Origin: Escherichia phage vB_VIPECOTPH05A
Reading direction: 5' to 3' (one strand)
Length of the DNA: 45,476 nt
Sequence record: PQ429079.1
In this document: positions 1-45,476 of the stretch, one piece after another
Numbering within the stretch: position 1 is the stretch's first letter
Layout: each line of letters starts with the position of its first letter
Notes under the pieces: generated by a model
Database searches by the model: none
Told to the model about the DNA's origin: nothing
Seen by the model: the letters and a program-made list of their open reading frames with translations, nothing else
Made by a program: the position numbers and the translations under genes

Positions 1-585
1 TCATTCCTCTACCTCACCCATGTTCGTTGTTACAATTTTACCTACAGGCTCCGCAACACTGAAAATAATCTCAGTCGGTGCCGTTTCTTCGGCGGATTCA
101 ACTGGTTTCTCTTTGCCAAGGCCAAGTTTCGCAGCGGCAAACGTAGCAGAGATACCTGCGGCCCCTGTCTCAGTGAAGTATGCCTCTTCCAATGCCTGTG
201 CTGTCTCATAGGCTTCGGCAAATGCGGGAATCTCACGCAGCCACAGCTTAATAATCGGGATAGTGACGCCGATGTGTAGGGCGAAGCGGGCCAGTGACGG
301 TGGCTTATCCTGAATCAGCGGGCGTTCGTCACCCTTAGACGTGGGCGCAAGTTCCCATGACGTGCGGTCGAAGAACTCGATTAACGCGTCGCAATAGTCC
401 GGGTCCCACAACGCGGCGGAATTACGGGACGATTGATAAAGGCTCTGTTTACCGCGCGGTCGTTTACGGCGACGGTTTGCGCTAACAGCTTCTTCATGTG
501 CAGCTTGCACCACCTCTGGCGATGGCTGCTTGAGTTTCAGCTTCATAGAATCCCCTTGCGTATGCGTCTGACCATCAGAGCGCAT
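1..585 (-). CDS. terS: terminase small subunit (putative)
   Basis: 194-aa ORF whose TGA stop sits at positions 1-3 and overlaps (ATGA) the start of the large-terminase ORF running off the other window edge; HTH-like segment PSLARFALHIGVTIPIIKLW; likely true start at internal Met (546..544) preceded by AAGGGGA RBS. Confidence 0.6.
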   Translation of the reverse strand: MRSDGQTHTQGDSMKLKLKQPSPEVVQAAHEEAVSANRRRKRPRGKQSLYQSSRNSAALWDPDYCDALIEFFDRTSWELAPTSKGDERPLIQDKPPSLARFALHIGVTIPIIKLWLREIPAFAEAYETAQALEEAYFTETGAAGISATFAAAKLGLGKEKPVESAEETAPTEIIFSVAEPVGKIVTTNMGEVEE

Positions 586-611
586 CAGACGCGCCCTACG
601 CGTCTAAAGGG

Positions 612-641
612 ATTATATAGGGGGATTGGGTGGGATGTACA
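612..641 (-). promoter_or_regulatory. sigma70-like promoter (TGTACA-N18-TATAAT) upstream of terS
   Basis: perfect TATAAT -10 on minus strand (612-617) with weak -35 (636-641), just downstream of a hairpin. Confidence 0.3.
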
Positions 642-644
642 GAA

Positions 645-664
645 AAGCCCTCCGTAGAGGGCTT
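645..664 (-). terminator. putative hairpin terminator
   Basis: stem AAGCCCTC/GAGGGCTT with 4-nt loop; flanking U-tract is weak. Confidence 0.3.
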
Positions 665-756
665 GTATCAGTTATACAGGCCGTGTCGTGGTGCTCTTTT
701 ACCATCGCCGCCGTAATGGTTGTTAGCTACAGCGATAGCCCAGACGTTAGGGATGA

Positions 757-999
757 TTAGTAGCCGCATTCGTTCTCCTCTTTAGCAATACGTTGCTCGG
801 TTTTAGTGATACCGCGGCGCGTGAATAACACCGGGCTTGTCTTAACGTGTGTCATTAGACGATTGTTATAAATTACATGGCGCTCACATTTCACGTCTTT
901 GCTGTACTTAGCAATCGTCATTTCGTTGAGGCCAGTTTGTCGGCATGTCTCCGCCATCGTGCCGAATTCTTTAATCAGGTTAGGAATGCTGGTAATCAT
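757..999 (-). CDS. small HTH DNA-binding protein
   Basis: ORF 757..1023; probable start MITSIPN at 999 (ATGA overlap with an upstream micro-ORF); HTH-like TMAETCRQTGLNEMTIAKYSKDV. Confidence 0.45.
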   Translation of the reverse strand: MITSIPNLIKEFGTMAETCRQTGLNEMTIAKYSKDVKCERHVIYNNRLMTHVKTSPVLFTRRGITKTEQRIAKEENECGY

Positions 1000-1168
1000 C
1001 CTAAGAAATTCCTCGTTGACCACATCGCATTCGGATATTTGTTATCCCGGTCCTGCACTACGGCAATCATGTTACCGCGTTGCACGAGGCAAAAGTGCCG
1101 CTGTTGCTCGCCGTTATAGCGCCGCCATATTGCTTCTTCGATTGCTGCGTTGATGTCACTGAACATAA

Positions 1169-1435
1169 TCACCCCACTACCTCATCGCCAAGCCACGCCG
1201 TTTCTCGTATATCACCGACCACACACGCGGCGTGCTCACGGCTAATTGCAAAAATGTAGAAGCTAAACTTCTTCCCGTCGGCGTCGATGTGGTTAACCGA
1301 GTAGGGTTTCCACAGGACGCCATCAATTACTACTGGCTTAGGCGACTCCATACGCTTCACCACATTTAATGCACGTGGCTCGATGTAACCCGCCAACCAC
1401 ATGTAAGTAGTAGTCATGCGCACAAGGCTTTTCAC
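1169..1435 (-). CDS. hypothetical protein
   Basis: 88-aa ORF with globular-looking sequence (VVIDGVLWKPYSVNHIDADGKKFSFYIFAISREHAACVVGD); overlaps 3' end of ORF 1338..1817 in another frame. Confidence 0.45.
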   Translation of the reverse strand: MKSLVRMTTTYMWLAGYIEPRALNVVKRMESPKPVVIDGVLWKPYSVNHIDADGKKFSFYIFAISREHAACVVGDIRETAWLGDEVVG

Positions 1436-1817
1436 CCTCTTTCAACTTATCAAGCAACAACTTAAATGCCTCCAGTTGAAACTCACCGTTAATCGACAGT
1501 TGCCCGCTTAACGTCTGTTTCTCCGGCTCAAGCACCAGAATACGGCGCTCGAGTGACGCGATTGTGATTTTAGGCATTATTCGGCCCCCCCCCTCATAAA
1601 AATCTCCATTTCGGTAATCCCCATCGAAATCGTCAGAAATAGCGCACCCCTTGTTCAGGTTGAAGCGGTTAATCAGTTCACGGCGAGTCTCGTAAAGCGA
1701 CTCTACCATTTGCTCCGCTACTGCGATTTTAGTATTCAGGACGTGCATCACGTGGCTTACGTCTACGCCGCCGTTAACGGCCTCTACCATCATCTTTTCG
1801 TATTCACGGTCAGTCAT
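1338..1817 (-). CDS. hypothetical protein (contains G9 homopolymer; may be two genes)
   Basis: 159-aa ORF; a 9-nt G run (plus-strand C9 at 1585-1593) lies in frame and also resembles an SD for an internal start MPKITIAS. Confidence 0.35.
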   Translation of the reverse strand: MTDREYEKMMVEAVNGGVDVSHVMHVLNTKIAVAEQMVESLYETRRELINRFNLNKGCAISDDFDGDYRNGDFYEGGGRIMPKITIASLERRILVLEPEKQTLSGQLSINGEFQLEAFKLLLDKLKEGEKPCAHDYYLHVVGGLHRATCIKCGEAYGVA

Positions 1818-2114
1818 TCTTTACGCTCTCCCCACATGCGATTGAGATACTTGTTCTTGTCCGGCCCCGGGAAACTGTTACGTTTCATCAGCTCCTCGCG
1901 TGTCGGGAACGGGGTGTGACTGACTTTACGGCCTACTCGTAACGGTTGGCTTACTTGACCTTGTTCGCTCATTTCTTCTCTCCTGCATACGCAGATTTCA
2001 GTGCCTTCATCGCTGCGGCCCAGAACGAATCCGCGGGAATGCTTCCACCCAGGTTACTAACGGCGATGCGTGCCATCAGTTGCGCGTCTTCGAATGCTTC
2101 GATATCTGTGATTT

Positions 2115-2303
2115 TCATTTTACATCCCCATAAAACGCCAGAACCTGCTCAACAATAGTCATAAAATCATCCAGGCTCATATTAACATTAGCTGATTCGT
2201 CGCTATCACCGTCGGTACAAGTTATAAGTAATGACCCGTCCCTGCACTTATCTATCTCCAGGAAATCGCCCCAATTATCGGTATGCTTAATCTTAGTCAC
2301 CAT
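2115..2303 (-). CDS. hypothetical protein
   Basis: 62-aa ORF; ATG at 2303 preceded by conserved leader AACGAGAGGAGAGACAGAGA and a TTGACT-N17-TATATT promoter. Confidence 0.5.
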   Translation of the reverse strand: MVTKIKHTDNWGDFLEIDKCRDGSLLITCTDGDSDESANVNMSLDDFMTIVEQVLAFYGDVK

Positions 2304-2335
2304 TCTCTGTCTCTCCTCTCGTTGTCGATGGAGTA

Positions 2336-2364
2336 AATATAATAGGTGTCAGAGTAATAGTCAA
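2336..2364 (-). promoter_or_regulatory. sigma70-like promoter (TTGACT-N17-TATATT)
   Basis: -35 at 2359-2364 and -10 at 2336-2341 on minus strand, upstream of ORF 2115..2303. Confidence 0.45.
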
Positions 2365-2382
2365 CTAGTCATTACAGAAAAT

Positions 2383-2418
2383 AGATAAAAAAAATCCCGG
2401 CTGGGTCAGGGCCGGGAG
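2383..2418 (-). terminator. rho-independent terminator
   Basis: GC stem TCCCGGC...GCCGGGA followed on minus strand by a U8 run (plus A8 at 2386-2393). Confidence 0.6.
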
Positions 2419-2488
2419 AAACAGAGAGCAGAGGGATGATACAGGAGGTTGGAGAAACCAGTATGCCTTTAGCGCCTGGTGCCGTCAA

Positions 2489-2526
2489 TGGGCAAAATAA
2501 AACCCGGATTCGCGGTCCGGGTTTCA
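2489..2526 (-). terminator. rho-independent terminator
   Basis: stem AAACCCGGA/TCCGGGTTT followed on minus strand by UUAUUUUG; lies downstream of the lysis cassette. Confidence 0.55.
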
Positions 2527-2562
2527 GGGTGGTGCAAGCACAAACAGCGTAGGGTAATTATA

Positions 2563-2655
2563 TCAACGGCCTTTCAACCCGTCAAAGCATCCCCAGAAGG
2601 CCCCAACCACCGCGCCAGCACCGATAGCCAATAAGATGAAATCAATCTCTGTCAT
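2563..2655 (-). CDS. 30-aa hydrophobic peptide (possible lysis accessory)
   Basis: MTEIDFILLAIGAGAVVGAFWGCFDGLKGR; start overlaps endolysin stop (ATGA); below ORF-track size cutoff. Confidence 0.3.
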   Translation of the reverse strand: MTEIDFILLAIGAGAVVGAFWGCFDGLKGR

Positions 2656-3137
2656 TTAACAGCCCTCCCGATAGCAACCGCCTCTTGCCACGGTTTACCG
2701 TCGAACAGTGCCAGACGCCCGGCGGTACGTCGGCGCAGTCCAAGTAACGGTTTACCATTCTGGTTGATGAACAGTGCCAGCTTAGCCCGTAGCGTCTGCG
2801 CATCACCAGCGCGCAGCGCCTTACCCGTTCCGGTAGTAGCTGCGATTACGCCAGCGCCCGCGTTAAACACCAGGTCGCACACCGCATCGAACTGACCCTG
2901 CGTCAGCGAGTGATGCGCTGCGGCGTCAACGGCAGATACGGCCTTAGCCATGTCACGATTGAGTAACAGGAGGCCCTGACCTGGCGTGATGGTCTGCCCT
3001 GGCTTAACATCAGCACCGTAATGCCCGTAGCCTATAGTCAGGTACTTCTCGTCCGGCGTAGCGCGATACGCAGTTCCGCGGAAGCCCTCGAACGCAGCGC
3101 AGAAATGCAGTCCATTATCTGAAATATTTCGAGACAC
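2652..3137 (-). CDS. endolysin, GH24 (T4/lambda-type) lysozyme
   Basis: catalytic pattern E..D..T in FEGFRGTAYRATPDEKYLTIGYGHY; likely GTG start at 3137 with GGAGG RBS 8 nt upstream; ORF track gives 2652..3188. Confidence 0.8.
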   Translation of the reverse strand: MSRNISDNGLHFCAAFEGFRGTAYRATPDEKYLTIGYGHYGADVKPGQTITPGQGLLLLNRDMAKAVSAVDAAAHHSLTQGQFDAVCDLVFNAGAGVIAATTGTGKALRAGDAQTLRAKLALFINQNGKPLLGLRRRTAGRLALFDGKPWQEAVAIGRAVK

Positions 3138-3387
3138 GCTTATGTCCTCCGTACGACAGCCACGCCTGACGAATCTGGCGCAGCGCAACTAATGTGATTA
3201 ATGTCTCAGGCAACGCAGGCGACATGCTGCCCTGTAACAGGTGGATACATCCGGCGGCGCAAACGATAGCTGTCAGGATATAGAGCACCCGACCAAATAG
3301 CCCGTCGTCCACACTGGGGTGGTATACGTTAAACAGCGATGCGCCCTCAATTGCGAGCATACCGCCAAACCAGAATAATTCATTCAT
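3115..3387 (-). CDS. holin/antiholin-like membrane protein
   Basis: ORF 3115..3480; start MNELFWFGGMLAIEG at 3387 with GGAGGTGG RBS; two hydrophobic segments; overlaps both neighbours. Confidence 0.5.
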   Translation of the reverse strand: MNELFWFGGMLAIEGASLFNVYHPSVDDGLFGRVLYILTAIVCAAGCIHLLQGSMSPALPETLITLVALRQIRQAWLSYGGHKRVSKYFR

Positions 3388-3688
3388 TACCACCTCCGCG
3401 ACGTGCGATGTATTCTCCGGCGACAATGCCAGAGAGACGGGAATAAATCGGCATCCAGAGAATAGCAATGATGAACCCAAGGCCTGCTATTTCGCGTTCA
3501 CCTGCGATACCGAACCATTGAGCGGCAAGAGGTGCACCGAATACGGCGCACGCAAATCCAGTGGCGAGAAAACAGAGAGCATCGACAGGACCAGTAATAG
3601 TGGCTTTGTGTTGTCGTAAGCCTATTACCCCGCCAGCTAGTGAGGCAGCCAGAAGCCAGCCCGTCACTGTTTCAGTAAATTTATCCAA
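3380..3688 (-). CDS. holin-like membrane protein
   Basis: 102 aa with three hydrophobic helices (WLLAASLAGGVIGL, FLATGFACAVFGAPLAA, GLGFIIAILWMPIY); immediately upstream of endolysin. Confidence 0.55.
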   Translation of the reverse strand: MDKFTETVTGWLLAASLAGGVIGLRQHKATITGPVDALCFLATGFACAVFGAPLAAQWFGIAGEREIAGLGFIIAILWMPIYSRLSGIVAGEYIARRGGGNE

Positions 3689-3747
3689 GATGAATCCTCC
3701 AGGTGCGTATTAAGTATGCAGTAACTGGAGGATACCACGGGTAGGAA

Positions 3748-4188
3748 TTATCCTAATAGTTGTTTGGTAATAATCTTGCCGCCGGTGTTAGTGTCGAACT
3801 TCGAGGCAACTGCTACCCCACCATGCGCCGAATACCCACATTCCATCGCCGCCAGTGCATAAGGAGAACCGGAACCTACGGCGGCAAAGCTATCAGCAAT
3901 CGGAATAACCGAACTTAGCGCACAATCCCATGATTTATAGAACGCGACTTTATACACCTGTTCGGTGTCTTTCACGAACACCAGGGCTTCGAAATTGAAG
4001 TCGTAAGGCTGTGGTCGAAGAATACCCGGGCAATCGATAAGCATAGTGCCTGCCCCCGCATCACCAGCCACCCCGATAACAGCAAAATCATTCTCGTATA
4101 TCTTTGTGTCTGTGTTGTAGCAGTTACTCCCGCACACAACACGGGTGTCACAGGCCATTGTCTTTCCGTCAAACGCGATAGTAGTCAT
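3748..4188 (-). CDS. Ntn-hydrolase, proteasome beta/HslV-like peptidase
   Basis: N-terminus MTTIAFDG (Thr directly after Met, as in HslV TTIV) and AVGSGSPYALAAMECG resembling HslV GSGGxYALAAA. Confidence 0.5.
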   Translation of the reverse strand: MTTIAFDGKTMACDTRVVCGSNCYNTDTKIYENDFAVIGVAGDAGAGTMLIDCPGILRPQPYDFNFEALVFVKDTEQVYKVAFYKSWDCALSSVIPIADSFAAVGSGSPYALAAMECGYSAHGGVAVASKFDTNTGGKIITKQLLG

Positions 4189-4478
4189 TTGTGTCTCCAG
4201 ATGTATTGTCGTCTCTGCGGTTTTGTCGGAATATCATCGTACCCCAGCGATTTCCAGTAATTAAATAACCGATTAGCGATTGCTGCGCGTTCCTTTGTTT
4301 TAAACTCACCGAGGTTCACGGCCTTCCCATTCTGGAATCCACAGGCGCGGACAGCTTTGCGTCTGGCCTGAATCTCAGGGAACAGCGCATTACGGCGGCG
4401 CTTGTATATCTGTGTTTTAGCTCTCGGCGACAGCGGCGCAAGGCCGCTTCGTTTCAGGATGTCAGTTGCAAGGCTCAT
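4185..4478 (-). CDS. AP2-domain DNA-binding protein
   Basis: ORF 4185..4523; likely start MSLATD at 4478; GFQNGKAVNLGEFKTKERAAIANRLF resembles the AP2 domain found in homing endonucleases; no HNH motif. Confidence 0.4.
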   Translation of the reverse strand: MSLATDILKRSGLAPLSPRAKTQIYKRRRNALFPEIQARRKAVRACGFQNGKAVNLGEFKTKERAAIANRLFNYWKSLGYDDIPTKPQRRQYIWRHK

Positions 4479-4669
4479 ATTCCGAGAATCTCGCGGGCCA
4501 TTTCTTCTGTAACTTTCGAACAAGGTTCGTATATTACCTGTTCAGCGAATTCACGTAACTTTGCTTCCAGTTTAAGATAAGCGTCGTATTCTACATAATC
4601 GCCGTATGCGTACTCAGCCATCTCAGGCTCTGGCAGGCCCCATTTTTCCACCTCATACCTCTGTACCAT
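4475..4669 (-). CDS. hypothetical protein (MVQRY paralog A)
   Basis: ORF 4475..4714; likely start MVQRYEVEKWG at 4669; tandem paralog of the adjacent gene. Confidence 0.45.
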   Translation of the reverse strand: MVQRYEVEKWGLPEPEMAEYAYGDYVEYDAYLKLEAKLREFAEQVIYEPCSKVTEEMAREILGI

Positions 4670-4872
4670 CACTCCACCCCTTCCAAATGTGTAACTGACC
4701 CACAGTTCGCGCACTCTACGTAATCAGGGAACTGGTCTTTGTATTTCTGTAACTCGGCTTCAACTTCCAACAGCTTGTGGTCAAGATTCTGGTAGTCCTC
4801 AAACTTAACCCACGCCCCGTGACGGTCCCCGAAATGGTTGTCAGACCCATACTTAGAGTATCTCTGTACCAT
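4669..4872 (-). CDS. hypothetical protein (MVQRY paralog B)
   Basis: ORF 4669..4878; ATG at 4872 with AGGAG RBS; starts MVQRYSKYG. Confidence 0.45.
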   Translation of the reverse strand: MVQRYSKYGSDNHFGDRHGAWVKFEDYQNLDHKLLEVEAELQKYKDQFPDYVECANCGSVTHLEGVE

Positions 4873-4874
4873 AA

Positions 4875-5078
4875 TCACTTCTCCTGTTTACCAAGTCGCT
4901 TAGGTGAGCAGATAGCGCGTACCTCTGAGTCGTTGGGCTTGTCACCCTGAAACAGAAAGTGCGCGTTCTCTGCGGCGCGTGCCGCTGACTGGCACGCCTC
5001 CATCGAATAAAACGTTTCTGATGCCGCTAGCTGCATCTGGCCTGCGGACAATACCCAGATAAATAATATGCTGGTCAT
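4875..5078 (-). CDS. small protein with N-terminal signal-peptide-like segment
   Basis: ORF 4875..5093; likely start MTSILFIWVLSAGQMQLAAS at 5078 (GGGGTGA RBS). Confidence 0.4.
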   Translation of the reverse strand: MTSILFIWVLSAGQMQLAASETFYSMEACQSAARAAENAHFLFQGDKPNDSEVRAICSPKRLGKQEK

Positions 5079-5149
5079 TTGATCACCCCGCATTTAGAGC
5101 ACTGCTGTAAGTCGCTACACCACAGAACCAAACGATAGTCATGTTCACA

Positions 5150-5599
5150 TTACTGTGTGTCAATCTTGTATTCCACTATGTCTGCGTATGTTCCATCCCA
5201 AATCCACGACCGCTTTTCTGCTGCTACACTGTGTTTCGGCTCCTCCCCGTTGCGATACCGGATAAATACCATAGTCCCATCCGGAACAGGTTGTCGTGCA
5301 CCATAATGCGGCCTCCAGGCGTTGTACTGAGTATCTTCCTTACGGCAACCAGATTGCTCCGTGGCATCGATGTATTCTCCAATGTCACCGGTAGACTTAG
5401 CTATCTCTTTACGCAAACGAACGACGGTGCTATTGGCGATATCAAGTTCTTTCTGTAACTCAGCCACCAGCGCCGACGCATCACGTAACTGATTCTTGAG
5501 TGACAACACCTCGTGCGCCAGGTCTTCGCACCGGTTGCTAGTTACCTGCTGCCGTAGCTGGTCAATCAGGTACTCGAATACTTCGTTTTTGTTACTCAT
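5150..5599 (-). CDS. hypothetical protein (coiled-coil N-terminus)
   Basis: ORF 5150..5689; likely start MSNKNEVFEYLIDQLRQQ at 5599. Confidence 0.45.
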   Translation of the reverse strand: MSNKNEVFEYLIDQLRQQVTSNRCEDLAHEVLSLKNQLRDASALVAELQKELDIANSTVVRLRKEIAKSTGDIGEYIDATEQSGCRKEDTQYNAWRPHYGARQPVPDGTMVFIRYRNGEEPKHSVAAEKRSWIWDGTYADIVEYKIDTQ

Positions 5600-5810
5600 C
5601 TTCTGGCTCCTCCCCGTTATATTCTTCAAACACAAAGTCATCGTCTGCGGATAGCGCCCATCGACCATACCCCATGTAGTAGACATCAAGTTCAGTGCCG
5701 TTGTCGTCTATTACGTAGCAGCGGCTCTCGTCGCCGTCTTCTTTGAGGTGGTATAAGTCGTTTTTGGTCAGTGCCCAATAGTCATCATAGGATTTGCATT
5801 CCAGGAACAT
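5592..5810 (-). CDS. hypothetical acidic protein
   Basis: ORF 5592..5837; likely start MFLECKSYDDYW at 5810 preceded by conserved leader AACGAGAGGAGAGACAGAAG. Confidence 0.45.
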   Translation of the reverse strand: MFLECKSYDDYWALTKNDLYHLKEDGDESRCYVIDDNGTELDVYYMGYGRWALSADDDFVFEEYNGEEPEDE

Positions 5811-5829
5811 CTTCTGTCTCTCCTCTCGT

Positions 5830-6102
5830 TTACTCAACAGCGCCGGTTATCGCTATAAGCCCGGTATTACCACGGCGGCGATACTTACGAATCACAGTTT
5901 TAAGTTCTTCATTACTACTCTGATGCCCAAAAGTGATCGGCAACTCTTCGCCGCCGGACATCCCGAACTCAGTGTCTGTCGGTTTGTTCCTCCATCCCTG
6001 GATAAAACCTAAACGGTCGCGAGTTATATACCGGTAGTTGTTGGGGAGGGGCAGCTCCAGCCCCTCAAAATCAACGGTAACGGTGTAACTGTTAAAATTC
6101 AT
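5830..6102 (-). CDS. hypothetical protein
   Basis: ORF 5830..6108; likely ATG start MNFNSYTVTVDFEG at 6102. Confidence 0.45.
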   Translation of the reverse strand: MNFNSYTVTVDFEGLELPLPNNYRYITRDRLGFIQGWRNKPTDTEFGMSGGEELPITFGHQSSNEELKTVIRKYRRRGNTGLIAITGAVE

Positions 6103-6271
6103 AGTCAATTACCCCGAACTCGTTGATGATTTGCGCCTTGTAGAAGTTGCCGTTTGATGCCAGGTGATACGCCTGCGCCATAGTCATCTCGCGATAAGTT
6201 GCTGCGCTGTTTTCGAATTCCATAACCATCAAAGTAACCATCTTCTGTCTCTCCTCTCGTTTGTGTAAATG

Positions 6272-6300
6272 AATAGTAGCCTATTCTATCTTAGTGTGCA
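6272..6300 (-). promoter_or_regulatory. sigma70-like promoter (TTGCAC-N17-TACTAT)
   Basis: -35 at 6295-6300 and -10 at 6272-6277 on minus strand, followed by conserved leader AACGAGAGGAGAGACAGAAG-ATG. Confidence 0.5.
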
Positions 6301-6530
6301 AGTAAATTTTATTGGTGTTTTAACGATAATTGTTCACCGCGAATACAGTAGTACCTCGGGCGTCTCGCCCACTGACGCCATCGCATAACACGGTACTTGT
6401 TGCCGTCTGACGCAACAATAAGCCTGAATCGCTTTTCTCCGTTTCTACCAGTCCAGGTTACGATGTCATTCAGTTTCATTGTTGCATCTCCTGCAATAGT
6501 CGCTTCGATTGTTGCGTTTGGTGAAATAGA

Positions 6531-6570
6531 ACAAAAATGAGAAAAATGATACGCTGCTGTGTAGCAGCGT
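6531..6570 (-). terminator. rho-independent terminator
   Basis: stem ACGCTGCT/AGCAGCGT followed on minus strand by AUCAUUUUUCUCAUUUUU. Confidence 0.5.
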
Positions 6571-6612
6571 AAGTCACTCAGTAAAATCCCAAACTATTGT
6601 TACAATATAACA

Positions 6613-6813
6613 TCACACTTCTGACGGCTCTGGTAACGGCATCCAGTGTGTCACGTACTTATCATAGTGATTCCAGAACGGCTTTCTCCCGTCATCAGGA
6701 ACGATGTAATAGTCGTGCTGAACTGCGTTATTCAACGTTTCATACACCAGAAACTCTTTATCAGTACTTCCGTTACCTGGTAGCATCTCACTACACTTAA
6801 TCCACTCGCTCAT
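6613..6813 (-). CDS. DUF551-like phage protein
   Basis: 66 aa; C-terminal THWMPLPEPSEV matches the characteristic DUF551 ending. Confidence 0.5.
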   Translation of the reverse strand: MSEWIKCSEMLPGNGSTDKEFLVYETLNNAVQHDYYIVPDDGRKPFWNHYDKYVTHWMPLPEPSEV

Positions 6814-6967
6814 AAATCACCTCTCTTTTCGAATGCACCAGCCATTACATTCGCACCAGCTTTCCACGCCCGCCACGCGAGACGCGTCTTAACGTTCAGG
6901 TACTCTTTCTTTGGCCCCTTGTTAACCGGCAGACCCTCGACGATGGCCCACCGTTCGAATGCTTCTC

Positions 6968-7123
6968 TCATACCAGAACCTCGCATTCATCCCGATACAC
7001 GAACAATAACGACCCTTTGTACTCAATCATAAAACCATAATGGTTGCTGCTGAACGCCATAAAAACATCACCTACCGAGATACCGAAATCTACAAGCCCG
7101 CGGTCAGTTATACGGATTCTCAT
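6968..7123 (-). CDS. hypothetical protein (MRIRI paralog, 51 aa)
   Basis: not in ORF track (below cutoff); MRIRITDRGLVDFGISVGDVF... parallels the adjacent 66-aa protein. Confidence 0.4.
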   Translation of the reverse strand: MRIRITDRGLVDFGISVGDVFMAFSSNHYGFMIEYKGSLLFVYRDECEVLV

Positions 7124-7183
7124 ACCAACCCCCGCAACGCGTGCGCCACATAAACGGCGCTGATGATTAAAATGAACGGGTAA

Positions 7184-7384
7184 TTATTCATAGATAATCT
7201 CCGCCTCTCTGTTACGAATAAACAGTTCTTCACCATCCTTTTCTACAAGATACCCGTAGTCGTTGCGGTAAGTAATATCAAACTCATCGCCTATCGAAAC
7301 ACCAAAGTGGCGCAAAGAATGGTCACCATACCTCGGCGGCAGCACATAATCGACATCAATTATTCGAATTCTCATTAACGGCAA
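7184..7384 (-). CDS. hypothetical protein (MRIRI paralog)
   Basis: 66 aa; MRIRIIDVDYVLPPRYGDHSLRHFGVSIGDEF. Confidence 0.45.
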   Translation of the reverse strand: MPLMRIRIIDVDYVLPPRYGDHSLRHFGVSIGDEFDITYRNDYGYLVEKDGEELFIRNREAEIIYE

Positions 7385-7629
7385 CCTCCCTCAGAGTCGT
7401 CGGCACGAGCATCATGATTCGATGCCGTTCTGAATGTTACCGCTGGTGTGCCCAGGACATTCACGGTAAAGGCTTCACCATGTGATTGCTCTAAATCCCA
7501 CTCATCACCTTCCTCGTCTAAAACGTAGAGACGACCGTCGTAGTGTACTTTCAACGAATACTCGTTGCCTTTTATAAACCAACCGCCCATTTCTGCTTTA
7601 GACTCAATACAAATTAATTCTTCCATCAC
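7375..7629 (-). CDS. hypothetical protein
   Basis: 84-aa ORF in the early leftward operon, overlapping neighbours by a few nt. Confidence 0.4.
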   Translation of the reverse strand: MMEELICIESKAEMGGWFIKGNEYSLKVHYDGRLYVLDEEGDEWDLEQSHGEAFTVNVLGTPAVTFRTASNHDARADDSEGGCR

Positions 7630-7826
7630 TTCGCCCCTTTGAATTTAAAATTGTTGCCGATGAGCTTCATTTCATACTCTCGGTAATACGCCGTGGAACT
7701 TAACCCGTGCTCCCTGAGTAAGCTAACGACATAAGAACTTCGGTACACTGTCGATTTCTTTTCAATAATACCTAAGCTACCGTACATCGTTTTCACCAAC
7801 TGACCCTTCCTAAACATAACCCTCAC
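7626..7826 (-). CDS. hypothetical protein
   Basis: first ORF of leftward operon; GTG at 7826 or ATG at 7817; downstream of promoter at 7852-7880. Confidence 0.4.
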   Translation of the reverse strand: MRVMFRKGQLVKTMYGSLGIIEKKSTVYRSSYVVSLLREHGLSSTAYYREYEMKLIGNNFKFKGAK

Positions 7827-7851
7827 TCATCTGTCTCGTTTCGATAAGTGA

Positions 7852-7880
7852 ATAGTATCCTATTATGTTGGGGCGTGCAA
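7852..7880 (-). promoter_or_regulatory. sigma70-like promoter (TTGCAC-N17-TACTAT), leftward
   Basis: -35 at 7875-7880 and -10 at 7852-7857 on minus strand. Confidence 0.5.
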
Positions 7881-8251
7881 GAGAATAGTTACGTTGCCGT
7901 TGTGATTCTTCAGGTAGGGTTGTGCCTTTATTCTTATTACTTGGTAACTAAAGGGCAGGCCCTAAGCCTGCCCAATAATCGTTACATTTTTACGGTTGCG
8001 AATCTACGGCACATTAAGAAAATCAGATACTTAAGAGATATGCCGCCGATGAGAATATAGCTTGCCCAGGGCAACCGGAGATACTTAGGAAGGAAAGTTA
8101 CAATAATTCTCGTGTTCAGTAAGCCTGCTGCTTAACCCTTTGCTTAACGCACGGGTTAAGCATTCTTACAAGGTGAACAGGAATCAAAGTAACTAAGATA
8201 TAGAAGCATCTTAAACGAAGATTTTCATAATGTCAATAGGTGCAATTATGT

Positions 8252-8280
8252 TTGATTTCCCATTATTCGCAATGTATACT
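8252..8280 (+). promoter_or_regulatory. sigma70-like promoter (TTGATT-N17-TATACT), rightward
   Basis: in AT-rich divergent intergenic region 8061-8311; drives the plus-strand replication operon. Confidence 0.45.
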
Positions 8281-8311
8281 TTGTTTCGTTAACTGATAAT
8301 GGGGTTTGAGA

Positions 8312-8482
8312 ATGACGCAGAATGAGGTAGCTGAGCGCATCGGGGTTACCCGTCGCACGCTGAATAACTGGTTAAAGAGTGGGAAGTTCCCGGATTGTTG
8401 TATTCGCATTATGGGCCGTCGTCAGCCAGGTACGTTTGACCCGGAGAAAGTGGAAGCGTGGATTAAGGAGAATGTAAAATGA
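8312..8482 (+). CDS. small HTH DNA-binding protein (56 aa)
   Basis: MTQNEVAERIGVTRRTLNNWLKSGKFP is a clear helix-turn-helix; below ORF-track cutoff; stop overlaps next start (ATGA). Confidence 0.55.
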   Translation: MTQNEVAERIGVTRRTLNNWLKSGKFPDCCIRIMGRRQPGTFDPEKVEAWIKENVK

Positions 8483-8712
8483 CCGAGTTTCAGTCCCGCG
8501 TATTTACGGCTGTAGTTTCGTTAACGCGTAAAAAAGGGTCGTGCAGCGTTATGGACTTGCGCCGTAGTTATTTTAAGTACTATAGTTCCGCCATTATTGA
8601 AGGGTCGTTGAAGGTACTGGTTAAATCGGGTGTCGTGAAAAACGTTGGTGGGAAATATAGTGCTGTTGCTGAAGTTCGCGGAATGGCTGCTACTTTAGAA
8701 GACCTGGAATAA
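8479..8712 (+). CDS. hypothetical protein with acidic C-terminal tail ...LEDLE
   Basis: 77-aa ORF; C-terminus ends LEDLE like the primase/helicase-like protein and the exonuclease. Confidence 0.5.
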   Translation: MTEFQSRVFTAVVSLTRKKGSCSVMDLRRSYFKYYSSAIIEGSLKVLVKSGVVKNVGGKYSAVAEVRGMAATLEDLE

Positions 8713-8770
8713 AAGAAAGCCCCGACGCGGTGAACGCCGAGGCCAAATTACTTGCTGAAGGAAATACAAC

Positions 8771-11038
8771 ATGTCCGATGTAATTTTATCCTACTCGTGG
8801 TCACGTCGCAACGCGCGGGCGGAGAAAAAGGATATAAACGTCAGAACCACACACACGGCAACACTGGACGACCTGAAAGAGCTAATCCAGCCGCTCTATG
8901 CCGTTCGTGACGGGATTAACCCTAAGACCGCACCGGGGTATATCACCGCCGCGTGCGATTTGACACACAGCACCGTAAAAGACCCGGAAACCGGCGACTT
9001 TAAGCAAGCGCGTAAAGGCTTTTTCTATCGCTGCGACGCGTCTGTAAGCAAATCGTCGCTGGCGTACCTGGACTTCGACAGCGCAACACCGGAAGAGTAT
9101 CAGGAAGCTGTGCGCCTGGTTAAGCGCAGCCGCCTGGCTATGTGCCTCTACACCACGGCATCCCATACCGATGAGTCACCACGCTTTCGCGTCGTCATGC
9201 CGCTGGGCCGCCCGGTTGAAGGCGGAGACATCATCCGTGTTCGCCATGGATTGCTGGAACACTTCTTCAAAGGCATGGGCGCGGACCGCAGCGGTTTCAC
9301 TCTGTCGCAGCCTATGTACCTGCCGCCGGTTGGCTCTACCGTTATCTGGTCGCGCCGAAACGACCTGATTGACCCGGAAGAGTTACTGGAAGGCATCCCG
9401 GATTACGAGGTGAGCAGCGCATCTGACTACCAGATACCAGAAGAACTGCGTACCGCGTTTACTGATGCGTTTGAGGCGCTGGCGTTTGAGTACGGCGGTG
9501 TTATGACGCCCCGCGGCCTTAAGATGCCAGCTACGCCGGAACATGCAGAAAATTACAGCGACCCTACGCCGCGCCCGGACGACTTCCTGCTGTGCTTCCC
9601 GCGCGAGGGCTACGAAGCGCCGAACGTAACCATGATCCACGACACTGACATTACGGCAACCGAAGGCATGTCGCCGAAAGAGGTGTGGAAATATGCGTGC
9701 GATGCGACCGGGCTTCCGTTCAGTGAAGTTGCAGAGGCAATCGGTTGGGGTACGCGTGGGTCAGTTTCATGCAGCCTGGACGACCTGGAAGACGATGAGG
9801 ACTCAGAGGAGGGCGAGCTACCGGAACCGGTAAAGGCTGATTTCGTCGTTGAAGGGTACATGCCGTCGGATTGTATCTGGGATATCGTCGGGGAATCTGG
9901 CACGTACAAATCGTTCTATACGCTGGGGATGATGTATCTCAGCGCCGCCGGATACCGGTTTGCGGGGGCGGATACCCAGCGTTGCCATCACTTCTATATT
10001 GATGGTGAGGGTGGCGCGGCCACACGTACGCGTATTGACGCGCTCGCGGCTAAATACGGTGCGGAAGGTAAAGATTACGTACACGTCATCGATATGGGTG
10101 AAGTCGGCAAACTGAAAAGCCTGATTAAGTTGATGCGTGAAACTGCGGGCGATGAACCTATCGGCATGGTCGCGTTCGACACCCTTAACCAGACCCTGGC
10201 CCTGACGATTGATAAGTTTGACGAGAACAGTTCATCAACGGCAATCGGTATGGGTAAAGTTATCGCCATCCTGAAAGAAGTGCGTGACGCAACTAAAGCC
10301 GCGGTGGGCGTCGTTCACCATACGCCGAAGGGGGGAAAGAAAGCCCGTGGTAGTGGCGCTCTGTATGCGGGGGTCGATGTGGAACTGACAATCGAACGCG
10401 CCACCGACCGACAGATAAACGTATATCACTCGAAATTCAAGCACGGGCCTCAGCAGAAGACGGTTGGCATGGTACTGGAGTCTGTACAGTTCCGCGAAGC
10501 ACCACCTCCGAAAGAGTACCGCGCGGTTGAGTTCGTCGGTAACACAGAGGAATACGGCGCAATCGTAAACCTGGACCTGCCTGAGCCGCACAAGGCGCTT
10601 GTGCTGATGCCGTGGGGCTTCGAGCCGTTCAAAACTGACGAGGAGAAAGAGCGGGAAGAAGGGCTGACAAAAGAAGGTAAAGAAAACGTACGTAAAACCG
10701 TAGAGAACGCAGTCAATAGTTCAGAAGCCACGATACTTGCCGCGTTTGAACTGGCGGAAGGAACCTACAACGGCAACGAAGGTATCACGGTAGCCGCAGC
10801 GAATAAGCTGGCACGGTCCGACCCTAACGCGAAGGCGTTTAACTCCAAAGAAGCCATAGAACGCGGGAAGATTAAGAAAATGGTTGAGGCGGGGTATCTT
10901 GTGCCAGGGACCGACGAAAACAATCAGATAATACCTGGCCGCTACAGGCTTAACACCAGGATAACGGATAACAAGATTCCGAAGACAATATACGAGCCGA
11001 ATGAGATGCTGGTGGTGACAGAGGAGGATTTGGAATAG
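8771..11038 (+). CDS. primase/helicase-like replication protein (RecA-like AAA ATPase domain)
   Basis: 755 aa; Walker A GESGTYKS, Walker B-like MVAFD, arginine-finger region; N-terminal primase-like region; ends EEDLE. Confidence 0.65.
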   Translation: MSDVILSYSWSRRNARAEKKDINVRTTHTATLDDLKELIQPLYAVRDGINPKTAPGYITAACDLTHSTVKDPETGDFKQARKGFFYRCDASVSKSSLAYLDFDSATPEEYQEAVRLVKRSRLAMCLYTTASHTDESPRFRVVMPLGRPVEGGDIIRVRHGLLEHFFKGMGADRSGFTLSQPMYLPPVGSTVIWSRRNDLIDPEELLEGIPDYEVSSASDYQIPEELRTAFTDAFEALAFEYGGVMTPRGLKMPATPEHAENYSDPTPRPDDFLLCFPREGYEAPNVTMIHDTDITATEGMSPKEVWKYACDATGLPFSEVAEAIGWGTRGSVSCSLDDLEDDEDSEEGELPEPVKADFVVEGYMPSDCIWDIVGESGTYKSFYTLGMMYLSAAGYRFAGADTQRCHHFYIDGEGGAATRTRIDALAAKYGAEGKDYVHVIDMGEVGKLKSLIKLMRETAGDEPIGMVAFDTLNQTLALTIDKFDENSSSTAIGMGKVIAILKEVRDATKAAVGVVHHTPKGGKKARGSGALYAGVDVELTIERATDRQINVYHSKFKHGPQQKTVGMVLESVQFREAPPPKEYRAVEFVGNTEEYGAIVNLDLPEPHKALVLMPWGFEPFKTDEEKEREEGLTKEGKENVRKTVENAVNSSEATILAAFELAEGTYNGNEGITVAAANKLARSDPNAKAFNSKEAIERGKIKKMVEAGYLVPGTDENNQIIPGRYRLNTRITDNKIPKTIYEPNEMLVVTEEDLE

Positions 11039-11041
11039 GTA

Positions 11042-11066
11042 AAAAGAAAGGGGCGTTAAGCCCCTT
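11042..11066 (-). terminator. hairpin terminator between convergent genes
   Basis: stem AAGGGGC/GCCCCTT; U-run on minus-strand side only. Confidence 0.4.
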
Positions 11067-11271
11067 CACCGAACGCCAGCCACTTGGCGTCTACTTCCAG
11101 CACTTCCGCCAGCTTGAACAGCGTCACCGGGCGGACGTCCTGAGTTACCCCGAGCGCAAGCTGGTTAATTGCGCCCTGGGAAACTCCAGTCAGGACAGCC
11201 AGACGGCGCTGGGAGATGCCAAGTTCTTTACGGCGTTGTTCTACGCGAATGCCTAGTTCAGATGGTTGCAT
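11056..11271 (-). CDS. XRE-family HTH transcriptional regulator (Cro/CI-like)
   Basis: 71 aa; RKELGISQRRLAVLTGVSQGAINQLALG is a typical XRE HTH; opposite strand inside the replication module. Confidence 0.7.
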   Translation of the reverse strand: MQPSELGIRVEQRRKELGISQRRLAVLTGVSQGAINQLALGVTQDVRPVTLFKLAEVLEVDAKWLAFGEGA

Positions 11272-11335
11272 GCCAGTTACTCCTTAGTTAGTTGATATGT
11301 GAATAGTACCATATTAATTATTTTAGAAAAGCCCA

Positions 11336-11364
11336 TTGACACATGAATAGTTCGCTATTATAGT
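11336..11364 (+). promoter_or_regulatory. sigma70 consensus-like promoter (TTGACA-N17-TATAGT)
   Basis: followed by conserved leader AACGAGAGGAGAGAAACGT-ATG at 11396. Confidence 0.6.
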
Positions 11365-11395
11365 TAGCCCATACCAAACGAGAGGAGAGAAACGT

Positions 11396-11653
11396 ATGCG
11401 GTTAATTGACTTGCTGCTTAAAGAACTACCTAAGTATGGTGGTTGGCCTGCAGGCGCTACGGAATGTATTCGGTTTGTAGATGAAGCGACGATTGACTTC
11501 TACGACTCTACCGGAAACTGGCCGTACGATTGTGCAGAGATATATGGCGAGATAGCATCCGGTCTGGTGTGCGAGCCGTCTAGACCGCTTGAAAGTGAAG
11601 TAGTTTACTACGAAGACTATAAAAATGTGCTAAATAAACAGGAGAACAAATAA
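11396..11653 (+). CDS. hypothetical protein
   Basis: 85-aa ORF with strong RBS. Confidence 0.5.
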   Translation: MRLIDLLLKELPKYGGWPAGATECIRFVDEATIDFYDSTGNWPYDCAEIYGEIASGLVCEPSRPLESEVVYYEDYKNVLNKQENK

Positions 11654-12123
11654 TGTTAGAACAATTCTTAAAATTACTGGAACGTTTCGTAGTCGCACAT
11701 GAACAGATTGCTGCGAACAGCGAGAAACAGGTTGTCGTTGCTGAAACTGCAACAATCGCGCCTACTGTTGCAAAAGAAGCAACAAAAGAAATCCCGGTCG
11801 AAGGTGAAGACATCGTTGACACTAAACCAGCAGAAGAAGAGAAGCCGAAACGCAAGCCGCGTAAAGCTAAAGTAGAGGAACCGACAACAGAGCTGGAAGA
11901 AGAGAAGGAAGAGGTAGACTACCAGTCTCTGCGTGACCAGATTCGGGCTATCGACGATGCGATTAACGAAGGCCCGAGCGATGCCGCGTGCGACGATTCT
12001 GATGAACTTCTGGAAGAGTTCACCGGTAAGAAGATGAAGATTGCCGCGATTAAAGACGAAGACCTGGCTGAATACCTGGAACGCCTGACAGCAATCAAGA
12101 ACAAGTATTTCGAAGAAGAATAA
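11653..12123 (+). CDS. hypothetical acidic protein
   Basis: 156 aa, Glu/Lys-rich (EEEKPKRKPRKAKVEE...). Confidence 0.5.
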   Translation: MLEQFLKLLERFVVAHEQIAANSEKQVVVAETATIAPTVAKEATKEIPVEGEDIVDTKPAEEEKPKRKPRKAKVEEPTTELEEEKEEVDYQSLRDQIRAIDDAINEGPSDAACDDSDELLEEFTGKKMKIAAIKDEDLAEYLERLTAIKNKYFEEE

Positions 12124-12166
12124 TTACCCAGCGGCCTTCGGGCCGCTTTAACTGAGGGTCGGAATT

Positions 12167-12502
12167 ATGAACTACGAGAATTTAACAGACATAGAAATTA
12201 ATGCACGTGTCAGCCGCGCGCTATACGGTGATGTTTCGCGAGGGCATCAGATGGAATTGGCTTCTGGAATAGTAGACTATTGTAACCGTATAGATGACGC
12301 ATGGCCTATCATCACCGGTAACAACATCTCGATTGTAGCTACAGATTTAGAATGGATTGCTTTACCGGATAATGCGGTTATCGACGGTATTACCGGAGAC
12401 GCAACCAGTATGATTTACGTAGATGACTCATGTGTTATTGGTAAAAACCCTCTACGCGCCGCTATGATTGTCTTCTTGAGAACGCATGAGGTGGATAAAT
12501 GA
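12167..12502 (+). CDS. hypothetical protein
   Basis: 111-aa ORF. Confidence 0.45.
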   Translation: MNYENLTDIEINARVSRALYGDVSRGHQMELASGIVDYCNRIDDAWPIITGNNISIVATDLEWIALPDNAVIDGITGDATSMIYVDDSCVIGKNPLRAAMIVFLRTHEVDK

Positions 12503-12771
12503 TTTACCAACTCTACCGCGCCGTCGACAGGCGGGACAACACAGATGCACTATGGCTGTTGCGTGCGCCGTCAGGAGCGCACCAGATGGAAGAGATGGCG
12601 TACTTAGGCAAAGTACCGCGGCCTAAAGATATAGGCCGTCACGTGTCGCAGATTAAGCGCACGACTTTCGCCAAACCTGACTTTTATGTCTTCGAGTCGA
12701 TGTACGGGTGGGCCATGCATTGCCATCACCAGACACGACATTTAATTGACCAGTGGGGGAGCAGGGTATGA
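12499..12771 (+). CDS. hypothetical protein
   Basis: 90-aa ORF, ATGA-coupled to neighbours. Confidence 0.45.
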   Translation: MIYQLYRAVDRRDNTDALWLLRAPSGAHQMEEMAYLGKVPRPKDIGRHVSQIKRTTFAKPDFYVFESMYGWAMHCHHQTRHLIDQWGSRV

Positions 12772-13115
12772 CGGATAAATGGTGGCTTAATTTGCGCAGC
12801 GGTGACAAGGTTTACACCGTCGGTGACCGCAGAAAGAACAGCGGCGTAGCTACTGTGTTACAAAACGGCAAAAAGTACATCCACATTGCGCATGAAGCCC
12901 GGGCGCTCCGCGTGAATAAATCTTCTGGTAGGCTTGAGGATTACCTGAAAACATTAATATACAAAAGTGAAAAGCATCACATGGCCGCTGTTGACGCAAG
13001 ACGTCAGTTCGCAGGAATGTTGCAACAGTTAAGCGACTTACATCGCGATGATTCTTTCACCCCCTCAGAAGAACAGCTACAGGCATTAAACTTGTATTTG
13101 GAGAGTTTACGATGA
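12768..13115 (+). CDS. hypothetical protein
   Basis: ORF 12753..13115; likely ATG at 12768 overlapping previous stop. Confidence 0.45.
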   Translation: MTDKWWLNLRSGDKVYTVGDRRKNSGVATVLQNGKKYIHIAHEARALRVNKSSGRLEDYLKTLIYKSEKHHMAAVDARRQFAGMLQQLSDLHRDDSFTPSEEQLQALNLYLESLR

Positions 13116-14353
13116 TTCTAAAAGAACGCGGCGGCAATAACGATGTTCACGCCTTACTTTCGCCGTCAGGTGCTAAAAAATGGCTGTCATGCGCTGCATC
13201 ACTGGCCTGTGAAAAAGATATTCCTAACACGTCGGGTAAATCCGCCGTTACGGGGACAGCGTGCCACACCATAGCTGAAGTCCATCTCAACGCCTATATC
13301 CGCGGCACTGCGTTGCCGTTAGAGCGTGAAGTTGGCGCTTACGTGCCGGATGAGGGTAAAGGCCAGATTAAGGCGCTAATCAGCCCGATGAAAGGCGCGG
13401 TACTGATTACGGCGGACATGATTGAGCAGGTGCGCAAGTACACCGACTACTGCAAAGCGATTATAGACGTAGCGACTTATGCCAAGCTCGAGATGCGGGT
13501 AAATCTTACTGAGGTGTTGCATCCTGGTTACGAAGGCGTTGAGACGTTCGGAACCGCTGACCTTGTTGCCGTTCAGGAACTGGCAAACACTGGCGAGCAT
13601 ATGCTCCTTATCGGCGACCTTAAAACAGGACGGCATCGTGTTGAAGCGAAAGAAAACAAGCAGCTTATGCTCTACGCTCTCGGTGTTTATCGCCGACTCA
13701 AGAGACGTTATAACATCACCGCGGTTCGTCTGGCCATCTTTCAGCCATACGCTGGCGGCGCGTCGGAGTGGGACATCTCGGTTGAAGGTCTGGAACTGTT
13801 CGCTAAGTTTGCGCAGAAACGGGCGCTGTTAGCTCTTGATGCGTATTTCCGTGGTAAAAAGAACCTGAAAGCGTCGGACTTCAGGCCGTCTGTCGACGGT
13901 TGCCAATGGTGCCGTTTCTCAGAGCAGTGCGCCGCGCGTACAAAAACCGTCAACGCGGTGCTGGCGGAAGAACTGGAGGACGACTTTGCGCTGGAACTGA
14001 CGCCGGAGCAACTCGTCGCTGAGTATGAGAAGCTGCCGCTGTTGCGCCAGCACATCGATAAGGTTGAGAAAGCTATGGCTGCTGCGTTGCATTCCGGTAA
14101 GAAAGTTCCTGGGTACAAGCTGGTTGAAGGTAAGATGGGCAATCGTGCGTGGAAAGACGCGGAGAAAGTAACAGAACTCTACGGCGACAAGCTGACTAAA
14201 GAAGTGCTCATGACGCCAACCGAAGCTGTTAAAGTGATACCGGAAGAAGAACTGAAAGACTTCATCACACGTAAGCCAGGTGCCCCATGCATCACAACGG
14301 CAGACGACAAACGGCCTGAGTGGAATCAGGTTAGTGAAGAAGATTTGGAATAA
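13112..14353 (+). CDS. PD-(D/E)XK exonuclease, Cas4/RecB-like (DUF2800-type)
   Basis: N-terminal HALLSPSGAKKWLSCAASL, GDLKTG, C-terminal cysteine cluster CQWCRFSEQC; ends EEDLE. Confidence 0.6.
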   Translation: MILKERGGNNDVHALLSPSGAKKWLSCAASLACEKDIPNTSGKSAVTGTACHTIAEVHLNAYIRGTALPLEREVGAYVPDEGKGQIKALISPMKGAVLITADMIEQVRKYTDYCKAIIDVATYAKLEMRVNLTEVLHPGYEGVETFGTADLVAVQELANTGEHMLLIGDLKTGRHRVEAKENKQLMLYALGVYRRLKRRYNITAVRLAIFQPYAGGASEWDISVEGLELFAKFAQKRALLALDAYFRGKKNLKASDFRPSVDGCQWCRFSEQCAARTKTVNAVLAEELEDDFALELTPEQLVAEYEKLPLLRQHIDKVEKAMAAALHSGKKVPGYKLVEGKMGNRAWKDAEKVTELYGDKLTKEVLMTPTEAVKVIPEEELKDFITRKPGAPCITTADDKRPEWNQVSEEDLE

Positions 14354-14357
14354 AGTG

Positions 14358-14386
14358 TTGACACCTGAATAGTTAGCTATTATAGT
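14358..14386 (+). promoter_or_regulatory. sigma70 consensus-like promoter (TTGACA-N17-TATAGT)
   Basis: near-identical to the promoter at 11336. Confidence 0.6.
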
Positions 14387-14441
14387 TCTAATCACTGGCC
14401 GGGCAGCTCCCGGAGTAAACTGAAAACTGAGGAATCGAGAA

Positions 14442-15068
14442 ATGGGGCTGAAATTAAATCTGCGTAAAGTAAACACTGCCTGGGTTAACGTATTCGAACG
14501 CGAAAAAGACCGTGAAAATGATGATGGTTCAATCACTAAAGGTCAGTACAGTGCGACTATTATCCTGCCGTCCGACCACGCGCAAATCGACGCGCTCTAC
14601 GACACCGTTTACGCTGTAGTTGAAGAAGCGTTAGGTGCAGCCGCCGCTGAGAAGTGGATGAAGTCTAACTACGGCGAAGGTAAGCACATGGATAAATGTG
14701 CGATTAAAGACATTGCTGAGCGTGACAATCCGTTTGAAGACTTCCCGGAAGGCTTCTACTTCAAAGCGAAGGCACAGAAACAGCCGCTGATTGTTACCTC
14801 TAAAAAAGGTGAGACTCAGGTAGAGCAGGACTTCAATGTAGACGGCGAACAGATTGAAGGTGAACAAGTTTACAGCGGCTGCGTCGCTAACGTAAGCGTC
14901 GAAATCTGGTTCAGCCAGAAATACAAAGTCCTCGGCGTTAACCTGCTGGCTATTAAATACGTAGGCGAAGGTAAAGCGTTCGGCGGTTCTAAAGTCGCCG
15001 CAAGCGTCAATGACCTGGAAGATGACGAAGAAGATGAAGCACCGCGCCGCGAACGTCGCCGCCGCTAA
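14442..15068 (+). CDS. ssDNA-binding protein (DUF2815/T7 gp2.5-like, acidic C-terminus)
   Basis: 208 aa; C-terminal NDLEDDEEDE tail; sits between exonuclease and polymerase. Confidence 0.55.
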   Translation: MGLKLNLRKVNTAWVNVFEREKDRENDDGSITKGQYSATIILPSDHAQIDALYDTVYAVVEEALGAAAAEKWMKSNYGEGKHMDKCAIKDIAERDNPFEDFPEGFYFKAKAQKQPLIVTSKKGETQVEQDFNVDGEQIEGEQVYSGCVANVSVEIWFSQKYKVLGVNLLAIKYVGEGKAFGGSKVAASVNDLEDDEEDEAPRRERRRR

Positions 15069-15087
15069 TATCTGAATGAATTTAACT

Positions 15088-15110
15088 AAGGCCCTTCATT
15101 GGGCCTTTTT
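15088..15110 (+). terminator. rho-independent terminator
   Basis: stem AAGGCCC/GGGCCTT followed by TTTTT. Confidence 0.6.
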
Positions 15111-15122
15111 ACCGGAGTCAGA

Positions 15123-15596
15123 ATGGAACATATAAAAGATTTTCTTAGCTATAACCGAGAAACCGGAATATTCACATGGATACAACCTACATACAGACGA
15201 GGGAAACCTGGAGACATCGCAGGATGCATCAATAGTAGTGGATACTGGCGAATACCTTATATGGGTAGATATTACATGGCCCACAGGCTCGCTTGGTTTT
15301 TCGAGTACGGTGAATGGCCCGAGGGTCCTCTTGACCACATAAACCGTGACAGGTTAGACAATAGGATTTCTAACCTAAGGAAAGCAACCACCGCAGATAA
15401 TGTGCGAAACGCTAAAAATAAGGGGGCTAGAACGGGAGTTAAGGGAGTAGTTAAAACCGGCAACCGATTTTATGGGCGGGTACATTTTAACTACAAAAGT
15501 TATAATGCGGGTAGCTACGGAACTCTTGAAGAAGCAGAAAGCGCTGTAAAGAAATTAAGAGAAAAATTGCATAAGGAATTTTATTGCCATGGCTAG
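15123..15596 (+). CDS. HNH homing endonuclease with AP2 domain
   Basis: ORF 15099..15596; likely ATG at 15123; HNH motif LDHINRDRLDNRISNLR, AP2-like C-terminus; stop overlaps polymerase start. Confidence 0.75.
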   Translation: MEHIKDFLSYNRETGIFTWIQPTYRRGKPGDIAGCINSSGYWRIPYMGRYYMAHRLAWFFEYGEWPEGPLDHINRDRLDNRISNLRKATTADNVRNAKNKGARTGVKGVVKTGNRFYGRVHFNYKSYNAGSYGTLEEAESAVKKLREKLHKEFYCHG

Positions 15597-17787
15597 TTTA
15601 TTATACCTGGATACCGAGACATTCTCCGAAGCGGACTTAAAGAAAGTCGGGTCGTATGCGTATGCGGAGCACCCAACGACAGAGGTTATAATTTGTACAT
15701 ATGCCGTTGATGATGGCCCTGTAGAAATATGGGATTGCACTTCCGAACCTGTAATGCCGATAAGCCTCTGTGTGGCTCTCCGTAATGTTATGCGTGGGCG
15801 TATGAAAATCGTGGGCCATAACTTTTTAATGTTCGACAGGCTCGTCATGAAACACTGCTGGGGCTTTGATATTCCGGTAAGCAACACCATTGATACGATG
15901 ATTTGGGCGTTTCGTCACGCGCTGCCGGGTTCACTTGATGCCTTGTGCGAAGTGTTGGGCGTATCAGCAGACAATGCGAAAGATAAACGCGGCAAGGCGC
16001 TGATTCAGCGTTTCTCTAAACCGACGCCGAAGAACTACAAAATCCGCCGTTACACTGCCGAAACGCACCCGGACGAGTGGGCGCTGTTTATCAAATACGC
16101 CGTGAGCGACATCACTGCGATGCGTGAGGTCTTCCATAAGCTGCCGCGTTGGGGTAACTCAGAGTTCGAAGACCGTGTACTGGAACTGGACCAGTTAATC
16201 AACGACCGCGGGTTTAAGGTCGACGTTGCGCTGGCAGAAGCCGCGATTGAAGCCGTGGAGAAACACAAAGCGCAGTTACAAGAAGAAACCCAACGTAAAT
16301 ACGGTGGCTCTCTTACCGGTAAAGACTTTCTGCCGATTCTGCGTGAACTGGCGCCTGCGCATCGCATCCACAACGCGCAGAAGTCTACGCTTAACGACCT
16401 GCTGGCGGACGATGATTTACCGGACGACGCCCGCGCGATTATCGAAATGCGCCTTGGAGCCGCGTCGACAGCGTCTACGAAATATAACCCGCTGCTGCTG
16501 GGACGCTCGTCGGACGACCGCCGTCGTGGTTGCTTGCAGTACGGCGGGGCGAAACGCACTCTGCGATGGGCGGGTAAAGGCTTCCAGCCGCAGAACCTGG
16601 CACGCGGGTATTATCACGATGATGAGCTGGATAAAGGCATTTCTGCGTTACTTAAGGGTCGCGCTCATCGCCGTTTTGACGTAGCCAAACTAACGGCATC
16701 GACGGTTCGTAGCTGCATCATACCGGAAGCTGGGCACAAGTTTGTCGTCGCCGATTACTCTAACGTTGAAGGCCGTGGGCTTGCGTGGCTGGCGGGAGAA
16801 GAAACTGCGCTGGATACGTTCCGTGCAGGGCTGGATATTTACTGCGTAACCGCAGGTAAGATGTTCGGCATGGACCCCGACGATATTAAGAAAAACTTCA
16901 AGGAAATCAGACAGATAGGCAAGGCTTGCGAGCTTGGCCTCGGCTATGAGGGCGGAGTCGGAGCGTTCGTTACGTTCGCCAAAAACTTAGGTCTTGACCT
17001 TATTGAGATGGCAAAAACAATGGATGGTACATTCCCTGACCACATCTGGTCAGCCACCGCGAGAGGATATGAATGGGCGCGCATCCAGGAAGCCAAGCGA
17101 CCCCCGCATCCAGGTGAAAAGGACGACAGACCATCATATATTCTGGACAAGAAAGTGTGGCGCACATGCGACGCAATCAAACGTATGTGGCGTGAGTCAC
17201 ACCCTGAAACAGTAGCGTTCTGGCGTGACCTTAAAGACGGAATTTTAGCCGCTGTTCGTAATCCTGGTCGTGAATTTTGGGCGGGGGCGCACTTGCGCAG
17301 GAATGGGGAAAGGGCCATCCGCGTATGGCGTACGGTAGAATTTGATTCGTCGGGCAGGAAGGTTCCCGGTTGGTGGCTTTGTATGGAGTTGCCGTCAGGC
17401 CGTATCCTCTCGTATCCGGGAATCGGCGTTAGCGTGACAAAGGAAACCGACGAAGACGGACGGGTAAATACGAATGTGCGAATCAAGTATCAGGGCGAAA
17501 ACCAGTTAACCCGTCAGTGGACTACCCTGCACACACACGGCGGCAAAGCCTGTGAAAACCTGGTCCAAGCGCTGTGCCGTGATTTACTTGCGTATGCGAT
17601 GATTAACGTTGAGCGCGGTGGGTACCCTATCGTACTTTCGGTACATGATGAACTGGTATGTGAAACTCCAGATACGCCCGATTACACGGTACCTGATCTG
17701 GAAAAATTAATGTGTGCGTTGCCAGAGTGGGCGGAGGGGTTCCCTCTTGTAGCGGAAGGTAGCGAAATGTACAGATATGCTAAATGA
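15589..17787 (+). CDS. DNA polymerase, family A (T7-like) with 3'-5' exonuclease domain
   Basis: Exo motif YLDTETFS; pol motif A DYSNVEGR, motif B KACELGLGYEGG, motif C VHDELV. Confidence 0.85.
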   Translation: MASLLYLDTETFSEADLKKVGSYAYAEHPTTEVIICTYAVDDGPVEIWDCTSEPVMPISLCVALRNVMRGRMKIVGHNFLMFDRLVMKHCWGFDIPVSNTIDTMIWAFRHALPGSLDALCEVLGVSADNAKDKRGKALIQRFSKPTPKNYKIRRYTAETHPDEWALFIKYAVSDITAMREVFHKLPRWGNSEFEDRVLELDQLINDRGFKVDVALAEAAIEAVEKHKAQLQEETQRKYGGSLTGKDFLPILRELAPAHRIHNAQKSTLNDLLADDDLPDDARAIIEMRLGAASTASTKYNPLLLGRSSDDRRRGCLQYGGAKRTLRWAGKGFQPQNLARGYYHDDELDKGISALLKGRAHRRFDVAKLTASTVRSCIIPEAGHKFVVADYSNVEGRGLAWLAGEETALDTFRAGLDIYCVTAGKMFGMDPDDIKKNFKEIRQIGKACELGLGYEGGVGAFVTFAKNLGLDLIEMAKTMDGTFPDHIWSATARGYEWARIQEAKRPPHPGEKDDRPSYILDKKVWRTCDAIKRMWRESHPETVAFWRDLKDGILAAVRNPGREFWAGAHLRRNGERAIRVWRTVEFDSSGRKVPGWWLCMELPSGRILSYPGIGVSVTKETDEDGRVNTNVRIKYQGENQLTRQWTTLHTHGGKACENLVQALCRDLLAYAMINVERGGYPIVLSVHDELVCETPDTPDYTVPDLEKLMCALPEWAEGFPLVAEGSEMYRYAK

Positions 17788-17802
17788 TGAGGGGTGCGTA
17801 TT

Positions 17803-18301
17803 ATGAGAGACCTAATTAATTGGCACGACCATTTTCTACTACGAACCCGACACGGGGAAGATACGATGGAAGTATTCCCCGAGACACAGTATAAACGCCG
17901 GAGACGAAGCCGGCAGCCCAAGTAAGAGGGGCTACATCTGTATCGTCGTCAGAGGGGTTAGTTACAGGGCTAATCGCATCGCGTGGGAGATGCATAACAA
18001 TGAACGTTTAGGGACTGATGATGAAGTAGACCATATAAATCACATCCGGGATGATAATCGTGCATGCAACCTTCGTAAAGTATCTCGTACTGATAACAAC
18101 CGAAACGCATCTCGGAGAAAAGATAACAAATCAGGTCTCACAGGTGTGCACTGGAACGCACGGGCGGCTAAATGGAAAGCATGTATATTTGTTGGTGGTA
18201 AACTTATATTCCTGGGCCATCATGACAATATATTTGACGCGGCTTGTGCGCGGAAATCTGCGATTATTCGCTACGTCTTTCATGAGAATCACGGAGGTTA
18301 G
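17803..18301 (+). pseudogene. HNH homing endonuclease, apparently frameshift-disrupted
   Basis: ATG at 17803 opens a 39-aa frame; the HNH body (VDHINHIRDDNRACNLR) is in the +1 frame from about 17816 to 18301 with no start codon of its own. Confidence 0.55.
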
Positions 18302-18302
18302 A

Positions 18303-18434
18303 ATGCTAAGTAAACTGATTATCGCGGTACTGGCAGGATTCGCCGCCGGTGTCTACTGCCACGAGGGGCAATACGGCATGATTGTCGCCGTATTAGGTAT
18401 GTTCATCGCAATTTATCTGTGGGTGCTGGAATGA
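18303..18434 (+). CDS. small membrane protein (43 aa)
   Basis: MLSKLIIAVLAGFAAGVYCHEGQYGMIVAVLGMFIAIYLWVLE; ATGA-coupled. Confidence 0.35.
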   Translation: MLSKLIIAVLAGFAAGVYCHEGQYGMIVAVLGMFIAIYLWVLE

Positions 18435-18516
18435 AAATTTACTGGTTCTACGAAGAAGACCGCCGAATCTGTCCGCGCTGTGGGATTGAGCATACGAAAC
18501 GCGAGGGGTGCGTGTT

Positions 18517-18669
18517 ATGACAATGCTTGTATTTTGGACGATAGTAGCCATGCTCGCACTGTTACTCGGTGCAGGAATAGCCGCGATGTTCTGTTACGGC
18601 CTGTTCTTTAAGTTTGCCGGTGTCGCCGTTCTAGGCGGGGCTTTCATTACCTGGATTCTGCGCTCATGA
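18517..18669 (+). CDS. small membrane protein (50 aa)
   Basis: MTMLVFWTIVAMLALLLGAGIAAMFCYGLFFKF...; preceded by a 29-aa CxxC peptide ORF at 18431..18520. Confidence 0.35.
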   Translation: MTMLVFWTIVAMLALLLGAGIAAMFCYGLFFKFAGVAVLGGAFITWILRS

Positions 18670-18950
18670 CTAAAGAGGGGCGCATCCAGAAATACGCAAA
18701 AGAGCGATTCGAGGCTATCGGCGGCCTCGTTCGTAAGCTCTCCTACGAAGGACGTTCCGGCGCTCCTGACCTGCTGGTAATTCTCCCCGGCGGCATAGTC
18801 TGGTTCGTCGAGGTTAAGAAAGACGAAAACACGAAGCCGGACCCGCACCAGTTACGAGAGCACGAGCGTATGCGTAAACGTGGTGCTAATGTTTTTGTCG
18901 TTGGTTCGTTCAAACAGGTTGACGACCTAATAGCGAACTATTATAGTTAG
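18666..18950 (+). CDS. VRR-NUC domain nuclease
   Basis: PD-(D/E)XK core GAPDLLVILPGG...WFVEVKKDE. Confidence 0.65.
   Translation: MTKEGRIQKYAKERFEAIGGLVRKLSYEGRSGAPDLLVILPGGIVWFVEVKKDENTKPDPHQLREHERMRKRGANVFVVGSFKQVDDLIANYYS
18919..18947 (+). promoter_or_regulatory. sigma70 consensus-like promoter (TTGACG-N17-TATAGT)
   Basis: embedded in the 3' end of the VRR-NUC gene; same architecture as promoters at 11336 and 14358. Confidence 0.5.
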
Positions 18951-18980
18951 CCATACACCAACAATATAAGGAATTGAGAA

Positions 18981-19175
18981 ATGAAACACGAATATGACCG
19001 CAAGCCAGCACGTGACATCGTACCTGGCGACATGATTTTCAACGTTAAGACCCGCCAGCCTGTTGCCGTTGATACTGTGTTCGTCGAGTCAAACGGTAAA
19101 CTGGTTATCGAAGATGTAACAGGCAACGTTACTGCGTTCGGGCGTAAAGAGCTGGTACTCTACGTTAAGGATTGA
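18981..19175 (+). CDS. hypothetical protein
   Basis: 64-aa ORF with RBS AAGGAATTGAG. Confidence 0.45.
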   Translation: MKHEYDRKPARDIVPGDMIFNVKTRQPVAVDTVFVESNGKLVIEDVTGNVTAFGRKELVLYVKD

Positions 19176-21643
19176 ACATGTCTAAATTTATCCGTCGAGG
19201 GTACCAGAAGCTCATGACTTCGTTCATGCTGCAACACCCGCGCTGTAATATCTGGGCCAGTATGGGTAGCGGCAAGTGCCTGAAACGCGGGACTGAAGTT
19301 ATTATGTTTGACGGTACGACCAAGAAAGTAGAAGACGTCATCGTCGGTGACGTGCTTATGGGGCCGGATTCGACGCCTAGAAATGTACTGTCTCTCGGTA
19401 GAGGCCGGGAGATGATGTACGAGGTTAAACCGCGAAAAGGAGAGTCGTATACGGTCAACGAAAGCCATATATTATCCCTGCGAACTACTACAGGGATCGC
19501 AAAAGGTTCATGGCCAGATAATACCGTTTTCGACATAAGCGTCCGCGACTGGCTTAAGTTGCCGAAATATGTAACCGGACCTAATGGGTATCTTAAGGGT
19601 TGGCGGGTACCTGTCGATTTTACAAGGAAAGAGCAGGACGAGGCTTTATTGCCTCCGTACCTTATGGGGTTATGGCTGGGTGACGGTACTTCGTCGTCGG
19701 GGGCCATAACATCAGGAGAGAACGAAAAGGAAATAAGGGCTTATCTTGAGTCGTACGCAGCACGTAATGGGATGCAAATACGAAAAGAAGGACTTACATG
19801 GAGTATATCTTACGGCAACACAGGTCATAAGAAGCACGGGTTTACGCACGCGCTGAAATCGGCGGGTGTCCTGAACAATAAGCATATACCGCATAGTTAC
19901 AAATGCGGCGACCGGCGACAGCGGTTAGAATTGCTGGCGGGGCTTCTGGATAGTGATGGTTACTGCGATTTGTCTAAAGCGGGTTTTGACTGGATTTCGG
20001 TAAGCGAGCGACTTGCTGATGATTTTTGTTATCTATGCCGTTCTCTTGGTTTTGCTGCTTACAAGAAGAAAACTCGTAAGCGTTGCGCAAACACTGATGT
20101 TTGGGGTGACTACTTCCGTGTGTCGGTATCTGGCGATTTTTCTGAGGTACCTTTCGTGCGAGGACGCCACCAGAATTTACCGAAGCGTAATATTAATAAG
20201 AACGTGCTTAACGTTGGGATAGAATCCATAACCCCGGTCGGCGTAGATGATTATTTTGGCTTCACTATCGACGGTGACAGTAGGTTTTTATTGGGGGACT
20301 TCACTGTCACGCACAATACAAGCTCAACGTTGTGGGTTCTCAACCGCCTGTTCCGTAATGGGCAACTTAATGACGACGACCGCGTGTTAATCCTCGCCCC
20401 GTTGCGTGTTGCGTCTGGCACGTGGCCTGCGGAACAGGCACGTTGGGGTTTCCCGTGCCTGCGTGTCGTAGATGCAACTGGTTCAGAGAAGCGCCGCATC
20501 GCGGCGCTGGAGTCGGACGCTAACGTGGTGTGCACTAACTACGAAGTTATCGAATGGCTTATTGACTACTACGGCAAAGACGACTGGCCTTTTACAGTTA
20601 TTGTCGCCGATGAAAGCACGAAGCTGAAATCGTTTCGCAGCCGTTCAGGTGGTAGCAAGCGTGCAAAGGCGCTCAGCAAAGTGGCGTTTGGTAAGGTTAA
20701 GCGTTTTATCAACCTGACCGGTACGCCGTCACCAAACGGCCTCAAAGACTTGTGGGGGCAGAACTGGTTTATAGACGCAGGCGAGCGACTTGGTTCTTCG
20801 TACACGGCATTCACTGACCGCTGGTTTAACTCGGTGCAGAAAGGGAAGTCCGCGATGGCGCGCGAGTATCACGCACGACCGGGTGCAGATAATGAAATTC
20901 ATCAGAAGATGAAGGATATCAGTCTCACTATCGATGCCGCAGAGTGGTTCGGTTGCGAAGCGCCGATTATCGTTCCTGTTGAAATAGACCTGCCGAAGAA
21001 AGCGCGTCAGGCGTACATCGATATGGAGGAGAAGTTATTTGCGGAACTCGAGAGCGGAGAAGTCGAAGCGGCTAATGCCGCGGCGAAGACGTCGAAGTGT
21101 TTGCAGATTGCATCCGGTGCCGTATATGTGTCAGGGCCAGATGGCGAAGCAACAAAAGACTGGGAGAAAGTGCACGACACGAAACTGGATGCGCTCGAGT
21201 CGATTGTTGAGGAGTTACAGGGTGCGCCGTTACTGGTAGCCTATCAGTTTAAGCACGAACTGGAGCGTATCCTTAAGCGATTCCCGCAAGCGCAGGCGTT
21301 TGCCAAAGGCGCTAAGGGTAATAAGCAGATGGAAGCGTGGAACCGTGGGGGAATCGAAATCTTATGCGTTCACCCCGCGTCAGCGGGCCATGGTTTGAAT
21401 TTACAGGACGGTGGACATCATCTGGTATTCATATCGCAAGGCTGGAACCTTGAGCACTATTTGCAGGTTGTCGAGCGCATAGGCCCCGTACGCCAGAAAC
21501 AGGCGGGGCATGAGCGCCCGGTGTTCCTTTATCACATCGTTGCTAAAGACACGCTGGATGAGGTTGTTGCCGCGCGTACAGACGAGAAGAAATCGGTCCA
21601 GGAAGAGTTGCTTAATTACATGAAGAGACGAGGTAAGAAATGA
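19172..21643 (+). CDS. SNF2-family helicase, intein-containing
   Basis: extein has Walker A GSGK|T (split by intein), DEST box VADESTKL, LTGTPSPNGLKDLW, HPASAGHGLNLQ, Q..G...R. Confidence 0.75.
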   Translation: MNMSKFIRRGYQKLMTSFMLQHPRCNIWASMGSGKCLKRGTEVIMFDGTTKKVEDVIVGDVLMGPDSTPRNVLSLGRGREMMYEVKPRKGESYTVNESHILSLRTTTGIAKGSWPDNTVFDISVRDWLKLPKYVTGPNGYLKGWRVPVDFTRKEQDEALLPPYLMGLWLGDGTSSSGAITSGENEKEIRAYLESYAARNGMQIRKEGLTWSISYGNTGHKKHGFTHALKSAGVLNNKHIPHSYKCGDRRQRLELLAGLLDSDGYCDLSKAGFDWISVSERLADDFCYLCRSLGFAAYKKKTRKRCANTDVWGDYFRVSVSGDFSEVPFVRGRHQNLPKRNINKNVLNVGIESITPVGVDDYFGFTIDGDSRFLLGDFTVTHNTSSTLWVLNRLFRNGQLNDDDRVLILAPLRVASGTWPAEQARWGFPCLRVVDATGSEKRRIAALESDANVVCTNYEVIEWLIDYYGKDDWPFTVIVADESTKLKSFRSRSGGSKRAKALSKVAFGKVKRFINLTGTPSPNGLKDLWGQNWFIDAGERLGSSYTAFTDRWFNSVQKGKSAMAREYHARPGADNEIHQKMKDISLTIDAAEWFGCEAPIIVPVEIDLPKKARQAYIDMEEKLFAELESGEVEAANAAAKTSKCLQIASGAVYVSGPDGEATKDWEKVHDTKLDALESIVEELQGAPLLVAYQFKHELERILKRFPQAQAFAKGAKGNKQMEAWNRGGIEILCVHPASAGHGLNLQDGGHHLVFISQGWNLEHYLQVVERIGPVRQKQAGHERPVFLYHIVAKDTLDEVVAARTDEKKSVQEELLNYMKRRGKK
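19277..20317 (+). mobile_element. intein with LAGLIDADG homing endonuclease domain (347 aa)
   Basis: begins Cys (CLKRGTEVIMFDG) right after GSGK, ends ...THN followed by Thr; two LAGLIDADG-like blocks LMGLWLGDGT and LLAGLLDSDGY. Confidence 0.75.
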
Positions 21644-21777
21644 ACATCATAGCCCCGATTCCAGCATTGCAAAAACGTATCAAGGAACTCGAAGAAGAGG
21701 TTCTACGCCTTCGTCAGCAAAGAGACGCCGCTAATGTGCAACTGGCGTTTGTACTGGAGAAGTTAGCAGAAGAGTAG
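21640..21777 (+). CDS. hypothetical coiled-coil peptide (45 aa)
   Basis: ATGA overlap with helicase stop; below ORF-track cutoff. Confidence 0.3.
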   Translation: MNIIAPIPALQKRIKELEEEVLRLRQQRDAANVQLAFVLEKLAEE

Positions 21778-21809
21778 AGAAAAGGCCCCTTTCGGGGCCT
21801 TGTTTATTT
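21776..21809. terminator. bidirectional rho-independent terminator
   Basis: stem AGGCCCC/GGGGCCT flanked by A-run and T-run, at convergence of the replication and structural modules. Confidence 0.7.
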
Positions 21810-24144
21810 AACTGTTTGTCAGGGTAGCCACTAATGTCTCAAGCGCTATAATCCTTTTCTCTAACTGAGCTGCTTTACGTCGCTGTAACGCAGCCTCTAA
21901 TATCAATACCTCATCATAACGAATACCATACCGCTCCCCTGCCGCCGTAGCTTTTGTTAATACTTCCCCAGATTCCTCATCAATAATTTCCGGAGACGCT
22001 TCCCACTTATCGTAGCACAGGAAACCGTACTTAGTCGCGTCCAACCCGTGCCGGGTAAACGCCTCAATTGCTCGTTGGGCTACTACTCCAAAGTGCCACC
22101 TAGCTGCATCCTCCCCCTTCTCTGCAACCCTATCCAGGTACTTATATTGAACTAAATTAACTTCAGCCCAAGCGTCTAACATAGCGTCAGTTAATTCCAG
22201 GGGTAGTGTCTTGGCTCTCTCGTCAGACGTAACCGTAAACGCTGTTTGAGTGAATCCGCCGGACAAAGCGAGACTTGCCGACCCGATAGCGACGGTGTTT
22301 GCACTGGATGGTGTAATAGCCGTCGGTGCTATTTGAATATACGCCAATGTGTCAGAGGCTAAGCGTAAATTACCATTAACCAGAGAAATAGTTCGAGAAG
22401 TACCATTAGATGTGAGTAATTTTATCTGAGAGGTCGTACCTCCACCAATAGCCAAAGATGTAGCCCCATCGGAAATTAGTCTGAATTTATCAGCTGTCAC
22501 AAAACGCAATGCAGAAGTATCTATATACTTAGTGAACCACTCAAACCTACCGGACATGGACCCTATGTATTGTCCTATAGCGGGGGCGTGTACCACGTTA
22601 CTGGTGGTAGTACCATCAATGCTAGAGACCCCGGTTATAGTAGATAGTGAACTAAGAAGACTGTTCTTGGGTCCAGGGTGCTTTACTTCCACAAAGTTAC
22701 GGGTAGTCCCTGTCTCTAGTGTAACAACCCCGGAAGCACTATACATAGGGAAAACCGATGCGTAGTTATTACTAGCTCCGTCTAAAAACCTAATAGAAGT
22801 CGCGGTTTGCGTTTGCCCTAAACTATTAGTTCCGCTGCACCCAACCATTAGAATATTATCAGCGGCATTATAGTTGCCTTGTAATGTAACGCCGTGTGCT
22901 TGCGTGGCCTCGGAGGAGGAGTAATCAGCTACAACATTTGACACCAGATTACCTGAACCCTTGCCGGTGACCACAGCGGCGTACTTAGCGTTATTAGCAA
23001 CAACATTACTGATAATATTACTGCTAGGGGCATTGGTCGTCTCGGTGCCATTATAAACAACGTGCTGACAGCTTTGCCCAATGACGCCACTAACAACATT
23101 ACATTTAGCATCTGTTTTCAACTCAACCGCCCCGAATTGGGGGTAGTTTCGGGCGATAACATCGTTGATTATAGTATTACTTGCGGACTCAAACAGCACG
23201 CACCCCGCTGTTTTATTTGTAGCATACCCGGAGTAGTCGCCCCGTATGCCGCTTACAATGTATCCAGACGGACCCCCATCACTAGGGTATGCTATTAAAC
23301 TAAATCCAGTTCCCTTTGCATTTTTAAAATCAATACCTTTAATAGTAACGTCCTGCCCACCGGCGAAGGAAACCTGCTGACCCTGTGTGAAGTCCGTTGC
23401 CTTATTTCCTACAATACTCAGGGTGCTAAGTAGCCCTCCTGCAGGTTTATCAAAGATTAAGTGGTTTCCAGAATCGTTTGATTGTTTTAAAACCCCACCC
23501 CCTGTTCCGAATAGAGAGCATGTCGGGTGGGAGAGTAGCGACGTACTATACTCCCCTTGCGGTACAAGCACCCCGTTACTAGCTGTAAGCGCTCGGTTAA
23601 GGGCGTTTGTGTAATCAGGGTCAGTACCTAAATAGAAGTCCAGAACGGAAACTACTTCTCTATTTTTATCGTGTTGCGTCCTGCCGACAGCGTCGGTAAA
23701 TGGTTGTCGGACGCCGACCATGGCATCACCTAATGTCGCATTGTCTGTGCTGGATAAATCATTGCGCAAATCCGGGTCAGTACGCGGCTCCCAGTTAGCG
23801 TTACCTACGGGATTAAAACTCGCGGGAACTGTAACTGGTAACGTCCCCGCGTACGAGTACCACGTTTTACTTACAGGGTCGTACACCACTTTGTCGCGGT
23901 CATTAACTGTTAACGTACCGCCAGAGGAGAAATCCCACGATACAGGAGAAAAACCAGCATCACGCAACACGGCGGGTAACGTCTTCTGTGTCTGCCCTGT
24001 AACCTGGTTTGTTGCGTAATCAATATCGGCTCCGCCAGCGACACCGCCGGATTTGCCAGTGATAACCTCGGCTTCGAAAATCTGGTGTTTCTTGGCGGTT
24101 TGTAAATCCGCCAGGCTTAAAACGTCACCGCATCCGCTTGACAT
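21808..24144 (-). CDS. tailspike/tail fiber with beta-helix (depolymerase-like) domain and C-terminal intramolecular chaperone
   Basis: 778 aa; repetitive beta-helix-like middle; C-terminal region around TSDERAKT resembles the auto-cleaving chaperone (S74) domain. Confidence 0.7.
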   Translation of the reverse strand: MSSGCGDVLSLADLQTAKKHQIFEAEVITGKSGGVAGGADIDYATNQVTGQTQKTLPAVLRDAGFSPVSWDFSSGGTLTVNDRDKVVYDPVSKTWYSYAGTLPVTVPASFNPVGNANWEPRTDPDLRNDLSSTDNATLGDAMVGVRQPFTDAVGRTQHDKNREVVSVLDFYLGTDPDYTNALNRALTASNGVLVPQGEYSTSLLSHPTCSLFGTGGGVLKQSNDSGNHLIFDKPAGGLLSTLSIVGNKATDFTQGQQVSFAGGQDVTIKGIDFKNAKGTGFSLIAYPSDGGPSGYIVSGIRGDYSGYATNKTAGCVLFESASNTIINDVIARNYPQFGAVELKTDAKCNVVSGVIGQSCQHVVYNGTETTNAPSSNIISNVVANNAKYAAVVTGKGSGNLVSNVVADYSSSEATQAHGVTLQGNYNAADNILMVGCSGTNSLGQTQTATSIRFLDGASNNYASVFPMYSASGVVTLETGTTRNFVEVKHPGPKNSLLSSLSTITGVSSIDGTTTSNVVHAPAIGQYIGSMSGRFEWFTKYIDTSALRFVTADKFRLISDGATSLAIGGGTTSQIKLLTSNGTSRTISLVNGNLRLASDTLAYIQIAPTAITPSSANTVAIGSASLALSGGFTQTAFTVTSDERAKTLPLELTDAMLDAWAEVNLVQYKYLDRVAEKGEDAARWHFGVVAQRAIEAFTRHGLDATKYGFLCYDKWEASPEIIDEESGEVLTKATAAGERYGIRYDEVLILEAALQRRKAAQLEKRIIALETLVATLTNS

Positions 24145-24156
24145 ATAGAGTCCTCT

Positions 24157-26703
24157 TTAATTAAAACCATTGCTGAATCCGTCGGAGAAACCGCTACCGT
24201 ATGGAGCGACGCCGTCGTATTTATAGAATCCGTCGTCATAGTTGTAGCCTGTAATCTTGACCGTGCGGTCGTCGCCCGGGTCGATTGAAGAAACAACTAT
24301 CTTCTGTGCATTATGCCTTGCTTCGTTGCCGAATGAAAACTCAGTTTTTAGTGCGCTATTCCCCGTGTATATTGCTTCCCCCGGCGCGGAGAGCATAATC
24401 ACTTCGCGGTCGTGGTTTCCTTTGATAACAGAAATACTCTGCACGGAGCCATCGCGCTTCTTGAGGATGATGGAGTGGTCATCGCCGGGGGTAAACGTAA
24501 CCGGCTGTGACAGTGTCAGCGTAAGCCCATTAACGGCAACAACATAGCCATCCTGCGGCGCGATACGCGAGCCTTTAACGACACTGATTACGCCGCCCGG
24601 TGTAGCGAGTGCCCCCTCTTCGGTAGCTTCGAACTCTACGACAACTTTACTTAACGCATTGCGCTGATAGCGACGCCACGCCAGCCAGTACGCCTGCTGA
24701 TAGTTGCGCACGCCTTTCGATTCGTATTCCTCAGTGTTTGCACCGAGTTCTTCCGGGATATAAATAGTTTCCTGTACGTTTGTATCCGGGTCGATGTACG
24801 AGAACGACAGGCTATCGTAGGTAGTAGAATCGTTGAATGTGCGCGTCCATTTCTCTGTACCGGTAGTTTTACTGCGGTGGGTGAACACCATTTCAGGACC
24901 AGCAACCGGACGGTCGAAGCGCAACATAATATCCGCGCCTTTACGGTACGCGGTACAAAACACGGCTTCCGCTATGGTCTGAACAATGTCCTGCATCGTT
25001 GTATCATAATCATCAAACGTGTAGCAGAACTGCCCGGCTAACTCGCTGCCAAAATAGGACTCAATCTCTTCCTGCACAGCAAGTAACTTGTCCATGTTTG
25101 CGGTTGTCAGTTCTAAGTTACCTACCGCCGGGTCGCGGGCCAGTCGAATTAGTGATTGCACCGCCTGCGTATTAGGTGTCATTACCGTATCAAATACCCC
25201 ATTTCCGAGGTATTTGTAACACATCTCAGTCGCAATCATGCGCAGTTCAGGGTTGTCAATACTAGCGGCCCGCGGTGTCTGTTTACGGGCGCAATGTACT
25301 GTTGTCCGGTTGCCGTAGTGCGGGGTTGTGTCCAGAGACTGCCCGTACAGGTTGATGAATGTTATCTCATCGCTTACGGTACCGTCGTAGTCCTTATCAA
25401 AATTCGTTATACGACGCATACGGGCGCGGAAACGCGATGCAGTAGGCAATTGCCCGTAGATAGACGTGCCAACGTAATCCGTGCTATTACCGGTAACGGT
25501 GCCTTGTACGGTGTAGATATCACCAATCGGGTTACGCTGAGAATCTATCATCTGGTACTGGAGTTCTACGGTTACATTGGCTCGGCTATAACCGCCGTCG
25601 TATTTGTAGAGGCCGTTCTGCCCGGCAACGTTAGCAAGCACCCGGTCAACTTCTCCGCGCACCATGTAATACCAGTCGGTCAGGGATACGTCGTAGGTGT
25701 CTCTAGGACCAATGAAAGTATCAGAACGCTCTGTTAAGGTATACGTCTGCCCACTGGTTAACGCGTCCCAATTAGAAGCACCATTCACCGCCAGTCTTAC
25801 TTCGAAGTCATCGACATATAAAACCTCAAACGAGCCGTTAAGATTAGTGACGCCTGCAACGTCAAAGTTGCTCAGCACCGCGACATCACCGACGCTAAGA
25901 AACTCAGAAAAAGCGGAGTTACCCGACGGGTCATAGATGTAGCCGGTGTTTGAAATACGTTTCGCGGTGCCATCGGCGCTTGGGTTAGCCCCGATGTCGT
26001 TTGGCGCTTTCAGTACAATACCGTCAACGTCGTCGTTGGAGTATGTCACATAGAGTTTCTGGTCAATGACGTCCCCGATTTGTAGCTGCGGAGATGTGGT
26101 GTTGTTCGGGGAGGTATATGGCGCATACACGGCAACAGAGGAGCCTGTGATGTCACTTATCAGGGTATCGCCCTCTGTGACCCCATCAGCCTCAATATGT
26201 AGATGCCCTCGCCCGGCGTCATAGTACGAGTATTCTAGTAAATTCCCGATATTGTCGAACGCCTTATACGTCTGCATCAGGTCATTAGGGATTGTCTGCA
26301 CAGTCCCGCAGATGTCATAGGAGCGCTCGTAAGGACGCGGCTTGTTGGAGCGGTCAGTAAGGCTGTTATTAGCGGATTTTGCTTGGTTATTTGTCGCTGT
26401 TACCGCCAGATTCGGTTTCTTAGTTAGTAAAACCGTAGCCGCGACGACGACCAACGCAACAAGCGCACCTACTACAAGTGCACCCCCACCAGCTCCTTCT
26501 ACTATGTGATACACCGCGTCTTCGTCTTTAAGCGCTTCGAAGTCGTCCGTTACGTCTGTATCATCACCAATTTCGCCGAGGTAGACGCGCACCGGCACGC
26601 CGTCAGGAATACGGTTAACGACAAACTCCATCGGCATCCCGACGTGTTTTGTGCGGTCGAAAACACCGTTAGCATTTCGCGTGTAGTGCAGGATTATCGC
26701 CAA
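24157..26703 (-). CDS. tail tip/central fiber protein (lambda J-like)
   Basis: 848-aa protein directly after K/L/M-like genes; N-terminal hydrophobic stretch GAGGGALVVGALVALVVVAATVLL. Confidence 0.6.
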   Translation of the reverse strand: MAIILHYTRNANGVFDRTKHVGMPMEFVVNRIPDGVPVRVYLGEIGDDTDVTDDFEALKDEDAVYHIVEGAGGGALVVGALVALVVVAATVLLTKKPNLAVTATNNQAKSANNSLTDRSNKPRPYERSYDICGTVQTIPNDLMQTYKAFDNIGNLLEYSYYDAGRGHLHIEADGVTEGDTLISDITGSSVAVYAPYTSPNNTTSPQLQIGDVIDQKLYVTYSNDDVDGIVLKAPNDIGANPSADGTAKRISNTGYIYDPSGNSAFSEFLSVGDVAVLSNFDVAGVTNLNGSFEVLYVDDFEVRLAVNGASNWDALTSGQTYTLTERSDTFIGPRDTYDVSLTDWYYMVRGEVDRVLANVAGQNGLYKYDGGYSRANVTVELQYQMIDSQRNPIGDIYTVQGTVTGNSTDYVGTSIYGQLPTASRFRARMRRITNFDKDYDGTVSDEITFINLYGQSLDTTPHYGNRTTVHCARKQTPRAASIDNPELRMIATEMCYKYLGNGVFDTVMTPNTQAVQSLIRLARDPAVGNLELTTANMDKLLAVQEEIESYFGSELAGQFCYTFDDYDTTMQDIVQTIAEAVFCTAYRKGADIMLRFDRPVAGPEMVFTHRSKTTGTEKWTRTFNDSTTYDSLSFSYIDPDTNVQETIYIPEELGANTEEYESKGVRNYQQAYWLAWRRYQRNALSKVVVEFEATEEGALATPGGVISVVKGSRIAPQDGYVVAVNGLTLTLSQPVTFTPGDDHSIILKKRDGSVQSISVIKGNHDREVIMLSAPGEAIYTGNSALKTEFSFGNEARHNAQKIVVSSIDPGDDRTVKITGYNYDDGFYKYDGVAPYGSGFSDGFSNGFN

Positions 26704-27059
26704 AATTCAATCTCCGTGTACAGGTCGCTCAGGTCAACAAGCCGGTCTAGCCGTACCTGACGGGAGGCCATCTCGCAATGACTCACCATTCCGTCAAAGT
26801 AGACCCCGGCGTGCCACACGATTCTGCCGCCGCGGCGCCTACCCATAAGAACCGCGCACAAGTTCTCAGGCTTATCAATTTTCGTAAGCCCCTTCGTGTT
26901 GCGATGCCCTTCGTCAAACGCGTCGTTAATTGCCGTTGGGCTTGTAGCGTCGAACGCCGGTGTGGCTAACCCGGCATCCGCACGGACAATACGCACGTGA
27001 TGCCAGCAATTGCGTTTGCGAAAGTCGTAAGGTATCCCCGTGTAGTCGTTAATGTTCAT
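26694..27059 (-). CDS. tail assembly protein, NlpC/P60 domain (lambda K-like)
   Basis: 121 aa with Cys and His residues (NCWHHV...WHAGVY) in an arrangement consistent with NlpC/P60; position in the tip operon. Confidence 0.5.
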   Translation of the reverse strand: MNINDYTGIPYDFRKRNCWHHVRIVRADAGLATPAFDATSPTAINDAFDEGHRNTKGLTKIDKPENLCAVLMGRRRGGRIVWHAGVYFDGMVSHCEMASRQVRLDRLVDLSDLYTEIEFWR

Positions 27060-27586
27060 GTGATTAACAGGCCGCGTAATAAAGGTATCTCTTTAGGTGT
27101 CATGAGTATACCAGTGCTTCGTTGGTTAAGCATAGGTGTCCCTAAATTAGCGGAGAATCGCCCCTTGTCCTGAGCTATGGTCTGCGCCTCGTATGCCACA
27201 GGGCCGTCTGCCGGGTAAGACAGGTCGGTGCTGACATAACGGCGAAATATGAACTTCGGCAACTCAGTACTATCCATCGGAATATTATCCAGTTCATCGT
27301 CCAGTAAATTTCCGACGTCAGGAAGTGTAAACGTCGTCGTCTGGTCCATGTCGTTATTGTTAGCGGCTCCCGACGCTTCCATCGGTGTTGGCTCGAACGT
27401 GATTGTTTCGCCTGTCTCCAGTGTTGCCGTAAGTTCCTGTAGCCCTCGAACAAGATAGTACGTCTTCGACAGCAACGGGTGGCTGATTTGCAACGTGATG
27501 TAGTCCATCTCGCCGTCGGGATTCGAGGCCAGCTTACGGCGATAGGCGGCTTCTACTGATTCCTGGCTCATTGCATCGGGTCCCAA
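27056..27586 (-). CDS. minor tail protein (lambda L-like position)
   Basis: 176-aa ORF between M-like and K-like genes. Confidence 0.45.
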   Translation of the reverse strand: MGPDAMSQESVEAAYRRKLASNPDGEMDYITLQISHPLLSKTYYLVRGLQELTATLETGETITFEPTPMEASGAANNNDMDQTTTFTLPDVGNLLDDELDNIPMDSTELPKFIFRRYVSTDLSYPADGPVAYEAQTIAQDKGRFSANLGTPMLNQRSTGILMTPKEIPLLRGLLIT

Positions 27587-28068
27587 ATTCGTGGAAACGT
27601 TGATTGCGCGGTTCCGTAGGCTTTAAGGAAGCAATTAAGCCCGTCGCCATAACAACCATACAAATCCGGCAGATTGCTAACAAGGCACTGGTTATATTCA
27701 TCCTGGAACGGCGATTTCTCGGCGGTTGCCGTGAAGGTAATCGTCCAGTTAATGCCGTCTTCGGTGGACTCCGCGATGGTGGATGTAATTGTTACCTGGT
27801 AATCCTCAATGCCCATGCCGAAGTCGTGCGCCATCCAGAAACTTGAAGCACCACCATCGACTTTCTCAATGAACGACAGAAACGCCTGTCGCCCTAGTGC
27901 TGAGGTAATCAGGGTTACGCTTATCGGGAACACGTCGTAATACGTGTCACGGCCCTGACGCACCCCGCCACCGGCTAAATCTACACTCCAGACGTTGTTA
28001 CGTCTGGTCATTGAGTAGCCTTTTGATACCACCGGCTTAAGGCTACGTGGAAAGTATAAGTCGCTCAT
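27568..28068 (-). CDS. minor tail protein (lambda M-like)
   Basis: FLSFIEKVDGGASSFWM resembles lambda gpM ESFLEEHGGWKSFLW; follows tape measure. Confidence 0.5.
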   Translation of the reverse strand: MSDLYFPRSLKPVVSKGYSMTRRNNVWSVDLAGGGVRQGRDTYYDVFPISVTLITSALGRQAFLSFIEKVDGGASSFWMAHDFGMGIEDYQVTITSTIAESTEDGINWTITFTATAEKSPFQDEYNQCLVSNLPDLYGCYGDGLNCFLKAYGTAQSTFPRIWDPMQ

Positions 28069-30395
28069 TATTTAAACCCCGGCGCATTTCTTGTGGCCTT
28101 GCGGGCCTTGCTAATCTTACTGTTGCTGTTCTGCAAAGAGGCAGCCACCTGCTCTTCTATGATGATGCGCAAACGGCCTTCGTCATCCTGCTCGGTAGAT
28201 ACGTTGCCAATCTGACTCGATGTGTTATTTACAATGGTAACATTAGATGGGCCAGAAGAAGACCCATTTTGCCCCATAATTTCTTTCATCTGCTGCGCAG
28301 TTCGTACGCGCGATGCACCAGCAGGCATGATAACTTCTGGTTTACCGCGTTCGGCGATGGTGGAAGCCTGCCCCGCAGATAACTGACCGCCCTGTTCACG
28401 TGCGGACCTGATAGCGGAAACCTGCGCCATACCTGCCCCAACGGCAGCGGCAGCGGCTACAGGGGCCAGGAACGGGCCAACTACAGGGATAGCCGCCGTG
28501 GACTTGTATGCCTCAATAGCTGCGGTGTACGTGGCTATAGTGGCCTGTACGATAGCGAATGCCTTATACGCGCCAGAAGCCTCACCCAACGCAGACCCGA
28601 TGTTTGAGGCCATGTTGCCAAAGGCCGTTGCCGTTGCGTCGGCGCGCTTCGTAGCATACTGCTCATTGATAGCGTTAAGCGCCGCCTGATACTGTTCCTC
28701 GTTAATAAGCCCCTGTTCACGGTATTTATCTGCGACCGCCAGTTTCTGCTGTTCCTGGATGTCGAGAAGCTCAAGCTCAGCGGCGTTCTGGCCCATAATC
28801 TGAGCCATGAAGTCGTCGCCTTTCTGCTGCTTTTCCTGCTGCTCTTTTCTTTTCTTATCCAGTTCTTCCTGTCTGGCCTGCTCGGCTGTGAGCATAATTT
28901 GAGTTTTGGCGTTTTCATACTGCTGCTGGCTTATCGTTCCGGCGCGGTTGAACTCCTCCAGTTTCGCCAGTTTCTGTTCTTCTGCCGCCGTGATACGAGA
29001 AATTTCGTCTCCAGTAGTGCGGTCGACAGTAGCCAGGAAATCTTCGGCGGCTTTCTTCTGACGTTGCGCCGCCGTTTCTTCACGTTTGGCCTGCGCCGCC
29101 AGACGTTTCTCGTTCGATTTAGCCTCGCGGTCTGCCTTCGCTTTTTCGGTAGCGTCGATGCGGGCGATGTCTTGCTGCGCTTCCGCGTCACGGGCAGCGT
29201 TATACGCGGCTATCTGTTCTTTGGTGACAGCTTCACGTTTAGCGAACGCCTGCTTATCCAGTTCAGCTTGTGCCCGGATGCGCTCACGGTCGCTTAAGAT
29301 GGCAATTTGCTGATTCTTGACGATAGCTTCGTTCTGCTCCTGGAACCTCTGTGTGGTTGAGTTAACGTTACGTCCAAGATTCTTTTGGGCCTCTGCCGCC
29401 GCGTTTGCTGACTTCTCTGCGTTCTCCAGTGCCGTGGCGTTCTTATTGGCATTGTCAGTCAGGCGGATAAGTTCCGGGTTCAACTGTTTTGTGTTACCGA
29501 GCCAGTCGGTAAACACATCGGCGATACGACGGGCATTCTCGGCGGTTGGTTCTTTGTTAAACGCACTCTGCGCCGCTATCATCTCCAGCGCCTGGTCACG
29601 GTTAACTCCGAACTTACTGCTAAGCTCCGCGATATTCTGCGCCAGCATGTTGACGCCCACGATGTTACCTTCGTAAGTGCCGCCGAGTTTTTCTAACGTG
29701 TCGCCTACATCCGCACCCTTAGATACCAGTGCATCGTACTGACTAATAGCCGATGTCGTGGAGGCTTTCCACGTTTCCCACGATTCGGCATCTTCACGAA
29801 CAGCTTTAGCGGTTTGCTGTGCGATAAGGTCCGCGTTAGCCTTAGCCAGAGCAAGCTGAGTCTCCGCCGCCTCCCTACTGATTTGGGTAAGCTGGATAAG
29901 GCCGTCTGTCAGTTCGAGGGAGCCAGATGCCGTTTGCTGGAAAGTATCTTTTAACTGTTTCTGTGCGGCTTCGAGGTCTTTTGAACTGCCTTCTGCTTCG
30001 GTTAGCGATTTGTACAGTACCCCGCCAACAGCCGACGCTAGCGCGATTACCGCTCCAAGTACAGCACCCCCCGGTCCGAAGGCACCTGCAAGCTGGGAGC
30101 CTTGTTGCCCTATCGCTACGAATGCGGACGTGCCGGACTGCAACTGGACGACCATGTCCTGTACCTGGAAGCCCACCTGCCCGGCGGCGTTACGGAACTT
30201 GGCAAAACCGTCGGACGCGGCTTTAGAGGTAGCGGTGTTAACTTTATTAACATCCGGAGTTAGTTTGTTTACAGATGCGTCCGCCCGGTCTGCGGATGCC
30301 GCCATAGCGTCAAGCTGTTTGGCGGCGACGTCAGCCCCTTCAGTTTTTACTCTGGCGATTAGGGAAGCCGTATCAGCCATCTTCTCTGCCCTCAA
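28068..30395 (-). CDS. tail tape measure protein
   Basis: 775 aa, Ala/Gln/Glu-rich coiled-coil; C-terminal hydrophobic/Gly-rich region; downstream of G/GT chaperones. Confidence 0.8.
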   Translation of the reverse strand: MRAEKMADTASLIARVKTEGADVAAKQLDAMAASADRADASVNKLTPDVNKVNTATSKAASDGFAKFRNAAGQVGFQVQDMVVQLQSGTSAFVAIGQQGSQLAGAFGPGGAVLGAVIALASAVGGVLYKSLTEAEGSSKDLEAAQKQLKDTFQQTASGSLELTDGLIQLTQISREAAETQLALAKANADLIAQQTAKAVREDAESWETWKASTTSAISQYDALVSKGADVGDTLEKLGGTYEGNIVGVNMLAQNIAELSSKFGVNRDQALEMIAAQSAFNKEPTAENARRIADVFTDWLGNTKQLNPELIRLTDNANKNATALENAEKSANAAAEAQKNLGRNVNSTTQRFQEQNEAIVKNQQIAILSDRERIRAQAELDKQAFAKREAVTKEQIAAYNAARDAEAQQDIARIDATEKAKADREAKSNEKRLAAQAKREETAAQRQKKAAEDFLATVDRTTGDEISRITAAEEQKLAKLEEFNRAGTISQQQYENAKTQIMLTAEQARQEELDKKRKEQQEKQQKGDDFMAQIMGQNAAELELLDIQEQQKLAVADKYREQGLINEEQYQAALNAINEQYATKRADATATAFGNMASNIGSALGEASGAYKAFAIVQATIATYTAAIEAYKSTAAIPVVGPFLAPVAAAAAVGAGMAQVSAIRSAREQGGQLSAGQASTIAERGKPEVIMPAGASRVRTAQQMKEIMGQNGSSSGPSNVTIVNNTSSQIGNVSTEQDDEGRLRIIIEEQVAASLQNSNSKISKARKATRNAPGFK

Positions 30396-31151
30396 ATATT
30401 CCGTCTAAGCCCATGATAACCTCGGCTTCGAACAAACTTATGCCGTAACCGGCGACATCGCGAAACGCAGCCAAATCTTGCCATTTGAGCGCATCGCGCG
30501 GGATTATAACGATAGTATCATCTGTTTCGCGCTGTAGGAATTTAATGGCCCGGTATTTCTCGAACACGTCGATAAGAGAAACGGGGCATTCCGGCCCCGT
30601 CGCTTCTTTCATCTGCGGTTCTTTAATCACGCCCATTGCAATCAAAGCCGCCTGGTGTCCCGCCGCGATGTCGTCGAATTGCTTACGTTTGTGGCGGTCG
30701 ACAAAGCACCATTGCGCAAATTCATACAGCGCTTTTACTTTTCCGAGAGTTTCTCGCGGCTATCGGTGTGGTGCTTAACTACAGCCTCCGCCAACCCACT
30801 GTACTGGTCGAACAGGTTAGCCAGCGCCTCTTTACTGAACGGCTCATCGAAGGACCAACCGGTGACGATTTCCACGGCGAGCTGCTTGTTCAGGTCCATA
30901 ACCCGCCAGCCCTTCTCATCGTTATAGCGCGCCCAGTTATTCAATGCCTCACACTCTTTATCTAACGGCGCAAGTTCTTCCGTAAGGCGTCGAATTGCCG
31001 TTGTGTAGGCGCGGCCTGCTCGAACGCCCGCATCGCAATCGGGGCCAATGACCTGCAGCCATTCGCCAGAGTCTTTTCCGCTAGGCAGAAGGATTGGCAT
31101 TTTAGTACCGGCGGCGTGACGGTCGGCAAAATAGAAATCAGAAAGTTTCAT
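30373..31151 (-). CDS. tail assembly chaperone frameshift product (GT-like, via -1 frameshift near 30738)
   Basis: -1 frame is open from the G stop region through 30373; ORF-track 30373..30645 is its 3' part. Confidence 0.5.
30735..31151 (-). CDS. tail assembly chaperone (G-like)
   Basis: 138-aa ORF upstream of tape measure, ends ...SEK at slippery GAA-AAG-TAA. Confidence 0.6.
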   Translation of the reverse strand: MKLSDFYFADRHAAGTKMPILLPSGKDSGEWLQVIGPDCDAGVRAGRAYTTAIRRLTEELAPLDKECEALNNWARYNDEKGWRVMDLNKQLAVEIVTGWSFDEPFSKEALANLFDQYSGLAEAVVKHHTDSREKLSEK

Positions 31152-31258
31152 TCTTTAGTCCTTTGGTTAAGAGGTTACTGGTTATGGTTAATGCGCCAGG
31201 CGGGAACCACCCGCTTTTCGTGTGCGACACTAGGCGCAAACTTATTCTAACACACTAC

Positions 31259-31287
31259 TTGCACACCCCAATATAATAGGGTACTAT
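31259..31287 (+). promoter_or_regulatory. sigma70-like promoter (TTGCAC-N17-TACTAT) for opposite-strand island
   Basis: drives plus-strand genes from 31316 inside the minus-strand tail operon. Confidence 0.5.
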
Positions 31288-31315
31288 TCACCCGTAACTT
31301 ACTGAGGAAACAATT

Positions 31316-31642
31316 ATGCGTAAATTAGTATTAGCTCTGGGGTTTATGTCTTTTGCTACTTTTGGGACTCCGTGTGAACAGGTATTTAGCGAATCTGTTC
31401 TTATGACTTCTGGTGTGCTTGAGAAAGCCGACCCTACTATTGTAAAGGCATTTAAGGACTCTACCGTTCGCGAGTGTGAAGCCGCCGTAGAGGTTGGTAA
31501 ATCTGGTCTACCTCCGCAAGCAGTAACATACACGGTGATACGTTCGGTAGAGAAAAACGGAGACGCGTTTTACAGCCTGCTGACAGCCACCCGCCTGCAA
31601 ATGGTAATGGCTGGATGGGCGATAGGCGCGGAAAGTAAATAG
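31316..31642 (+). CDS. secreted/periplasmic small protein (signal peptide)
   Basis: N-terminus MRKLVLALGFMSFATFG is signal-peptide-like; RBS GAGGAAA. Confidence 0.55.
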   Translation: MRKLVLALGFMSFATFGTPCEQVFSESVLMTSGVLEKADPTIVKAFKDSTVRECEAAVEVGKSGLPPQAVTYTVIRSVEKNGDAFYSLLTATRLQMVMAGWAIGAESK

Positions 31643-31708
31643 TCGCCTTTATTTAAAGGAACGCACTGTGGTTAAATAGGACAAATCCTAAACGCGAGGA
31701 AGTAAAGC

Positions 31709-32839
31709 ATGGCCCAGATTAAAATAACCGACGAACAGTTACAGGAAGAATTGAACGCCGGAACAAAGATTATCGACATATCCCGTAAATACGGCATCTC
31801 AGACCGAGTTATTCGTATCCGTAAAGCGAAGCTGGCGAAGAAAGGCGTAGGTCACGGTCGTGACGTTAGCCATCTTGTCCCGGACGGCTACAAGATTAAA
31901 GGCACGTCGTCACTTGTTGACGAGTTCGGCAACACTAAACTGCAATGGGTTAAGACTGATACCGACGCCGAACGTCAGGTTGAATTGATGAAAGCCGTAA
32001 TTGAAGGCATGAAGTCAGAGATTACGCCCGTTGCGCCTGTTAAAGCTGTTCGCGCCAAACGCGACGACAAGCTACTCAATCTTTACACGGTATCTGATTT
32101 CCATCTCGGTATGCTGGCATGGGCTGATGAGAGCGGAGACGACTGGGACATGAAGATTGCAGAAGACCTGTTCTCCCGATGGTTCGACGCGGCGTTCCAG
32201 AAAGCACCGGATGCAGGAACAGGAGTTATTAACCTTCTGGGCGACCTCGCTCACTTCGATAGTCTGGATGCGGTTACACCTGCAAGTGGTCATGTTCTTG
32301 ACGCGGACACGCGCTATCAGAAACTTGTACGCTACATGATTCGTATGGTCCGCCGTGTCGTTGATATGGCTCTGGTTAAACATAAAAATGTTCGCTTGCT
32401 TATCGTGCAAGGGAATCACGACGAAAGTGGCATGATTTGGTTGGCTGAGATGTTCAGCACGCTGTACGACAATGAGCCGCGTGTGTTCGTCGATACGTCG
32501 CCGGATGTTTACAAGATGGTGCAACACGGCAAAACGACGCTGTTCTTCCATCACGGACATAAAGCACGCTTCGACGCTATCGAACCGGTTATGATTGCCA
32601 AGTTCCGCAAAGCGTTCGGCGAGAGCGTTTATAGCTACGCCCACGTAGGCCACCTGCACCACCAGAAAATTGTAGAAAGCCGTAACATGATTGTTGAGCA
32701 ACACCGCACCCTGGCGGCTAAAGACGCCTACGCCTCTCGCGGCGGATGGATGTCAGGTCGTAGTGCAAATGTAATTACTTATAGCGCCGAATATGGTGAG
32801 GTCGCACGTTTAACTATTTCACCGGAGATGCTGGGATGA
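31709..32839 (+). CDS. HTH-fused calcineurin-like metallophosphoesterase
   Basis: N-terminal HTH (IIDISRKYGISDRVIRIRKAK); phosphoesterase motifs SDFHLG, GDLAHFD, QGNHDE, HHGH, GHLHH. Confidence 0.6.
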   Translation: MAQIKITDEQLQEELNAGTKIIDISRKYGISDRVIRIRKAKLAKKGVGHGRDVSHLVPDGYKIKGTSSLVDEFGNTKLQWVKTDTDAERQVELMKAVIEGMKSEITPVAPVKAVRAKRDDKLLNLYTVSDFHLGMLAWADESGDDWDMKIAEDLFSRWFDAAFQKAPDAGTGVINLLGDLAHFDSLDAVTPASGHVLDADTRYQKLVRYMIRMVRRVVDMALVKHKNVRLLIVQGNHDESGMIWLAEMFSTLYDNEPRVFVDTSPDVYKMVQHGKTTLFFHHGHKARFDAIEPVMIAKFRKAFGESVYSYAHVGHLHHQKIVESRNMIVEQHRTLAAKDAYASRGGWMSGRSANVITYSAEYGEVARLTISPEMLG

Positions 32840-33036
32840 AAGACATGTATGAATGCACCGAGGTAAGTCCGTATGCAGAGAAAAATGGGTTCGAAGTAGG
32901 TGCGGTGTACGAAGGAGTCACCCTAGAGAATGGCGATGTAAGAATGTATTCGCCTAAATATCGCAGCTTCTTTGAAATAGGCAACATTAACGAGTCAGGC
33001 ATAGCCAGATTTAAGAGAGTTAACAGTGACAAATAA
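32836..33036 (+). CDS. hypothetical protein
   Basis: 66-aa ORF, ATGA-coupled to the phosphoesterase gene. Confidence 0.4.
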   Translation: MKDMYECTEVSPYAEKNGFEVGAVYEGVTLENGDVRMYSPKYRSFFEIGNINESGIARFKRVNSDK

Positions 33037-33256
33037 ATACAACCGCACAATGACAAACACCTACGGCAGCACTATGACTGTAGACGTTTACGATGTACTA
33101 CGCGCATTCGATATACGCGACCCGGCGTTACAGCACGCATTGAAGAAGTTATTGTGCATGGGTCTTCGCGGCCACAAAGATACCGGGACAGACTTAGCGG
33201 AAGCAATTGAAAGTCTGGAGAAGTTACGGGAGTACAGGAGTAATATTGATGAGTAA
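33026..33256 (+). CDS. hypothetical protein
   Basis: 76-aa ORF. Confidence 0.4.
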   Translation: MTNKYNRTMTNTYGSTMTVDVYDVLRAFDIRDPALQHALKKLLCMGLRGHKDTGTDLAEAIESLEKLREYRSNIDE

Positions 33257-33422
33257 GAATGTAATGAAAACAATATACATAATCCGCGTATACGACAAAG
33301 AATGGGACGAGTGGAATGATATCTATGCTGTAAGTAGCCGGGAAGATGCGTTAGATGAATATTCACGGCTTCGGGATAAAGGAGAACTCGTTAACTTCTA
33401 CCCTATGCAATTGAAGGAATAA
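33249..33422 (+). CDS. hypothetical protein (57 aa)
   Basis: ORF 33207..33422; likely ATG at 33249 with AGGAG RBS. Confidence 0.4.
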   Translation: MSKNVMKTIYIIRVYDKEWDEWNDIYAVSSREDALDEYSRLRDKGELVNFYPMQLKE

Positions 33423-33452
33423 GAAAAAGGCCCCGTTAGGGGCCTTAGTTTT
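33422..33452. terminator. bidirectional rho-independent terminator
   Basis: stem AGGCCCC/GGGGCCT flanked by A5 and T-rich runs, between island and major tail gene. Confidence 0.7.
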
Positions 33453-34617
33453 ATACGTAACTAATACGTTGAATTACGATGGACGACTGGTACTGATTGC
33501 CTGTGGACTGTCCTTCTATGCTCTGAGTGATTGACTCAGGCCCGCCAATCTCTGGCGTAACCGCCGTAAGTTCCGCACGTTTCAAACTGAAAGACATAGC
33601 CCCGTTTACCCCCGCCAGAATAGAGTTAATCTCTACCTGCTGTTCGTTGATAAACTTCTGAATCATCACCATGTCGTACAGCTTGCCGGAGATAGAGAAG
33701 GTGTTAGCCGCGCGTCCACGTTCCACGAACGCCACGCTACTGTTGCCGAGTTCGAACTGCGCGGATGCGCTGTTGTCGTTGGTGATGGTCAGAGTATCGC
33801 AACGCAACGGCGTAGAACCGTCGAACACAGACACATCTACGGATGAGAACGGCTCGTCACCAAACGTAACAGAGGAGAAGTCGGAACCAGACGGCGCCGC
33901 GGTAAGAATCTCCTGGCTGCGCCCGATGAACGGGAAGCTGCCCGTCACCATCGCGTTAACGGCCTGTTCAACAGTGAAACCAGAAACTTCCACGCCTTTG
34001 GTAAGCGTGTACGCGTCTGTCCCGCCGCACTGGCCCTTGTACCAGGTGAGAATAGAGAACGTCTTACACTGGCTGCCTGTTTCCAGTTTGTCGCCGGTCT
34101 TAGCCGCGGTAGTAGCAGTCTCGGTGATCAGAGTGTGTTGAATACCTGCACCAGTTACCACCAGTGCCTCTACCGCAGTAACAATAAACGGTTTAGCGTT
34201 ATCGCCGGTTAAGCCAGTAAACGCAATCAGGTCGCCTACTTCCACACCGTCAGTAATAAAGCTACCTTCGGCACGGGTGAACGTCTTGCCCACCGGTGCG
34301 ACGGTAATCGACAGCCCCGACAGAGAAACACCGGATTGCCACGTAGAGCCTAAAGCACCCGCCAGCCAGTCGTCCTGGCTTTTAGAGCTAAGCTCGACCG
34401 CGTATTCACCGCTAACCTGTTTGTTACCGGTTCGAATGGATGTAGTTTCACGGCTGCCGTCGAGTTCGTTGGAGGTCAGCGCATCGCGGGTTACCGCAGG
34501 AACACCGCCCGTATTGCGCAGCGGCGACCAGGCAGGGTTGGCTGGGGTTACGCCCGGGGTCACTTCCGCCACATAGAATTGCGCTGTATTCGCGCCCTTA
34601 AAAGGAGTTGTAGCCAT
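33451..34617 (-). CDS. major tail protein
   Basis: 388-aa Thr/Ser/Gly-rich protein between tail-terminator-like and chaperone genes. Confidence 0.6.
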   Translation of the reverse strand: MATTPFKGANTAQFYVAEVTPGVTPANPAWSPLRNTGGVPAVTRDALTSNELDGSRETTSIRTGNKQVSGEYAVELSSKSQDDWLAGALGSTWQSGVSLSGLSITVAPVGKTFTRAEGSFITDGVEVGDLIAFTGLTGDNAKPFIVTAVEALVVTGAGIQHTLITETATTAAKTGDKLETGSQCKTFSILTWYKGQCGGTDAYTLTKGVEVSGFTVEQAVNAMVTGSFPFIGRSQEILTAAPSGSDFSSVTFGDEPFSSVDVSVFDGSTPLRCDTLTITNDNSASAQFELGNSSVAFVERGRAANTFSISGKLYDMVMIQKFINEQQVEINSILAGVNGAMSFSLKRAELTAVTPEIGGPESITQSIEGQSTGNQYQSSIVIQRISYV

Positions 34618-34619
34618 AT

Positions 34620-35036
34620 TTACAGCCTCTTGGTGAATGCAATAAAGTTAATTGACAATGGTCGTTTGGCCCATCCGTTTTCTACAATCAGCGGCCCCAG
34701 GCTTACCGATTGAACCTCGGCGCAGATGTCGTTACGTGAAAATGACTTACCTGCTTTAAATGCCGTGTTAAGTAAGTCTGCCATTTTATTGATTGGCGCG
34801 CTACCTTTCACCGATGCGTAGTTAATGTCGACCTGATAAACACCTGAGCGTTGTTCTGTGAAGAACAAATCCGCCTGTTCTGTATCCGCAAGTAACATGT
34901 AACTTGCCAGATACGGCGTATCGGTTGACGTCGGCGCGTCGATGTTTTCAAGCGAGACCTTGATGCCGTTGGTTGTTCCGAAGGCTACCAGCGGCACATC
35001 AAATGCTTTGGTTAAGTCCTCAAAGTAGCCCATCAT
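34620..35036 (-). CDS. tail terminator / tail completion protein (putative)
   Basis: 138-aa ORF immediately upstream of major tail protein (gene order). Confidence 0.45.
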   Translation of the reverse strand: MMGYFEDLTKAFDVPLVAFGTTNGIKVSLENIDAPTSTDTPYLASYMLLADTEQADLFFTEQRSGVYQVDINYASVKGSAPINKMADLLNTAFKAGKSFSRNDICAEVQSVSLGPLIVENGWAKRPLSINFIAFTKRL

Positions 35037-35428
35037 TTCACCTTGTTGGCTTCTTCGTTAATGAGTTGCTGGAAGCGGGACACATTCACCCGGACAAATC
35101 CTTGTGGCGCTTGCTGCGACCAGCCATACTCCAGCCGTTGTGCATACGGCAGATTATTTGTCAGCGTGAACTCGTGCCAGTCTGCGGCTTTCAGTACGAA
35201 ACTTGTAGCGTTTCCGGTTGCCGTGTTTCCTGATTTATCCGTAGCATCTGTAACCCCGGAAGCAGGAGTACCGCCAGATGCCATCCAGTTCATACGAAAG
35301 CGGCCTGTATCTACCGGACTCGCCTTTATGATAGCGGAAAACAGCTTAATAGACACCTGACGCATCACCTTCTCAGGATTCTTCTTCGCCTTTTCCACGA
35401 ACTTAGAGACATCAAGCGCGAAACTCAT
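35033..35428 (-). CDS. neck protein, HK97 gp10-like
   Basis: PVDTGRFRMNW matches the HK97 gp10-family signature. Confidence 0.55.
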   Translation of the reverse strand: MSFALDVSKFVEKAKKNPEKVMRQVSIKLFSAIIKASPVDTGRFRMNWMASGGTPASGVTDATDKSGNTATGNATSFVLKAADWHEFTLTNNLPYAQRLEYGWSQQAPQGFVRVNVSRFQQLINEEANKVK

Positions 35429-35784
35429 TTTCTCACCTGAATAAAATACGCCACGACATCATCGTTAACCATCTTCTTCTCGATACCTACGACAGACCAT
35501 TGCTCGCCGCCGAATTGTACCTTGTCTTCCATCTTCGGTACGACGCTGCAATCGGCTTTAACAATCACGTCTCCCGCCTGAATCGTCGTACCGTTCACCA
35601 GTCCTGCGTTAACAGGAACCGGAACAGCTTTCAACGGCAGCACTTCATCCGCGGACCGGACATACTCCCCGAGAACTTCATCCCACACTTTCGAGCCAGC
35701 GCGAACAAGAGATACCGTGCTACCGAATTTGGTTAGCAGGCGTGTACCGACGCCTTGCATACGTTTACTGAAAGCGGTGCTCAT
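35425..35784 (-). CDS. head closure / head-tail adaptor protein (putative)
   Basis: ORF 35425..35865; likely start MSTAFSK at 35784 with AAGAGGTG RBS. Confidence 0.45.
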   Translation of the reverse strand: MSTAFSKRMQGVGTRLLTKFGSTVSLVRAGSKVWDEVLGEYVRSADEVLPLKAVPVPVNAGLVNGTTIQAGDVIVKADCSVVPKMEDKVQFGGEQWSVVGIEKKMVNDDVVAYFIQVRK

Positions 35785-35878
35785 TTTAGCACCTCTTGCA
35801 GCGTCAAAAGAACACCGTAACTGTGCAAGGCTACCGCGGTAAGAAAACCAAAAACTACACCACATGTGAACTTATTCA

Positions 35879-36493
35879 TCAGGCGGCCTCCAGTCTCGAA
35901 ATAACCAATAGCGCGGACGGCGCTGTACCCCATGCAGTTACGGTAGCGGCTTGTGGGTATACGCCGCCGAAGTTACTCCCGGCGCTATCCCGCATAATCT
36001 GAACGGCAAACGTCTGGCCTGCGGTCGGGTTAATAGCAACACGAGACTCAATAGGAATTGTAGTATCCGCGCTTACCAGTTTCGTAGCGGCTGGCGAGCC
36101 GTATTGTGCGCCATTAACCACAATACGCGATAGCAAGATAGAGGTTCCGCTAGCACCAGTGCGGCCTGCCTGTAACTTGATGCGAACGGCGTAGTTACCC
36201 GCGGTGTTGAACGTAACCGACCCCGCAGCATTAATCATTACCGGGTCAGATGCACTACCCTGAGCAGAGCCGAACGATACCTGCAACGCCGTATCTACTG
36301 CGGTAGGCGCTTGCGCTACTGTCGACGCAGCGCGGAGAACTTCAACCTCTTTAACACCCGGAGTGGCGTAAATAGGTGAGTCAGCCATCTGGGTTAATAC
36401 CCCGCGCAACTTCGCAGGCGTAATAAGTCCGGTCGTGTTGTCCGGTAGCTCGGAACCGATTAGCGTGAATATCTCTGATTTAGTCTTCGCCAT
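35879..36493 (-). CDS. hypothetical structural protein
   Basis: 204-aa Ala/Thr/Gly-rich protein in the head-neck region. Confidence 0.45.
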   Translation of the reverse strand: MAKTKSEIFTLIGSELPDNTTGLITPAKLRGVLTQMADSPIYATPGVKEVEVLRAASTVAQAPTAVDTALQVSFGSAQGSASDPVMINAAGSVTFNTAGNYAVRIKLQAGRTGASGTSILLSRIVVNGAQYGSPAATKLVSADTTIPIESRVAINPTAGQTFAVQIMRDSAGSNFGGVYPQAATVTAWGTAPSALLVISRLEAA

Positions 36494-36495
36494 TT

Positions 36496-37008
36496 TTAAC
36501 CCCGGTACACGTTAAACGAGAAACCATTGTTAAGACCACCACACAATAACGGGCGTAAAGCGTCGTCAGCAGCGGTAATCGCGGTCGTAGCGCCACTGTT
36601 GCCATTGTTGAAGTAGGTCACTGTTACCGCACCCTCGACACGCTCAGTCTGCACGGCGCGGCCGTCTGAGTTAGCCCGGACTTCGGTGCCCTCGCCATAT
36701 GTAGCGGCAGCGATTACCTGCGCAAGAATCACCTGTTTCGGAATGGCGTTGTTGGCCACCGGGAACCCGTTTAACGTAACGCCGGTGCGGGGGTATGCAA
36801 GAGACTGTTCGGCGGATACTCGACGACCGCACATCTGCGGTTCTGCAAGCCCTACATAAGTAGCACCGTTGCGTAAGGCCACCTCTGCTGCGGTATCGTC
36901 TTCCGGCAGCTCAAGGCCATAATTAGCCGCTAACGCGCGGGCGTCAGCCAGACTAATGTAACTGTCGGCATTTGGGACGATCACCCCAGTTTCCACGATT
37001 AGCGGCAT
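36496..37008 (-). CDS. head-tail connector protein (gp6-like, putative)
   Basis: 170-aa ORF downstream of capsid cluster (gene order). Confidence 0.45.
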   Translation of the reverse strand: MPLIVETGVIVPNADSYISLADARALAANYGLELPEDDTAAEVALRNGATYVGLAEPQMCGRRVSAEQSLAYPRTGVTLNGFPVANNAIPKQVILAQVIAAATYGEGTEVRANSDGRAVQTERVEGAVTVTYFNNGNSGATTAITAADDALRPLLCGGLNNGFSFNVYRG

Positions 37009-37227
37009 AAATTATTCCTCTGACTTACGGCGACGACGCTTAGTACCACCGCCGTTGTTGTGCGCTTCTTCGTTGTCCGGTTGAGCCGCAACCAGTTCAT
37101 CCGCTTCTACAACACCGCGAACCGGCATTACCTGACCGTCAACAACATCAACGTGGGTGTATTTTTCGCGGATTACATAATTATCTGCCATGACCTTTCC
37201 TTATTACGGCCCCGAAGGGCCGTCGCA

Positions 37228-37581
37228 TTAAGACACAGTTGCTACAGTGCTGCTGGAGATAATATTACCATATACATCCTGAACAACCACTTTATACGTA
37301 CCAGAATCGGTAGATGCGACAGTGGTAGATTTGGTGTACGTAGCTGCGGTAGCGCCTGCGATGGCGTTGTTATCCTTGAACCACTGATAGGAGTACGGTT
37401 CGGCCCCGCCGGTTACCGCAACGGTCAGGGTCAATGCCGCGGGTGCGGTAACAGCGGTAGTAGCCGCCAGCACGGAAGAGAAAGATGCTGGAGAAATATT
37501 CTCCATATCGATTTCTACCTGCCCATCAGCAGGAGAATCATCAGACACACCTACAATACGACGTTTGATTACATCAACCAT
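37228..37581 (-). CDS. Ig-like domain protein (possible capsid decoration)
   Basis: YSYQWFKDNNAIAGATAATYTKSTTVASTDSGTYKVVVQD looks like a bacterial Ig-like domain. Confidence 0.5.
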   Translation of the reverse strand: MVDVIKRRIVGVSDDSPADGQVEIDMENISPASFSSVLAATTAVTAPAALTLTVAVTGGAEPYSYQWFKDNNAIAGATAATYTKSTTVASTDSGTYKVVVQDVYGNIISSSTVATVS

Positions 37582-37591
37582 TTTAATCCCC

Positions 37592-37846
37592 TTATGATTC
37601 GATTACACCAGCGGCGCGGAGTTGCGCCAGAAGTGCGTTTAGTTTAGTGCCTACGGCGTTAACCGCAGTCTGTGCGGACGTAGCAACCGCGGCGGCGTCT
37701 TCACCCGTAACGGTTTGCGAGCCGATATTGGTTACCGCAGCACCTTTCTTAACCAGTCCAGCGGTTTCTGCCGTTGTGTCAGGCACAACACTACTGAAAT
37801 CGGTGTTCTCAAGGCTGCGAGGCAAGCCTTTTCCGGTCTTAGCCAT
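37592..37846 (-). CDS. hypothetical protein
   Basis: 84-aa ORF directly downstream of the capsid terminator. Confidence 0.4.
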   Translation of the reverse strand: MAKTGKGLPRSLENTDFSSVVPDTTAETAGLVKKGAAVTNIGSQTVTGEDAAAVATSAQTAVNAVGTKLNALLAQLRAAGVIES

Positions 37847-37855
37847 AATTTACCT

Positions 37856-37889
37856 CTTAGTAAAAGAAAAGAGGGACCGAAGTCCCTCT
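37856..37889 (-). terminator. rho-independent terminator downstream of capsid gene
   Basis: stem AGAGGGAC/GTCCCTCT followed on minus strand by UUUCUUUUAC. Confidence 0.6.
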
Positions 37890-37905
37890 CGATTATAGCT
37901 TAACC

Positions 37906-38955
37906 TTAAGCACCGACACCAGTTACCAGGAAGGCAATCGGTACATGCTTACGCTCAACAACGCGGTTCCAGTTGGAGGCGTTCGCCAGGTCCTGCCATG
38001 AAGCAGAACGTGCGACGGTCTCGGTGCCGTTACCGGTGATTACTGCGCTGGTAAAGCTGTAGCCCAGTGGGTGCAGCAACCAGGTCTTACGGGTCCACAG
38101 GGTTTCTACCCCACCGCCGTTGCCGCGAGACGCTTCGCGCTCGTATTCCAACGGGTTGGACGGAGAACCTTCACCGTAACCGATAGCGCCGTTACCGAAG
38201 ATAATGGAGATGAACTTACGGCTAGAGTCGGTGCTGACTACGGTCATGCTGTCGTCAACAATCACGCGGTAACCCTGGTAGGTGGCGAACAGTGTGTCGT
38301 TGTCGGCGTCTTTGATGAAGTCAATAAGCTGCTGCTTACGGGCCTGCGCATAAACGAAGCTGTGCATCGCGATAGCACCCAGCACTTCTCCGCCGTTGCC
38401 CATCAGCGCATCACCCATAGTCTGGGTGGCGTCGATGAACGCACCTGCGTCGAAGCCCAGAGTAGCAGACACGTCTACAACCATGTCATTCTGCTCGTGG
38501 TATGCGTCGGTAGCGGCTACGTTGTCATTGTACAGACCGAGCGCGGTAGCGATCAGACGGCGTTGCGCCTGGCGCTGCCAGAAGTTATCCAGACGGGACG
38601 CTACGGATTGCAGCGGGTTCTGGCTGGTCAGTTCGACAGTCAGGTCCGCCTGGCCAAAACCTTCGTTCAGGTATGCAACGCGCGCCATCATCTCGCCGGT
38701 TTGCACGTTACGCGGGGTAGCGATGTCCTGGTATACGTCGTTCGAGTAGTTAGGCTCGATAGAAGTATCAATCGCTTTCCAGAAAGGAATGTTAGCGACG
38801 TTGGACGGGCCGCGGGCAATCTCGGCGGCGTACGGAGTAGGGGTAAGAATACCGGACTGGAAGAACGCGGTTTTTTCTACCGGGTCCTCGGTCATATAAG
38901 ACGCCAGGACCGGGATGTTGCCAGTTACGATATCGCCGATAGTGGTAATTGCCAT
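37906..38955 (-). CDS. major capsid protein
   Basis: 349-aa protein immediately after the scaffold gene and followed by a strong terminator. Confidence 0.7.
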   Translation of the reverse strand: MAITTIGDIVTGNIPVLASYMTEDPVEKTAFFQSGILTPTPYAAEIARGPSNVANIPFWKAIDTSIEPNYSNDVYQDIATPRNVQTGEMMARVAYLNEGFGQADLTVELTSQNPLQSVASRLDNFWQRQAQRRLIATALGLYNDNVAATDAYHEQNDMVVDVSATLGFDAGAFIDATQTMGDALMGNGGEVLGAIAMHSFVYAQARKQQLIDFIKDADNDTLFATYQGYRVIVDDSMTVVSTDSSRKFISIIFGNGAIGYGEGSPSNPLEYEREASRGNGGGVETLWTRKTWLLHPLGYSFTSAVITGNGTETVARSASWQDLANASNWNRVVERKHVPIAFLVTGVGA

Positions 38956-38957
38956 TA

Positions 38958-39659
38958 TTATTTCCTCAGGGCTTTAAGTTGCCGTTCAAATTCGGCAGGG
39001 TTCGATTTATACAGAGCTAAACGCTCCGCTTCACTCATGTCTTTAAACGCTGGTGCGGCCCCGCCGCCTTTGCCACCGGAAGCCCCGCCGCCGGAAGCTG
39101 CATTTGCTTTAATCAAATGCGAAAACGCTTTGTGTTCGCGCAGGTATTTGCGGAACTGTTCAGGGTCAGTCGTGATTACACCGCCGTCTGGCCCAACAAA
39201 CTTAGTAACCACATCATCACCTTCGAACTCAGTCTTAACGAACGGAGCAAGAATGTCTACTGCTTCCGGGGTAATAAAGTCACCTGCGAAAGAGCCTAAC
39301 ACCGCTTTACGTTCGCTGCCGAGGATGCGCTCAGCCATTTTGGTTATGCGACCATCTTTCTCGGCTAACACCGGGTCATACTGGCTACGAATCGTCTTTT
39401 CGAACTCGTCCATCTTGCCGGCGGCTTTTAGCGCCTCCTGGTGCGCACGCTGACGTTCCTCTTCGGCCTCTTTTGCTTTACGGGCGGCTTCTTTCTTCTC
39501 CGCCAGCAATGCTTCCTGATTGGCCTTAAGTCCGGCAACTTCTTTCTCAATCATCGCCTGAACTTCTTCAGCGGTGAACATTTTTGGAGCGTCGCCACCG
39601 CTAGATTTATCTTCTGCCCCAGCTTCTTCCTGGAACGGATAGTGTAAAAAACGATTCAT
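38958..39659 (-). CDS. scaffolding protein
   Basis: ORF 38958..39713; likely start MNRFLHY at 39659; long Ala/Glu/Lys coiled-coil and Gly-rich C-terminus. Confidence 0.6.
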   Translation of the reverse strand: MNRFLHYPFQEEAGAEDKSSGGDAPKMFTAEEVQAMIEKEVAGLKANQEALLAEKKEAARKAKEAEEERQRAHQEALKAAGKMDEFEKTIRSQYDPVLAEKDGRITKMAERILGSERKAVLGSFAGDFITPEAVDILAPFVKTEFEGDDVVTKFVGPDGGVITTDPEQFRKYLREHKAFSHLIKANAASGGGASGGKGGGAAPAFKDMSEAERLALYKSNPAEFERQLKALRK

Positions 39660-39741
39660 AGTCAGTATGTCCCCTGGACGTTGGAATCCGGGCCTCCCGG
39701 ATTTACATGTCAAGAATAAATTATTCCAACATGCAAGGCAA

Positions 39742-40005
39742 CTATTCCAGAATATTCCTCACGTAATCCTGCAACATGAACACTTTCAGTCTCAGTTGCC
39801 GTACACATTCGGCGTTCTGAACGTCGATAGCTAAATCCTCGTCTGCGTCGCTACTTGGCAGTGCCAGTTTGCACGGCGGCTGCATCATCGGCATACCCGG
39901 GGATGGAATTGGCGTTTGCGACGGCGCGGGACTTGAGCTGCACCCGCTCAGGGTCAAAAGTGCACACGCTGCGGCCAGGCGTTTTAATGTACTTAACGAC
40001 TTCAC
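39742..40005 (-). CDS. outer-membrane spanin lipoprotein (Rz1-like)
   Basis: lipobox LTLSGC, Pro-rich mature region; overlaps Rz-like gene in another frame. Confidence 0.6.
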   Translation of the reverse strand: MKSLSTLKRLAAACALLTLSGCSSSPAPSQTPIPSPGMPMMQPPCKLALPSSDADEDLAIDVQNAECVRQLRLKVFMLQDYVRNILE

Positions 40006-40237
40006 GGGTTATCACCTCTGATTTCGTTTTGCCTTCGTTGTCAGCGGCGGCGGCCTTTGATTCATCCTGCTGCTGCCGTTGTGTTTTCTTCGCGAACTCA
40101 GCCTGTGCTTTCTGCTGTTGCTGCGAAACGAGATTAGCACGGCCTTCACCCCAGCCGCTGCGGTATTGATAGATGCCGTGTGCGTAGGCCAGGACGACGA
40201 AACATGCTCCGGCTACGACAGTTGCTTTAAGATTCAT
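39851..40237 (-). CDS. inner-membrane spanin (Rz-like)
   Basis: N-terminal TMD ATVVAGACFVVLAYA followed by Gln/Ala/Lys-rich predicted helix. Confidence 0.6.
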   Translation of the reverse strand: MNLKATVVAGACFVVLAYAHGIYQYRSGWGEGRANLVSQQQQKAQAEFAKKTQRQQQDESKAAAADNEGKTKSEVITREVVKYIKTPGRSVCTFDPERVQLKSRAVANANSIPGYADDAAAVQTGTAK

Positions 40238-40488
40238 GTTTCCCCTTTCTCGATAAGTAAAGCCCCGCCTTAAAGCGGGGCGCTAGTCCTTATCATTTAA
40301 ACATAGAAACGGCGTAATCTCAGTAAACCAGTTACTTTTTACACAAGCAATAGAGTATGGCCCTTCCGAACGCGTCAGCGTAACTACACTCAGGACTTAC
40401 GTCCCGCTCCGTTACCTGCCCGCGCCGCGGTCGCTTGTTCATACTTCACAAGCTCAGGTGGAGCTTATCATATTTTCAGTGAAAAGTC

Positions 40489-40504
40489 AACTATTCGAAT
40501 AGTT
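40489..40504. promoter_or_regulatory. perfect 16-bp palindrome AACTATTCGAATAGTT (operator-like)
   Basis: exact inverted repeat about 55 bp upstream of promoter at 40557; half-site ACTATTC recurs in -10/start regions of other promoters. Confidence 0.45.
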
Positions 40505-40556
40505 TATTCCAACGTTTACAATTGAGTGGAATAACTGGAATACGTAAATAAATAGT

Positions 40557-40585
40557 TTGCGCGCACCAACATAATAGGGTACTAT
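40557..40585 (+). promoter_or_regulatory. sigma70-like promoter (TTGCGC-N17-TACTAT)
   Basis: same -10/start context (GGGTACTATTCA) as promoter at 31259. Confidence 0.5.
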
Positions 40586-40612
40586 TCAGTTAACTTAAAC
40601 AGGAGATGAGAA

Positions 40613-41134
40613 ATGATTACTACAGTAATTACTTTCCCTGCGTATGTAGGGGCGAAAATATGCAGGGCTAAAAATGATGTGCGCTACTATTTGAACGCTT
40701 TTTACATAGACCCTGAAGGATTGATAGTGTCTACGGACGGTCATAGATTGTTCTGCGACAATGTGAAGACCAACGTTGAGAAAGGGACTCTCATAGACAT
40801 CAAAGGGAGAGAGCCTTCTAAATTTAACTACGCGGAGGTAAACCACGACAACGGCAGTGTATCTTTCTATGACGATAATCGTGCGCTTATATGTACACTT
40901 CCGGTAGATGTTGTAGAAGGAAACTTTCCTGACTGGAGACGCGTGGTGCACATCACACCGGGTGTTGTCGATAGTATAGGGTTCACTCTGCGCTATTTGG
41001 CAGACGCGTACAAGATTTCTAAGGCATACAAAAATGAAATTGCTCGTTTCGATTTCCAGGACCAAACCAGAGGATGCAAAATACAATTTTCAAACACGGC
41101 CTTTATGGTGTTAATGCCCGCGCGATTTAAATAA
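40613..41134 (+). CDS. hypothetical protein (opposite-strand moron)
   Basis: 173-aa ORF with AGGAG RBS, own promoter and terminator; possible PD-(D/E)XK-like pattern STDGHRL...IDIKGRE (weak). Confidence 0.55.
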   Translation: MITTVITFPAYVGAKICRAKNDVRYYLNAFYIDPEGLIVSTDGHRLFCDNVKTNVEKGTLIDIKGREPSKFNYAEVNHDNGSVSFYDDNRALICTLPVDVVEGNFPDWRRVVHITPGVVDSIGFTLRYLADAYKISKAYKNEIARFDFQDQTRGCKIQFSNTAFMVLMPARFK

Positions 41135-41137
41135 AAC

Positions 41138-41166
41138 TAAGGCCCCATATGGGGCCTTTTATCATT
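41138..41166. terminator. bidirectional rho-independent terminator
   Basis: stem AAGGCCCC/GGGGCCTT with T4 run. Confidence 0.7.
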
Positions 41167-41623
41167 CTGGTTTAGAGACCTTCGCCGCTTTGCTTACGGC
41201 CTCTGCACCATCGGCATCGGTAACTTTAACGAAGTATTCGCCCGCCGCATTAACCGTCAGAGACAGCGCCTCTTCAGGGGCATTTACCACTTCCTTCCCG
41301 TCTTTGTACCAGGTCAGTACATACGGCGCTTTACCCGCCTTAACTTCGACGGTGATGGTGGCGCTACCGTCGACCAGCTCGGTGTCTTTCGGCTGCACAG
41401 AGAAATACACATCACCAGCGTCCGCCAGATACGGAATCTCATAAAGCATACCCGCCGCGGGTAACGCAATACCGGTTTTATCTGCAAATGGCATATCATC
41501 CACTGGTGTACCGAGTACACTTTCATCTCCAATAAACACCACGTTCTCGCCGGAACCAGACACTCGGGCGTACTGGACTACTCGACGTGACGGTACATCA
41601 GTTACTTTGAAAAAGCCCATCAT
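41162..41623 (-). CDS. Ig-like domain protein (putative structural/decoration)
   Basis: C-terminal PYVLTWYKDGKEVVNAPEEALSLTVNAAGEYFVKVTD resembles an Ig-like domain. Confidence 0.45.
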   Translation of the reverse strand: MMGFFKVTDVPSRRVVQYARVSGSGENVVFIGDESVLGTPVDDMPFADKTGIALPAAGMLYEIPYLADAGDVYFSVQPKDTELVDGSATITVEVKAGKAPYVLTWYKDGKEVVNAPEEALSLTVNAAGEYFVKVTDADGAEAVSKAAKVSKPE

Positions 41624-42699
41624 TATTCCCCTTTCAGATAATCAGCAACACGTTTATCGAGTTCCGCCATCTGCTTAAGCGTGAGCGGATTCCCGAAACC
41701 ATCTACAGATATTACGCGAAACTCTTCCGGCGATATACCGCTGTTACGGAAAATCTTACCGCGGGTCGGCCCGAGTGCTTCGTCCACGAACCACGCCGGT
41801 TGTTGTTCCAGGAACTCGTAGTAAGTGGTGTCTGCGCTTACCTGAGTACCTCCGTCCGCGCCCTTAGCCGCACGTTTTGCACCTTTATCGAGGAAGTCGA
41901 ACTCTGAACTGATTACAGGTGCCGTGGTACTTCGGCACCCAAAATGGGCCGGGGGTATCGGCCCCTTACCGATTTCCCACGTCATTCCGTCTCTGGCCCT
42001 ACAAATCGTACTGGTACGGCTGTCTAGCGTTGACACCCACTCGTACTTCTCGATGATGTCGTCGTTCTGGCGGTACGTCTCGTTACGGGCCTCGTTGGAT
42101 ACATGAGACAGCGCGGTGCGGATTACCGTAGCTGCGTTACGCTCGGAGATGTCCGCCAAACCACCAGCACCAACAACATTCTTAACAATCTGCCGTGTTG
42201 TCTTACCCTGAACAAAGCCCATCTTAACGCCGGTTACGAGACGTGCTACTTCGGTTTCGCCCCATCCCGACATCAGCTTAGTGAAATCAACAGGCTTGTC
42301 GCTTAATGATAAGGGTTGAAACTCGGCAGCGGACCACACCTGTTCGGCGGTAGGCGTAACAAATTCCGCATCTACGTTGGTGGTCAGTGTCTTTACATTC
42401 CACTCGGCCTCATACGCCGCCAGTTCCATAAGGTCTTCTGTCAGCTTTGTTTGCCAGTCACCGGTAAGCGCGGTAAGTGCTTCTTCAAGGTCGCGTAACA
42501 GTTTATTCAGTCGCGCGGTGCTTCGCCCGTCGTCGCCGAATAACAGCACCTGCCGTTTTATTTCGTCCCGCATCTCCTTAATGAACGGCGCGAGGTCTTT
42601 CACCTCACCGGATGCAGTGCGTTGCAGCCATATCTGGTGGCTGATTAGAGATGTAAGTAAGCTCATAGATAAACCCTGTGGCGCTAAAGTTAATAGCAT
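41623..42699 (-). CDS. head morphogenesis protein (SPP1 gp7 / Mu F-like)
   Basis: WVSTLDSRTSTICRARDGMTWEIGKGPIPPAHFGCRSTT fits that family; real start may be Met at 42666. Confidence 0.65.
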   Translation of the reverse strand: MLLTLAPQGLSMSLLTSLISHQIWLQRTASGEVKDLAPFIKEMRDEIKRQVLLFGDDGRSTARLNKLLRDLEEALTALTGDWQTKLTEDLMELAAYEAEWNVKTLTTNVDAEFVTPTAEQVWSAAEFQPLSLSDKPVDFTKLMSGWGETEVARLVTGVKMGFVQGKTTRQIVKNVVGAGGLADISERNAATVIRTALSHVSNEARNETYRQNDDIIEKYEWVSTLDSRTSTICRARDGMTWEIGKGPIPPAHFGCRSTTAPVISSEFDFLDKGAKRAAKGADGGTQVSADTTYYEFLEQQPAWFVDEALGPTRGKIFRNSGISPEEFRVISVDGFGNPLTLKQMAELDKRVADYLKGE

Positions 42700-42735
42700 A
42701 CTATAAGAAAGCCCCTTTCGGGGCTATATGTGAAC

Positions 42736-44217
42736 TTACTGCTGAGTGACATCTTGTTGCTGCGCCGACTGCGGAATCTCTCCTGCCACCTGAGTAACCG
42801 CACCTAACGGCAGAGGTGCGCCCTCAATAGCGTTCTGAATATCCTCGTCGGTCCAGTCAGTCACCCCTGCTTTACGCAACGCGGAGTAGTATGCGGTCGC
42901 TGGCAGCAGACCGGCATTAATGTCCGCCATCCACTGAGCGCGGTCCTGAGCGGTCATCGGTTGCAGGAAGAACTCCATGTTAAGTTTGAACTCAATCTCT
43001 GTGCCTTCACGCAACCCTAGCATCGCAGCCACCCAGCGCAACGCATCGGTATACGCCATGCTTACGTTACGTGCGATTGTCGCCATAACGGACGTGTCAG
43101 CACCACGTTGCAGGCGGGCCGATTCAGCGGTGATTTGCTGCGTCGGGGTGATAAGCTGCGCACCAATCTGGATGGCCTGATTCTCTTTATCCAGCATGTT
43201 CTGCTTGGCCAGGTTATTCTCTCCGGCCTGGACCAGAAACGCATTGCCGCCGTAGCCGATGTTATGACCTGAACGCGACCCCATGCGCACACCGTGTGGG
43301 TTAGCCTCTTTCCACTGTTCCATGCTCATGTTCTCACCCGGGGCGATGAACAGAGTTGGCTGACCTACAACGAAGCTGGATTCCTCATTGTCTGCGCTGT
43401 TGCGGAAATGCCCGATATTAAGCTCGGCCAACGGCAGCAAAGGCGCATCGTCAATGGTCGCGTCGTTATTGCTTGCGCCGATAAACGTGAACGGGATTTT
43501 GCCGCGCAACTGTTCGCCAAGTTCCGGGAATATTTCGATTACTTCATCCTGGGCACCACCTTCGGCATCGAAGCGGTAAATGCGCTGGCGGTAGCGCCCA
43601 TCAATCAGGTCAAGGACGCGGTATTGCTCGCCGAACTTTGTTTCGAACTCTGCACCAGGTTCTGAGTATTCCCATATCTCACGTAATACAACCATCGTCA
43701 CGCGGTTCACTGAACCGACGCGAGCCAGTCGCCAGTTGATGATGTTCTCCGCGGTATAGAATGCGATGACCGGGTTTAATAGCCCTGCGTTCTGCTCGGC
43801 TGCCGTTGCTGCAGCTGTCTCAGGGGCATCCACCAGCAACCCGCCGCGGCCCACCGAATCAATCTCCATCAGCGTATCCTGCGCGTGCTGCCACAGCCCG
43901 ACACCGGAACCGTCGGCATTACGTAACAGGTACTCAAGTTCAGGCGGGATAATCTGCTCTGGGTCTTTGCACATCACTGACCCAACCATCCCCGCCAGGG
44001 TACGTTTGGTGAAGTTGTAGCAGATAGCGCCGTTCTCGTATTCTTCCTGGCGCTGGTCTGCGTATTTCTGGTCTGGCTCATTCTTCCCGACATTTCGAAG
44101 ATAGCGAATAAGGTCGCCTTCCAGCGCGTGGCGCACCTTCTGCCATTTATTGAAGTGATGCAGCCATTCCCGGTGTTTTGTCTTAACACCCTGATTCTGA
44201 CCGTTCATAGTTAACAT
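42736..44217 (-). CDS. portal protein
   Basis: 493-aa protein between large terminase and head morphogenesis genes. Confidence 0.7.
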   Translation of the reverse strand: MLTMNGQNQGVKTKHREWLHHFNKWQKVRHALEGDLIRYLRNVGKNEPDQKYADQRQEEYENGAICYNFTKRTLAGMVGSVMCKDPEQIIPPELEYLLRNADGSGVGLWQHAQDTLMEIDSVGRGGLLVDAPETAAATAAEQNAGLLNPVIAFYTAENIINWRLARVGSVNRVTMVVLREIWEYSEPGAEFETKFGEQYRVLDLIDGRYRQRIYRFDAEGGAQDEVIEIFPELGEQLRGKIPFTFIGASNNDATIDDAPLLPLAELNIGHFRNSADNEESSFVVGQPTLFIAPGENMSMEQWKEANPHGVRMGSRSGHNIGYGGNAFLVQAGENNLAKQNMLDKENQAIQIGAQLITPTQQITAESARLQRGADTSVMATIARNVSMAYTDALRWVAAMLGLREGTEIEFKLNMEFFLQPMTAQDRAQWMADINAGLLPATAYYSALRKAGVTDWTDEDIQNAIEGAPLPLGAVTQVAGEIPQSAQQQDVTQQ

Positions 44218-44229
44218 TGAATAATCCTC

Positions 44230-45476
44230 TTAAAGTGCGAAAGTTACCGGGATGTTGATTACTGGTTTAACCACCGGCATCTCATAAACTACAGGATAGC
44301 CGAGAGCATCCGCCATATGGTCAATGACGCCGTCTTTAGCAGGCTCTCCGTTATCATCATATGCCTGCTGCTCCAGCGTCTTCGCTATCTCAGGGCATAA
44401 GTGGTCGTTAACCCACAGCTTACCTTTTTCCAGCGCGGTATTCACGGCTAAAACACGGTCTTTAACCGGTGGGTTGGCGGATTTAGCGCGAACATCAAAA
44501 CCAGCCTGCTGTAGTAAGGCGATATCGGAGATTGATGCTGAGTTGGTTTTGCGGTTCTTGCCGCTGGCGTCCGGGTAAACGACGATGCGGTGGCCTTGCG
44601 ACTTCCACTTCTCGGTAATCACACGCACGGTATCTGGCGTATCGAACAGGCCCTTCAGTTCTGCTACCGCGTGCCAGCCGTCTTTACGTTGCACATACAC
44701 GGCGCTGGCGTTCTTCGTAACGTTGAAGTCCTGCCCGATGTACAGCGTGTCGCCCGGTTGGATTGTCTCTTTGCTGCGATGCTTACGTCGGTCGTAGGCG
44801 TAGTATACGCTGCCGGATGTCAGGTTAACGAACTCCCCATTCAGGTACGCGTTAATCAGTTGCGCTGGGTAAGTCTCGGTCAGCGAGCTAATGTAGTCAG
44901 GCGGCAGGAATCGCGCGTTCTCGTGGGTGGAAGCCTGCACCATTGAGTAACTCGGTGTCGGGTTCTCTTTGAACTTGGCGTAGACGAACTTGAACCCTTC
45001 CGGCGTCGTGGTGACGGAGATGTGGTTGGTTACACCAGGGATAACCAGACGCATACGGGCGACGATTTTGTTCCATGCCAGTTCAGCTTTTTCTCGGCTC
45101 AGTACGTCCAGTTCATCCACGACCGCGGCGGCGATTTTGAAACCCACAATCGAACCGGGGTTATCCATAGAACGACAGATAACCGTTCCGAGCACCGTCT
45201 TACCGCGAGTAACCACGACCTCTTTGTCTCCGGATTTAACCAGCACATCAAGGCCGAGCAGGTTAGCCGCTTCCTCGAATGTCGGGTAGAAGATGTCACG
45301 GATGGCGGGATAGGTGGGGCCGAAGTAGCCCAGGCGCGTACCGGGATGCTTGAGCATAAACGTAAGCAGGTCAAGGCAGCCGACAAACGTCTTGCCACTA
45401 CCGAAGCCGCCTACGTAGGCCTTGTATTTGTTGTCACAATTCAGGAACAGTGCCTGCGGCGCGGATAGCTGAATAC
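44230..45476 (-). CDS. terL: terminase large subunit (5' end at/through window edge)
   Basis: Walker A YVGGFGSGKTF near the window end; frame stays open to the edge and, if circular, joins an ATG at positions 4..2. Confidence 0.8.
   Translation of the reverse strand, partial: IQLSAPQALFLNCDNKYKAYVGGFGSGKTFVGCLDLLTFMLKHPGTRLGYFGPTYPAIRDIFYPTFEEAANLLGLDVLVKSGDKEVVVTRGKTVLGTVICRSMDNPGSIVGFKIAAAVVDELDVLSREKAELAWNKIVARMRLVIPGVTNHISVTTTPEGFKFVYAKFKENPTPSYSMVQASTHENARFLPPDYISSLTETYPAQLINAYLNGEFVNLTSGSVYYAYDRRKHRSKETIQPGDTLYIGQDFNVTKNASAVYVQRKDGWHAVAELKGLFDTPDTVRVITEKWKSQGHRIVVYPDASGKNRKTNSASISDIALLQQAGFDVRAKSANPPVKDRVLAVNTALEKGKLWVNDHLCPEIAKTLEQQAYDDNGEPAKDGVIDHMADALGYPVVYEMPVVKPVINIPVTFAL

Follow-up and report, generated by a model that had tools for sequence, protein, structure and literature searches.

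Escherichia phage vB_VIPECOTPH05A: a unit-length Kagunavirus genome opened at the junction of its terminase genes

The 45,476-nt sequence of Escherichia phage vB_VIPECOTPH05A (GenBank PQ429079.1), analysed over its entire length and referred to here as the window, very probably represents one full genome length of a virulent E. coli siphophage in the genus Kagunavirus. The record gives it as a circular map, opened at an arbitrary position dictated by annotation, directly behind the terS stop codon on the minus strand. An earlier note, made from the letters of the sequence alone, had taken the window for one complete phage genome with adjacent ends. This is borne out by the join, contiguous in dozens of independent relatives, by colinearity around the full circle and by the lack of duplication.

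The window begins with TCATTCCTCT (positions 1..10) and its last letters are ...GATAGCTGAATAC; across the joined ends (1 to 45476), the minus strand reads ...GAGGTAGAGGAATGA followed directly by GTATTCAGCTATCC.... As the note had claimed, the terS stop codon (TGA at 3..1, minus strand) lies at the very edge of the window, and an ATG at 4..2 opens a terL reading frame that continues in frame into position 45476. The joined ORF, which begins with MSIQLSAPQALFLNCDNKYKAYVGGFGSGKTF and stops at 44230 on the minus strand, specifies 416 amino acids. TerL is split across the window ends because the opening point falls inside the ATGA overlap of terL with terS. The same 4-nt overlap occurs in Bas73, fEg-Eco19, Jersey and 10 metagenome contigs, and its arrangement suggests that the two genes may be translationally coupled. 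When the window is read as a linear molecule, all that remains of terL is a 375-aa remnant (44230..45357) that starts at the internal Met42 and lacks the Walker A motif. The full ATPase and nuclease domains (Terminase_6N, residues 22-226, with Walker A GGFGSGKT at residues 24-31; Terminase_6C, residues 248-395) are present only after the ends are joined.

The joined TerL is identical (416/416) to the TerL of phage vB_Ec_DUEC01, where the gene is contiguous, and shares 99.76% identity with that of Bas73 and 98.6% with that of Snoke. At the nucleotide level, the joined 1200 nt gave a single full-length alignment in 41 phage records, over record spans of 1196-1203 nt. Directly behind terS, the same 416-aa gene is found on 10 metagenome/SRA contigs whose TerS is identical. 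The join with 70 nt on either side is 100% identical and ungapped in seven of eight aligned independent metagenome/SRA contigs, an exact 40-mer spanning it is found in three IMG/VR genomes (43.7-44.6 kb), and GAGGAATGAGTATTCAG, the sequence at the join, stays unchanged even in Jersey. The adjacency of the window ends is real, far beyond chance.

The TerS protein itself is 98.5% identical in amino acids to that of MC04 and 96.4% to that of Bas73; an identical protein is encoded on at least 24 public contigs, and a Pfam search with TerS matched no family. Its translation start is more plausibly Met14 (position 546) than the ATG at 585, since an AAGGGG Shine-Dalgarno sequence precedes the former and both the Jersey annotation and the PHROG match start there.

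The genus boundary by ICTV convention lies at about 70% nucleotide similarity over the genome. Expressed as identity times aligned fraction, the similarity of the window is 0.81 to MC04, 0.73 to fEg-Eco19 and 0.71 to Bas73, and 0.52 to Jersey of the genus Jerseyvirus; the best 25 nucleotide matches are all Escherichia phages or Kagunavirus records. Kagunavirus genomes typically measure about 41-46 kb, with about 50% G+C and neither tRNA genes nor an integrase. The architecture of the window agrees: terS, terL, portal, head, tail and tailspike genes follow each other on one strand and the replication genes lie on the other, there is no tRNA gene, and the genes map onto those of the relatives. 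By both similarity and architecture, the window belongs to Kagunavirus (Guernseyvirinae). With 0.81 similarity to the nearest record (collection dated August 2025), the phage would qualify as a new species.

MC04 (vB_VIPECOMC04, PQ423993.1, Kagunavirus, 45,658 bp) has the same gene order and strands as the window, with 93-95% identity over about 85-87% of it. Its record starts and ends at the same base, its terL is likewise split, and the remnant is labelled as a 375-aa “hypothetical protein”. The tailspike and the J-like protein are 97.6% and 99.8% identical in amino acids. Unlike the window, MC04 carries genes for a DNA methyltransferase, for a homing endonuclease (located between portal and terL), for an HNH protein (within the spanin locus) and for superinfection immunity; of the two, only the window has the helicase intein. 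The two also differ in their alleles of tape measure and chaperones (48-55% amino acid identity); that tblastn missed the MC04 tape measure was an artefact of compositional statistics, a match at 49% identity appearing once these were switched off. Bas73 (GertrudWoker, PQ850603.1), whose circular record begins with the start of terS, has a tape measure protein and chaperones with 98-100% identity to those of the window, and its terS (1-585) and terL (582-1832) agree with the window in length and overlap. The Bas73 tailspike, in contrast, is only 34% identical, over its N-terminal part, and Bas73 has a methyltransferase and lacks the helicase intein, the reverse of the window. Snoke, Shashou and Sciku (MK931441, MK931440, MK931439) have the window's type of terminase and about 87% nucleotide identity at the terS-terL junction, which places them farther from the window overall; Snoke harbours its intein in the head morphogenesis gene instead of the helicase gene. 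Jersey (NC_021777.1), the type member of the sister genus Jerseyvirus, shares the module order and the terS/terL overlap, but it is a Salmonella phage and has a homing endonuclease gene between terL and portal that the window does not have.

The features of the window are listed in Table 1; gene roles were assigned by profile matches and by mapping onto annotated relatives.

Table 1. Features of the window, in order of position (aa, amino acids).
Feature	Position	Strand	Module or remarks
terL, first 4 bases (ATGA)	1..4	-	ATG overlaps the terS stop codon
terS (small terminase)	1..585	-	194 aa from the ATG at 585; phrog_3064 “terminase”, E 1e-72
Endolysin	2652-3137	-	Lysis cassette 2652..3688
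Two holins	3380-3688, 3115-3387	-	Lysis cassette
Small HTH proteins	within 7848..21777	+	Replication/recombination module 7848..21777
Helicase-primase	8771-11038	+	Replication/recombination module
HTH regulator, 71 aa	11056-11271	-	Inside replication/recombination module
PD-(D/E)XK exonuclease	13112-14353	+	Replication/recombination module
gp2.5-like annealing protein	14442-15068	+	Replication/recombination module
Two HNH endonucleases	about 15123-15596, about 17834-18301	+	Replication/recombination module
Family A DNA polymerase	15589-17787	+	Replication/recombination module
VRR-NUC resolvase	18666-18950	+	Replication/recombination module
SNF2 helicase with intein	19178-21643	+	Replication/recombination module
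Intein, LAGLIDADG homing endonuclease	19277..20317	+	347 aa; within the Walker A motif of the SNF2 helicase (GSGK/T)
Tailspike	21808-24144	-	Tail module 21808..31151; Peptidase_S74 chaperone domain
J-like central tail protein	24157-26703	-	Tail module
Distal and minor tail proteins	26694-28068	-	Tail module
Tape measure protein	28068-30380	-	Tail module
Tail assembly chaperones	30373-31151	-	Tail module
Plus-strand island in structural region	31184..33256	+	Small genes; 376-aa DNA repair exonuclease at 31709-32839
388-aa protein	33451-34617	-	Block 33451..40237; labelled “minor tail protein” in MC04 and Bas73
Head-tail adaptor, neck proteins, tail terminator	within 33451..40237	-	Block 33451..40237
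Head fibre and Ig-like decoration proteins	37228-37846	-	Block 33451..40237
Major capsid protein	37906-38955	-	Block 33451..40237
Scaffold	38958-39659	-	Block 33451..40237
Spanins Rz/Rz1	39742-40237	-	Block 33451..40237
Hoc-like decoration protein	41162-41623	-	Head assembly block 41162..44217
Mu F-like head morphogenesis protein	41623-42699	-	Head assembly block
Portal	42736-44217	-	Head assembly block; DUF4055
terL (large terminase), remainder	44230..45476	-	416 aa together with bases 4..1

The plus-strand island amid the structural genes is also present in Bas73, MC04, fEg-Eco19 and Jersey, and the 388-aa protein at 33451-34617 is probably the tail tube. That all expected modules occur exactly once, as the note had it, is correct for the essential modules; it does not extend to the two HNH genes and the intein-borne LAGLIDADG endonuclease, nor to the lysis genes, which lie at two sites (holins and endolysin at 2.6-3.7 kb, spanins at 39.7-40.2 kb) in the window as in all relatives. 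The boundaries of the intein (Cys1...His-Asn/Thr) were taken from an alignment with the intein-free, 474-aa helicase of MC04, which matches both flanks of the insert. Judged by its sequence, the insert has the hallmarks of a class 1 intein: Cys1, a C-terminal His-Asn, Thr at +1, a Hint domain and a colinear intein-free allele. Profile searches matched Hom_end_hint (E 2e-21) and LAGLIDADG_3 (E 7e-7), and the identity to the inteins annotated in Shashou and Sciku is 100%.

A palindrome, AATAG-N4-CTATT, occurs in eight copies in the window (0.02 expected), seven of which are part of sigma-70-like promoters at the head of transcription units, and its copy number is conserved across Kagunavirus and Jerseyvirus genomes. 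It is conceivable, if rather unlikely, that the 71-aa HTH protein controls a genome-wide switch with the palindrome as its operator; if true, this would be a temporal programme governed by a single repressor, not yet described for Guernseyvirinae.

The term “circularly closed” in the note applies to the sequence map; it does not apply to the packaged DNA, which PhageTerm calls on relatives indicate to be, most likely, linear, terminally redundant and circularly permuted, the product of pac/headful packaging. The check proposed in the note, for circular or terminally redundant ends, left room for this. Replication of the phage would generate concatemers. TerL, an ATPase-nuclease of the Terminase_6N/6C type, would be guided by TerS to a pac region and make the first cut there. 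Packaging would proceed by successive headfuls, and since each of these would slightly exceed one genome, the virion DNAs would acquire their redundant and permuted ends; short-read assemblies of such permuted DNA would then give a circle without fixed ends. From sequence reads, PhageTerm called pac/headful packaging for Snoke (PMC6776784), Shashou (PMC6776780) and Sciku (PMC6753286), the genomes of which were purposely opened before terS, and detected no termini in fBC-Eco01 (PMC9825357), while the BASEL Kagunavirus assemblies close into circles (PMC11990801). Our literature search found no paper on headful packaging and the terminase in Kagunavirus, or on circular permutation in Jerseyvirinae: the packaging evidence comes from genome announcements.

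Headful phages of the P22/Sf6 type resemble the window in that adjacent, overlapping TerS and TerL genes head the structural genes, and their assemblies lack fixed ends as do those of the window's type; Sf6 and P22 are podoviruses, whereas the window represents a siphovirus, with a putative headful mechanism and pac site. The window TerL matches Terminase_6N/6C and Terminase_3, and Sf6 gp2, unlike the HK97 protein, shares Terminase_6N and Terminase_3 with it; such families also occur outside headful phages, and membership in a Pfam family does not by itself fix the mode of packaging. Similarity between the window TerL and Sf6 gp2 is negligible in BLASTP (E=0.035, over the Walker A region only), and a sequence search with TerL against solved terminase structures returned nothing significant.

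A complete genome could also be packaged from cos sites with HK97-like 3′ cohesive ends, in which case all virions would contain one unique linear DNA, and the circle would reflect either replicative forms or cos ends that had been annealed or ligated. A published TerL tree places the terminases of JSSK01 and other “K1glikevirus” phages in the 3′-cos HK97 group, and its authors detected no terminal repeats in JSSK01 (PMC11641727). The window has roughly 85-190 nt of non-coding sequence upstream of terS, its size varying with the terS start codon and with the reality of a 33-aa ORF at 671-769. However, HK97 gp2 matches TerL_ATPase (PF03354) and TerL_nuclease (PF20441), neither of which the window TerL matches at E<=0.01, so that its assignment to the HK97-like 3′-cos terminase family was rejected, and BLASTP between the window and HK97 TerL proteins gave E=1.6. 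Three relatives with the same type of terminase were called pac/headful, and fBC-Eco01 showed no termini, although cos ends are normally conspicuous. Nor do the public records have a common natural start: apart from those sharing the window's first base, they begin with the first base of terS, with that of terL or in scattered places. The published TerL trees themselves conflict (PMC5582158 versus PMC11641727), and the read-based evidence on packaging is stronger than that of the trees. Overall, we regard cos packaging as improbable and retain pac/headful packaging as the most likely mode.

Completeness does not depend on the join alone. The note had asked for a comparison of length and gene order with related phages: the 45,476 bp fall within their range of 40.6-45.8 kb and the order is colinear. 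Once rotated, the window is colinear around the whole circle with Bas73 and, given that record's own opening point, with fEg-Eco19 too. The 144-154 ORFs conserved in four reference genomes are all present, except for a handful that are antisense, unannotated or partly matched. Within the window, we found no internal repeat longer than 36 nt that might betray a concatemer, no terminal direct repeat or assembler overlap of 8-399 nt, no 12-mer common to the first and the last 1 kb, no tRNA or tmRNA gene and no Rfam family at the gathering threshold. The G+C content is 50.9%, and the GC skew tracks the direction of transcription with no anomaly at the join. From full-circle colinearity, the presence of the conserved genes, the lack of long repeats and the lack of a match in E. 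coli genomes (below), we conclude that the window holds a single genome length of a virulent Kagunavirus.

That the window might not be whole, with sequence missing or extra at the join, or might be a chimeric or concatemeric assembly, could be raised on the grounds that no terminal overlap documents its circularisation. Such an origin is very improbable in view of the identical, ungapped join in seven independent contigs and its invariance out to Jersey, the complete identity of the joined TerL with the contiguous DUEC01 gene, the one-to-one colinearity with complete relatives and a set of conserved genes without duplications. A temperate element, either an excised prophage or a circular plasmid-prophage, would fit the circular map and a small HTH protein labelled “excisionase and transcriptional regulator” in relatives, but it has a negligible probability, given that nearly half of the genome (25001-45476) has no megablast match in 5,426 complete E. 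coli genomes, that no integrase, partition or plasmid replication gene is annotated in the four relatives onto which the window genes map, and that Kagunavirus is described as strictly lytic (PMC11641727, PMC11990801).

The opening point of the unit-length genome is an annotation convention, not a natural end. PQ423993.1 and PQ436005.1 share their opening base with the window, the first after the minus-strand terS. TerL has its best PHROG match in phrog_38319, which carries no name, while TerS falls in a family named “terminase”, and an automated pipeline would for this reason anchor on terS; it is our conjecture that a re-orientation step of the Pharokka type set the opening point.

At least one other record, PQ423993.1, has its terL damaged by this cut, and its shared coordinates imply the same for PQ436005.1. 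A curated version of the window would begin at the terS initiation codon (585 or 546, minus strand), with terL annotated as 416 aa. Its probable cause, PHROG-based annotation in which TerS is a “terminase” and TerL goes unrecognised, should be of use to curators and to developers of re-orientation tools. The oddities at the ends, namely an ORF that runs off the window and a “hypothetical” 375-aa terminase remnant without Walker A, are artefacts of the cut and not biology. The value of the result is mainly practical: the window can be used as a whole genome, so that what it lacks is truly absent, namely tRNA genes, a methyltransferase and, going by the annotated relatives onto which its genes map, an integrase. 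Biologically, the phage is an ordinary representative of a genus of virulent E. coli phages that has been sampled well.

The window begins with TCATTCCTCT and ends with ...GATAGCTGAATAC, being opened at the first base past the stop codon of the minus-strand terS. Read on that strand through the join of the two ends (...GAGGTAGAGGAATGA|GTATTCAGCTATCC...), the 194-aa TerS, with the C-terminus ...NMGEVEE and a PHROG match to the small subunit (phrog_3064 "terminase"), stops at a TGA at 3..1, directly upstream of TerL. The earlier note had terL start at an ATG spanning positions 4..2 and continue in frame across the ends, and this is confirmed: the joined ORF specifies 416 aa (N-terminus MSIQLSAPQALFLNCDNKYKAYVGGFGSGKTF), in which the Terminase_6N ATPase domain is complete (residues 22-226; E 3.5e-21) and is followed by the Terminase_6C nuclease domain (residues 248-395; E 4.4e-11). 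ORF calling on the linear window returns only a 375-aa remnant that starts at the internal Met42 and lacks the Walker A motif (GGFGSGKT; residues 24-31).

Judged from sequence comparisons, the join exceeds chance by a wide margin. The joined TerL is identical at 416 of 416 residues to the product of the contiguous gene of phage vB_Ec_DUEC01, and 99.3-99.5% identical to that of HSE2, fTaEco01 and phiEc4 and 98.6% to that of Snoke, while TerL of Escherichia phage GertrudWoker Bas73 (PQ850603.1; here Bas73) aligns at 99.76% identity in a single HSP spanning the join. A 1200-nt junction query (600 nt from each side), counted where at least 80% of its length aligned in one piece, aligns unbroken in 41 phage records, in many of which the junction is internal (e.g., fEg-Eco19, 5152-6351; BUCT789, 9755-10954; HSE2, 21329-22528); the spans in these records (1196-1203 nt) imply that the length at the join differs by a few bases at most. 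The identical TerS occurs on at least 24 metagenome/SRA contigs. Among the matches listed, 10 out of 10 contigs have a 416-aa Terminase_6N/6C gene next, overlapping the TerS gene by 4 nt, and each gives one megablast HSP (5.5-11.9 kb; 93.4-96.6% identity) straight across the join. Over the join ±70 nt, seven of the eight aligned contigs that carry the identical TerS are 100% identical and ungapped. An exact 40-mer spanning the join was found in three IMG/VR genomes (43.7-44.6 kb), and GAGGAATGAGTATTCAG at the join is unchanged even in Salmonella phage Jersey (NC_021777.1), from the sister genus Jerseyvirus.

The claim that the window is one complete, circularly closed phage genome with each expected module present exactly once is borne out, as regards the sequence map and the essential modules, by full-circle colinearity with relatives, the retention of conserved ORFs and the absence of duplication. 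Rotated to terS, the window is colinear end to end with the circular Bas73 record (23 blocks, monotonic), and colinearity also holds for fEg-Eco19, the alignment wrapping once where that record itself is opened. For each of four reference genomes (vB_VIPECOMC04, here MC04; Bas73; fEg-Eco19; Jersey), we defined a core set of stop-to-stop ORFs, each ≥60 aa long and conserved across the remaining three, amounting to 144-154 ORFs per reference, of which one or two have no window counterpart covering at least 50%. By coordinates, these are mostly antisense to annotated genes, e.g., around the helicase intein site and in the variable segment of the helicase-primase; the exceptions, matched only partially, are Bas73_0073 and an ORF that overlaps the 3′ end of fEg-Eco19 gp39, annotated in the fEg-Eco19 record only.

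Mapping of MC04 and Bas73 proteins located genes for packaging and the head (terS, terL, portal, Mu F-like head protein, decoration proteins, scaffold, major capsid protein, adaptor and neck proteins), the tail (tail terminator, probable tail tube protein, chaperones, tape measure protein, distal and minor tail proteins, J-like protein and tailspike), lysis (holins, endolysin and spanins) and replication and recombination (helicase-primase, exonuclease, annealing protein, DNA polymerase A, VRR-NUC resolvase, SNF2 helicase and RusA-like resolvase). Within the window, there are no repeats longer than 36 nt, no terminal direct repeat was found at its ends, no tRNA genes were found and an Rfam search gave zero matches; a megablast search of positions 25001-45476 against 5,426 complete E. 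coli genomes was negative, and the records of the four references annotate no integrase. On these negatives we reject both a prophage and a partial genome.

Coordinates of the features discussed
Feature	Position	Strand
terS	585 to 1	-
terL, joined across the ends	4..2 (ATG) to 44230 (end)	-
terL remnant in the linear window	44230..45357	-
ORF of 159 aa	1338-1817	-
HTH regulator gene	11056-11271	-
HNH gene	about 15123-15596	
HNH gene	about 17834-18301	
SNF2-type DNA helicase gene	19178-21643	+
Helicase intein	19277-20317	+
Tailspike gene	21808-24144	-
Tape measure protein and both chaperones	28068-31151	-
Palindromes, 14 nt each	6272, 7851, 11346, 12268, 14368, 18929, 31275, 40573	
GC-rich hairpin	33425-33454	
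GC-rich hairpin	41131-41160	
Accessory-gene absence, example sites	between 19175 and 19178; 44220-44229; 39938-39987	

The opening base and orientation of the window recur in MC04 (PQ423993.1) and vB_Eco_K-02 (PQ436005.1), where terL is likewise cut; the MC04 annotation lists the cut gene as a "hypothetical protein, phrog_38319" of 375 aa, without the Walker A motif. Other records were opened at the start of terS (Bas73, Jersey, fBC-Eco01, Sciku) or of terL (K1H, fTaEco01, phiEc4), and the remainder at scattered positions; thus, they have no natural end in common. The best PHROG match of TerL is the unnamed phrog_38319, and the label "terminase" falls to TerS, which is a likely cause of an opening point that cuts terL: we infer a Pharokka-style re-orientation anchored on the lower coordinate of the "terminase" feature. 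The "split terminase" is an artefact of how the map was linearised.

Given a complete genome, pac-type headful packaging is, by analogy with relatives, quite probable, and a circular map is what it would lead one to expect. TerS and TerL would initiate packaging on concatemers, from which headfuls slightly longer than one genome would be cut off; the virion DNA would be linear, terminally redundant and circularly permuted, and would assemble as a circle. PhageTerm analysis of reads called pac/headful packaging for Snoke (PMC6776784), with its 98.6% identical TerL, Shashou (PMC6776780) and Sciku (PMC6753286), and gave no obvious termini for fBC-Eco01 (PMC9825357). Assemblies of BASEL Kagunavirus phages are circles linearised at terS (PMC11990801), and a TerL tree places K1G, K1H and phages G, L and P beside headful packagers (PMC5582158). 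Cos ends (3′-cos, HK97-like) appear improbable for a complete genome: another tree groups "K1glikevirus" TerL with the 3′-cos HK97 (PMC11641727), but the window TerL matches, at E≤0.01, neither TerL_ATPase (PF03354) nor TerL_nuclease (PF20441), the two families that make up HK97 gp2, and BLASTP between the two proteins gives E=1.6. The window TerL matches Terminase_6N/6C and Terminase_3; the ATPase families Terminase_6N and Terminase_3, which also occur outside headful phages, are matched by Sf6 gp2, a proven headful enzyme, too.

TerL occurs in Guernseyvirinae as two alleles with ~54% identity between them. The type in the window occurs at ≥95% identity in 73 records of the phage collection, including Snoke, HSE2 and DUEC01, and the second in SETP3, SE2, XY2 and many Salmonella phages; their coexistence may be why published terminase trees conflict.

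The helicase gene specifies 821 aa instead of 474 aa and includes a 347-aa intein, already known (PMC6753286), with a double-motif LAGLIDADG homing endonuclease. Its insertion site is the helicase Walker A motif (GSGK|T), and its boundaries are canonical (Cys1, His-Asn, Thr+1). The inteins annotated in Shashou and Sciku have the same aa sequence (100% identity), SETP3 and further Salmonella Jerseyviruses carry versions that are 98.6-99% identical, and 171 records in total match it at ≥95%. Together with the more diverged helicase flanks (~89-97% identical at the aa level to MC04 and Bas73), this near-identity suggests recent homing across genera.

The palindrome AATAG-N4-CTATT occurs eight times in the window, versus 0.02 copies expected. 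Seven copies are embedded in sigma-70-like promoter sites (TTGACA-N17-TATAGT or TTGCAC-N17-TACTAT) that head transcription units; a conserved leader, AAACGAGAGGAGAGA, comes after several of the copies. Copy number is conserved in relatives, with 7-8 palindromes in MC04, Bas73 and fEg-Eco19 and four in Jersey, three of which correspond to annotated promoters. The palindrome is a candidate operator of the 71-aa HTH regulator. A GC-rich hairpin bordered by runs of A and T (AAAAGGCCCC-GTTA-GGGGCCTT...) is present in two copies, mutually 90% complementary; each lies between convergent genes and looks like a bidirectional intrinsic terminator.

The tail genes form a mosaic. For the tape measure protein and both chaperones, aa identity is 98-100% with Bas73 and just 48-55% with MC04, otherwise the closest phage, whereas the 778-aa tailspike, with its Peptidase_S74 chaperone domain, is 97.6% identical to that of MC04 and matches that of Bas73 in the N-terminal part only (34%). 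The 159-aa ORF spans two separate small MC04 genes (phrog_1402 and phrog_9023), with 69 nt without match between the two parts; a 158-aa gene called at the same place in a metagenome contig indicates that the fused form recurs. Compared with MC04 and Bas73, accessory genes of at least one close relative are missing: a DNA methyltransferase gene upstream of the helicase, a homing endonuclease gene between portal and terL, an HNH gene inside the spanin locus and a gene for superinfection immunity. The DNA polymerase gene is still flanked by two HNH genes.

Both halves of the window match hundreds of Guernseyvirinae phages, the top matches all being E. coli Kagunavirus phages of 40.6-45.8 kb. MC04 (45,658 bp) is the closest, with 93-95% identity across ~85% of the window; identity multiplied by aligned fraction is 0.81 for MC04, 0.73 for fEg-Eco19, 0.71 for Bas73 and 0.52 for Jersey, values by which we place the window in Kagunavirus. 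The usual phage species line is 95%, and the window falls under it when compared with a phage collection dated August 2025. The join, the gene content and the probable packaging mode are standard for Guernseyvirinae, and the genome is a new member of a well-sampled genus, with species-level divergence and mosaic tail genes.

Follow-up and report, generated by a model that had tools for sequence, protein, structure and literature searches.

A nine-base G run that probably arose by private expansion of a Shine-Dalgarno sequence joins two small genes of Escherichia phage vB_VIPECOTPH05A

The genome of Escherichia phage vB_VIPECOTPH05A contains a run of nine consecutive G residues (C9 on the plus strand) at positions 1585..1593, inside an open reading frame of 159 aa that is read from the minus strand (1338..1817). 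We consider it probable that this tract is a real mutation, private to the isolate, in which a run of five G residues embedded in a Shine-Dalgarno sequence was extended by four and thereby fused two small phage genes. On comparison with related phages, the tract looks like an ordinary isolate-specific change and not like a conserved regulatory device.

The window, by which we mean the whole stretch of DNA that was analysed (45,476 nt, sequence record PQ429079.1), is the complete genome of this phage. Genome-wide nucleotide similarity and synteny place it in the genus Kagunavirus (Guernseyvirinae), with about 93% nucleotide identity to the phages vB_VIPECOMC04 and vB_EcoS_fFiEco02 over 84-99% of each half. 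Searches of E. coli chromosomes and prophages returned no match to the window, which indicates that the region is not prophage-derived. The phage has been named 'Kagunavirus malou' (GenBank PQ429079, 45,476 bp, 50.9% GC) and originates from hospital wastewater that was enriched on the clinical strain E. coli OMCS-21-1589B (PMC12060664). It was sequenced on an Illumina MiSeq instrument (2x251), assembled with SPAdes and polished with Pilon at 157x coverage; the same lysate contained a second phage, an unrelated Drulisvirus of 44,015 bp (PMC12060664). An exact look-up of the 159-aa protein led to a single contig, SRR30791125_94 of the Logan assemblies (45,506 bp), which stems from the same sequencing run. 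This contig is 30 nt longer than the window and wraps around its ends, an overhang of the kind expected when a circular assembly is closed with a k-1 overlap.

The run, which an earlier note on this DNA had reported inside ORF 1338..1817, can be read directly in the sequence. On the minus strand the tract stands as ...gat ttt tat gaG GGG GGG GGc cga ata ATG cct aaa..., with its G residues extending from 1593 down to 1585, and the reading frame across it encodes ...DFYEGGGRIMPKITIAS.... It is the longest homopolymer of the genome, followed by an A8 run at 2387-2394. Runs of G or C in the window number 26 at length 5 and two at length 6, there are none at lengths 7 and 8, and a single one has length 9; in two complete relatives the maximum is 6. 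Dinucleotide-preserving shuffles of the window nevertheless contained a G9 or C9 run in 10 of 100 cases (mean 0.14 per shuffle), so that we dropped chance expectation as a proof of significance. Composition is thus not decisive, and the case for a meaningful run rests on the comparison with relatives. A G-quadruplex at the tract was also considered and rejected, since a lone G run cannot fold into one. As for the A8 run (T8 on the minus strand), it is A9 in fFiEco02 and A8 in vB_VIPECOMC04, and it lies in an intergenic position between two sigma-70-like promoter matches ahead of the cluster of small genes to which the fused ORF belongs.

The 159-aa ORF is composed of two genes that were ancestrally separate, as indicated by the ORF list, by the protein families matched by its halves and by the two coding sequences present in relatives. 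Residues 1-57 match the family phrog_1402 (E=2.8e-22), whereas residues 81-159 match phrog_9023 (E=4.2e-37) over profile positions 2-81 of 81; the two families occur separately elsewhere, which identifies the ORF as a fusion of independent families. Both are listed in PHROG as of unknown function. A Pfam search with both halves gave no match, and a PDB sequence search with both halves gave no credible match, the best E-value being 0.13. The upstream module (phrog_1402) occupies 1578..1817 on the minus strand; in relatives, this gene ends as ...FYEGAE* at a TAA that corresponds to positions 1579-1577 of the window and that lies here in another frame. The downstream gene (phrog_9023, 1338..1577, minus strand), delimited by the profile match and by the coding sequences of relatives, encodes 79 aa starting with MPKITIAS and retains its own ATG at 1577-1575. 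We would therefore annotate the 159-aa ORF as two genes that a private frameshift has joined, and not as a new protein family.

Within the downstream protein, the N-terminal portion of about 42 aa is conserved, with the segment M81-L122 nearly invariant across 43 homologues (MPKITIASLERRILVLESEKQTLGGQLSINGEFQLEAFKLLL), and the C-terminal part contains a C-x-H...C-x2-C motif. The conserved head (MPKITIASLERRILVLESEKQTLGGQLSINGEFQLEAFKLLL) is joined to several unrelated C-terminal modules across phages (homologues P0004-P0081), a pattern that looks like module swapping within a family whose constant part is an adaptor or a coiled-coil head. For the fusion, AlphaFold gave a model of low confidence (mean pLDDT 61.4, pTM 0.33). 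In this model, helical modules flank residues 50-82, a segment with pLDDT below 50 that includes the glycines encoded by the tract; the upstream module is modelled, at the same low confidence, as a helical hairpin that runs into a disordered tail. Such an arrangement would fit, as a tentative reading of a weak model, a flexible linker at residues 50-82 between two independently folding parts.

The junction between the two genes is the point at which the window departs from its relatives. In phage fBC-Eco01, the genes gp073 and gp074 are two coding sequences of 237 nt and 240 nt that share one base (584-820 and 820-1059 of the extracted locus); BUCT789 has the same arrangement, with products of 78 aa and 79 aa in these relatives, and phage G AB-2017 also carries both genes as separate coding sequences. 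The junction of relatives reads GAG GGG GCC GAA TAA or GAG GGA GCA/GCC GAA TAA, giving ...FYEGAE*, and the stop of the upstream gene overlaps the ATG of the downstream gene as TAATG. Among isolates, IMG/VR contigs and metagenomes, some 25 related sequences share this type of junction, carry either GAGGGGGCC or GAGGGAGCN and are always 4 nt shorter than the window; no intermediate tract length was present among them. This holds for 14 of 14 phage records that span the site, each exactly 4 nt shorter. A pattern scan that kept the conserved flanks and let the tract vary from 0 to 14 nt recovered the short form in all IMG/VR contigs (n=5) and all metagenome contigs (n=5), and it returned nothing from GTDB genomes. 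A looser pattern added a single match, a chance occurrence in an unrelated AT-rich contig of 129 kb.

Over 875 nt, the closest local relative (a contig from IMG/VR) matches the window at 98.3% identity, and the sole gap in the alignment is the 4-nt insertion in the tract. The comparison of tract length among related phages, which the earlier note had proposed as a check, consequently separates G9 from all of the roughly 25 sequences with the same junction type. Since no relative with this junction type carries the long tract, G9 is a change that arose recently in the lineage of vB_VIPECOTPH05A, derived by the addition of four G residues to an ancestral G5 run (GAGGGGGCC). All 11 fetched loci with this tail translate to ...FYEGAE*, and they vary at synonymous positions only (GGG/GGA and GCC/GCA), as would be expected if purifying selection maintained the split frame. 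With regard to the upstream gene at large (window 1578-1660; loci L001-L016), a conserved core (...RRELINRFNLNK) is followed in relatives by C-terminal tails of at least four kinds, namely GDTNA*, GCAISDDFDGDYRNGDFYEGAE*, PSPTNDSFDGYFYEGAE* and CEHEFDYNPKDM(Y/C)GQCIKCGVQRHA*. The G tract is thus situated in a hypervariable segment that is bordered on either side by highly conserved DNA.

The ancestral run is also part of a translation signal. The 3' end of the upstream gene contains the Shine-Dalgarno sequence for the downstream one (GAGGGGG..., 1585..1595, minus strand), and the 3' edge of the run is positioned 7 nt before the ATG. The duplex predicted with the 3' end of the 16S rRNA has an energy of -11.4 kcal/mol for G5 and of -11.9 kcal/mol for G9, and each of the 11 relatives with this tail has GGGAG or GGGGG at the same distance of 7 nt from the ATG. 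These results support the proposal that the run acts as a Shine-Dalgarno-like element for an in-frame internal start at MPKITIAS: pairing with the anti-Shine-Dalgarno sequence is predicted, the motif is shared by the relatives, and the ATG is their annotated start. Because both the downstream ATG and its Shine-Dalgarno sequence are intact in the G9 form, the 79-aa protein is probably still translated on its own, in addition to being part of the fusion.

In order to see what each tract length would encode, the products were computed. Lengths of G5, G8 and G11 give split genes, with an upstream protein that ends as ...E-G(n)-A-E*, whereas G6 and G9 give the fusion. At G4, G7 and G10 the upstream protein ends as ...PNNA* at a TAA located 5 nt into the downstream gene, a stop geometry that is also that of the fFiEco02-type phages (...GDTNA*). 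The expectation that loss or gain of a single G would end the protein a few codons later is thereby confirmed at the level of translation, with G8 leading to ...YEGGAE* and G10 to ...YEGGGPNNA*. Every tract length thus produces at worst a short changed tail or a fusion, so that a stepwise walk from G5 to G9 would avoid gross truncation.

From these observations we propose the following origin. The upstream gene of the ancestor would have ended in GAG GGG GCC GAA TAA, with its G5 run doubling as the ribosome-binding site of the phrog_9023 gene. Replication slippage may then have extended G5 to G9, probably in several steps; intermediate lengths need not have been lethal if both genes are dispensable, and the fusion itself is presumably tolerated. 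The stepwise route is what we infer, because a single slip of +4 in a G5 run is mechanistically unlikely; intermediates do not occur in the relatives. The net gain of four bases shifts the frame by +1: the upstream protein loses its last two residues and its stop, and the reading frame continues across Gly-Gly-Gly-Arg-Ile into the downstream protein, which is included in full. The result is the 159-aa fusion with a linker predicted to be disordered. Once present, a G9 run would be expected to yield variants of G8 and G10 at low level in any lysate. The locus may serve as a small and clean example of how a G run that belongs to a Shine-Dalgarno sequence at the end of an upstream gene can expand, become prone to slippage and fuse neighbouring genes.

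It has to be weighed whether the extra G residues exist in the phage at all. The earlier note had allowed for a sequencing artefact, under which the true phage would be split (G5 or G8) and the consensus would contain a homopolymer miscall. Such an explanation could draw on the fact that G9 is a singleton among about 25 related sequences, that the published and the Logan assembly share one library, and that this library was of modest quality, with only 183,193 of 1,377,052 reads (13%) surviving cleaning (PMC12060664). Set against this, a change from G5 to G9 amounts to +4 and is well above the usual miscount of one base, and the published assembly was polished with Pilon at 157x. The Logan contig, which was built by another (de Bruijn) assembler from the same run, is 100% identical over 6,480 nt including G9. 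MiSeq instruments use four-colour chemistry and are free of the poly-G dark-cycle artefact, which we rejected for this reason and on account of the authentic sequence found on both sides of the run. We know of no Illumina error mode that produces a +4 miscall of a G5 run. A homopolymer-error signature was sought with a genome-wide catalogue of indels and a tblastn frame test against two complete relatives, and none was found: no other conserved ORF of at least 60 aa is frameshifted relative to PQ423993 or MT711523, and the other indels sit in divergent stretches. The cases flagged in the frame test could be traced to antisense ORFs, to paralogous HNH genes or to sites ahead of start codons. 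Altogether, the platform is not an error-prone one, the two assemblers agree on G9 and no further conserved ORF of this size is shifted, and an artefact is therefore unlikely.

Provided that the tract is real, it could be more than a private expansion. The suggestion of a slippage-prone switch between a fused and a split gene arrangement was well founded in one respect, as the tract sits exactly where the fused form differs from the split one; the part of it that implies an evolved switch is not supported, as all relatives with this junction type have the same short length. An evolved or selected contingency locus would use G9 to toggle two accessory genes reversibly between the fused and the split state as a form of population bet-hedging, for example by evading a host defence that recognises one of the proteins, with selection taking place during enrichment on OMCS-21-1589B. 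Nine nucleotides is the length of the A9 contingency locus demonstrated experimentally in the agt gene of phage T2, and repeats of at least 6 nt are over-represented in hypothetical and regulatory phage genes (PMC12633550). The phage was enriched on a clinical isolate, the genes sit in a promoter-proximal cluster of small accessory ORFs, and a change in unit number does alter the reading frame, with the mild products in all three frames computed above. The comparative evidence runs the other way. Tract length does not vary among the relatives (14 phage records, 5 IMG/VR contigs and 5 metagenome contigs), all of which lack the long form, and an expanded run was seen in no other isolate, so that the locus fails the comparison on which a contingency function would depend. 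The sister phage isolated on the same host has a different junction without a run. Neither gene has a known phenotype, and hypermutability is a by-product of run length and does not attest to selection. The tract would be slippage-prone as a physical consequence of its length, and there is no sign in the compared sequences that this property was selected. We accordingly regard an evolved contingency locus as very unlikely. About as doubtful, in our judgement, is the specific version in which a working locus arose under selection on the clinical host, with slippage among G8, G9 and G10 reversibly fusing and separating early accessory proteins and so altering or masking the upstream C-terminus, for instance to evade defence.

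The comparison with established systems illustrates what is shared and what differs. For the A9 run in T2 agt and the A6 run in T4 rIIA, experiments gave rates of mutation and reversion about 1,000 to 10,000 times that of point mutations, together with a fitness trade-off, and simple-sequence repeats of at least 6 nt are common in coliphages (Gomez, Barrick and Waters, bioRxiv 2025; PMC12633550). Like these loci, the present tract is a mononucleotide run inside a phage ORF in which a change of one base shifts the frame; it has the 9-nt length of the T2 agt run and, as with many of the repeats in that study, it lies within a gene of unknown function. Unlike them, it is known from sequence alone, while their rates were measured; it consists of G and not of A, it is private to one isolate, and its present state fuses two genes rather than inactivating one. 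PolyG tracts of Campylobacter Fletchervirus phages have been reported to create phenotypic diversity and to aid the evasion of bacterial resistance, according to the work of Sorensen et al. (2021, Cell Rep 35:109214) as cited in PMC10877375. The tract described here resembles them as a poly-G run in a phage coding sequence that is able to shift the frame. Fletchervirus tracts recur in the receptor-binding genes of that phage group, whereas ours was found in a single E. coli siphophage, within small accessory genes. The closest counterparts are the TAATG junctions of fBC-Eco01 (gp073/gp074) and BUCT789, which have the same locus, genes and ATG and a Shine-Dalgarno sequence 7 nt upstream; the difference consists of the four extra G residues in the Shine-Dalgarno run, which put the upstream stop out of frame and fuse the ORFs. 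To our knowledge, contingency loci of phages act as on/off switches, and a fusion/fission switch has not been described among them. Reads containing a mixture of G8, G9 and G10 with an effect on fitness would add a fusion/fission type to these loci, but no result obtained here points to such a type.

A programmed recoding event would offer yet another way to obtain both arrangements, and from a single genotype. In this case the G run would cause RNA polymerase to slip or ribosomes to shift frame, which would set a fixed ratio of fused to separate products. The fused and the terminated outcomes are one base apart, and, with nothing but G in the run, tRNA-Gly or the nascent RNA would find a perfect match in whichever register it re-pairs. 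Recoding sites, however, are conserved, and here neither the slippery tract nor the fusion product is present in any relative with this junction type; relatives make both proteins from ordinary overlapping genes, and the other proteins that span both halves stem from different, private junctions. We hold programmed recoding to be extremely improbable, and the preferred reading remains that of a private expansion of the G5 run.

Those other proteins came from a search of 5.8 billion proteins, in which three sequences besides the one studied here cover both halves (P0001, P0002 and P0003). P0002 and P0003 are deletion fusions. P0001 (134 aa) belongs to another Kagunavirus lineage and joins a phrog_1402-type gene in frame to the MPKITIAS gene; it was found in contig DAJKTB010000024.1 of GCA_025471175.1 and in the Logan assembly of SRR20168592 (loci L018 and L019, the latter at 800-815). 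Its junction (aaaggtggcccaATG) is 1 nt shorter than usual, has no homopolymer and follows a different variant of the upstream tail. When this junction was compared with 96 phage isolates covering at least 80% of it, the full-length matches listed were all 1 nt longer, with two genes where annotated, which suggests that the P0001 fusion is private too. The G9 fusion and P0001 thus involve the same pair of genes and are both private, but they are independent of each other, and P0001 arose without a homopolymer. Other neighbouring small genes of the cluster also appear fused in raw assemblies, as represented by P0007, P0008 and P0009 from ENA and Logan contigs, which join the MPKITIAS gene to the next gene (phrog_10509 type) or a DUF2737 gene to the phrog_1402 gene. 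Judging from the assemblies, fusions in this cluster seem to arise sporadically and are not seen to spread, a behaviour that fits neutral to mildly deleterious events.

The cluster of small ORFs sits between the endolysin gene and the gene of the small terminase subunit. Upstream of it on the minus strand (2336..2585), two sigma-70-like promoter matches are located at 2585-2557 and 2364-2336; they are identified by consensus only, with 11 of 12 positions and an extended -10 in one and 10 of 12 positions in the other, and host promoters are annotated at the equivalent place in fBC-Eco01. The genes of the cluster are thus probably accessory genes that are transcribed by the host polymerase. A further G run at a gene junction was observed in this phage group: an IMG/VR Kagunavirus contig (L009) carries a G7 run at 3033-3039, at the extreme end of the small terminase gene and just before the next ATG (CCGGGGGGGTGAGTAATG), and the gene that follows is, by synteny, probably that of the large terminase subunit.

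Follow-up and report, generated by a model that had tools for sequence, protein, structure and literature searches.

The P1 C1 operators, the mycobacteriophage L5 gp71 stoperators and the phiC31 conserved inverted repeats are dispersed-operator repressor regulons, by which temperate phages stay lysogenic; in P1 and L5 the sites are asymmetric. Stoperators are also mentioned in the report that describes the start-associated sequences (SAS) of the Cluster K mycobacteriophages (PMC3203893). The promoter-early stem-loop cassettes (PeSLs) of T4-type phages are a precedent for repeated strong sigma70-like early promoters among small non-conserved genes (PMC2839356, PMC4122927). In the sister phage fBC-Eco01, a PHIRE motif with seven copies (consensus tgAATAGTa-ccTATTat-T) was read as a set of phage-RNA-polymerase promoters (PMC9825357), and the sequence record labels its copies 'predicted phage promoter' (OM272052.1). 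The transcriptome of one relative has been reported, at an RNA-seq resolution too coarse for promoter mapping and with no mapping of start sites (PMC12645636).

The window analyzed here, the whole stretch of 45,476 nucleotides (PQ429079.1), is a near-complete Kagunavirus (Guernseyvirinae) genome, and the phage is virulent. We favor, with moderate confidence, a reading in which its repeated elements are sigma70 promoters that carry the operator of a Cro-like protein, together with a separate leader module. The predicted promoters are as follows.

11336-11364, plus strand: P11336, family A (TTGACA-N17-TATAGT), 11 of 12 consensus matches, putative operator 11346-11359 in the spacer, centered at about -18.5
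14358-14386, plus strand: P14358, family A (TTGACA-N17-TATAGT), putative operator 14368-14381, preceding the ssDNA-binding protein gene 14442-15068
18919-18947, plus strand: P18919, family A (TTGACG-N17-TATAGT), putative operator 18929-18942, its core inverted relative to 11346
7852-7880, minus strand: P7852, family B (TTGCAC-N17-TACTAT), putative operator 7851-7864 over the -10, centered at about -12.5
6273-6301, minus strand: P6273, family B (TTGCAC-N17-TACTAT), putative operator 6272-6285
31259-31287, plus strand: P31259, family B (TTGCAC-N17-TACTAT), putative operator 31275-31288
40557-40585, plus strand: P40557, family B (TTGCGC-N17-TACTAT), putative operator 40573-40586, predicted to drive the RusA-like gene 40613-41134
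2336-2364, minus strand: P2336, family C (TTGACT-N17-TATATT), degenerate putative operator ACTAGTTGACTATT (2356-2369) enclosing the -35
40482-40495, minus strand: one-mismatch dyad AATAGTTGACTTTT enclosing TTGACT, a candidate family C promoter directed toward the late genes

An earlier note on this DNA announced at least nine promoter-like sites and listed eight. All eight are present, one minus-strand start being corrected from 6272 to 6273, and their number is well over chance. In the window, the degenerate pattern TTGM-N19-TAYWRT has eight sites versus 1.4 expected, a count that was reached in 0 of 100 shuffles, and its matches include 11336, 14358, 18919, 31259 and 40557 on the plus strand and 7852 and 6273 on the minus strand; TTGACT-N17-TATATT (2364-2336, minus strand) was found by the consensus scan. 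Generic sigma70-like matches as a class were not enriched in that scan of the window (23 found versus 21.2 expected), and the present set supplies three of the window's four matches at 11 of 12 consensus positions. The sigma70 architecture proposed earlier holds for the listed sites, with 17-nt spacers, a position upstream of genes and the correct orientation, and a same-strand ATG lies 28-55 nt downstream of all eight. What fails is the claim of one near-identical family: likeness is high within sub-families (93% and 70% over 30 nt in family A, 83-91% over 32-36 nt in family B) but not across them. There are instead three sigma70-type layouts, namely A (TTGACA-N17-TATAGT), B (TTGCAC-N17-TACTAT) and C, with its -35 TTGACT inside a palindromic repeat; the family C layout of P2336 is also seen in Jerseyvirus Ent1 and in TS6. 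Family A has 10-11 of 12 matches to the sigma70 consensus, P2336 has 10 of 12, and family B (TTGCAC/TACTAT) has 7 of 12, its spacer being exactly 17 bp in 4/4 sites. Across 39 relatives the promoter elements are kept as blocks, while the flanking genes vary.

P7852 is the first promoter of the leftward small-gene region, P18919 overlaps the 3' end of ORF 18666-18950, and P31259 opens a plus-strand gene island within the late region. The islands of P31259 and P40557 both fit a moron-like unit, with their own promoter, gene(s) and terminator in opposite orientation within the late operon, and they end at the following terminators.

33427-33446, no strand assigned: bidirectional terminator ending the P31259 island
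41139-41158, no strand assigned: bidirectional terminator ending the P40557 island

Common to all three layouts is an element that the earlier note had missed, a quasi-palindrome of 14-18 bp (tGAATAGT-N3-CTATTAT). AATAG-N4-CTATT occurs in the window in eight exact and four one-mismatch copies versus 1.3 expected, and ranked first among 5-N-5 dyads when the window and two sister genomes were scanned without bias. In 94 unique instances, information lies in the half-sites and their flanks (+/-2) but not in the central 3 nt. The right half-sites resemble -10 hexamers, and promoter constraint could account for some of their conservation. As derived from the sequences, the dyad centers at about -18.5, -12.5 and -33.5 and overlaps core promoter elements, lying mostly in the spacer in family A, over the -10 in family B and around the -35 in family C. 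It is used in both orientations relative to transcription, and its distance from the -35 varies (N4, N10, N7 in Ent1, or enclosing the -35); thus, it fits a symmetric dimer site and not a polymerase recognition sequence. Other copies are listed below.

11302-11315, no strand assigned: one-mismatch copy AATAGTACCATATT of the putative operator, over the putative -10 (TGgTACTAT, minus strand) of the Cro-like gene's promoter
12268-12281, no strand assigned: exact intragenic copy of the putative operator, inside ORF 12167-12502, with no recognizable promoter
42692-42705, no strand assigned: one-mismatch dyad just past a terminator, in the interval between the portal gene and the following late gene

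The block with the copy at 11302-11315 is nearly invariant in 38 unique relatives, and 44 bp separate this copy from that in the divergent P11336. The spot homologous to 42692-42705 carries the label 'phage promoter1' in fBC-Eco01.

A Cro-like repressor encoded by the phage itself probably uses the palindromic site as its operator; the gene for this protein is located as follows.

11056-11271, minus strand: gene for a 71-aa Cro/C1-type HTH protein (Pfam HTH_3, E=1.1e-11), the proposed dyad-binding repressor

The best solved-structure match of this protein is phage 434 Cro (E=4e-6, residues 6-68). Its homolog in the lambdoid phage GZ7 is 44% identical and occupies the cro position between cI and cII, and the intergenic region there has 14-bp ACAA-N6-TTGT dyads that overlap TTGACA hexamers in the same geometry. 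No cI, integrase or triplet operators were found in the present genome, in which the divergent region contains two sites and the others are scattered. Kagunavirus and Jerseyvirus have the dyad AATAG-N4-CTATT; in the TS6-like Salmonella phages, with a regulator 41% identical, it is absent and TATTAS-N4-STAATA is found at equivalent promoters. The recognition-helix residues are SQSLITH in Jerseyvirus, TQSAISH in TS6 and SQGAINQ in Kagunavirus. Those of Jerseyvirus and TS6 are the most alike, yet the Jerseyvirus operator is that of Kagunavirus, and there is no simple co-variation.

The sequences with their enrichment, conservation, positions and symmetry, the protein homology, the variable first genes and the repeat-flanked indel are observed; promoter activity, dyad binding by the Cro-like protein, and repression upon binding are what we infer. 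Host sigma70 RNA polymerase would read these promoters, which would drive non-structural units, namely those of the leftward small early genes and rightward replication genes, the two plus-strand islands in the late region and a unit upstream of the terminase genes. The quasi-palindrome tG-AATAG-T-N3-CTATT-AT, with one copy in most promoters, would serve as operator; a dimer of the 71-aa protein would compete with RNA polymerase, and the promoters would be turned down once the protein accumulates. The protein may also repress its own gene via the copy at 11302. The purine-rich leader AACGAGAGGAGAGA(C)AGAAG would be a separate, shared Shine-Dalgarno/translation-initiation module. Because it recurs as an exact 22-23-nt repeat, it may also be a junction at which genes are gained and lost in the hypervariable early region.

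The leader AACGAGAGGAGAGA has four exact copies in the window versus 0.27 expected (2310-2323, 5817-5830 and 6248-6261 on the minus strand, 11377-11390 on the plus strand), each (4/4) followed by an ATG after 5-6 nt. All four copies that the earlier note had placed directly before an ATG are therefore present, well over chance, and a conserved Shine-Dalgarno-region sequence stands right before the ATGs of unrelated genes. With their start codons, the copies are as follows.

11377-11398, plus strand: leader AACGAGAGGAGAGA and ATG of gene 11396-11653, behind P11336
6239-6261, minus strand: leader AACGAGAGGAGAGACAGAAG and ATG, downstream of P6273
5808-5830, minus strand: 23-nt leader identical to the 6239-6261 copy, and ATG, directly after the stop codon of the upstream ORF, with no promoter
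2301-2323, minus strand: leader AACGAGAGGAGAGACAGAGA and ATG, downstream of P2336

The earlier proposal of combined promoter-leader cassettes applies to three leader copies, which lie behind promoters, but not to that at 5817-5830, which has none. P14358, P18919, P31259 and P40557 carry other leaders. Promoter and leader are separable modules.

In the relatives, the conserved promoter and leader are followed by unrelated first genes, with 12 families at P6273 and at least six at P11336, and 39/39 relatives lose homology at 11350-11399. Compared with a related locus (L025), the window has a two-gene insertion (6238-5830) between direct repeats of the 22-nt leader, the copy at 5808-5830 being the second repeat; the internal leader copy precedes different genes in relatives. 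These variable first genes and the one repeat-flanked indel agree with the earlier suggestion of modular, recombination-prone units, but there is no excess of breakpoints at the cassettes: when cassette boundaries were compared with relatives, breakpoints were seen in 0.66 of relatives at cassette gene starts versus 0.60 at other starts (Mann-Whitney p = 0.17). P14358 and P18919 are stable across relatives though they bear the dyad, and the homology junctions are at the leader/ATG and not at the dyad. The exact leader is limited to Kagunavirus-size contigs, and its restriction to one lineage gives no sign of mobility between phage groups.

The view that AATAGT...CTATTAT is the promoter of a phage-encoded RNA polymerase, as the fBC-Eco01 copies were called in PMC9825357 and annotated in OM272052.1, is close to refuted. 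A Pfam scan of three of the six ORFs of >700 aa (helicase-primase, family A DNA polymerase and intein-bearing SNF2 helicase) detected no such domain, the other three large ORFs are tail genes in the gene tables of four annotated Guernseyvirinae genomes, and those tables contain no such polymerase. Furthermore, the motif does not match the fixed-orientation asymmetric sequence expected for a single-subunit phage RNA polymerase; it is a dyad that is used either way round, and it takes several registers against the conserved TTGACA/TTGCAC hexamers, which are spaced by 17 nt. It is also highly improbable that the palindrome is a by-product of overlapping -10-like hexamers (TACTAT/TATAAT/TATAGT, on either strand) in strong or bidirectional promoters, with no dedicated binding protein. 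Although the right half-sites coincide with the -10 (TACTAT, TATTAT; TAATAT in TS6) and the left half-site, read as its reverse complement, looks like one, the family A dyad lies mostly in the spacer, and that of family C lies around the -35, where there is no part for a -10-like sequence to play. The -10 consensus leaves the G of AATAG and the C of CTATT unaccounted for, the exact copy at 12268 lacks any promoter, and both half-sites have been switched together in the whole TS6-like lineage.

Another explanation is that the repeats are chiefly recombination modules (PeSL-like mobile regulatory cassettes) and the palindrome is incidental. The T4-type precedent (PMC2839356), the hypervariable first genes behind conserved promoter-leader units, the indel between leader repeats and the differing genes behind the internal copy speak for it; however, we regard it as unlikely, since ordinary gene starts have breakpoints just as often (0.60 versus 0.66; p = 0.17), stability is seen at P14358 and P18919 although both bear the dyad, the junctions coincide with the leader/ATG, no stem-loop partner recurs consistently, and the exact leader is kept to one lineage. 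Finally, the dyad could be an operator bound by something other than the Cro-like protein, either a host transcription factor or a different product of the phage, for instance its second small HTH protein (HTH_17), the gene of which (8306-8482) is the first of the rightward operon; we consider this doubtful. The link of the Cro-like protein to the dyad is indeed inferential, operator type and recognition helix do not change neatly in step, and a 'helix-turn-helix domain' gene is among the earliest transcripts in a relative (PMC12645636). However, the TS6-like phages and the Jerseyviruses both infect Salmonella and yet differ in the dyad, which argues against a host factor. As a rule, proteins of the HTH_17/excisionase type recognize direct or irregular repeats instead of 14-bp dyads. 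In contrast, 434-Cro-family proteins bind exactly this dyad geometry, and a copy overlies the putative promoter of the Cro-like gene itself.

Returning to the Cro-like repressor, we tentatively suggest that the virulent Guernseyvirinae keep a Cro-only circuit, in which a CI-less 71-aa repressor would have operators in essentially every host-type promoter and the units would be gene docking points. If true, the circuit reaches the promoter upstream of the terminase genes too, and the promoter-operator-leader units are fixed docking points for the continual exchange of unrelated small early genes, which would then be candidate host-takeover or anti-defense genes. The circuit is tidy yet fairly ordinary among phages, and the repeat motif had already been reported in a sister phage.

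That phage, fBC-Eco01 (PMC9825357; OM272052.1), has the same motif at homologous positions, and its description does not mention the dyad symmetry, the sigma70 hexamers, the Cro-like protein or the variable cargo. The T4-type PeSLs (PMC2839356, PMC4122927) are alike in their repeated strong early-type promoters among small non-conserved genes. Recombination between PeSL copies leads to insertions, deletions and replacements, and the observations here are one repeat-flanked indel and hypervariable first genes. However, no stem-loop terminator is obligatory here: terminator-like hairpins lie within about 100 nt upstream of P2336 and P7852 only, and P6273, P11336, P14358 and P18919, which have none, do not match the PeSL unit of promoter and adjacent stem-loop terminator. 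Furthermore, the demonstrated junction is the ribosome-binding leader and not the promoter, breakpoints are no commoner than at other gene boundaries, and the putative palindromic operator embedded here is lacking in PeSLs. The leader resembles the SAS of Cluster K mycobacteriophages (PMC3203893) as a conserved asymmetric Shine-Dalgarno-containing sequence at the starts of unrelated gene families, although the SAS has 11-19 copies per genome versus four here, sequence and host differ, and most leader copies here, unlike the SAS, are directly behind a promoter.

The P1, L5 and phiC31 regulons are similar in having a small phage repressor and many near-identical scattered sites, mostly at or in early promoters, but no homology to them and no lysogeny functions are evident here. 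Compared with the phage 434 system, the present phage is virulent and has no cI partner or integrase, the putative operators are scattered over about 10 promoters genome-wide and not arranged in OR/OL triplets, the half-site is AATAG and not ACAA, and the Cro-like gene is downstream of and opposite to the helicase-primase gene. Nevertheless, the protein has a single domain and about 70 aa, as does 434 Cro, to which it is significantly similar over its full length, and the sites resemble 434/P22-type operators in being 14-bp dyads with conserved outer bases and a variable center that overlap a sigma70 -35 or -10. As in the 434 system, a divergent promoter pair lies beside the regulator gene, and the GZ7 homolog stands in the classical arrangement.

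The promoter and leader feature of this phage is genuine, and it is both enriched and conserved; the earlier reading of it was right in part. All of the sigma70-like sites that had been listed are present (here P2336 and so on, by window coordinate), including TTGACT-N17-TATATT at 2364-2336 (-), which was recovered by a consensus scan. A degenerate pattern made of the same hexamers and the 17-nt spacer gave 8 sites, whereas 1.4 were expected by chance and none of the shuffles reached 8. The list, announced as at least nine sites, holds eight, and the site placed at 6272 lies at 6273. The near-identity claimed for the sites exists within sub-families but not across them: family A has TTGACA-N17-TATAGT, family B has TTGCAC-N17-TACTAT, and family C has its -35, TTGACT, inside a dyad.

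Alignment of the sites showed that both main families contain this dyad, AATAG-N4-CTATT. The window has eight exact and four one-mismatch copies against 1.3 expected (about 0.05 for exact copies, estimated as window length / 4^10), and in an unbiased count of dyads made of a 5-mer, a gap and the reverse complement, in the window and two sister genomes, it ranked first. From 94 unique instances in 40 Kagunavirus sequences, the consensus of the element is tG-AATAG-T-nnn-CTATT-AT, with an uninformative centre. Relative to transcription, the dyad of family A points the opposite way from that of family B. Its start lies 4 nt past the -35 in the former (centre about -18.5), 10 nt past it in the latter (centre about -12.5, the right half-site being the -10 TACTAT) and 7 nt past it in one Jerseyvirus promoter, and the family C dyad surrounds the -35 TTGACT (P2336, a candidate at 40482-40495, and counterparts in Jerseyvirus Ent1 and in phage TS6). 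A symmetric site that keeps its overlap with the core promoter as orientation and register drift is expected for the operator of a dimeric repressor, not for a polymerase recognition sequence. One of the exact copies (12268-12281) is found within an ORF that is rarely conserved (12167-12502), and neither strand there has a recognisable promoter. In the closest relative (L001, 6355-6400, minus strand), an extra operator-like site without the TTGCAC -35, AATAGGTTACTATT, is found at a gene end, preceded by a tandem direct repeat of two copies of GGTGTAACAGGT.

The motif itself is already published, and it is the operator interpretation that appears to be new to the literature. In phage fBC-Eco01, seven PHIRE motifs with the consensus tgAATAGTa-ccTATTat-T were assigned to a phage-encoded RNA polymerase (PMC9825357), and OM272052.1 carries them as annotated features at homologous positions. 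We rejected a promoter of this kind, since the motif is a dyad and the polymerase gene was not found: Pfam scans of three of the six ORFs longer than 700 aa detected no RNA polymerase (they encode the helicase-primase, a family A DNA polymerase and an SNF2 helicase with an intein), the remaining three match tail genes in relatives, and the gene tables of four annotated Guernseyvirinae genomes contain no RNA polymerase. For Guernseyvirinae promoters and transcription, literature searches yielded PHIRE-based annotations only; the temporal RNA-seq of phage K1B4 (PMC12645636) is coarse and unsynchronised, and promoters are not assignable to expression classes from it. As for the SNF2-type helicase ORF (19172-21643), its intein has Hint and LAGLIDADG domains, a segment of about 1 kb, especially 19250-20250, is missing from 39/39 Kagunavirus relatives compared, and the helicase of Ent1 is also intein-bearing.

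The candidate binder of the dyad is a 71-aa Cro/C1-type HTH protein (ORF 11056-11271 (-); Pfam HTH_3, E=1.1e-11), whose best relative of solved structure is phage 434 Cro (residues 6-68, E=4e-6). 434 Cro recognises 14-bp dyads with the pattern ACAA-N6-TTGT. In the lambdoid Klebsiella phage GZ7, a 44%-identical homolog is located between cI and cII, and in the intergenic region upstream of it ACAA-N6-TTGT dyads overlap TTGACA hexamers. In the window, the regulator gene is divergent from P11336, which has a dyad copy (11346-11359) in its spacer, and a one-mismatch copy (11302-11315) covers the extended -10, TGgTACTAT, that faces the regulator gene; the block as a whole is almost invariant across 38 unique relatives. 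A small HTH_17 protein (8306-8482) may be an alternative binder. Just upstream of its gene, an inverted repeat, CATAAT-N12-ATTATG (within 8240-8275), lies between the divergent operator-less promoters 8236-8208 (-) and 8252-8280 (+), and may be a separate operator for the HTH_17 protein. Downstream of the former promoter (TTGACA-N17-TAAGAT, 10/12 matches), about 250 nt lack both an ORF and an Rfam match, and a strong terminator (7973-7953) comes next; possible roles of the region 7953-8236 (-) are a small RNA, an origin region or an immediate-early leader. No known structured RNA, in the leaders or in non-coding stretches, was matched when the whole window was scanned with Rfam at the gathering threshold.

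Comparison of lineages also bears on the Cro-like protein as the regulator. The dyad is found at homologous places in all 37 IMG/VR Kagunavirus loci, and Ent1 and ten further Jerseyvirus contigs share it, lengthened to TAATAG-N4-CTATTA, with a regulator about 50% identical to that of the window. In TS6 and four TS6-like contigs, the regulator is 41% identical, no AATAG-type site was found with one mismatch allowed, and TATTAS-N4-STAATA occurs at equivalent positions within TTGACA/TTGCAA-N17-TAATAT promoters; in the window this pattern has a single match, which is at the chance level. Salmonella is the host of TS6-like phages and Jerseyviruses alike, and the determinant of specificity is therefore more likely to be encoded by the phage than by the host. 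One weakness is that the recognition-helix residues had no simple mapping to operator type, and specificity is not readable from the helix. When helicase-primase homologs were used to look for additional divergent lineages, most of the hits were Kagunavirus, Jerseyvirus or unrelated Dhillonvirus; the covariation comparison is therefore limited to three lineages. Upstream of the TS6 helicase gene, a non-coding C-rich stretch (L004, 1138-1175) has two copies of GAATAACTATTCAC in direct orientation, 21 nt apart, perhaps an origin or an iteron-like element.

By megablast, the first 20 kb of the window matched 474 phage records, the top match being Escherichia phage vB_VIPECOMC04 (Kagunavirus, Guernseyvirinae; 92.7% identity, 82% coverage), whose gene order is that of the window throughout:

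1-7826, minus strand: small leftward genes, lysis genes and small terminase, gene order as in vB_VIPECOMC04
8306-21643, plus strand: rightward replication genes, gene order as in vB_VIPECOMC04
31316-33256 and 40613-41134, plus strand: two islands that break the minus-strand late structural genes
15088-15107, 21782-21801, 33427-33446 and 41139-41158, bidirectional: terminator hairpin family of near-identical repeats

The hairpins, AAGGCCCC-N4-GGGGCCTT, lie at convergent junctions of plus- and minus-strand units, and together with family B promoters they delimit the islands. We propose that the promoters would fire early with the host sigma70 polymerase, and that a weak extended -10 promoter of its own would supply the Cro-like protein. 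As levels of this protein rise, it would occupy the operators and turn down its own promoter together with those of the early genes, the replication genes and the islands; once P31259 and P40557 are silenced, the late operons would also be free of head-on transcription.

The conserved leader described in the earlier note, AACGAGAGGAGAGA, has four exact copies (0.27 expected), all 5-6 nt upstream of an ATG; however, one of them (5817-5830) directly follows a stop codon and has no promoter, and thus promoter and leader are separable. The leader has an AGGAG Shine-Dalgarno sequence 9 nt upstream of the ATG with conserved purine-rich flanks, and is located behind P2336, P6273 and P11336. We rejected mobility of the leader outside this lineage, since a search for the exact 23-mer matched only 10 contigs, of which nine have the size of a Kagunavirus genome and one is a short fragment. 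The proposal of modular, recombination-prone cassettes is favoured by the variable first genes: at P6273, a conserved promoter and leader block of about 84 bp precedes 12 unrelated first-gene families across relatives, and at least six families occur behind P11336 and about three behind P7852. Homology to relatives stops at the ATG. The genes behind P14358 and P18919 are conserved. Furthermore, in relative L025 the homolog of window gene 5592-5810 is joined directly to the P6273 promoter-leader, and two window-L025 alignments overlap by the 22-nt leader; thus, window genes 6092-6241 and 5830-6108 are an indel flanked by direct leader repeats. However, homology breaks (within 35 nt of the start codon) were not significantly enriched at the seven cassette-associated starts compared with 37 other starts (66% vs 60% of relatives, p = 0.17). 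The slots behind P6273 and P11336 gather diverse early accessory genes, which aids gene discovery, and are natural insertion sites for engineering.

Other control elements were also observed. In 40255-40495 (-), about 200 nt of non-coding sequence separate a candidate promoter, whose TTGACT is within a one-mismatch dyad, from a strong terminator (40281-40262) just ahead of the late genes starting at 40237; this layout recalls the PR'-tR' late antitermination of lambda, although no Q-like gene was identified. A near-consensus, TG-preceded promoter without the dyad (TTGACG-N17-TATAAT, 2557-2585 (-)) overlaps the end of a hydrophobic 30-aa ORF that follows the endolysin gene, and has a hairpin and T-run within about 60 nt downstream. 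Behind P14358, the hairpin CCGGG-CAGCT-CCCGG (14399-14413) in the 5' UTR of the ssDNA-binding protein gene is kept in sequence in Ent1 and TS6 and might be a translational autoregulation site; its stability was no greater than that of shuffles (z = 0.48).

These results correct the published annotation, in that the motifs are probably host-polymerase promoters with a putative operator and not phage RNA polymerase promoters, and offer a specific regulatory model that can be tested in a therapeutic group of E. coli and Salmonella phages in wide use. The type of circuit is conceptually familiar. It shares protein homology and site geometry with 434-type Cro/operator pairs, but the cI switch is lacking here. 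Among the closest known systems are P1 C1 and L5 gp71, which are comparable dispersed-operator repressors, the T4-type PeSL cassettes (PMC2839356) and the start-associated sequences of Cluster K (PMC3203893).

Follow-up and report, generated by a model that had tools for sequence, protein, structure and literature searches.

Escherichia phage vB_VIPECOTPH05A (sequence record PQ429079.1) carries, on the minus strand of its genome, a short gene located immediately upstream of the holin-holin-endolysin lysis cassette. The stretch of 45,476 nucleotides that was analyzed as a whole is hereafter called the window. It derives from a Kagunavirus (Guernseyvirinae), that is, an E. coli siphophage, and the region considered here is about 90% identical to that of phage vB_VIPECOMC04. 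The gene ends a run of small leftward genes that begins near a divergent control region at about 8.2 kb. It consists of an ATG start, 146 codons and a stop codon, and its translation is MTTIAFDGKTMACDTRVVCGSNCYNTDTKIYENDFAVIGVAGDAGAGTMLIDCPGILRPQPYDFNFEALVFVKDTEQVYKVAFYKSWDCALSSVIPIADSFAAVGSGSPYALAAMECGYSAHGGVAVASKFDTNTGGKIITKQLLG. The features of the locus are as follows:

3748..4188, minus strand: coding sequence of the predicted PPH-family proteasome/HslV-like N-terminal-threonine hydrolase, 146 aa, stop codon included
4195..4198, minus strand: Shine-Dalgarno sequence GGAG, 6 nt before the ATG, read from the sequence
4185-4188, minus strand: ATGA, in which the ATG (4186-4188) overlaps the TGA stop codon (4185-4187) of the upstream phrog_9632 gene (sequence; PHROG match)
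3690..3738, minus strand: stem-loop in the gap separating the PPH stop codon from the start of the holin gene (folding energy -22.7 kcal/mol, z -3.76)
2652..3688, minus strand: lysis cassette, holin-holin-endolysin, directly downstream of the PPH gene with a gap of 59 nt
ORF 3380-3688, minus strand: holin phrog_2359, TTG start at 3688 (PHROG E 7.7e-29)
within ORF 3115-3480, minus strand: holin phrog_2508 (PHROG E 3.1e-32)
within ORF 2652-3188, minus strand: endolysin (PHROG E 5.5e-44)

The open reading frames were listed from the first start codon downstream of a stop, and no in-frame start codon lies upstream of the ATG of the 3748..4188 frame. Hence, threonine is residue 2 by necessity and a propeptide is impossible. 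The initial annotation had described a protein of 146 aa beginning with MTTIAFDG, in which threonine directly follows the initiator methionine, and this is what the translation gives. Among three Kagunavirus copies of the gene, dN/dS ranges from 0.09 to 0.20, indicating purifying selection.

The stem-loop located between the PPH gene and the first holin gene is unusually stable, since none of 200 shuffled sequences reached its stability. It pairs CCUCCAG with the CUGGAGG of the holin Shine-Dalgarno, and its 3' arm holds GGAGGA. As no U-tract follows, this hairpin is not an intrinsic terminator, and a terminator scan of the window called none between the two genes. Kagunaviruses fFiEco02 and NTEC3 have the hairpin sequence unchanged, and the structure could restrain translation of the holin. 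With regard to transcription, a promoter scan found 8 sites vs. 9.1 expected from shuffled sequence, thus showing no excess. Expression of the PPH gene with the early region is plausible; the gene is mentioned neither in the Kagunavirus transcriptome paper nor in the BASEL paper.

Assignment to the PPH Family

The PPH family was named and modelled by Fuchs, Alva and Lupas (2021), with WP_042125023.1 as the reference sequence. In their analysis, PPH forms a cluster that is separate from the Betaproteobacteria proteasome homolog BPH and radiates from it. Its members are phage-borne, contain about 140 residues, have no propeptide and are devoid of helix H2 (PMC8665760).

The window protein matches phrog_1040, the “peptidase HslV family” model, over residues 1-143 (E 6.9e-35, 122 bits), and 305 close homologues of it were found. 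When 1.84 billion representative proteins were searched with a profile, 5015 relatives were obtained at E<=1e-3, of which 450 reached E<=1e-10. Their length is mostly 135-160 aa (median 147 aa). Of 149 representatives, 140 begin with MT. In GenBank, relatives are labelled “peptidase HslV family,” “protease” or “ATP-dependent protease,” and the vB_VIPECOMC04 orthologue is annotated as a “peptidase HslV family protein.”

The relationship with proteins of known structure depends on the depth of the profile. Solved HslV was matched with an E-value of 0.14 by single-sequence search and of 0.021 with a shallow profile. A deep profile was made up of the window protein and 130 relatives that are 28-39% identical to it (131 sequences, mean about 33%). 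Against solved structures, it retrieved Thermotoga maritima HslV (7.6e-12), the proteasome beta5 subunit (2.4e-11) and BPH (1.5e-10), and hhalign against E. coli HslV gave a probability of 96.9% (E 2e-10). In the Pfam database, the window protein alone reaches 20.8 bits for the Proteasome family (PF00227), vs. a gathering threshold of 22.4. Individually, 71 of the 131 family members match this family at E<=0.01 (best 3e-11), and no second Pfam family recurs among the 131. At least 40 viral models in BFVD share the fold of the window protein. Two other matches were discarded. The top structure match of the single-sequence search, 4-carboxymuconolactone decarboxylase (E 0.008), is spurious given that the deep profile favors HslV and beta5 at 1e-11 to 1e-12, and a match to ribosomal uS2 from a later structure search was set aside for the same reason.

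Comparison with the published family description disclosed no difference. PPH and the window protein both have about 140 residues, a Met-Thr start without propeptide, a beta-sheet core with helices H1, H3, and H4 but not H2, and equivalents of Thr1, Asp17, Lys33, and Gly47. Both are devoid of the C-terminal S12/H5 elements and are carried by tailed phages of proteobacteria, in the present case a Kagunavirus. The agreement thus extends to all family characters tested, namely the model match, length, fold, catalytic set, and presence in tailed phages or prophages of proteobacteria. The assignment itself rests on this description and on phrog_1040. Judging from the sequence, the window gene very probably encodes a PPH-family Ntn-threonine hydrolase with an intact active site. 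The window protein is a minimal HslV descendant of about 140 residues with the proteasome-beta fold. The view of the initial annotation that the gene encodes an HslV/proteasome-like Ntn hydrolase is therefore correct in substance, as supported by the deep profile, the hhalign comparison, the fold and the catalytic set.

The Active Site

Residue conservation was counted over the 131 diverse family members, whose mean identity to the window protein is about 33%. The codons of the predicted active-site residues are the following:

4183..4185, minus strand: Thr2, predicted N-terminal nucleophile (= Thr1) after loss of Met1
4147..4149, minus strand: Asp14 (= Asp17 of HslV and the proteasome), by hhalign to HslV D17
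4102..4104, minus strand: Lys29 (= Lys33), aligned to HslV K33
4072..4074, minus strand: Gly39 (= HslV Gly45, proteasome Gly47; oxyanion hole), by hhalign register
3868..3876, minus strand: Gly105-Ser106-Gly107 (= proteasome Gly128-Ser129-Gly130, GSGG of HslV), by alignment to AIGSGGPYA of HslV
3784..3795, minus strand: Asp132 to Thr135, within FDTNTGG, aligned to RDAYSGG of beta5

Threonine occupies position 2 in 130 of the 131 sequences and serine in the remaining one, in register with TTIV of E. coli HslV. Position 14 is aspartate in all but two members, which have glutamate (129/131), and Lys29 is invariant. At position 39, glycine is found in 112 sequences (85%) and alanine in 14, while the nearby Gly42 is present in all 131. 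The HslV-like GSG segment pointed out in the initial annotation lies within residues 103-118, AVGSGSPYALAAMECG, and its alignment with HslV bears out the resemblance. Both of its glycines, G105 and G107, are invariant, and the central position is serine in 120 members and threonine in seven. Toward the C-terminus, Asp132 corresponds to Asp166, and Thr135-Gly136 to Ser169-Gly170, of proteasome beta subunits. Aspartate is found at position 132 in 124 of the 131 members, and only T, S, or C occurs at position 135. Overall, the catalytic positions are conserved at 90% or more with two exceptions, the glycine of the oxyanion hole (85% Gly) and the position equivalent to Ser169 (Thr/Ser/Cys). The catalytic residues, whose conservation the initial annotation had proposed as a check, are thus retained across the family, and the entire predicted residue set of a proteasome-type threonine peptidase is present and selected.

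An active site of this type may also be considered in a non-degradative context. The protein could act as a connectase-like ligase or transpeptidase, or as an amidase whose target is a small molecule or one particular site of a protein; we consider such Ntn chemistry improbable here.

Fold and Absence of Helix H2

The structural description given here is based on an AF2 model of the monomer built on the 131 diverse sequences (pLDDT 93.5). An earlier AlphaFold model built on 33 close homologues was discarded (pLDDT 63). The model and the profiles both give the proteasome/HslV fold, and the unrelated fold against which the initial annotation had cautioned is not what is found. According to DSSP, the only helices of the model are 44-50, 108-116, and 121-131. 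Between strands 36-42 and 66-72, a short H1 (44-50) is followed by coil, and H2 is absent:

3994..4038, minus strand: coil 51-65, in place of the helix H2/pore-loop region of HslV (DSSP, hhalign gap, entropy)

That the protein is shorter than HslV had been noted from the start (146 aa vs. 176 codons in E. coli HslV). The hhalign comparison locates the missing length mainly opposite HslV residues ~60-90, where the alignment gap sits, that is, in the helix H2 region. In the window protein, the G42-F66 segment, from H1 to S6, has 24 residues, which is the minimum of the family sample (median 30; at most 42). The N- and C-terminal thirds hardly vary among 193 close homologues, and the coil that replaces H2 is the most variable part, with sequence entropy peaking at residues 51-60. 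This pattern suggests diversification or recombination at a loop that may face the substrate. Residues 51-60 of the window protein read IDCPGILRPQ, as compared with the common VKDDGILVPK type.

Comparison with HslV, BPH, and Proteasome Subunits

In HslV (ClpQ), the surface carrying the H2 pore cluster docks HslU. The window protein is about 30 residues shorter than HslV, has no helix H2 and is not accompanied by an hslU gene. It also lacks the Arg86/Arg89/Lys90 cluster, which is located at the HslV pore on helix H2 and is required for HslV activity (PMC5777263). Moreover, its scores for the NCBIfam HslV equivalogs TIGR03692 and NF003964 are 14.7 and 13.9 bits, vs. cutoffs of 157.75 and 137. 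With equivalog scores so far under the cutoffs and H2 absent, the window protein is not an HslV orthologue.

Among solved structures, the closest relative is BPH (PDB 5OVS, 5OVT, 5OVU), which binds epoxomicin but is inactive on the model substrates assayed (PMC5777263). Protease activity, even in the case of BPH, is presumed. BPH is encoded by a bacterial chromosomal gene, has about 185-200 residues and keeps H2 as well as a long acidic pore loop, whereas PPH is phage-borne and has neither of these two elements. In BPH, the residues that contact HslU have been lost, and the protein does not depend on HslU.

With the beta subunits of the 20S proteasome, the window protein shares the core fold and all the catalytic positions, including Asp166 and Ser169-Gly170 (FDTNTGG vs. 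RDAYSGG). In contrast, a propeptide, H2, the C-terminal helix H5 and alpha subunits are all missing. Finally, the RPC class of Fuchs et al. has a homologous N-terminal domain that is likewise devoid of H2 (PMC8665760). RPC-like phage proteins carry a C-terminal extension, which the window protein does not have. C-terminally extended relatives that align to the window protein were observed in Aeromonas phage PAc (276 aa, locus 3689-4519), in Phapecoctavirus nepoznato (230 aa, locus 4001-4693, with an annotated internal repeat) and in Vibrio phage BA3 (191 aa, locus 4001-4576).

These comparisons bear on the idea that the window protein is a true equivalent of HslV, docking on the host HslU ATPase to give an ATP-dependent phage/host hybrid protease. 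The “ATP-dependent protease” label of some GenBank records would agree with it. However, it is made unlikely by the equivalog scores, by the loss of H2 with the basic cluster needed for HslV activity, by the HslU independence of the equally close relative BPH, and by the placement of PPH in a cluster of its own radiating from BPH.

Distribution and Genomic Context

A search with the alignment consensus located relatives of the window protein in 684 GenBank phage records, many of them with the “peptidase HslV family” label. Guernseyvirinae and Phapecoctavirus are among them, as are jumbo phages of Erwinia and Salmonella, giant phages of Caulobacter, phages of Vibrio, Pseudomonas, and Klebsiella and an Autographiviridae phage of Xylella. 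In Caulobacter phages CcrSC and C2, up to four separate matches to the PPH consensus are found per genome; for these giant phages, multiple copies raise the possibility of hetero-oligomeric rings.

Carriage is patchy within the Guernseyvirinae. About 32 of ~94-112 E. coli records (roughly one third) and 258 of ~363 Salmonella records (about 70%) contain the gene. In Kagunavirus fFiEco02 (locus 2525-2600), it is missing with the precision of the open reading frame, and both flanks, the upstream gene and the leader of the holin, are nearly the same as in the window. In Kagunavirus, PPH is therefore an accessory gene, and this clean absence together with the patchy carriage shows that it cannot be essential for head maturation or lysis. 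A function as head-maturation protease was also rejected because Kagunaviruses without PPH have the same capsid module.

The neighborhood of the gene varies from one phage group to another. DNA ligase and RNA polymerase flank PPH in Xylella phage Cota, and in Shewanella phage 3/49 it lies close to NinG/DnaD/DnaB. In a Klebsiella Jedunavirus, it is embedded in the tail module, and in other phages it occurs among small unknown genes. When the open reading frames of 10 divergent annotated GenBank loci were compared all-against-all by BLAST, no shared neighbor was found other than PPH itself, and no unfoldase, hslU-like or adaptor gene accompanies PPH across the 10 phage loci. In the window, the translationally coupled upstream gene (phrog_9632), which has no Pfam match, was rejected as an obligate partner because it is retained in fFiEco02, and a role of the PPH gene as a defense-system component was not retained, there being no PADLOC match.

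The adjacency of PPH and the lysis cassette is specific to Guernseyvirinae. There, PPH might influence the timing of lysis by processing or degrading the downstream holin, antiholin or endolysin. The three lysis genes indeed follow on the same strand without an intervening terminator in the window, and the PPH-holin-holin-endolysin order, also annotated in vB_VIPECOMC04, is the same in Kagunavirus and Jerseyvirus. Nevertheless, fFiEco02 has the same holins and endolysin without PPH, a strong intrinsic terminator occupies the PPH-holin gap in Jerseyvirus Ent1, and the gene is located away from lysis genes in the other phages cited above (Cota, 3/49, Jedunavirus), so that a lysis-timing role appears very unlikely. 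In vB_VIPECOMC04, two Rz-like spanin genes are located far from the holin-endolysin genes, beside head genes (26824-27888; 37823-38887 of the record), and an HNH endonuclease gene is annotated between them and overlapping them.

Proposed Mechanism

In the literature, we found no experimental paper on any PPH and no function reported for phage HslV-like proteins. The following mechanism is therefore proposed from the sequence, the model and the comparison with related enzymes. By established specificity rules, a Met-Thr N-terminus is a substrate of methionine aminopeptidase. Met1 would be removed by the host enzyme, as it is for E. coli HslV, leaving threonine as the N-terminal nucleophile. Lys29 and Asp14 would complete the triad, Gly39 would provide the oxyanion hole, and Ser106, Asp132, and Thr135, the counterparts of Ser129, Asp166, and Ser169, would keep the site together. 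Through the retained ring-stacking helices H3 and H4, the protein would most likely self-assemble into a ring or a double ring. It would then cleave peptide bonds in a narrow set of host or phage proteins, without HslU. The case for HslU independence is that the helix carrying the pore cluster is missing and that no unfoldase gene travels with the family. We place the chance that PPH works as an HslU-independent ring protease slightly above even. In the infection, the enzyme would serve as a conditional fitness or host-takeover factor, dispensable to the phage, rather than as a morphogenesis or lysis enzyme. Taken as a whole, the explanation in which a PPH-family threonine hydrolase and HslU-independent ring protease acts as a dispensable host-takeover or fitness factor is likely.

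Phages are known to produce inhibitors of host proteases. The window protein, a small HslV-fold protein without regulatory elements, could accordingly be pictured as a catalytically irrelevant decoy that poisons or sequesters host HslVU, by capping HslU or mixing into HslV rings, and thereby shields phage proteins, but this is hardly credible since a pure binder would need none of the catalytic set that is kept in full despite ~33% family identity, and since the HslU-contact surface is precisely the deleted part.

Within the preferred reading of an HslU-independent ring protease, a more specific scheme may tentatively be put forward, although we hold it to be rather unlikely in this precise form. 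PPH would be a mini-proteasome in which the coil of residues 51-60 selects the substrates, and it would destroy host defense or regulatory proteins early in infection. As a variant, it might capture a host AAA+ unfoldase other than HslU. If true, this scheme would account for the clean, cassette-like gain and loss of the gene between phages that are otherwise near-identical, and for the presence of as many as four copies in giant Caulobacter phages.

Significance

The gene call as such is already known, since the family received its name in 2021 (PMC8665760), a dedicated PHROG covers it and the gene carries this annotation in close relatives of the phage. No smaller proteasome-type enzyme than PPH is known. 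Its active site is intact, and phages of enterobacteria, Vibrio, Pseudomonas, and Caulobacter commonly carry it. Natural Kagunavirus pairs with and without PPH share identical flanks. With a genome of 45 kb and E. coli as host, they offer a handy system for studying the function of a viral proteasome homologue. The interest of the locus thus rests on its biology, namely on what such a viral proteasome homologue degrades.

Follow-up and report, generated by a model that had tools for sequence, protein, structure and literature searches.

What kind of protein is encoded just ahead of the lysis genes in Escherichia phage vB_VIPECOTPH05A, and is its gene a working one or a relic? The 97-codon ORF that raises this question lies at 4185-4478, on the minus strand of the 45,476-nucleotide stretch analysed here (PQ429079.1; hereafter, the window). 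An earlier note, made from the sequence alone, described its product as a basic, nuclease-free protein with an AP2-like segment of the kind that ends HNH homing endonucleases, and offered two explanations: a DNA-binding module reused as a regulator, or what is left of a decayed homing endonuclease.

A core gene ahead of the lysis cassette

By the ORF listing and the sequence, the frame opens with ATG at 4478, closes with TGA at 4185-4187, and specifies MSLATDILKR...YIWRHK. The window is a genome of the Kagunavirus type (Guernseyvirinae). Positions 3700-5100 are matched by 288 phage records, with Escherichia phage vB_VIPECOMC04 at the top (92% identity, full length), and in related Kagunavirus genomes the corresponding ORF, in an equivalent place, carries the label 'hypothetical protein'. 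At the 5′ junction, the ATG shares the tetranucleotide ATGA (4475-4478) with the TGA of an upstream small ORF; at the 3′ junction, the TGA shares another ATGA (4185-4188) with the ATG of an HslV/Ntn-hydrolase-like gene (3748-4188). These overlaps with both neighbours indicate that the 97-aa gene is one link of a leftward operon, tightly packed, which runs on through the HslV-like gene to two holin genes and the endolysin. Start codon and frame are backed by the homologues, all of which open with MSLATDIL, as well as by the ATGA overlaps and a dN/dS of 0.10. The product has a pI of 11.2, with 23 Lys and Arg residues versus 6 Asp and Glu, and contains one Cys and one His. ORF 4185-4478 is therefore a real gene encoding a conserved small protein, basic as the earlier note had it. 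The protein matches PHROG 9632 over its full length (E=2.7e-54); the PHROGs of the family are 9632 and 4947, and their function is given as unknown in PHROG. The parts of the protein are listed in Table 1.

Table 1. Location of the 97-codon gene and of the parts of its product in the window
Feature	Position	Strand	Basis
Complete CDS, small basic AP2-derived protein	4185..4478	-	ORF listing; PHROG 9632; dN/dS 0.10
Residues 1-18, family N-terminal motif MSLATDILKRSG..LSP; predicted amphipathic helix 3-10	4425..4478	-	Alignment, both AlphaFold models
Residues 19-41, very basic linker, 9 K/R; short predicted helix 33-39	4356..4424	-	Alignment, charge count, AlphaFold
Residues 42-80, AP2-type core without strand 1	4239..4355	-	AlphaFold, family profile, dN/dS 0.04
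Residues 81-97, tail DDIPTKP..R.Y	4188..4238	-	P84 nearly invariant; WRI1 alignment; dN/dS 0.06

Using tblastn, we find homologues in 504 phage records, virtually all of them Guernseyvirinae; for comparison, the major capsid protein of the subfamily is found at 80% identity or more in 461 records. In all 63 of the 63 IMG/VR loci the gene lies immediately upstream of the holin-endolysin lysis cassette, and it holds this position with non-homologous holins, and with or without the HslV-like cassette. The latter is optional and present in just 20 of the 63 loci, for which reason we dropped the idea of a functional tie (degron or partner) to the HslV-like peptidase. Among 31 distinct 97-codon Kagunavirus alleles, dN/dS is 0.10 overall; by region, it is lowest in residues 42-80 (0.04), followed by residues 81-97 (0.06), the linker (0.13) and codons 1-18 (0.38), where synonymous change is low too (dS 0.14). 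The overall value and that of the AP2 part indicate purifying selection rather than decay. Neither a dN/dS near 1 nor frequent disruption, the marks of a pseudogene, is seen; premature stops occur in 2 of 38 Kagunavirus-type IMG/VR loci (L038 and L041). Fixed synteny, presence throughout the subfamily, an N-terminal module private to the family, and strong purifying selection, strongest in the AP2 part, together show that the gene is kept for a function. It is a maintained Guernseyvirinae core gene rather than a pseudogene.

Reduced forms do exist. Four mutually different alleles of 52-60 aa (P0042, P0061, P0112, P0114) occupy the same locus in full-length genomes of ~44 kb; they comprise the N-terminal module and the AQRLAEYW portion of the C-terminal helix, and lack the beta-hairpin. 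Truncated copies are also found (P0036-P0039), of which P0036 is an in-frame deletion allele, and there are frameshifted copies as well. These hairpin-less and truncated alleles imply that the AP2 sheet, and perhaps the gene itself, is dispensable in some genomes.

AP2 homology and the predicted fold

An exhaustive profile search of 1.84 billion representative proteins returns only 67 clusters at E<=1e-3, nearly all of them proteins of 90-140 aa that match the profile from end to end. In the family alignment, the N-terminal elements read MSLATDIL(K/R), then L(S/A)PP, often followed by N-A-(T/S)-Y-x-E-L, and lead into a Lys/Pro/Arg-rich linker of variable length; the C-terminal element reads ..PGV..(5-8)..W-R-A....G-K...L-G-x-F-x-T-x-x-R-A-x-x-A-x-x-L-x-x-x-W-x-x-x-G-x-x-D-I-P-x-K-P. 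Across 62 representatives, whose overall identity is only 30-45%, M1, L3, A4 and D6 are nearly invariant, as is P84, and G57, R64, A65 and W75 are invariant. DNA differences between subfamilies in the N-terminal codons fall at third codon positions, indicating that conservation there acts at the protein level. The linker, which holds a second family motif, N-A-(T/L)-(Y/F)-x-E-(L/I)..R, is the most variable part within Kagunavirus. In the exhaustive search the N-terminal motif is fused to no other domain, and a search with the N-terminal module returns only short or truncated copies of the family, with no instance of the motif beside a different domain. With two distant family members (P0067 and P0104) as queries, tblastn finds the full architecture in no cultured phage outside Guernseyvirinae; AP2-only relatives, in Klebsiella phages, are all that it recovers there.

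The 97-aa protein itself has no Pfam match at E<=10, and its NCBIfam scan is likewise empty. No family member reaches the gathering score of Pfam AP2 (PF00847, 33.3 bits): the best attains 25.6 bits (E=1.6e-5), and the Jerseyvirus homologue, at 15.2 bits, also lies below it. Individual matches to Pfam AP2 are nonetheless obtained for 18 of the 62 members, and no other domain is matched consistently. When the family profile is compared with PDB sequences, everything matched at E<=10 is an AP2 domain (WRI1, 7.3e-5; TEM1, 1.6e-3; AtERF1, ~1). The alignment spans strand 1 through the helix and continues into 'kyW..g..diP' versus plant 'KYWG..LNFP'; with WRI1 it reaches the tail ('kyWkkrgyediP' versus 'KYWGPDTILNFP'). 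A narrow Kagunavirus profile yields one chance match among PDB sequences. Against the 1.84 billion proteins, the Kagunavirus-type profile matches a canonical multi-AP2 protein (P0073; Pfam AP2, 113 bits) at E=9.6e-8.

Similar evidence comes from the window. Among its 375 six-frame ORFs, the family profile finds, besides the 97-aa ORF, only two HNH ORFs, at 17816-18298 (E=1e-7) and at 15090-15593 (E=0.0026); the next-ranked ORF has E=0.85. Both HNH ORFs carry HNH_3 and are matched in their C-terminal parts, the one at 17816 being closer to the profile. BLASTP of the 97-aa protein versus the 15099 HNH ORF alone is not significant. By profile comparison, then, the family is clearly homologous to AP2/ERF domains. 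The search for AP2 domains that the earlier note had suggested as a check thus comes out in its favor, with AP2-only PDB matches led by WRI1, and the likeness to the C-termini of HNH endonucleases that it had pointed out goes beyond chance, as the only other ORFs that the profile recovers are those of the two HNH-AP2 endonucleases. Its description of the protein as AP2-like stands as far as homology is concerned, but must be qualified for this particular copy, which has no Pfam AP2 match and lacks the first strand of the domain.

Two AlphaFold2 runs, with input alignments of 17 and 62 sequences, agree on the predicted fold. Both models have a helix at residues 3-10, a short helix at ~33-39/40, strands at 43-49 and 52-59, and a helix at 62-78, with pLDDT values of 82-94 over residues 41-80. 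The two strands correspond to strands 2 and 3 of an AP2 domain, strand 3 bearing the LGxF motif, and the long helix carries RAxxA and W75; the AP2-like segment singled out in the earlier note, NGKAVNLGEFKTKERAAIANRLF, is residues 50-72 (positions 4263-4331) and falls inside this core. An AP2 domain consists of an antiparallel sheet of three strands, against which a helix packs, whereas both models contain two strands and place the helix at 33-39/40 where strand 1 is expected. The initial part of the tail extends the AP2 homology, into the plant '..NFP' region. The remainder is basic and predicted to be disordered, with pLDDT below 50 at residues 92-97 in the first model and 92-94 in the second.

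Foldseek searches of the PDB with both models give no significant match, with none at E <0.07; in the second of these searches, AP2 domains rank 2, 3, 5 and 8 (E ~0.8-1.2). In the BFVD fold search, the top two matches are unnamed entries, followed by named AP2/ERF and HNH-AP2 phage proteins at a probability of ~1.0. The top 50 are mostly phage AP2/ERF proteins and HNH-AP2 endonucleases, many with an rmsd of 1-3 A over 34-45 residues; for the HNH endonucleases among them, the aligned length is 34-43 residues. An AP2-like fold, as proposed, is thus recovered from BFVD through phage AP2/ERF and HNH-AP2 proteins, and the PDB fold search falls short of significance.

The weak PDB fold matches mix AP2 domains with dsRBD and KH folds. 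We considered a dsRNA-binding domain and rejected it: the topology of such a domain calls for three strands flanked by two helices, the second search gives it lower probabilities than AP2, and the sequence profiles match AP2 only.

Where did strand 1 go? The full three-strand AP2 signature is present in Jerseyvirus and phiEap-2-type relatives (e.g., SGVKGVSKLNRDGYCEWRAIVWSGNRNVNLGSF); relatives with all three strands come from Jerseyvirus and from Klebsiella/Enterobacter phages, and Shelanagig gp54 is one full-length Jerseyvirus homologue. In the 97-aa protein, the NALFPEIQARR motif passes straight into KAVRACGF, which is strand 2. Relative to P0063, ~18 residues that include strand 1 (..PGV..) are missing, and the alignments show strand 1 to be gone from every Kagunavirus copy. 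Alignments and models taken together indicate that the Kagunavirus lineage has lost ~18 or more residues spanning strand 1, leaving a predicted beta-hairpin and helix.

Like AP2/ERF domains of known structure (PF00847; AtERF1 1GCC, TEM1 7ET4, WRI1 7WQ5), the family has strands 2 and 3 with (W/x)LGxF, an amphipathic helix with RA..A, and a subsequent W..G..(I/F)P segment; the Jerseyvirus and phiEap-2-like relatives also have the GV-containing strand 1. Unlike them, the 97-aa protein is without strand 1 and differs at several plant Trp/Arg positions (e.g., V43, N55), and the family adds an unrelated conserved module at the N-terminus.

Possible roles: regulator, adaptor or protein-binding module

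We favor, with some reservation, the view that the gene encodes a maintained accessory core protein of Guernseyvirinae with three modules, likeliest a small nucleic-acid-binding (probably DNA) regulator or adaptor. In the first module, an amphipathic helix at the N-terminus (MSLATDILKR), which is nearly invariant, leads into the LSPP and NATYxEL motifs; the second is the Lys/Arg/Pro-rich linker of variable length, and the third is the AP2/ERF-type domain through its W..RG..DIP tail. Expressed from the leftward operon, directly ahead of the lysis genes, the protein would be held on DNA by the basic linker and the AP2 remnant, and its conserved N-terminal helix would contact a conserved partner of host or phage origin. 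This architecture suggests that the protein may bind DNA, act in regulation and engage a partner through its N-terminal helix, and reuse of the AP2 module as a regulator, the first of the two explanations in the earlier note, is plausible on the same grounds. In the literature on Kagunavirus, Jerseyvirus and Guernseyvirinae, we found no functional or experimental study of the 97-aa gene family.

One caveat concerns specificity. Several of the residues with which plant AP2 domains contact DNA are said to lie on strand 1 (Allen et al. 1998). Since this strand is missing, sequence-specific DNA binding by the 97-aa protein is uncertain. Additionally, the hairpin-less alleles weaken the case for a DNA-binding regulator. 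A search for a candidate target motif near the gene found none. The palindromic promoter operator AATAG-N4-CTATT was considered and set aside as a target; it is more typical of a dimeric helix-turn-helix repressor and does not occur near the gene or the holin leader.

There is a functional precedent for reading a nuclease-free AP2 protein as a regulator. CasPRs (CapR + AP2) are nuclease-free phage AP2 proteins that bind DNA, block transcription and act as anti-CRISPRs; they need a Cys-rich CapR zinc finger, and occur in prophages and in acr loci of Bacillota phages (bioRxiv 10.64898/2026.02.23.707548). Unlike CasPRs, the 97-aa protein has a single Cys and no Pfam domain, and its family belongs to Guernseyvirinae phages of Enterobacterales.

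It is also possible, although we think it rather unlikely, that the AP2 remnant has lost its ability to bind nucleic acid, and that the N-terminal module and the C-terminal helix act through protein-protein contact, for instance by inhibiting or redirecting a host factor, with the hairpin a structural leftover on its way out. In line with this, no element of the family is conserved as widely as the N-terminal motif (M1, L3, A4 and D6 persist at 30-45% identity), the 52-60-aa alleles keep MSLATDILK..LSPR..TYLELHERR and AQRLAEYW without either strand, and strand 1 has already gone from all Kagunavirus copies. Against it, the hairpin-helix is the most constrained part of the gene within Kagunavirus: its dN/dS of 0.04, where codons 1-18 have 0.38 and the linker 0.13, is unlike that of a leftover. 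Moreover, the protein is still extremely basic (pI 11.2), and the N-terminal motif is joined to no other domain, the N-module search returning short or truncated family copies only.

We regard as improbable a more far-reaching reading, in which the protein would be a two-part adaptor specific to Guernseyvirinae: the invariant N-terminal helix would capture a conserved protein of host or phage, and the basic linker and shrinking AP2 domain would localise it to nucleic acid beside the lysis genes. If this were true, the adaptor would be a previously unrecognised regulator of late or lysis timing in the position of lambdoid Q, and the series of three-, two- and no-strand alleles would represent a DNA-binding domain traded for a purely protein-binding mode.

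Is the protein, then, a dedicated regulator of the lysis cassette, a positional analogue of lambda Q whose site of action is the conserved stretch of 76 nt preceding the holin gene? It would target either the leader DNA or an RNA hairpin by which the ribosome-binding site of the holin gene is masked. Among the conserved genes, that of the 97-aa protein is invariably the final one ahead of the holins, even where these are non-homologous replacements, and the highly conserved holin leader, at 3689-3747 in the window, folds into a stable hairpin, ATCCTCCAG-N22-CTGGAGGAT (-23.8 kcal/mol, z = -3.8), with the Shine-Dalgarno sequence GGAGGA in its 3′ arm. In one locus (L069), a gene for a helix-turn-helix regulator sits at the equivalent position, between the homologue of the 97-aa gene and the holins. 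However, a conserved order of genes in a collinear subfamily may be a matter of shared descent and need not reflect a functional tie, and optional cassettes sit between the gene and the leader. The leader hairpin is unchanged in genomes that carry the allele without a beta-hairpin, so that the two do not co-vary, and a search of the leader for promoter-like elements, also by eye, came up empty. On this evidence, we consider a dedicated lysis regulator very unlikely.

Origin and significance of the family

The second explanation offered in the earlier note concerns descent as much as function. Phage HNH-AP2 homing endonucleases combine HNH_3 with a C-terminal AP2 domain, as do the two in the window (15099-15596 and 17816-18298), and the family has the same type of AP2 module. 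It differs from them in having no HNH or other metal-binding motif, a fixed locus and another N-terminal module. Xanthomonas phages Xp10, OP1 and Xop411 encode group V proteins, which have lost HNH together with the N-terminal half of AP2 and have been read as decay stages of mobile genes acquired in the recent past (Lee et al. 2007, PMC2248197). Like them, the 97-aa protein is small, HNH-free and retains the C-terminal part of AP2, and Xp10 52L and OP1 Q2NPD8 are among its best BFVD matches. Truncation of the same kind, together with the presence of two group V proteins among the best fold matches, makes a homing-endonuclease origin credible, and ancient descent of the family from an HNH-AP2 gene is possible. 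Unlike group V, the family shows purifying selection and synteny across a subfamily, and carries a conserved N-terminal motif and a basic linker that it has either acquired or retained.

A search for nuclease signatures in the 97-aa protein finds none, with no match to HNH_3 or any other nuclease in Pfam at E<=10. With the two HNH proteins of the window as tblastn queries, no similarity to the HNH core is found in any frame of 3700-5300; the best match there pairs the AP2 part of the 17816 ORF with residues ~38-70 (E=0.077). The earlier note was thus correct that no nuclease motif is present, in line with the single Cys and single His. The sporadic, mobile distribution typical of homing endonucleases is not seen either, the gene occupying one locus in 63 of 63 cases and being found in 504 records versus 461 for the capsid protein. 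That the gene is today a non-functional remnant of an HNH-AP2 homing endonuclease, as the group V proteins of Xp10, OP1 and Xop411 are, is highly improbable: the domain is shortened in the same manner as in the Xp10 proteins (PMC2248197), Xp10 52L and a 62-aa OP1 'HNH endonuclease family protein' rank among the top BFVD fold matches, two intact HNH-AP2 genes reside in the same genome and truncated copies are occasionally found, but the low dN/dS (0.10 overall, 0.04 in the AP2 part), the fixed and subfamily-wide synteny, the conserved N-terminal module specific to the family and the lack of residual HNH similarity in any frame of 3700-5300 all stand against it. As an account of the present state of the gene, the remnant reading is already contradicted in large part by the data on selection and synteny, with 504 records, 63 of 63 syntenic loci and a conserved N-terminal motif.

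Stand-alone phage AP2 modules are already known; the truncated core form in Guernseyvirinae is new. With it, a 'hypothetical protein' (PHROGs 9632 and 4947) of ~500 Salmonella, E. coli and Klebsiella phages gains a domain and an evolutionary origin, and many Guernseyvirinae phages come from isolation on clinical and food-borne pathogens. Unless the protein proves to act in regulation or host takeover, the practical weight of this is modest; the conserved N-terminal peptide and the natural series of AP2 truncations offer material for binding studies. More generally, the family indicates that an AP2 module of the homing-endonuclease type can turn into a fixed, selected core gene instead of decaying.

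AP2-like protein: relatives and short alleles

In the window, the DNA polymerase gene (15589-17787) has a free-standing HNH_3 endonuclease gene on either side, each encoding a C-terminal AP2 module; of the two, the one starting at 17816 is the nearer relative of the AP2 part of the AP2-like protein. Short alleles of the AP2-like gene, 52-60 aa long, form a separate class in which the beta-hairpin is missing but the N-terminal module is retained, together with part of the helix. Between the short allele and the holin leader lies an acidic, unrelated 59-aa ORF (coordinates below for L072).

Features of the window and of related loci (L069, L071, L072)
Feature	Coordinates	Strand	Remarks
HNH_3-AP2 endonuclease gene	window 15099-15596	+	free-standing; C-terminal AP2 module
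HNH_3-AP2 endonuclease gene	window 17816-18298	+	free-standing; C-terminal AP2 module
72-aa ORF	window 4875-5093	minus	PHROG 3766 by annotation of a relative
144-aa protein gene	L069 3731-4165		between AP2-like gene and holins
Short AP2-like allele	L071 and L072 2501-2683		also family members P0042, P0061, P0112, P0114
59-aa ORF	L072 2685-2864		
Repeated 19-34-nt element	window 2290-2323, 5797-5830, 6228-6261		minus-strand reading AACGAGAGGAGAGACAGAA
HslV/Ntn-hydrolase-like gene	window 3748-4188	minus	
AATAG-N4-CTATT sites	window 6272-6285, 7851-7864, 11346-11359, 12268-12281, 14368-14381, 18929-18942, 31275-31288, 40573-40586		four one-mismatch sites additional to these
Holin leader	window 3689-3747	minus	upstream of holin TTG start at 3688

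Start region and neighbouring genes

Synonymous divergence is markedly low in codons 1-18 of the AP2-like gene (window 4425-4478), where dS is 0.14, versus 0.34-0.56 across the rest of the gene. This suggests a further constraint, acting on the DNA or the RNA, around the stop/start overlap and the region where translation is initiated. Upstream, a counterpart of the 72-aa ORF, whose N-terminal segment is hydrophobic, is present in nearly all related loci, and the ORFs between it and the AP2-like gene vary. In L069, a divergent phage with a family member of the AP2-like protein, the 144-aa protein has a C-terminal helix-turn-helix that scores below threshold against models of the LuxR type and of sigma-70 region 4.

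Palindrome and repeated leader-like element

The palindrome AATAG-N4-CTATT occurs 12 times in the window (1.3 expected). Most copies lie, on one strand or the other, within sigma-70-like promoters (TTGACA..N..TATAGT or TTGCAC..TACTAT), and the element looks like a common operator of a dimeric phage repressor acting on early and moron promoters. The repeated 19-34-nt element, for its part, is apparently a conserved leader that carries a strong ribosome-binding site and stands where several leftward genes begin.

Optional cassette and holin leader

The HslV-like gene is an optional cassette, carried by 20 of the 63 related loci. In the loci that lack it, the same holin leader comes immediately after the AP2-like gene, and the junction AAAC(AAC/CGT)TATTA(G/A)GATAA is common to both arrangements. 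The leader itself is strongly conserved, near-identical with or without the cassette, and within it lies the inverted repeat ATCCTCCAG-N22-CTGGAGGAT. Its RNA is predicted to fold at -23.8 kcal/mol (z = -3.8), with the holin Shine-Dalgarno sequence GGAGGA base-paired. The hairpin could be a translational control on the timing of lysis.

Follow-up and report, generated by a model that had tools for sequence, protein, structure and literature searches.

Results

The DNA analysed here is a stretch of 45,476 nucleotides from the Kagunavirus-like Escherichia phage vB_VIPECOTPH05A (PQ429079.1), which we refer to as the window. Four proteins of its replication module, all encoded on the plus strand, are at the centre of this analysis. 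The gene at 8479..8712 encodes p77, a 77-aa protein of PHROG 5169 which is predicted to be a winged-helix protein with a disordered C-terminal tail. In the AF2 model, residues 1-62 (H-H-H-beta hairpin) had a pLDDT above 90 and residues 67-77 a pLDDT below 50. The best Foldseek matches of p77 were the MotA NTD, the LexA DBD, IclR and the RPA32 winged helix; no family was matched in a Pfam search of p77, and its distribution is restricted to Kaguna- and Jerseyvirus. At 8771..11038 lies the gene of a primase-helicase with an AAA_25 helicase domain (Pfam, PHROG 3228).

The third gene (13112..14353, +) encodes a DUF2800/Cas4-like PD-(D/E)XK exonuclease that was assigned by Pfam DUF2800 (E=1.6e-67) and PDDEXK_1. 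The cysteines of its C...CX2CX5C pattern (C27, C264, C267 and C273) are invariant or near-invariant, and D150, D169 and K171 of the nuclease core are conserved. With these features the protein fits the DUF2800/Cas4-like nucleases and is a predicted nuclease. For its orthologue in Bas14, the catalytic residues were reported to be required for retron triggering (bioRxiv 10.64898/2026.07.14.737667).

The gene at 14442..15068 (+) encodes a gp2.5-like SSB or annealing protein of PHROG 112. It matched PF10991 (Enc34_ssDNA-bd) with an E-value of 6.6e-16 and 58.9 bits at a cut-off of 26, and it also matched the PDB entries 4JG2 and 5ODJ. Its tail (residues 177-208) was modelled by AF2 at a pLDDT below 50, so that disordered tails are predicted for both p77 and the SSB. 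The monomer model of the full SSB gave no sign of intramolecular docking of the tail on the OB fold, but with a tail pLDDT of ~30 it says little on this point. PolA, the family A DNA polymerase (15589..17787, +; Pfam, PHROGs), does not carry the motif described below and is a candidate receptor for it. Solved Pol I structures are only distantly related to this polymerase, and T7 gp5 was not among its matches; a PDB search found neither a DUF2800 structure nor a close structure of the polymerase.

The initial annotation had noticed that three of these proteins end with nearly the same pentapeptide, and all three ends were found where they had been placed. p77 ends with LEDLE (...ATLEDLE, 8695..8709, +), the primase-helicase with EEDLE (...VTEEDLE, 11021..11035, +) and the exonuclease likewise with EEDLE (...VSEEDLE, 14336..14350, +). 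The acidic stretch NDLEDDEEDE that had been pointed out near the SSB C-terminus was also confirmed (15009..15038, +). It starts the SSB tail directly after the OB core (…AFGG…) and is followed by the basic extension APRRERRRR (15039..15065, +), which is specific to this clade and might interact with the acidic motifs. This SSB element is the same Asp-Leu motif as the other copies and more than an acidic patch. A fifth copy, absent from the earlier account, is SLDDLEDDEDSEE (including SLDDLEDDE; 9773..9811, +) in the linker of the primase-helicase between its N-terminal part and the AAA_25 helicase domain. In total, the window holds five motif copies on four proteins, two of the five being internal, and the consensus is [S/T]-x-[D/E]-[D/E]-D-L-[E/x]. 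A DEDL inside p156 was excluded as a copy since it is probably helical and carries Val in orthologues.

The likeness of the tails is real and goes beyond chance. Such an end is confined to these three of the 535 six-frame ORFs with 40 aa or more, and all four occurrences of [ED]DLE in the entire six-frame translation lie inside these genes. C-terminal EDLE is expected 0.0013 times among 75 genes, and the chance that any tetrapeptide is common to at least three of the 75 C-termini is ~5e-5. The copies are encoded by different codons: TTA GAA GAC CTG GAA TAA in p77, GAG GAG GAT TTG GAA TAG in the primase-helicase and GAA GAA GAT TTG GAA TAA in the exonuclease. Therefore, the motif is not a DNA repeat and the likeness is maintained at the protein level. 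Tail codons also differ between copies in distant phages. A reading at the DNA level as a repeat, a Shine-Dalgarno sequence of the next gene or a regulatory site was rejected because the codons differ and the downstream genes are 59-89 nt away or on the opposite strand.

To follow the motif in orthologues we used a 50%-cluster search, as the closest exonuclease homologues all had at least 94% identity; the search for related loci was based on an 11-sequence alignment. The Asp-Leu core was invariant in 121 of 121 instances from Kaguna-, Jersey-, Cornell- and Dhillonvirus relatives (the tails of 11 p77, 27 primase-helicase and 29 exonuclease proteins, 27 linkers and 27 SSB motifs), whose flanks drifted. 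The p77 orthologues of Jerseyvirus end with PEDLE, and those of the primase-helicase with EGDLE, EDDLEN, DDDLKD, DEDLE or DDDLAD. The linker copy was kept as C-x-x-[DEA]-D-L in 27/27 clade orthologues. D191 and L192 of the SSB were invariant in a 46-sequence alignment, and an Asp-Leu element after the FGG core was present in 120/120 SSB relatives among the matches listed. The alignment of orthologue C-termini, which had been proposed together with the initial observation, thus upheld the tails: they are conserved down to ~45% protein identity. As expected of a SLiM, whose core spans 3-10 residues, the element lies in predicted disordered regions and stays conserved amid diverging flanks.

Across the family, an acid-hydrophobic-acid element was present in the last 20 aa of 66% of 145 DUF2800 representatives compared to 15.5% of internal control segments. 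Among 61 loci with both genes, the element was found in the exonuclease in 56 and in both exonuclease and SSB in 50. The acidic-hydrophobic tail is a feature of the whole DUF2800 family, although some members such as L054 and L073 have no tail. At the hydrophobic position most other lineages carry Phe (DDFEDL), whereas the lineage of the window carries Leu.

The exonuclease and the SSB of one genome can have near-identical tails (…DDFDDV…AESLI in both), whereas the tails differ across lineages. In L063 the exonuclease ends with ..NDFDDVEAAESLI and the SSB with ..DDFDDVSEGADAESLI; in L074 both end with ..DLA, and in L031 they end with ..EFI and ..EFV, respectively. The exonuclease of L082 (..ADFV) resembles its SSB (..ADFA) and its Prim-Pol/VapE primase (..GFADFV). 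The exonuclease of Shemara ends with ATDSDLED, similar to ATDSDLDD in its own SSB, and a Staphylococcus phage has AEDDFDKL at the end of the exonuclease and AEDDFDEL.. on the SSB. Four proteins of Enc34 share ends of the type …[D/E]EV: the primase (..DPFDDEDEV), ORF3 (..EEEEV), the exonuclease (..AYDDEDEDDDEV) and the SSB (..DAYDEDEDEWDEDEV). In L041 an HTH_3 protein encoded upstream of the primase ends with SEDDFEDLTQEENAE, and the SSB has SEDDFEDLSA. For Xylella phage Sano the sharing was not clear-cut.

A permutation of 24 distinct exonuclease/SSB pairs gave p=2e-4 for within-genome tail similarity, and the same value was obtained inside the clade of the window; as the genomes are phylogenetically related (~8 different classes of tail among the distant ones, ~5 lineages in the clade), these p-values overstate the number of independent events. 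A crude global scan of the distant loci for further tail-sharing proteins showed no enrichment over the shuffled-genome background; individual stand-outs in it were the L041 HTH protein, the L082 primase and a DUF7666 protein of L031. Altogether, the element appeared independently on unrelated proteins, as SLiMs do: the carriers comprise OB-fold SSBs, PD-(D/E)XK nucleases, AAA_25 proteins, Prim-Pol/D5_N and Prim-Pol/VapE primases, and wHTH and HTH_3 proteins.

Discussion

We take the tails to be a docking motif that several proteins share and that addresses a single receptor, irrespective of which protein this is, and estimate the probability of this reading at about 70%. The same sharing was found in related phages, each with its own co-varying version, which makes a common docking tag most likely. 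Moreover, co-variation of the tails of different proteins within a genome is the signature expected from one shared partner. Binding to a protein, and the choice of this protein, are our inference. The element would be a short linear motif for docking, situated in disordered segments, and represent the lineage's version of the gp2.5-like SSB tail, with copies of it on the exonuclease, the primase-helicase (twice) and the small winged-helix protein. These copies would let all carriers bind the receptor surface that is used by the SSB tail, and the carriers would thereby be recruited to, or exchanged at, the same replication and recombination machine.

Acidic tails with such a role have been described for T7. 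Basic patches on the polymerase are the binding site of the gp4 tail (PMC5997990), and the gp2.5 tail binds polymerase and helicase and is needed for stimulation of the gp6 exonuclease (PMC4124056). Both tails compete for the same polymerase patches, and that of gp2.5 additionally binds to the DNA cleft of its own protein (PMC5997990, PMC4124056, PMC5686142). As in T7, acidic, disordered peptides are found at the C-terminus of both the SSB and the helicase-primase, and the SSB of the window belongs to the gp2.5 fold family. However, the T7 tails share only their acidity and a terminal …DF (gp2.5 …EADEDGDF, gp4 …WSNDTDF), whereas the window has a defined motif with an invariant Asp-Leu. The terminal Phe is missing here: the window tails end with …DLE, and the SSB motif lies 17 residues from the end. 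The motif is also found on the exonuclease and the winged-helix protein, whereas the T7 gp6 exonuclease has no such tail. Unlike in T7, one copy lies in an internal linker, and a basic tail comes after that of the SSB.

A further related case is the DUF2815 protein ORF6 of Enc34, a homologous SSB with an acidic tail containing an aromatic residue (…SDAYD…). In its crystal the end of the traceable tail was inserted in the ssDNA groove of the neighbouring molecule, and T7 gp2.5 and two further DUF2815 structures reportedly show a tail in the groove as well (PMC5686142). Because the final 11 residues of the Enc34 SSB were invisible, its tail can be traced as far as ..SDAYD, which is the equivalent of our motif. 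These contacts may be packing artefacts. In Enc34, too, tails are common to primase, ORF3, exonuclease and SSB, yet with the lineage sequence …AYDEDE…DEV instead of …EEDLE. The Enc34 study covers the SSB tail only and does not mention tail sharing (PMC5686142), and in the literature on DUF2800, Enc34 and tail mimicry we found no earlier description of it. By analogy, the crystal data and the tail sharing of Enc34 would favour the ssDNA-binding groove of the SSB itself as the partner at least as strongly as the polymerase. The initial annotation had suggested a common docking peptide of the T7 kind; the conserved tails and their within-genome co-variation speak for the common peptide, whereas the polymerase is one candidate partner, the SSB groove being supported at least as strongly. 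Provided that the motif does dock, we regard the SSB groove as the foremost candidate, at slightly below even odds, the T7-like family A polymerase as a serious but less probable one, and another phage or host protein as rather improbable. With the groove as receptor, the SSB/annealase would be brought along by the enzymes that generate ssDNA or mark a site on the DNA, and nascent ssDNA would displace the tail.

Docking on the family A polymerase, as T7 gp4 and gp2.5 dock on basic patches of gp5, would tether helicase-primase, SSB and exonuclease to it. It is a sub-case of the shared-docking reading and differs only in the receptor that is named. Besides the T7 precedent (PMC5997990, PMC4124056, PMC5686142), it is favoured by the absence of the motif from PolA, alone among the large replication proteins, in the window, in Enc34, in the Staphylococcus phage and in IMG/VR loci. 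The duf2800-gp2.5-polA module is a recognised unit (PMC8093625), and PolA accompanies the module in nearly all full-length loci; since PolA is present in almost all untruncated loci, its absence cannot serve to discriminate between receptors. On the other hand, neither a basic patch nor a loop like the thioredoxin-binding one was identified in the polymerase, which is far from solved Pol I structures and without a match to T7 gp5. Furthermore, the motif does not have the C-terminal Phe that is essential in T7, and the benefit of an exonuclease or a small winged-helix protein recruiting the polymerase is less obvious. Taken as a whole, we find this explanation doubtful.

The remaining explanations are all improbable. 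Each tail could mimic DNA through its acidity and auto-inhibit, in cis, the DNA-binding site of its own protein, a role known for gp2.5, gp32 and E. coli SSB. Every carrier binds DNA; tail removal altered the DNA specificity of the Enc34 SSB (PMC5686142), and the acidic tails of T7 gp2.5 compete with ssDNA (cited in PMC5686142). Yet a cis role explains neither a residue-level motif common to unrelated folds (OB, PD-(D/E)XK, AAA_25, wHTH, Prim-Pol) nor the within-genome co-variation down to the last 3-4 residues, and we consider it unlikely. We judge a host reader, such as an SSB-interacting protein, a chaperone or a protease acting on a degron, to be slightly less likely still. T7 likewise uses a host factor, thioredoxin, and in favour of such a reader the distant versions (DFDD…L[IV] at the end) resemble the bacterial SSB tip …DFDDDIPF. 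However, fast lineage-specific divergence across phages of similar hosts better fits a phage-encoded, co-evolving partner, and the motif of the window ends in Glu and not in a hydrophobic residue with a free carboxylate. A C-terminal degron is disfavoured because two of the five copies are internal. Finally, phage replication proteins are commonly acidic-tailed, and the likeness might be without function, a product of chance, of an acidic composition of low complexity or of recent gene conversion between the ends of the genes. This is hardly credible given the chance estimate of ~5e-5, the invariant Leu in its acidic context in 121 instances and the conservation still seen at ~45% protein identity; the synonymous codon differences rule out recent DNA copying.

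A common docking tag also finds counterparts in bacteria and in other phages. In bacteria, the disordered SSB tail ends with a short acidic-hydrophobic tip (…DFDDDIPF) by which many genome-maintenance proteins are recruited. There, the partners bind the tip, whereas here they would carry a copy of it. None of the five copies has the Pro-Phe end of the D-D-D-[IL]-P-F signature with its free carboxylate. In two-component phage recombinases (lambda Exo/Beta, RecE/RecT, T7 gp6/gp2.5) the exonuclease and its cognate annealing protein interact specifically, and a similar pairing is predicted here; however, it would run via an exonuclease that mimics the SSB tail, which is undescribed for these three systems. 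A point against the docking reading is that, for the laboratory, at least the tail of the orthologous exonuclease in the Dhillonvirus Bas14 is dispensable, since truncations of it were viable (bioRxiv 10.64898/2026.07.14.737667).

Going further, the tails could be a fast-evolving, lineage-specific address code that copies the SSB tail and plugs into the ssDNA groove of the free gp2.5-like SSB/annealase, a proposal which we put forward only tentatively. The helicase-primase, the resecting exonuclease and the winged-helix or HTH site-binding protein would then come pre-loaded with SSB, which would be handed to nascent ssDNA while the tail is displaced. If this is true, the divergence of the tails (EEDLE, DDFEDL…ESLI, AYDEDE…DEV) would insulate the replication and recombination machinery of related phages in co-infection.

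The motif copies provide concrete peptides of 5-8 residues for testing, e.g. VVTEEDLE and ATLEDLE, and also SLDDLEDDE and ASVNDLEDDEEDE. Recent reports describe both the gp2.5-like SSB and the DUF2800 nuclease as triggers of retron defence, which makes their interaction surfaces topical. Sharing of the SSB tail is moreover a handle on unannotated replication factors such as p77 and Enc34 ORF3, and it offers a route to how exonuclease and annealase couple in this recombination system. Shared acidic tails as replisome connectors are textbook knowledge for T7 only. Our analysis suggests that the principle extends to an exonuclease and to small DNA-binding proteins, for which docking is predicted. 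The DUF2800–gp2.5-like SSB–PolA module is very widespread, being found in phages of Proteobacteria, Firmicutes, Bacteroidota and Actinobacteria, and our analysis further suggests that the principle holds for this module in general and that the tag co-evolves in the manner of a code specific to each lineage.

Results

The window belongs to a Kagunavirus-like siphophage of E. coli (45.5 kb, subfamily Guernseyvirinae); over 8300-15100 it shares 90-95% identity with many Escherichia "Kagunavirus" phages and 80-90% with Salmonella Jerseyvirus phages. Identities of the tail-bearing genes were checked against Pfam and PHROGs. The primase-helicase (8771-11038) falls into AAA_25 (Pfam) and PHROG 3228, the exonuclease (13112-14353) is a DUF2800/PDDEXK_1 protein with the Cas4-like cysteine pattern C…CX2CX5C, and the gp2.5-like SSB/annealing protein (14442-15068) matched Pfam Enc34_ssDNA-bd as well as PDB entries 4JG2 and 5ODJ; a family A polymerase follows at 15589-17787. 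The Pfam search assigned no family to p77, a 77-aa ORF (8479-8712). AF2 predicts a winged-helix domain for its residues 1-62 (pLDDT >90) and a disordered tail (67-77, pLDDT <50), and Foldseek with this model retrieved winged-helix DNA-binding domains (MotA NTD, LexA, IclR, RPA32C).

All tails described in the initial annotation were read correctly: p77 ends in LEDLE, the primase-helicase and the exonuclease in EEDLE, and the SSB carries NDLEDDEEDE followed by the terminal APRRERRRR. A fifth copy, SLDDLEDDEDSEE, had been overlooked and is located in the linker of the primase-helicase (9773-9811). Of 535 six-frame ORFs, no more than three have such ends (p77, the primase-helicase and the exonuclease), and [ED]DLE in any frame of the window is confined to motif-bearing genes. 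For comparison, 0.0013 C-terminal EDLE are expected among 75 genes, and the probability of any tetrapeptide common to at least three C-termini is about 5e-5. The three tails are encoded by different codons (CTG/TTG, GAC/GAT, TAA/TAG) and the downstream genes start 59-89 nt away or lie on the opposite strand. Therefore, the similarity is kept at the protein level, and the same observations exclude a DNA repeat or ribosome-binding site as its source.

Two near-consensus sigma-70 promoters (TTGACA-17-TATAGT) were found on the plus strand at 11336-11364 and 14358-14386, one of them within the gap between the exonuclease and SSB genes, and GC-rich hairpins with T-runs lie immediately 3' of p77 (8718-8744) and of the primase-helicase (11046-11067), which places the tail-bearing genes at transcription-unit boundaries. 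Besides, p156 (11653-12123, plus strand; PHROG 3127), an acidic and Lys-rich low-complexity protein of no Pfam family, has the aromatic-acidic C-terminus KYFEEE (orthologues KYYEIEE in Shemara and TYFELED in EK99P-1) and might likewise count among the tail-bearing proteins of the module. The exonuclease also contains an internal …EELEDDFALEL… (residues about 283-293; 13937-13996, plus strand) directly after the CX2CX5C cluster; this DFxDL element is conserved among DUF2800 proteins and resembles the tail motif. SSB tails are normally acidic at the end and a basic ending is unusual. In the window's clade the SSB ends in the basic APRRERRRR (15039-15065, plus strand) after the acidic motif, and acidic and basic blocks alternate in Dhillon- and Cornellvirus SSB tails (…DDEDED-KPRKRRKPR-DDEDEDDDDED-KAPRKRRRR); the loci covered besides the window were L001 and L002.

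Mobile elements were seen nearby. An HNH_3 homing-type endonuclease gene (15099-15596, plus strand) separates the SSB gene from that of the polymerase, whose start it overlaps. In the annotation of Jerseyvirus SE2 the polymerase is split into two CDSs of 794 and 200 aa, a hint of mobile elements being active around pol in the group. The P-loop of the SNF2-type helicase (19172-21643, plus strand; 823 aa) is interrupted (…ASMGSGK|C……THN|TSST…) by an intein that includes a LAGLIDADG homing endonuclease (Pfam Hint 36-110, LAGLIDADG_3 250-307); over helicase residues 393-823, identity to the intein-free Shemara helicase is 67%.

Conservation in orthologues, on which the initial annotation had staked its proposal, extends down to Dhillonvirus EK99P-1 (45% exonuclease identity). 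In SE2, p77 ends in PEDLE, the primase-helicase in EGDLE and the exonuclease in EDDLEA, with SVDDLEDDE in the SSB. The corresponding sequences, with no p77 tail recorded, are …NDLED…EDDLEN, ATDSDLED and ATDSDLDDD in Shemara (Cornellvirus) and DDDLKD, DEDLSNE and DEDLGDD in EK99P-1. Every clade keeps the linker copy (CSLDDLEDD, CDEEDLDDE, CQDEDLMDE, CTDADLDNE). Across 30 loci of the window's clade Asp-Leu is invariant in 121/121 instances while the flanks vary; the element lies C-terminal to the FGG core in all 120 SSB relatives listed, and D191 and L192 are the sole invariant tail columns of a 46-sequence SSB alignment.

C-terminal ends were compared across 150 representatives of DUF2800 (clusters at <=50% identity). 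Most have a short acidic-hydrophobic tail beyond the conserved …SDKRPA… domain end, which reads [ST][DE][DE]DL… in the close clade and DDFEDL, DEFEDLT or DFDDV… in most others, frequently ending in [DE]xL[IV]. By a loose count, an acid-hydrophobic-acid element occurs in the last 20 residues of 66% of the DUF2800 representatives vs 15.5% of internal control segments. Alignment of the window's SSB tail (…AFGGSKVAASVNDLEDDEEDE) with that of distant SSBs (…AFAGGGVASEDDFEDLSADEE) equates its DLE with the DFE of other lineages, Phe being replaced by Leu.

Around DUF2800 genes 80 IMG/VR loci were fetched, in which the exonuclease and the adjacent gp2.5-like SSB have near-identical tails within a genome that differ between lineages (exonuclease and SSB, respectively: ..NDFDDVEAAESLI and ..DDFDDVSEGADAESLI in L063, ..DDFSDVTATDCDLA and ..DDFDDVTSGATADDLA in L074, ..FENVDAVEAAAEFI and ..EDFDSIEEGTDAGEFV in L031, ..EFDSVTPVGDADFV and ..DEFETVTAGADAADFA in L082). 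The end-anchored score was 4.67 compared to 0.10±1.24 for shuffled genome assignments (permutation, 24 distinct pairs, p=2e-4), and the observed last-four identity was reached in 0/20,000 shuffles. The codons of the paired tails differ, e.g. GAA TCC CTC ATT TGA vs GAA TCG CTG ATC TAA. In the window's clade, too, flanking positions of the four long-protein copies resemble each other more within a genome than between genomes, with a p=2e-4 that rests on only about five independent lineages.

Similar tails occur on other proteins. In Enc34 (locus L084) the primase ends in …DPFDDEDEV, ORF3 (124 aa, no Pfam family; L084 3681-4055) in …EEEEV, the DUF2800 exonuclease in …GAYDDEDEDDDEV and the SSB of solved structure in …SDAYDEDEDEWDEDEV; the polymerase is without such a tail. 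A 94-aa HTH_3/HTH_31 protein upstream of the Prim-Pol/D5_N primase of L041 ends in SEDDFEDLTQEENAE, and the SSB of this locus carries SEDDFEDLSA. The Prim-Pol/VapE primase of L082 ends in …GFADFV like the exonuclease of that locus. Thus, primases of at least three unrelated types and small DNA-binding proteins of two kinds have acquired the motif. In a Staphylococcus Triavirus the exonuclease end AEDDFDKL is matched by AEDDFDEL… in the SSB. A crude global scan for further tail carriers gave no statistical enrichment and the pattern in Xylella phage Sano was not clear-cut; therefore, spread beyond the exonuclease and SSB is lineage-dependent. We also noted that the Enc34 SNF2 helicase ORF9 (L084 8856-10334) has the C-terminus …VIWDDEED, and that a 424-aa DUF7666 protein upstream of the L031 exonuclease (7772-9046, plus strand) ends in …GQFEEIEE, resembling EDFDSIEEG in the SSB of the same genome.

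Discussion

The initial annotation proposed a common replisome-docking peptide, which the analysis supports in part. Our sequence comparisons give good support to a shared functional docking motif, whereas its binding is putative and its partners are candidates. Its core is short, lies in disordered segments, is conserved while the flanks drift, was acquired convergently and co-varies within genomes, as is typical of a short linear motif, putatively read by one common, co-evolving partner. The tails might instead auto-inhibit their own protein in cis, be read by a host partner or act as a degron, or owe their likeness to composition or gene conversion. However, these explanations account poorly for the co-variation, the codon data and the fact that two copies are internal.

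Among known systems the gp4/gp2.5 tail pair of T7 comes nearest, following the same logic with an SSB of the same fold family. The T7 tails have only acidity and a terminal …DF in common. In contrast to T7, where a terminal aromatic residue is essential, the motif described here has none at its end, occurs in five copies including an internal one in the linker, is followed by a basic extension in the SSB, and is carried by the exonuclease, which has no tail in T7. The duf2800-gp2.5-polA module was already known (PMC8093625), and a disordered C-terminal region of a Dhillonvirus DUF2800 nuclease has been noted (bioRxiv 10.64898/2026.07.14.737667). In the literature on DUF2800, Enc34 and tail mimicry we found no description of shared, co-varying tails.

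Two candidate receptors are suggested by analogy. The T7 precedent would point to the polymerase: the tail of gp4 docks on two basic patches of gp5 (PMC5997990), and that of gp2.5 binds gp5 as well as the helicase and is needed for stimulation of the gp6 exonuclease (PMC4124056). In the Enc34 SSB crystal the tail can be traced only as far as …GRVDTSDAYD, by its sequence the motif equivalent, which enters the ssDNA groove of a neighbouring molecule, and the remaining 11 residues are not visible; similar contacts were reported for two other DUF2815 structures and T7 gp2.5 (PMC5686142). The AF2 monomer model leaves the SSB tail unplaced. We slightly favour the ssDNA-binding groove of the SSB over the polymerase as candidate, because the carriers are ssDNA-generating enzymes and site-binding proteins. 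These would bring the SSB/annealase to nascent ssDNA, which would displace the tail from the groove. Common tails may also serve as flags for unannotated replication factors such as Enc34 ORF3.
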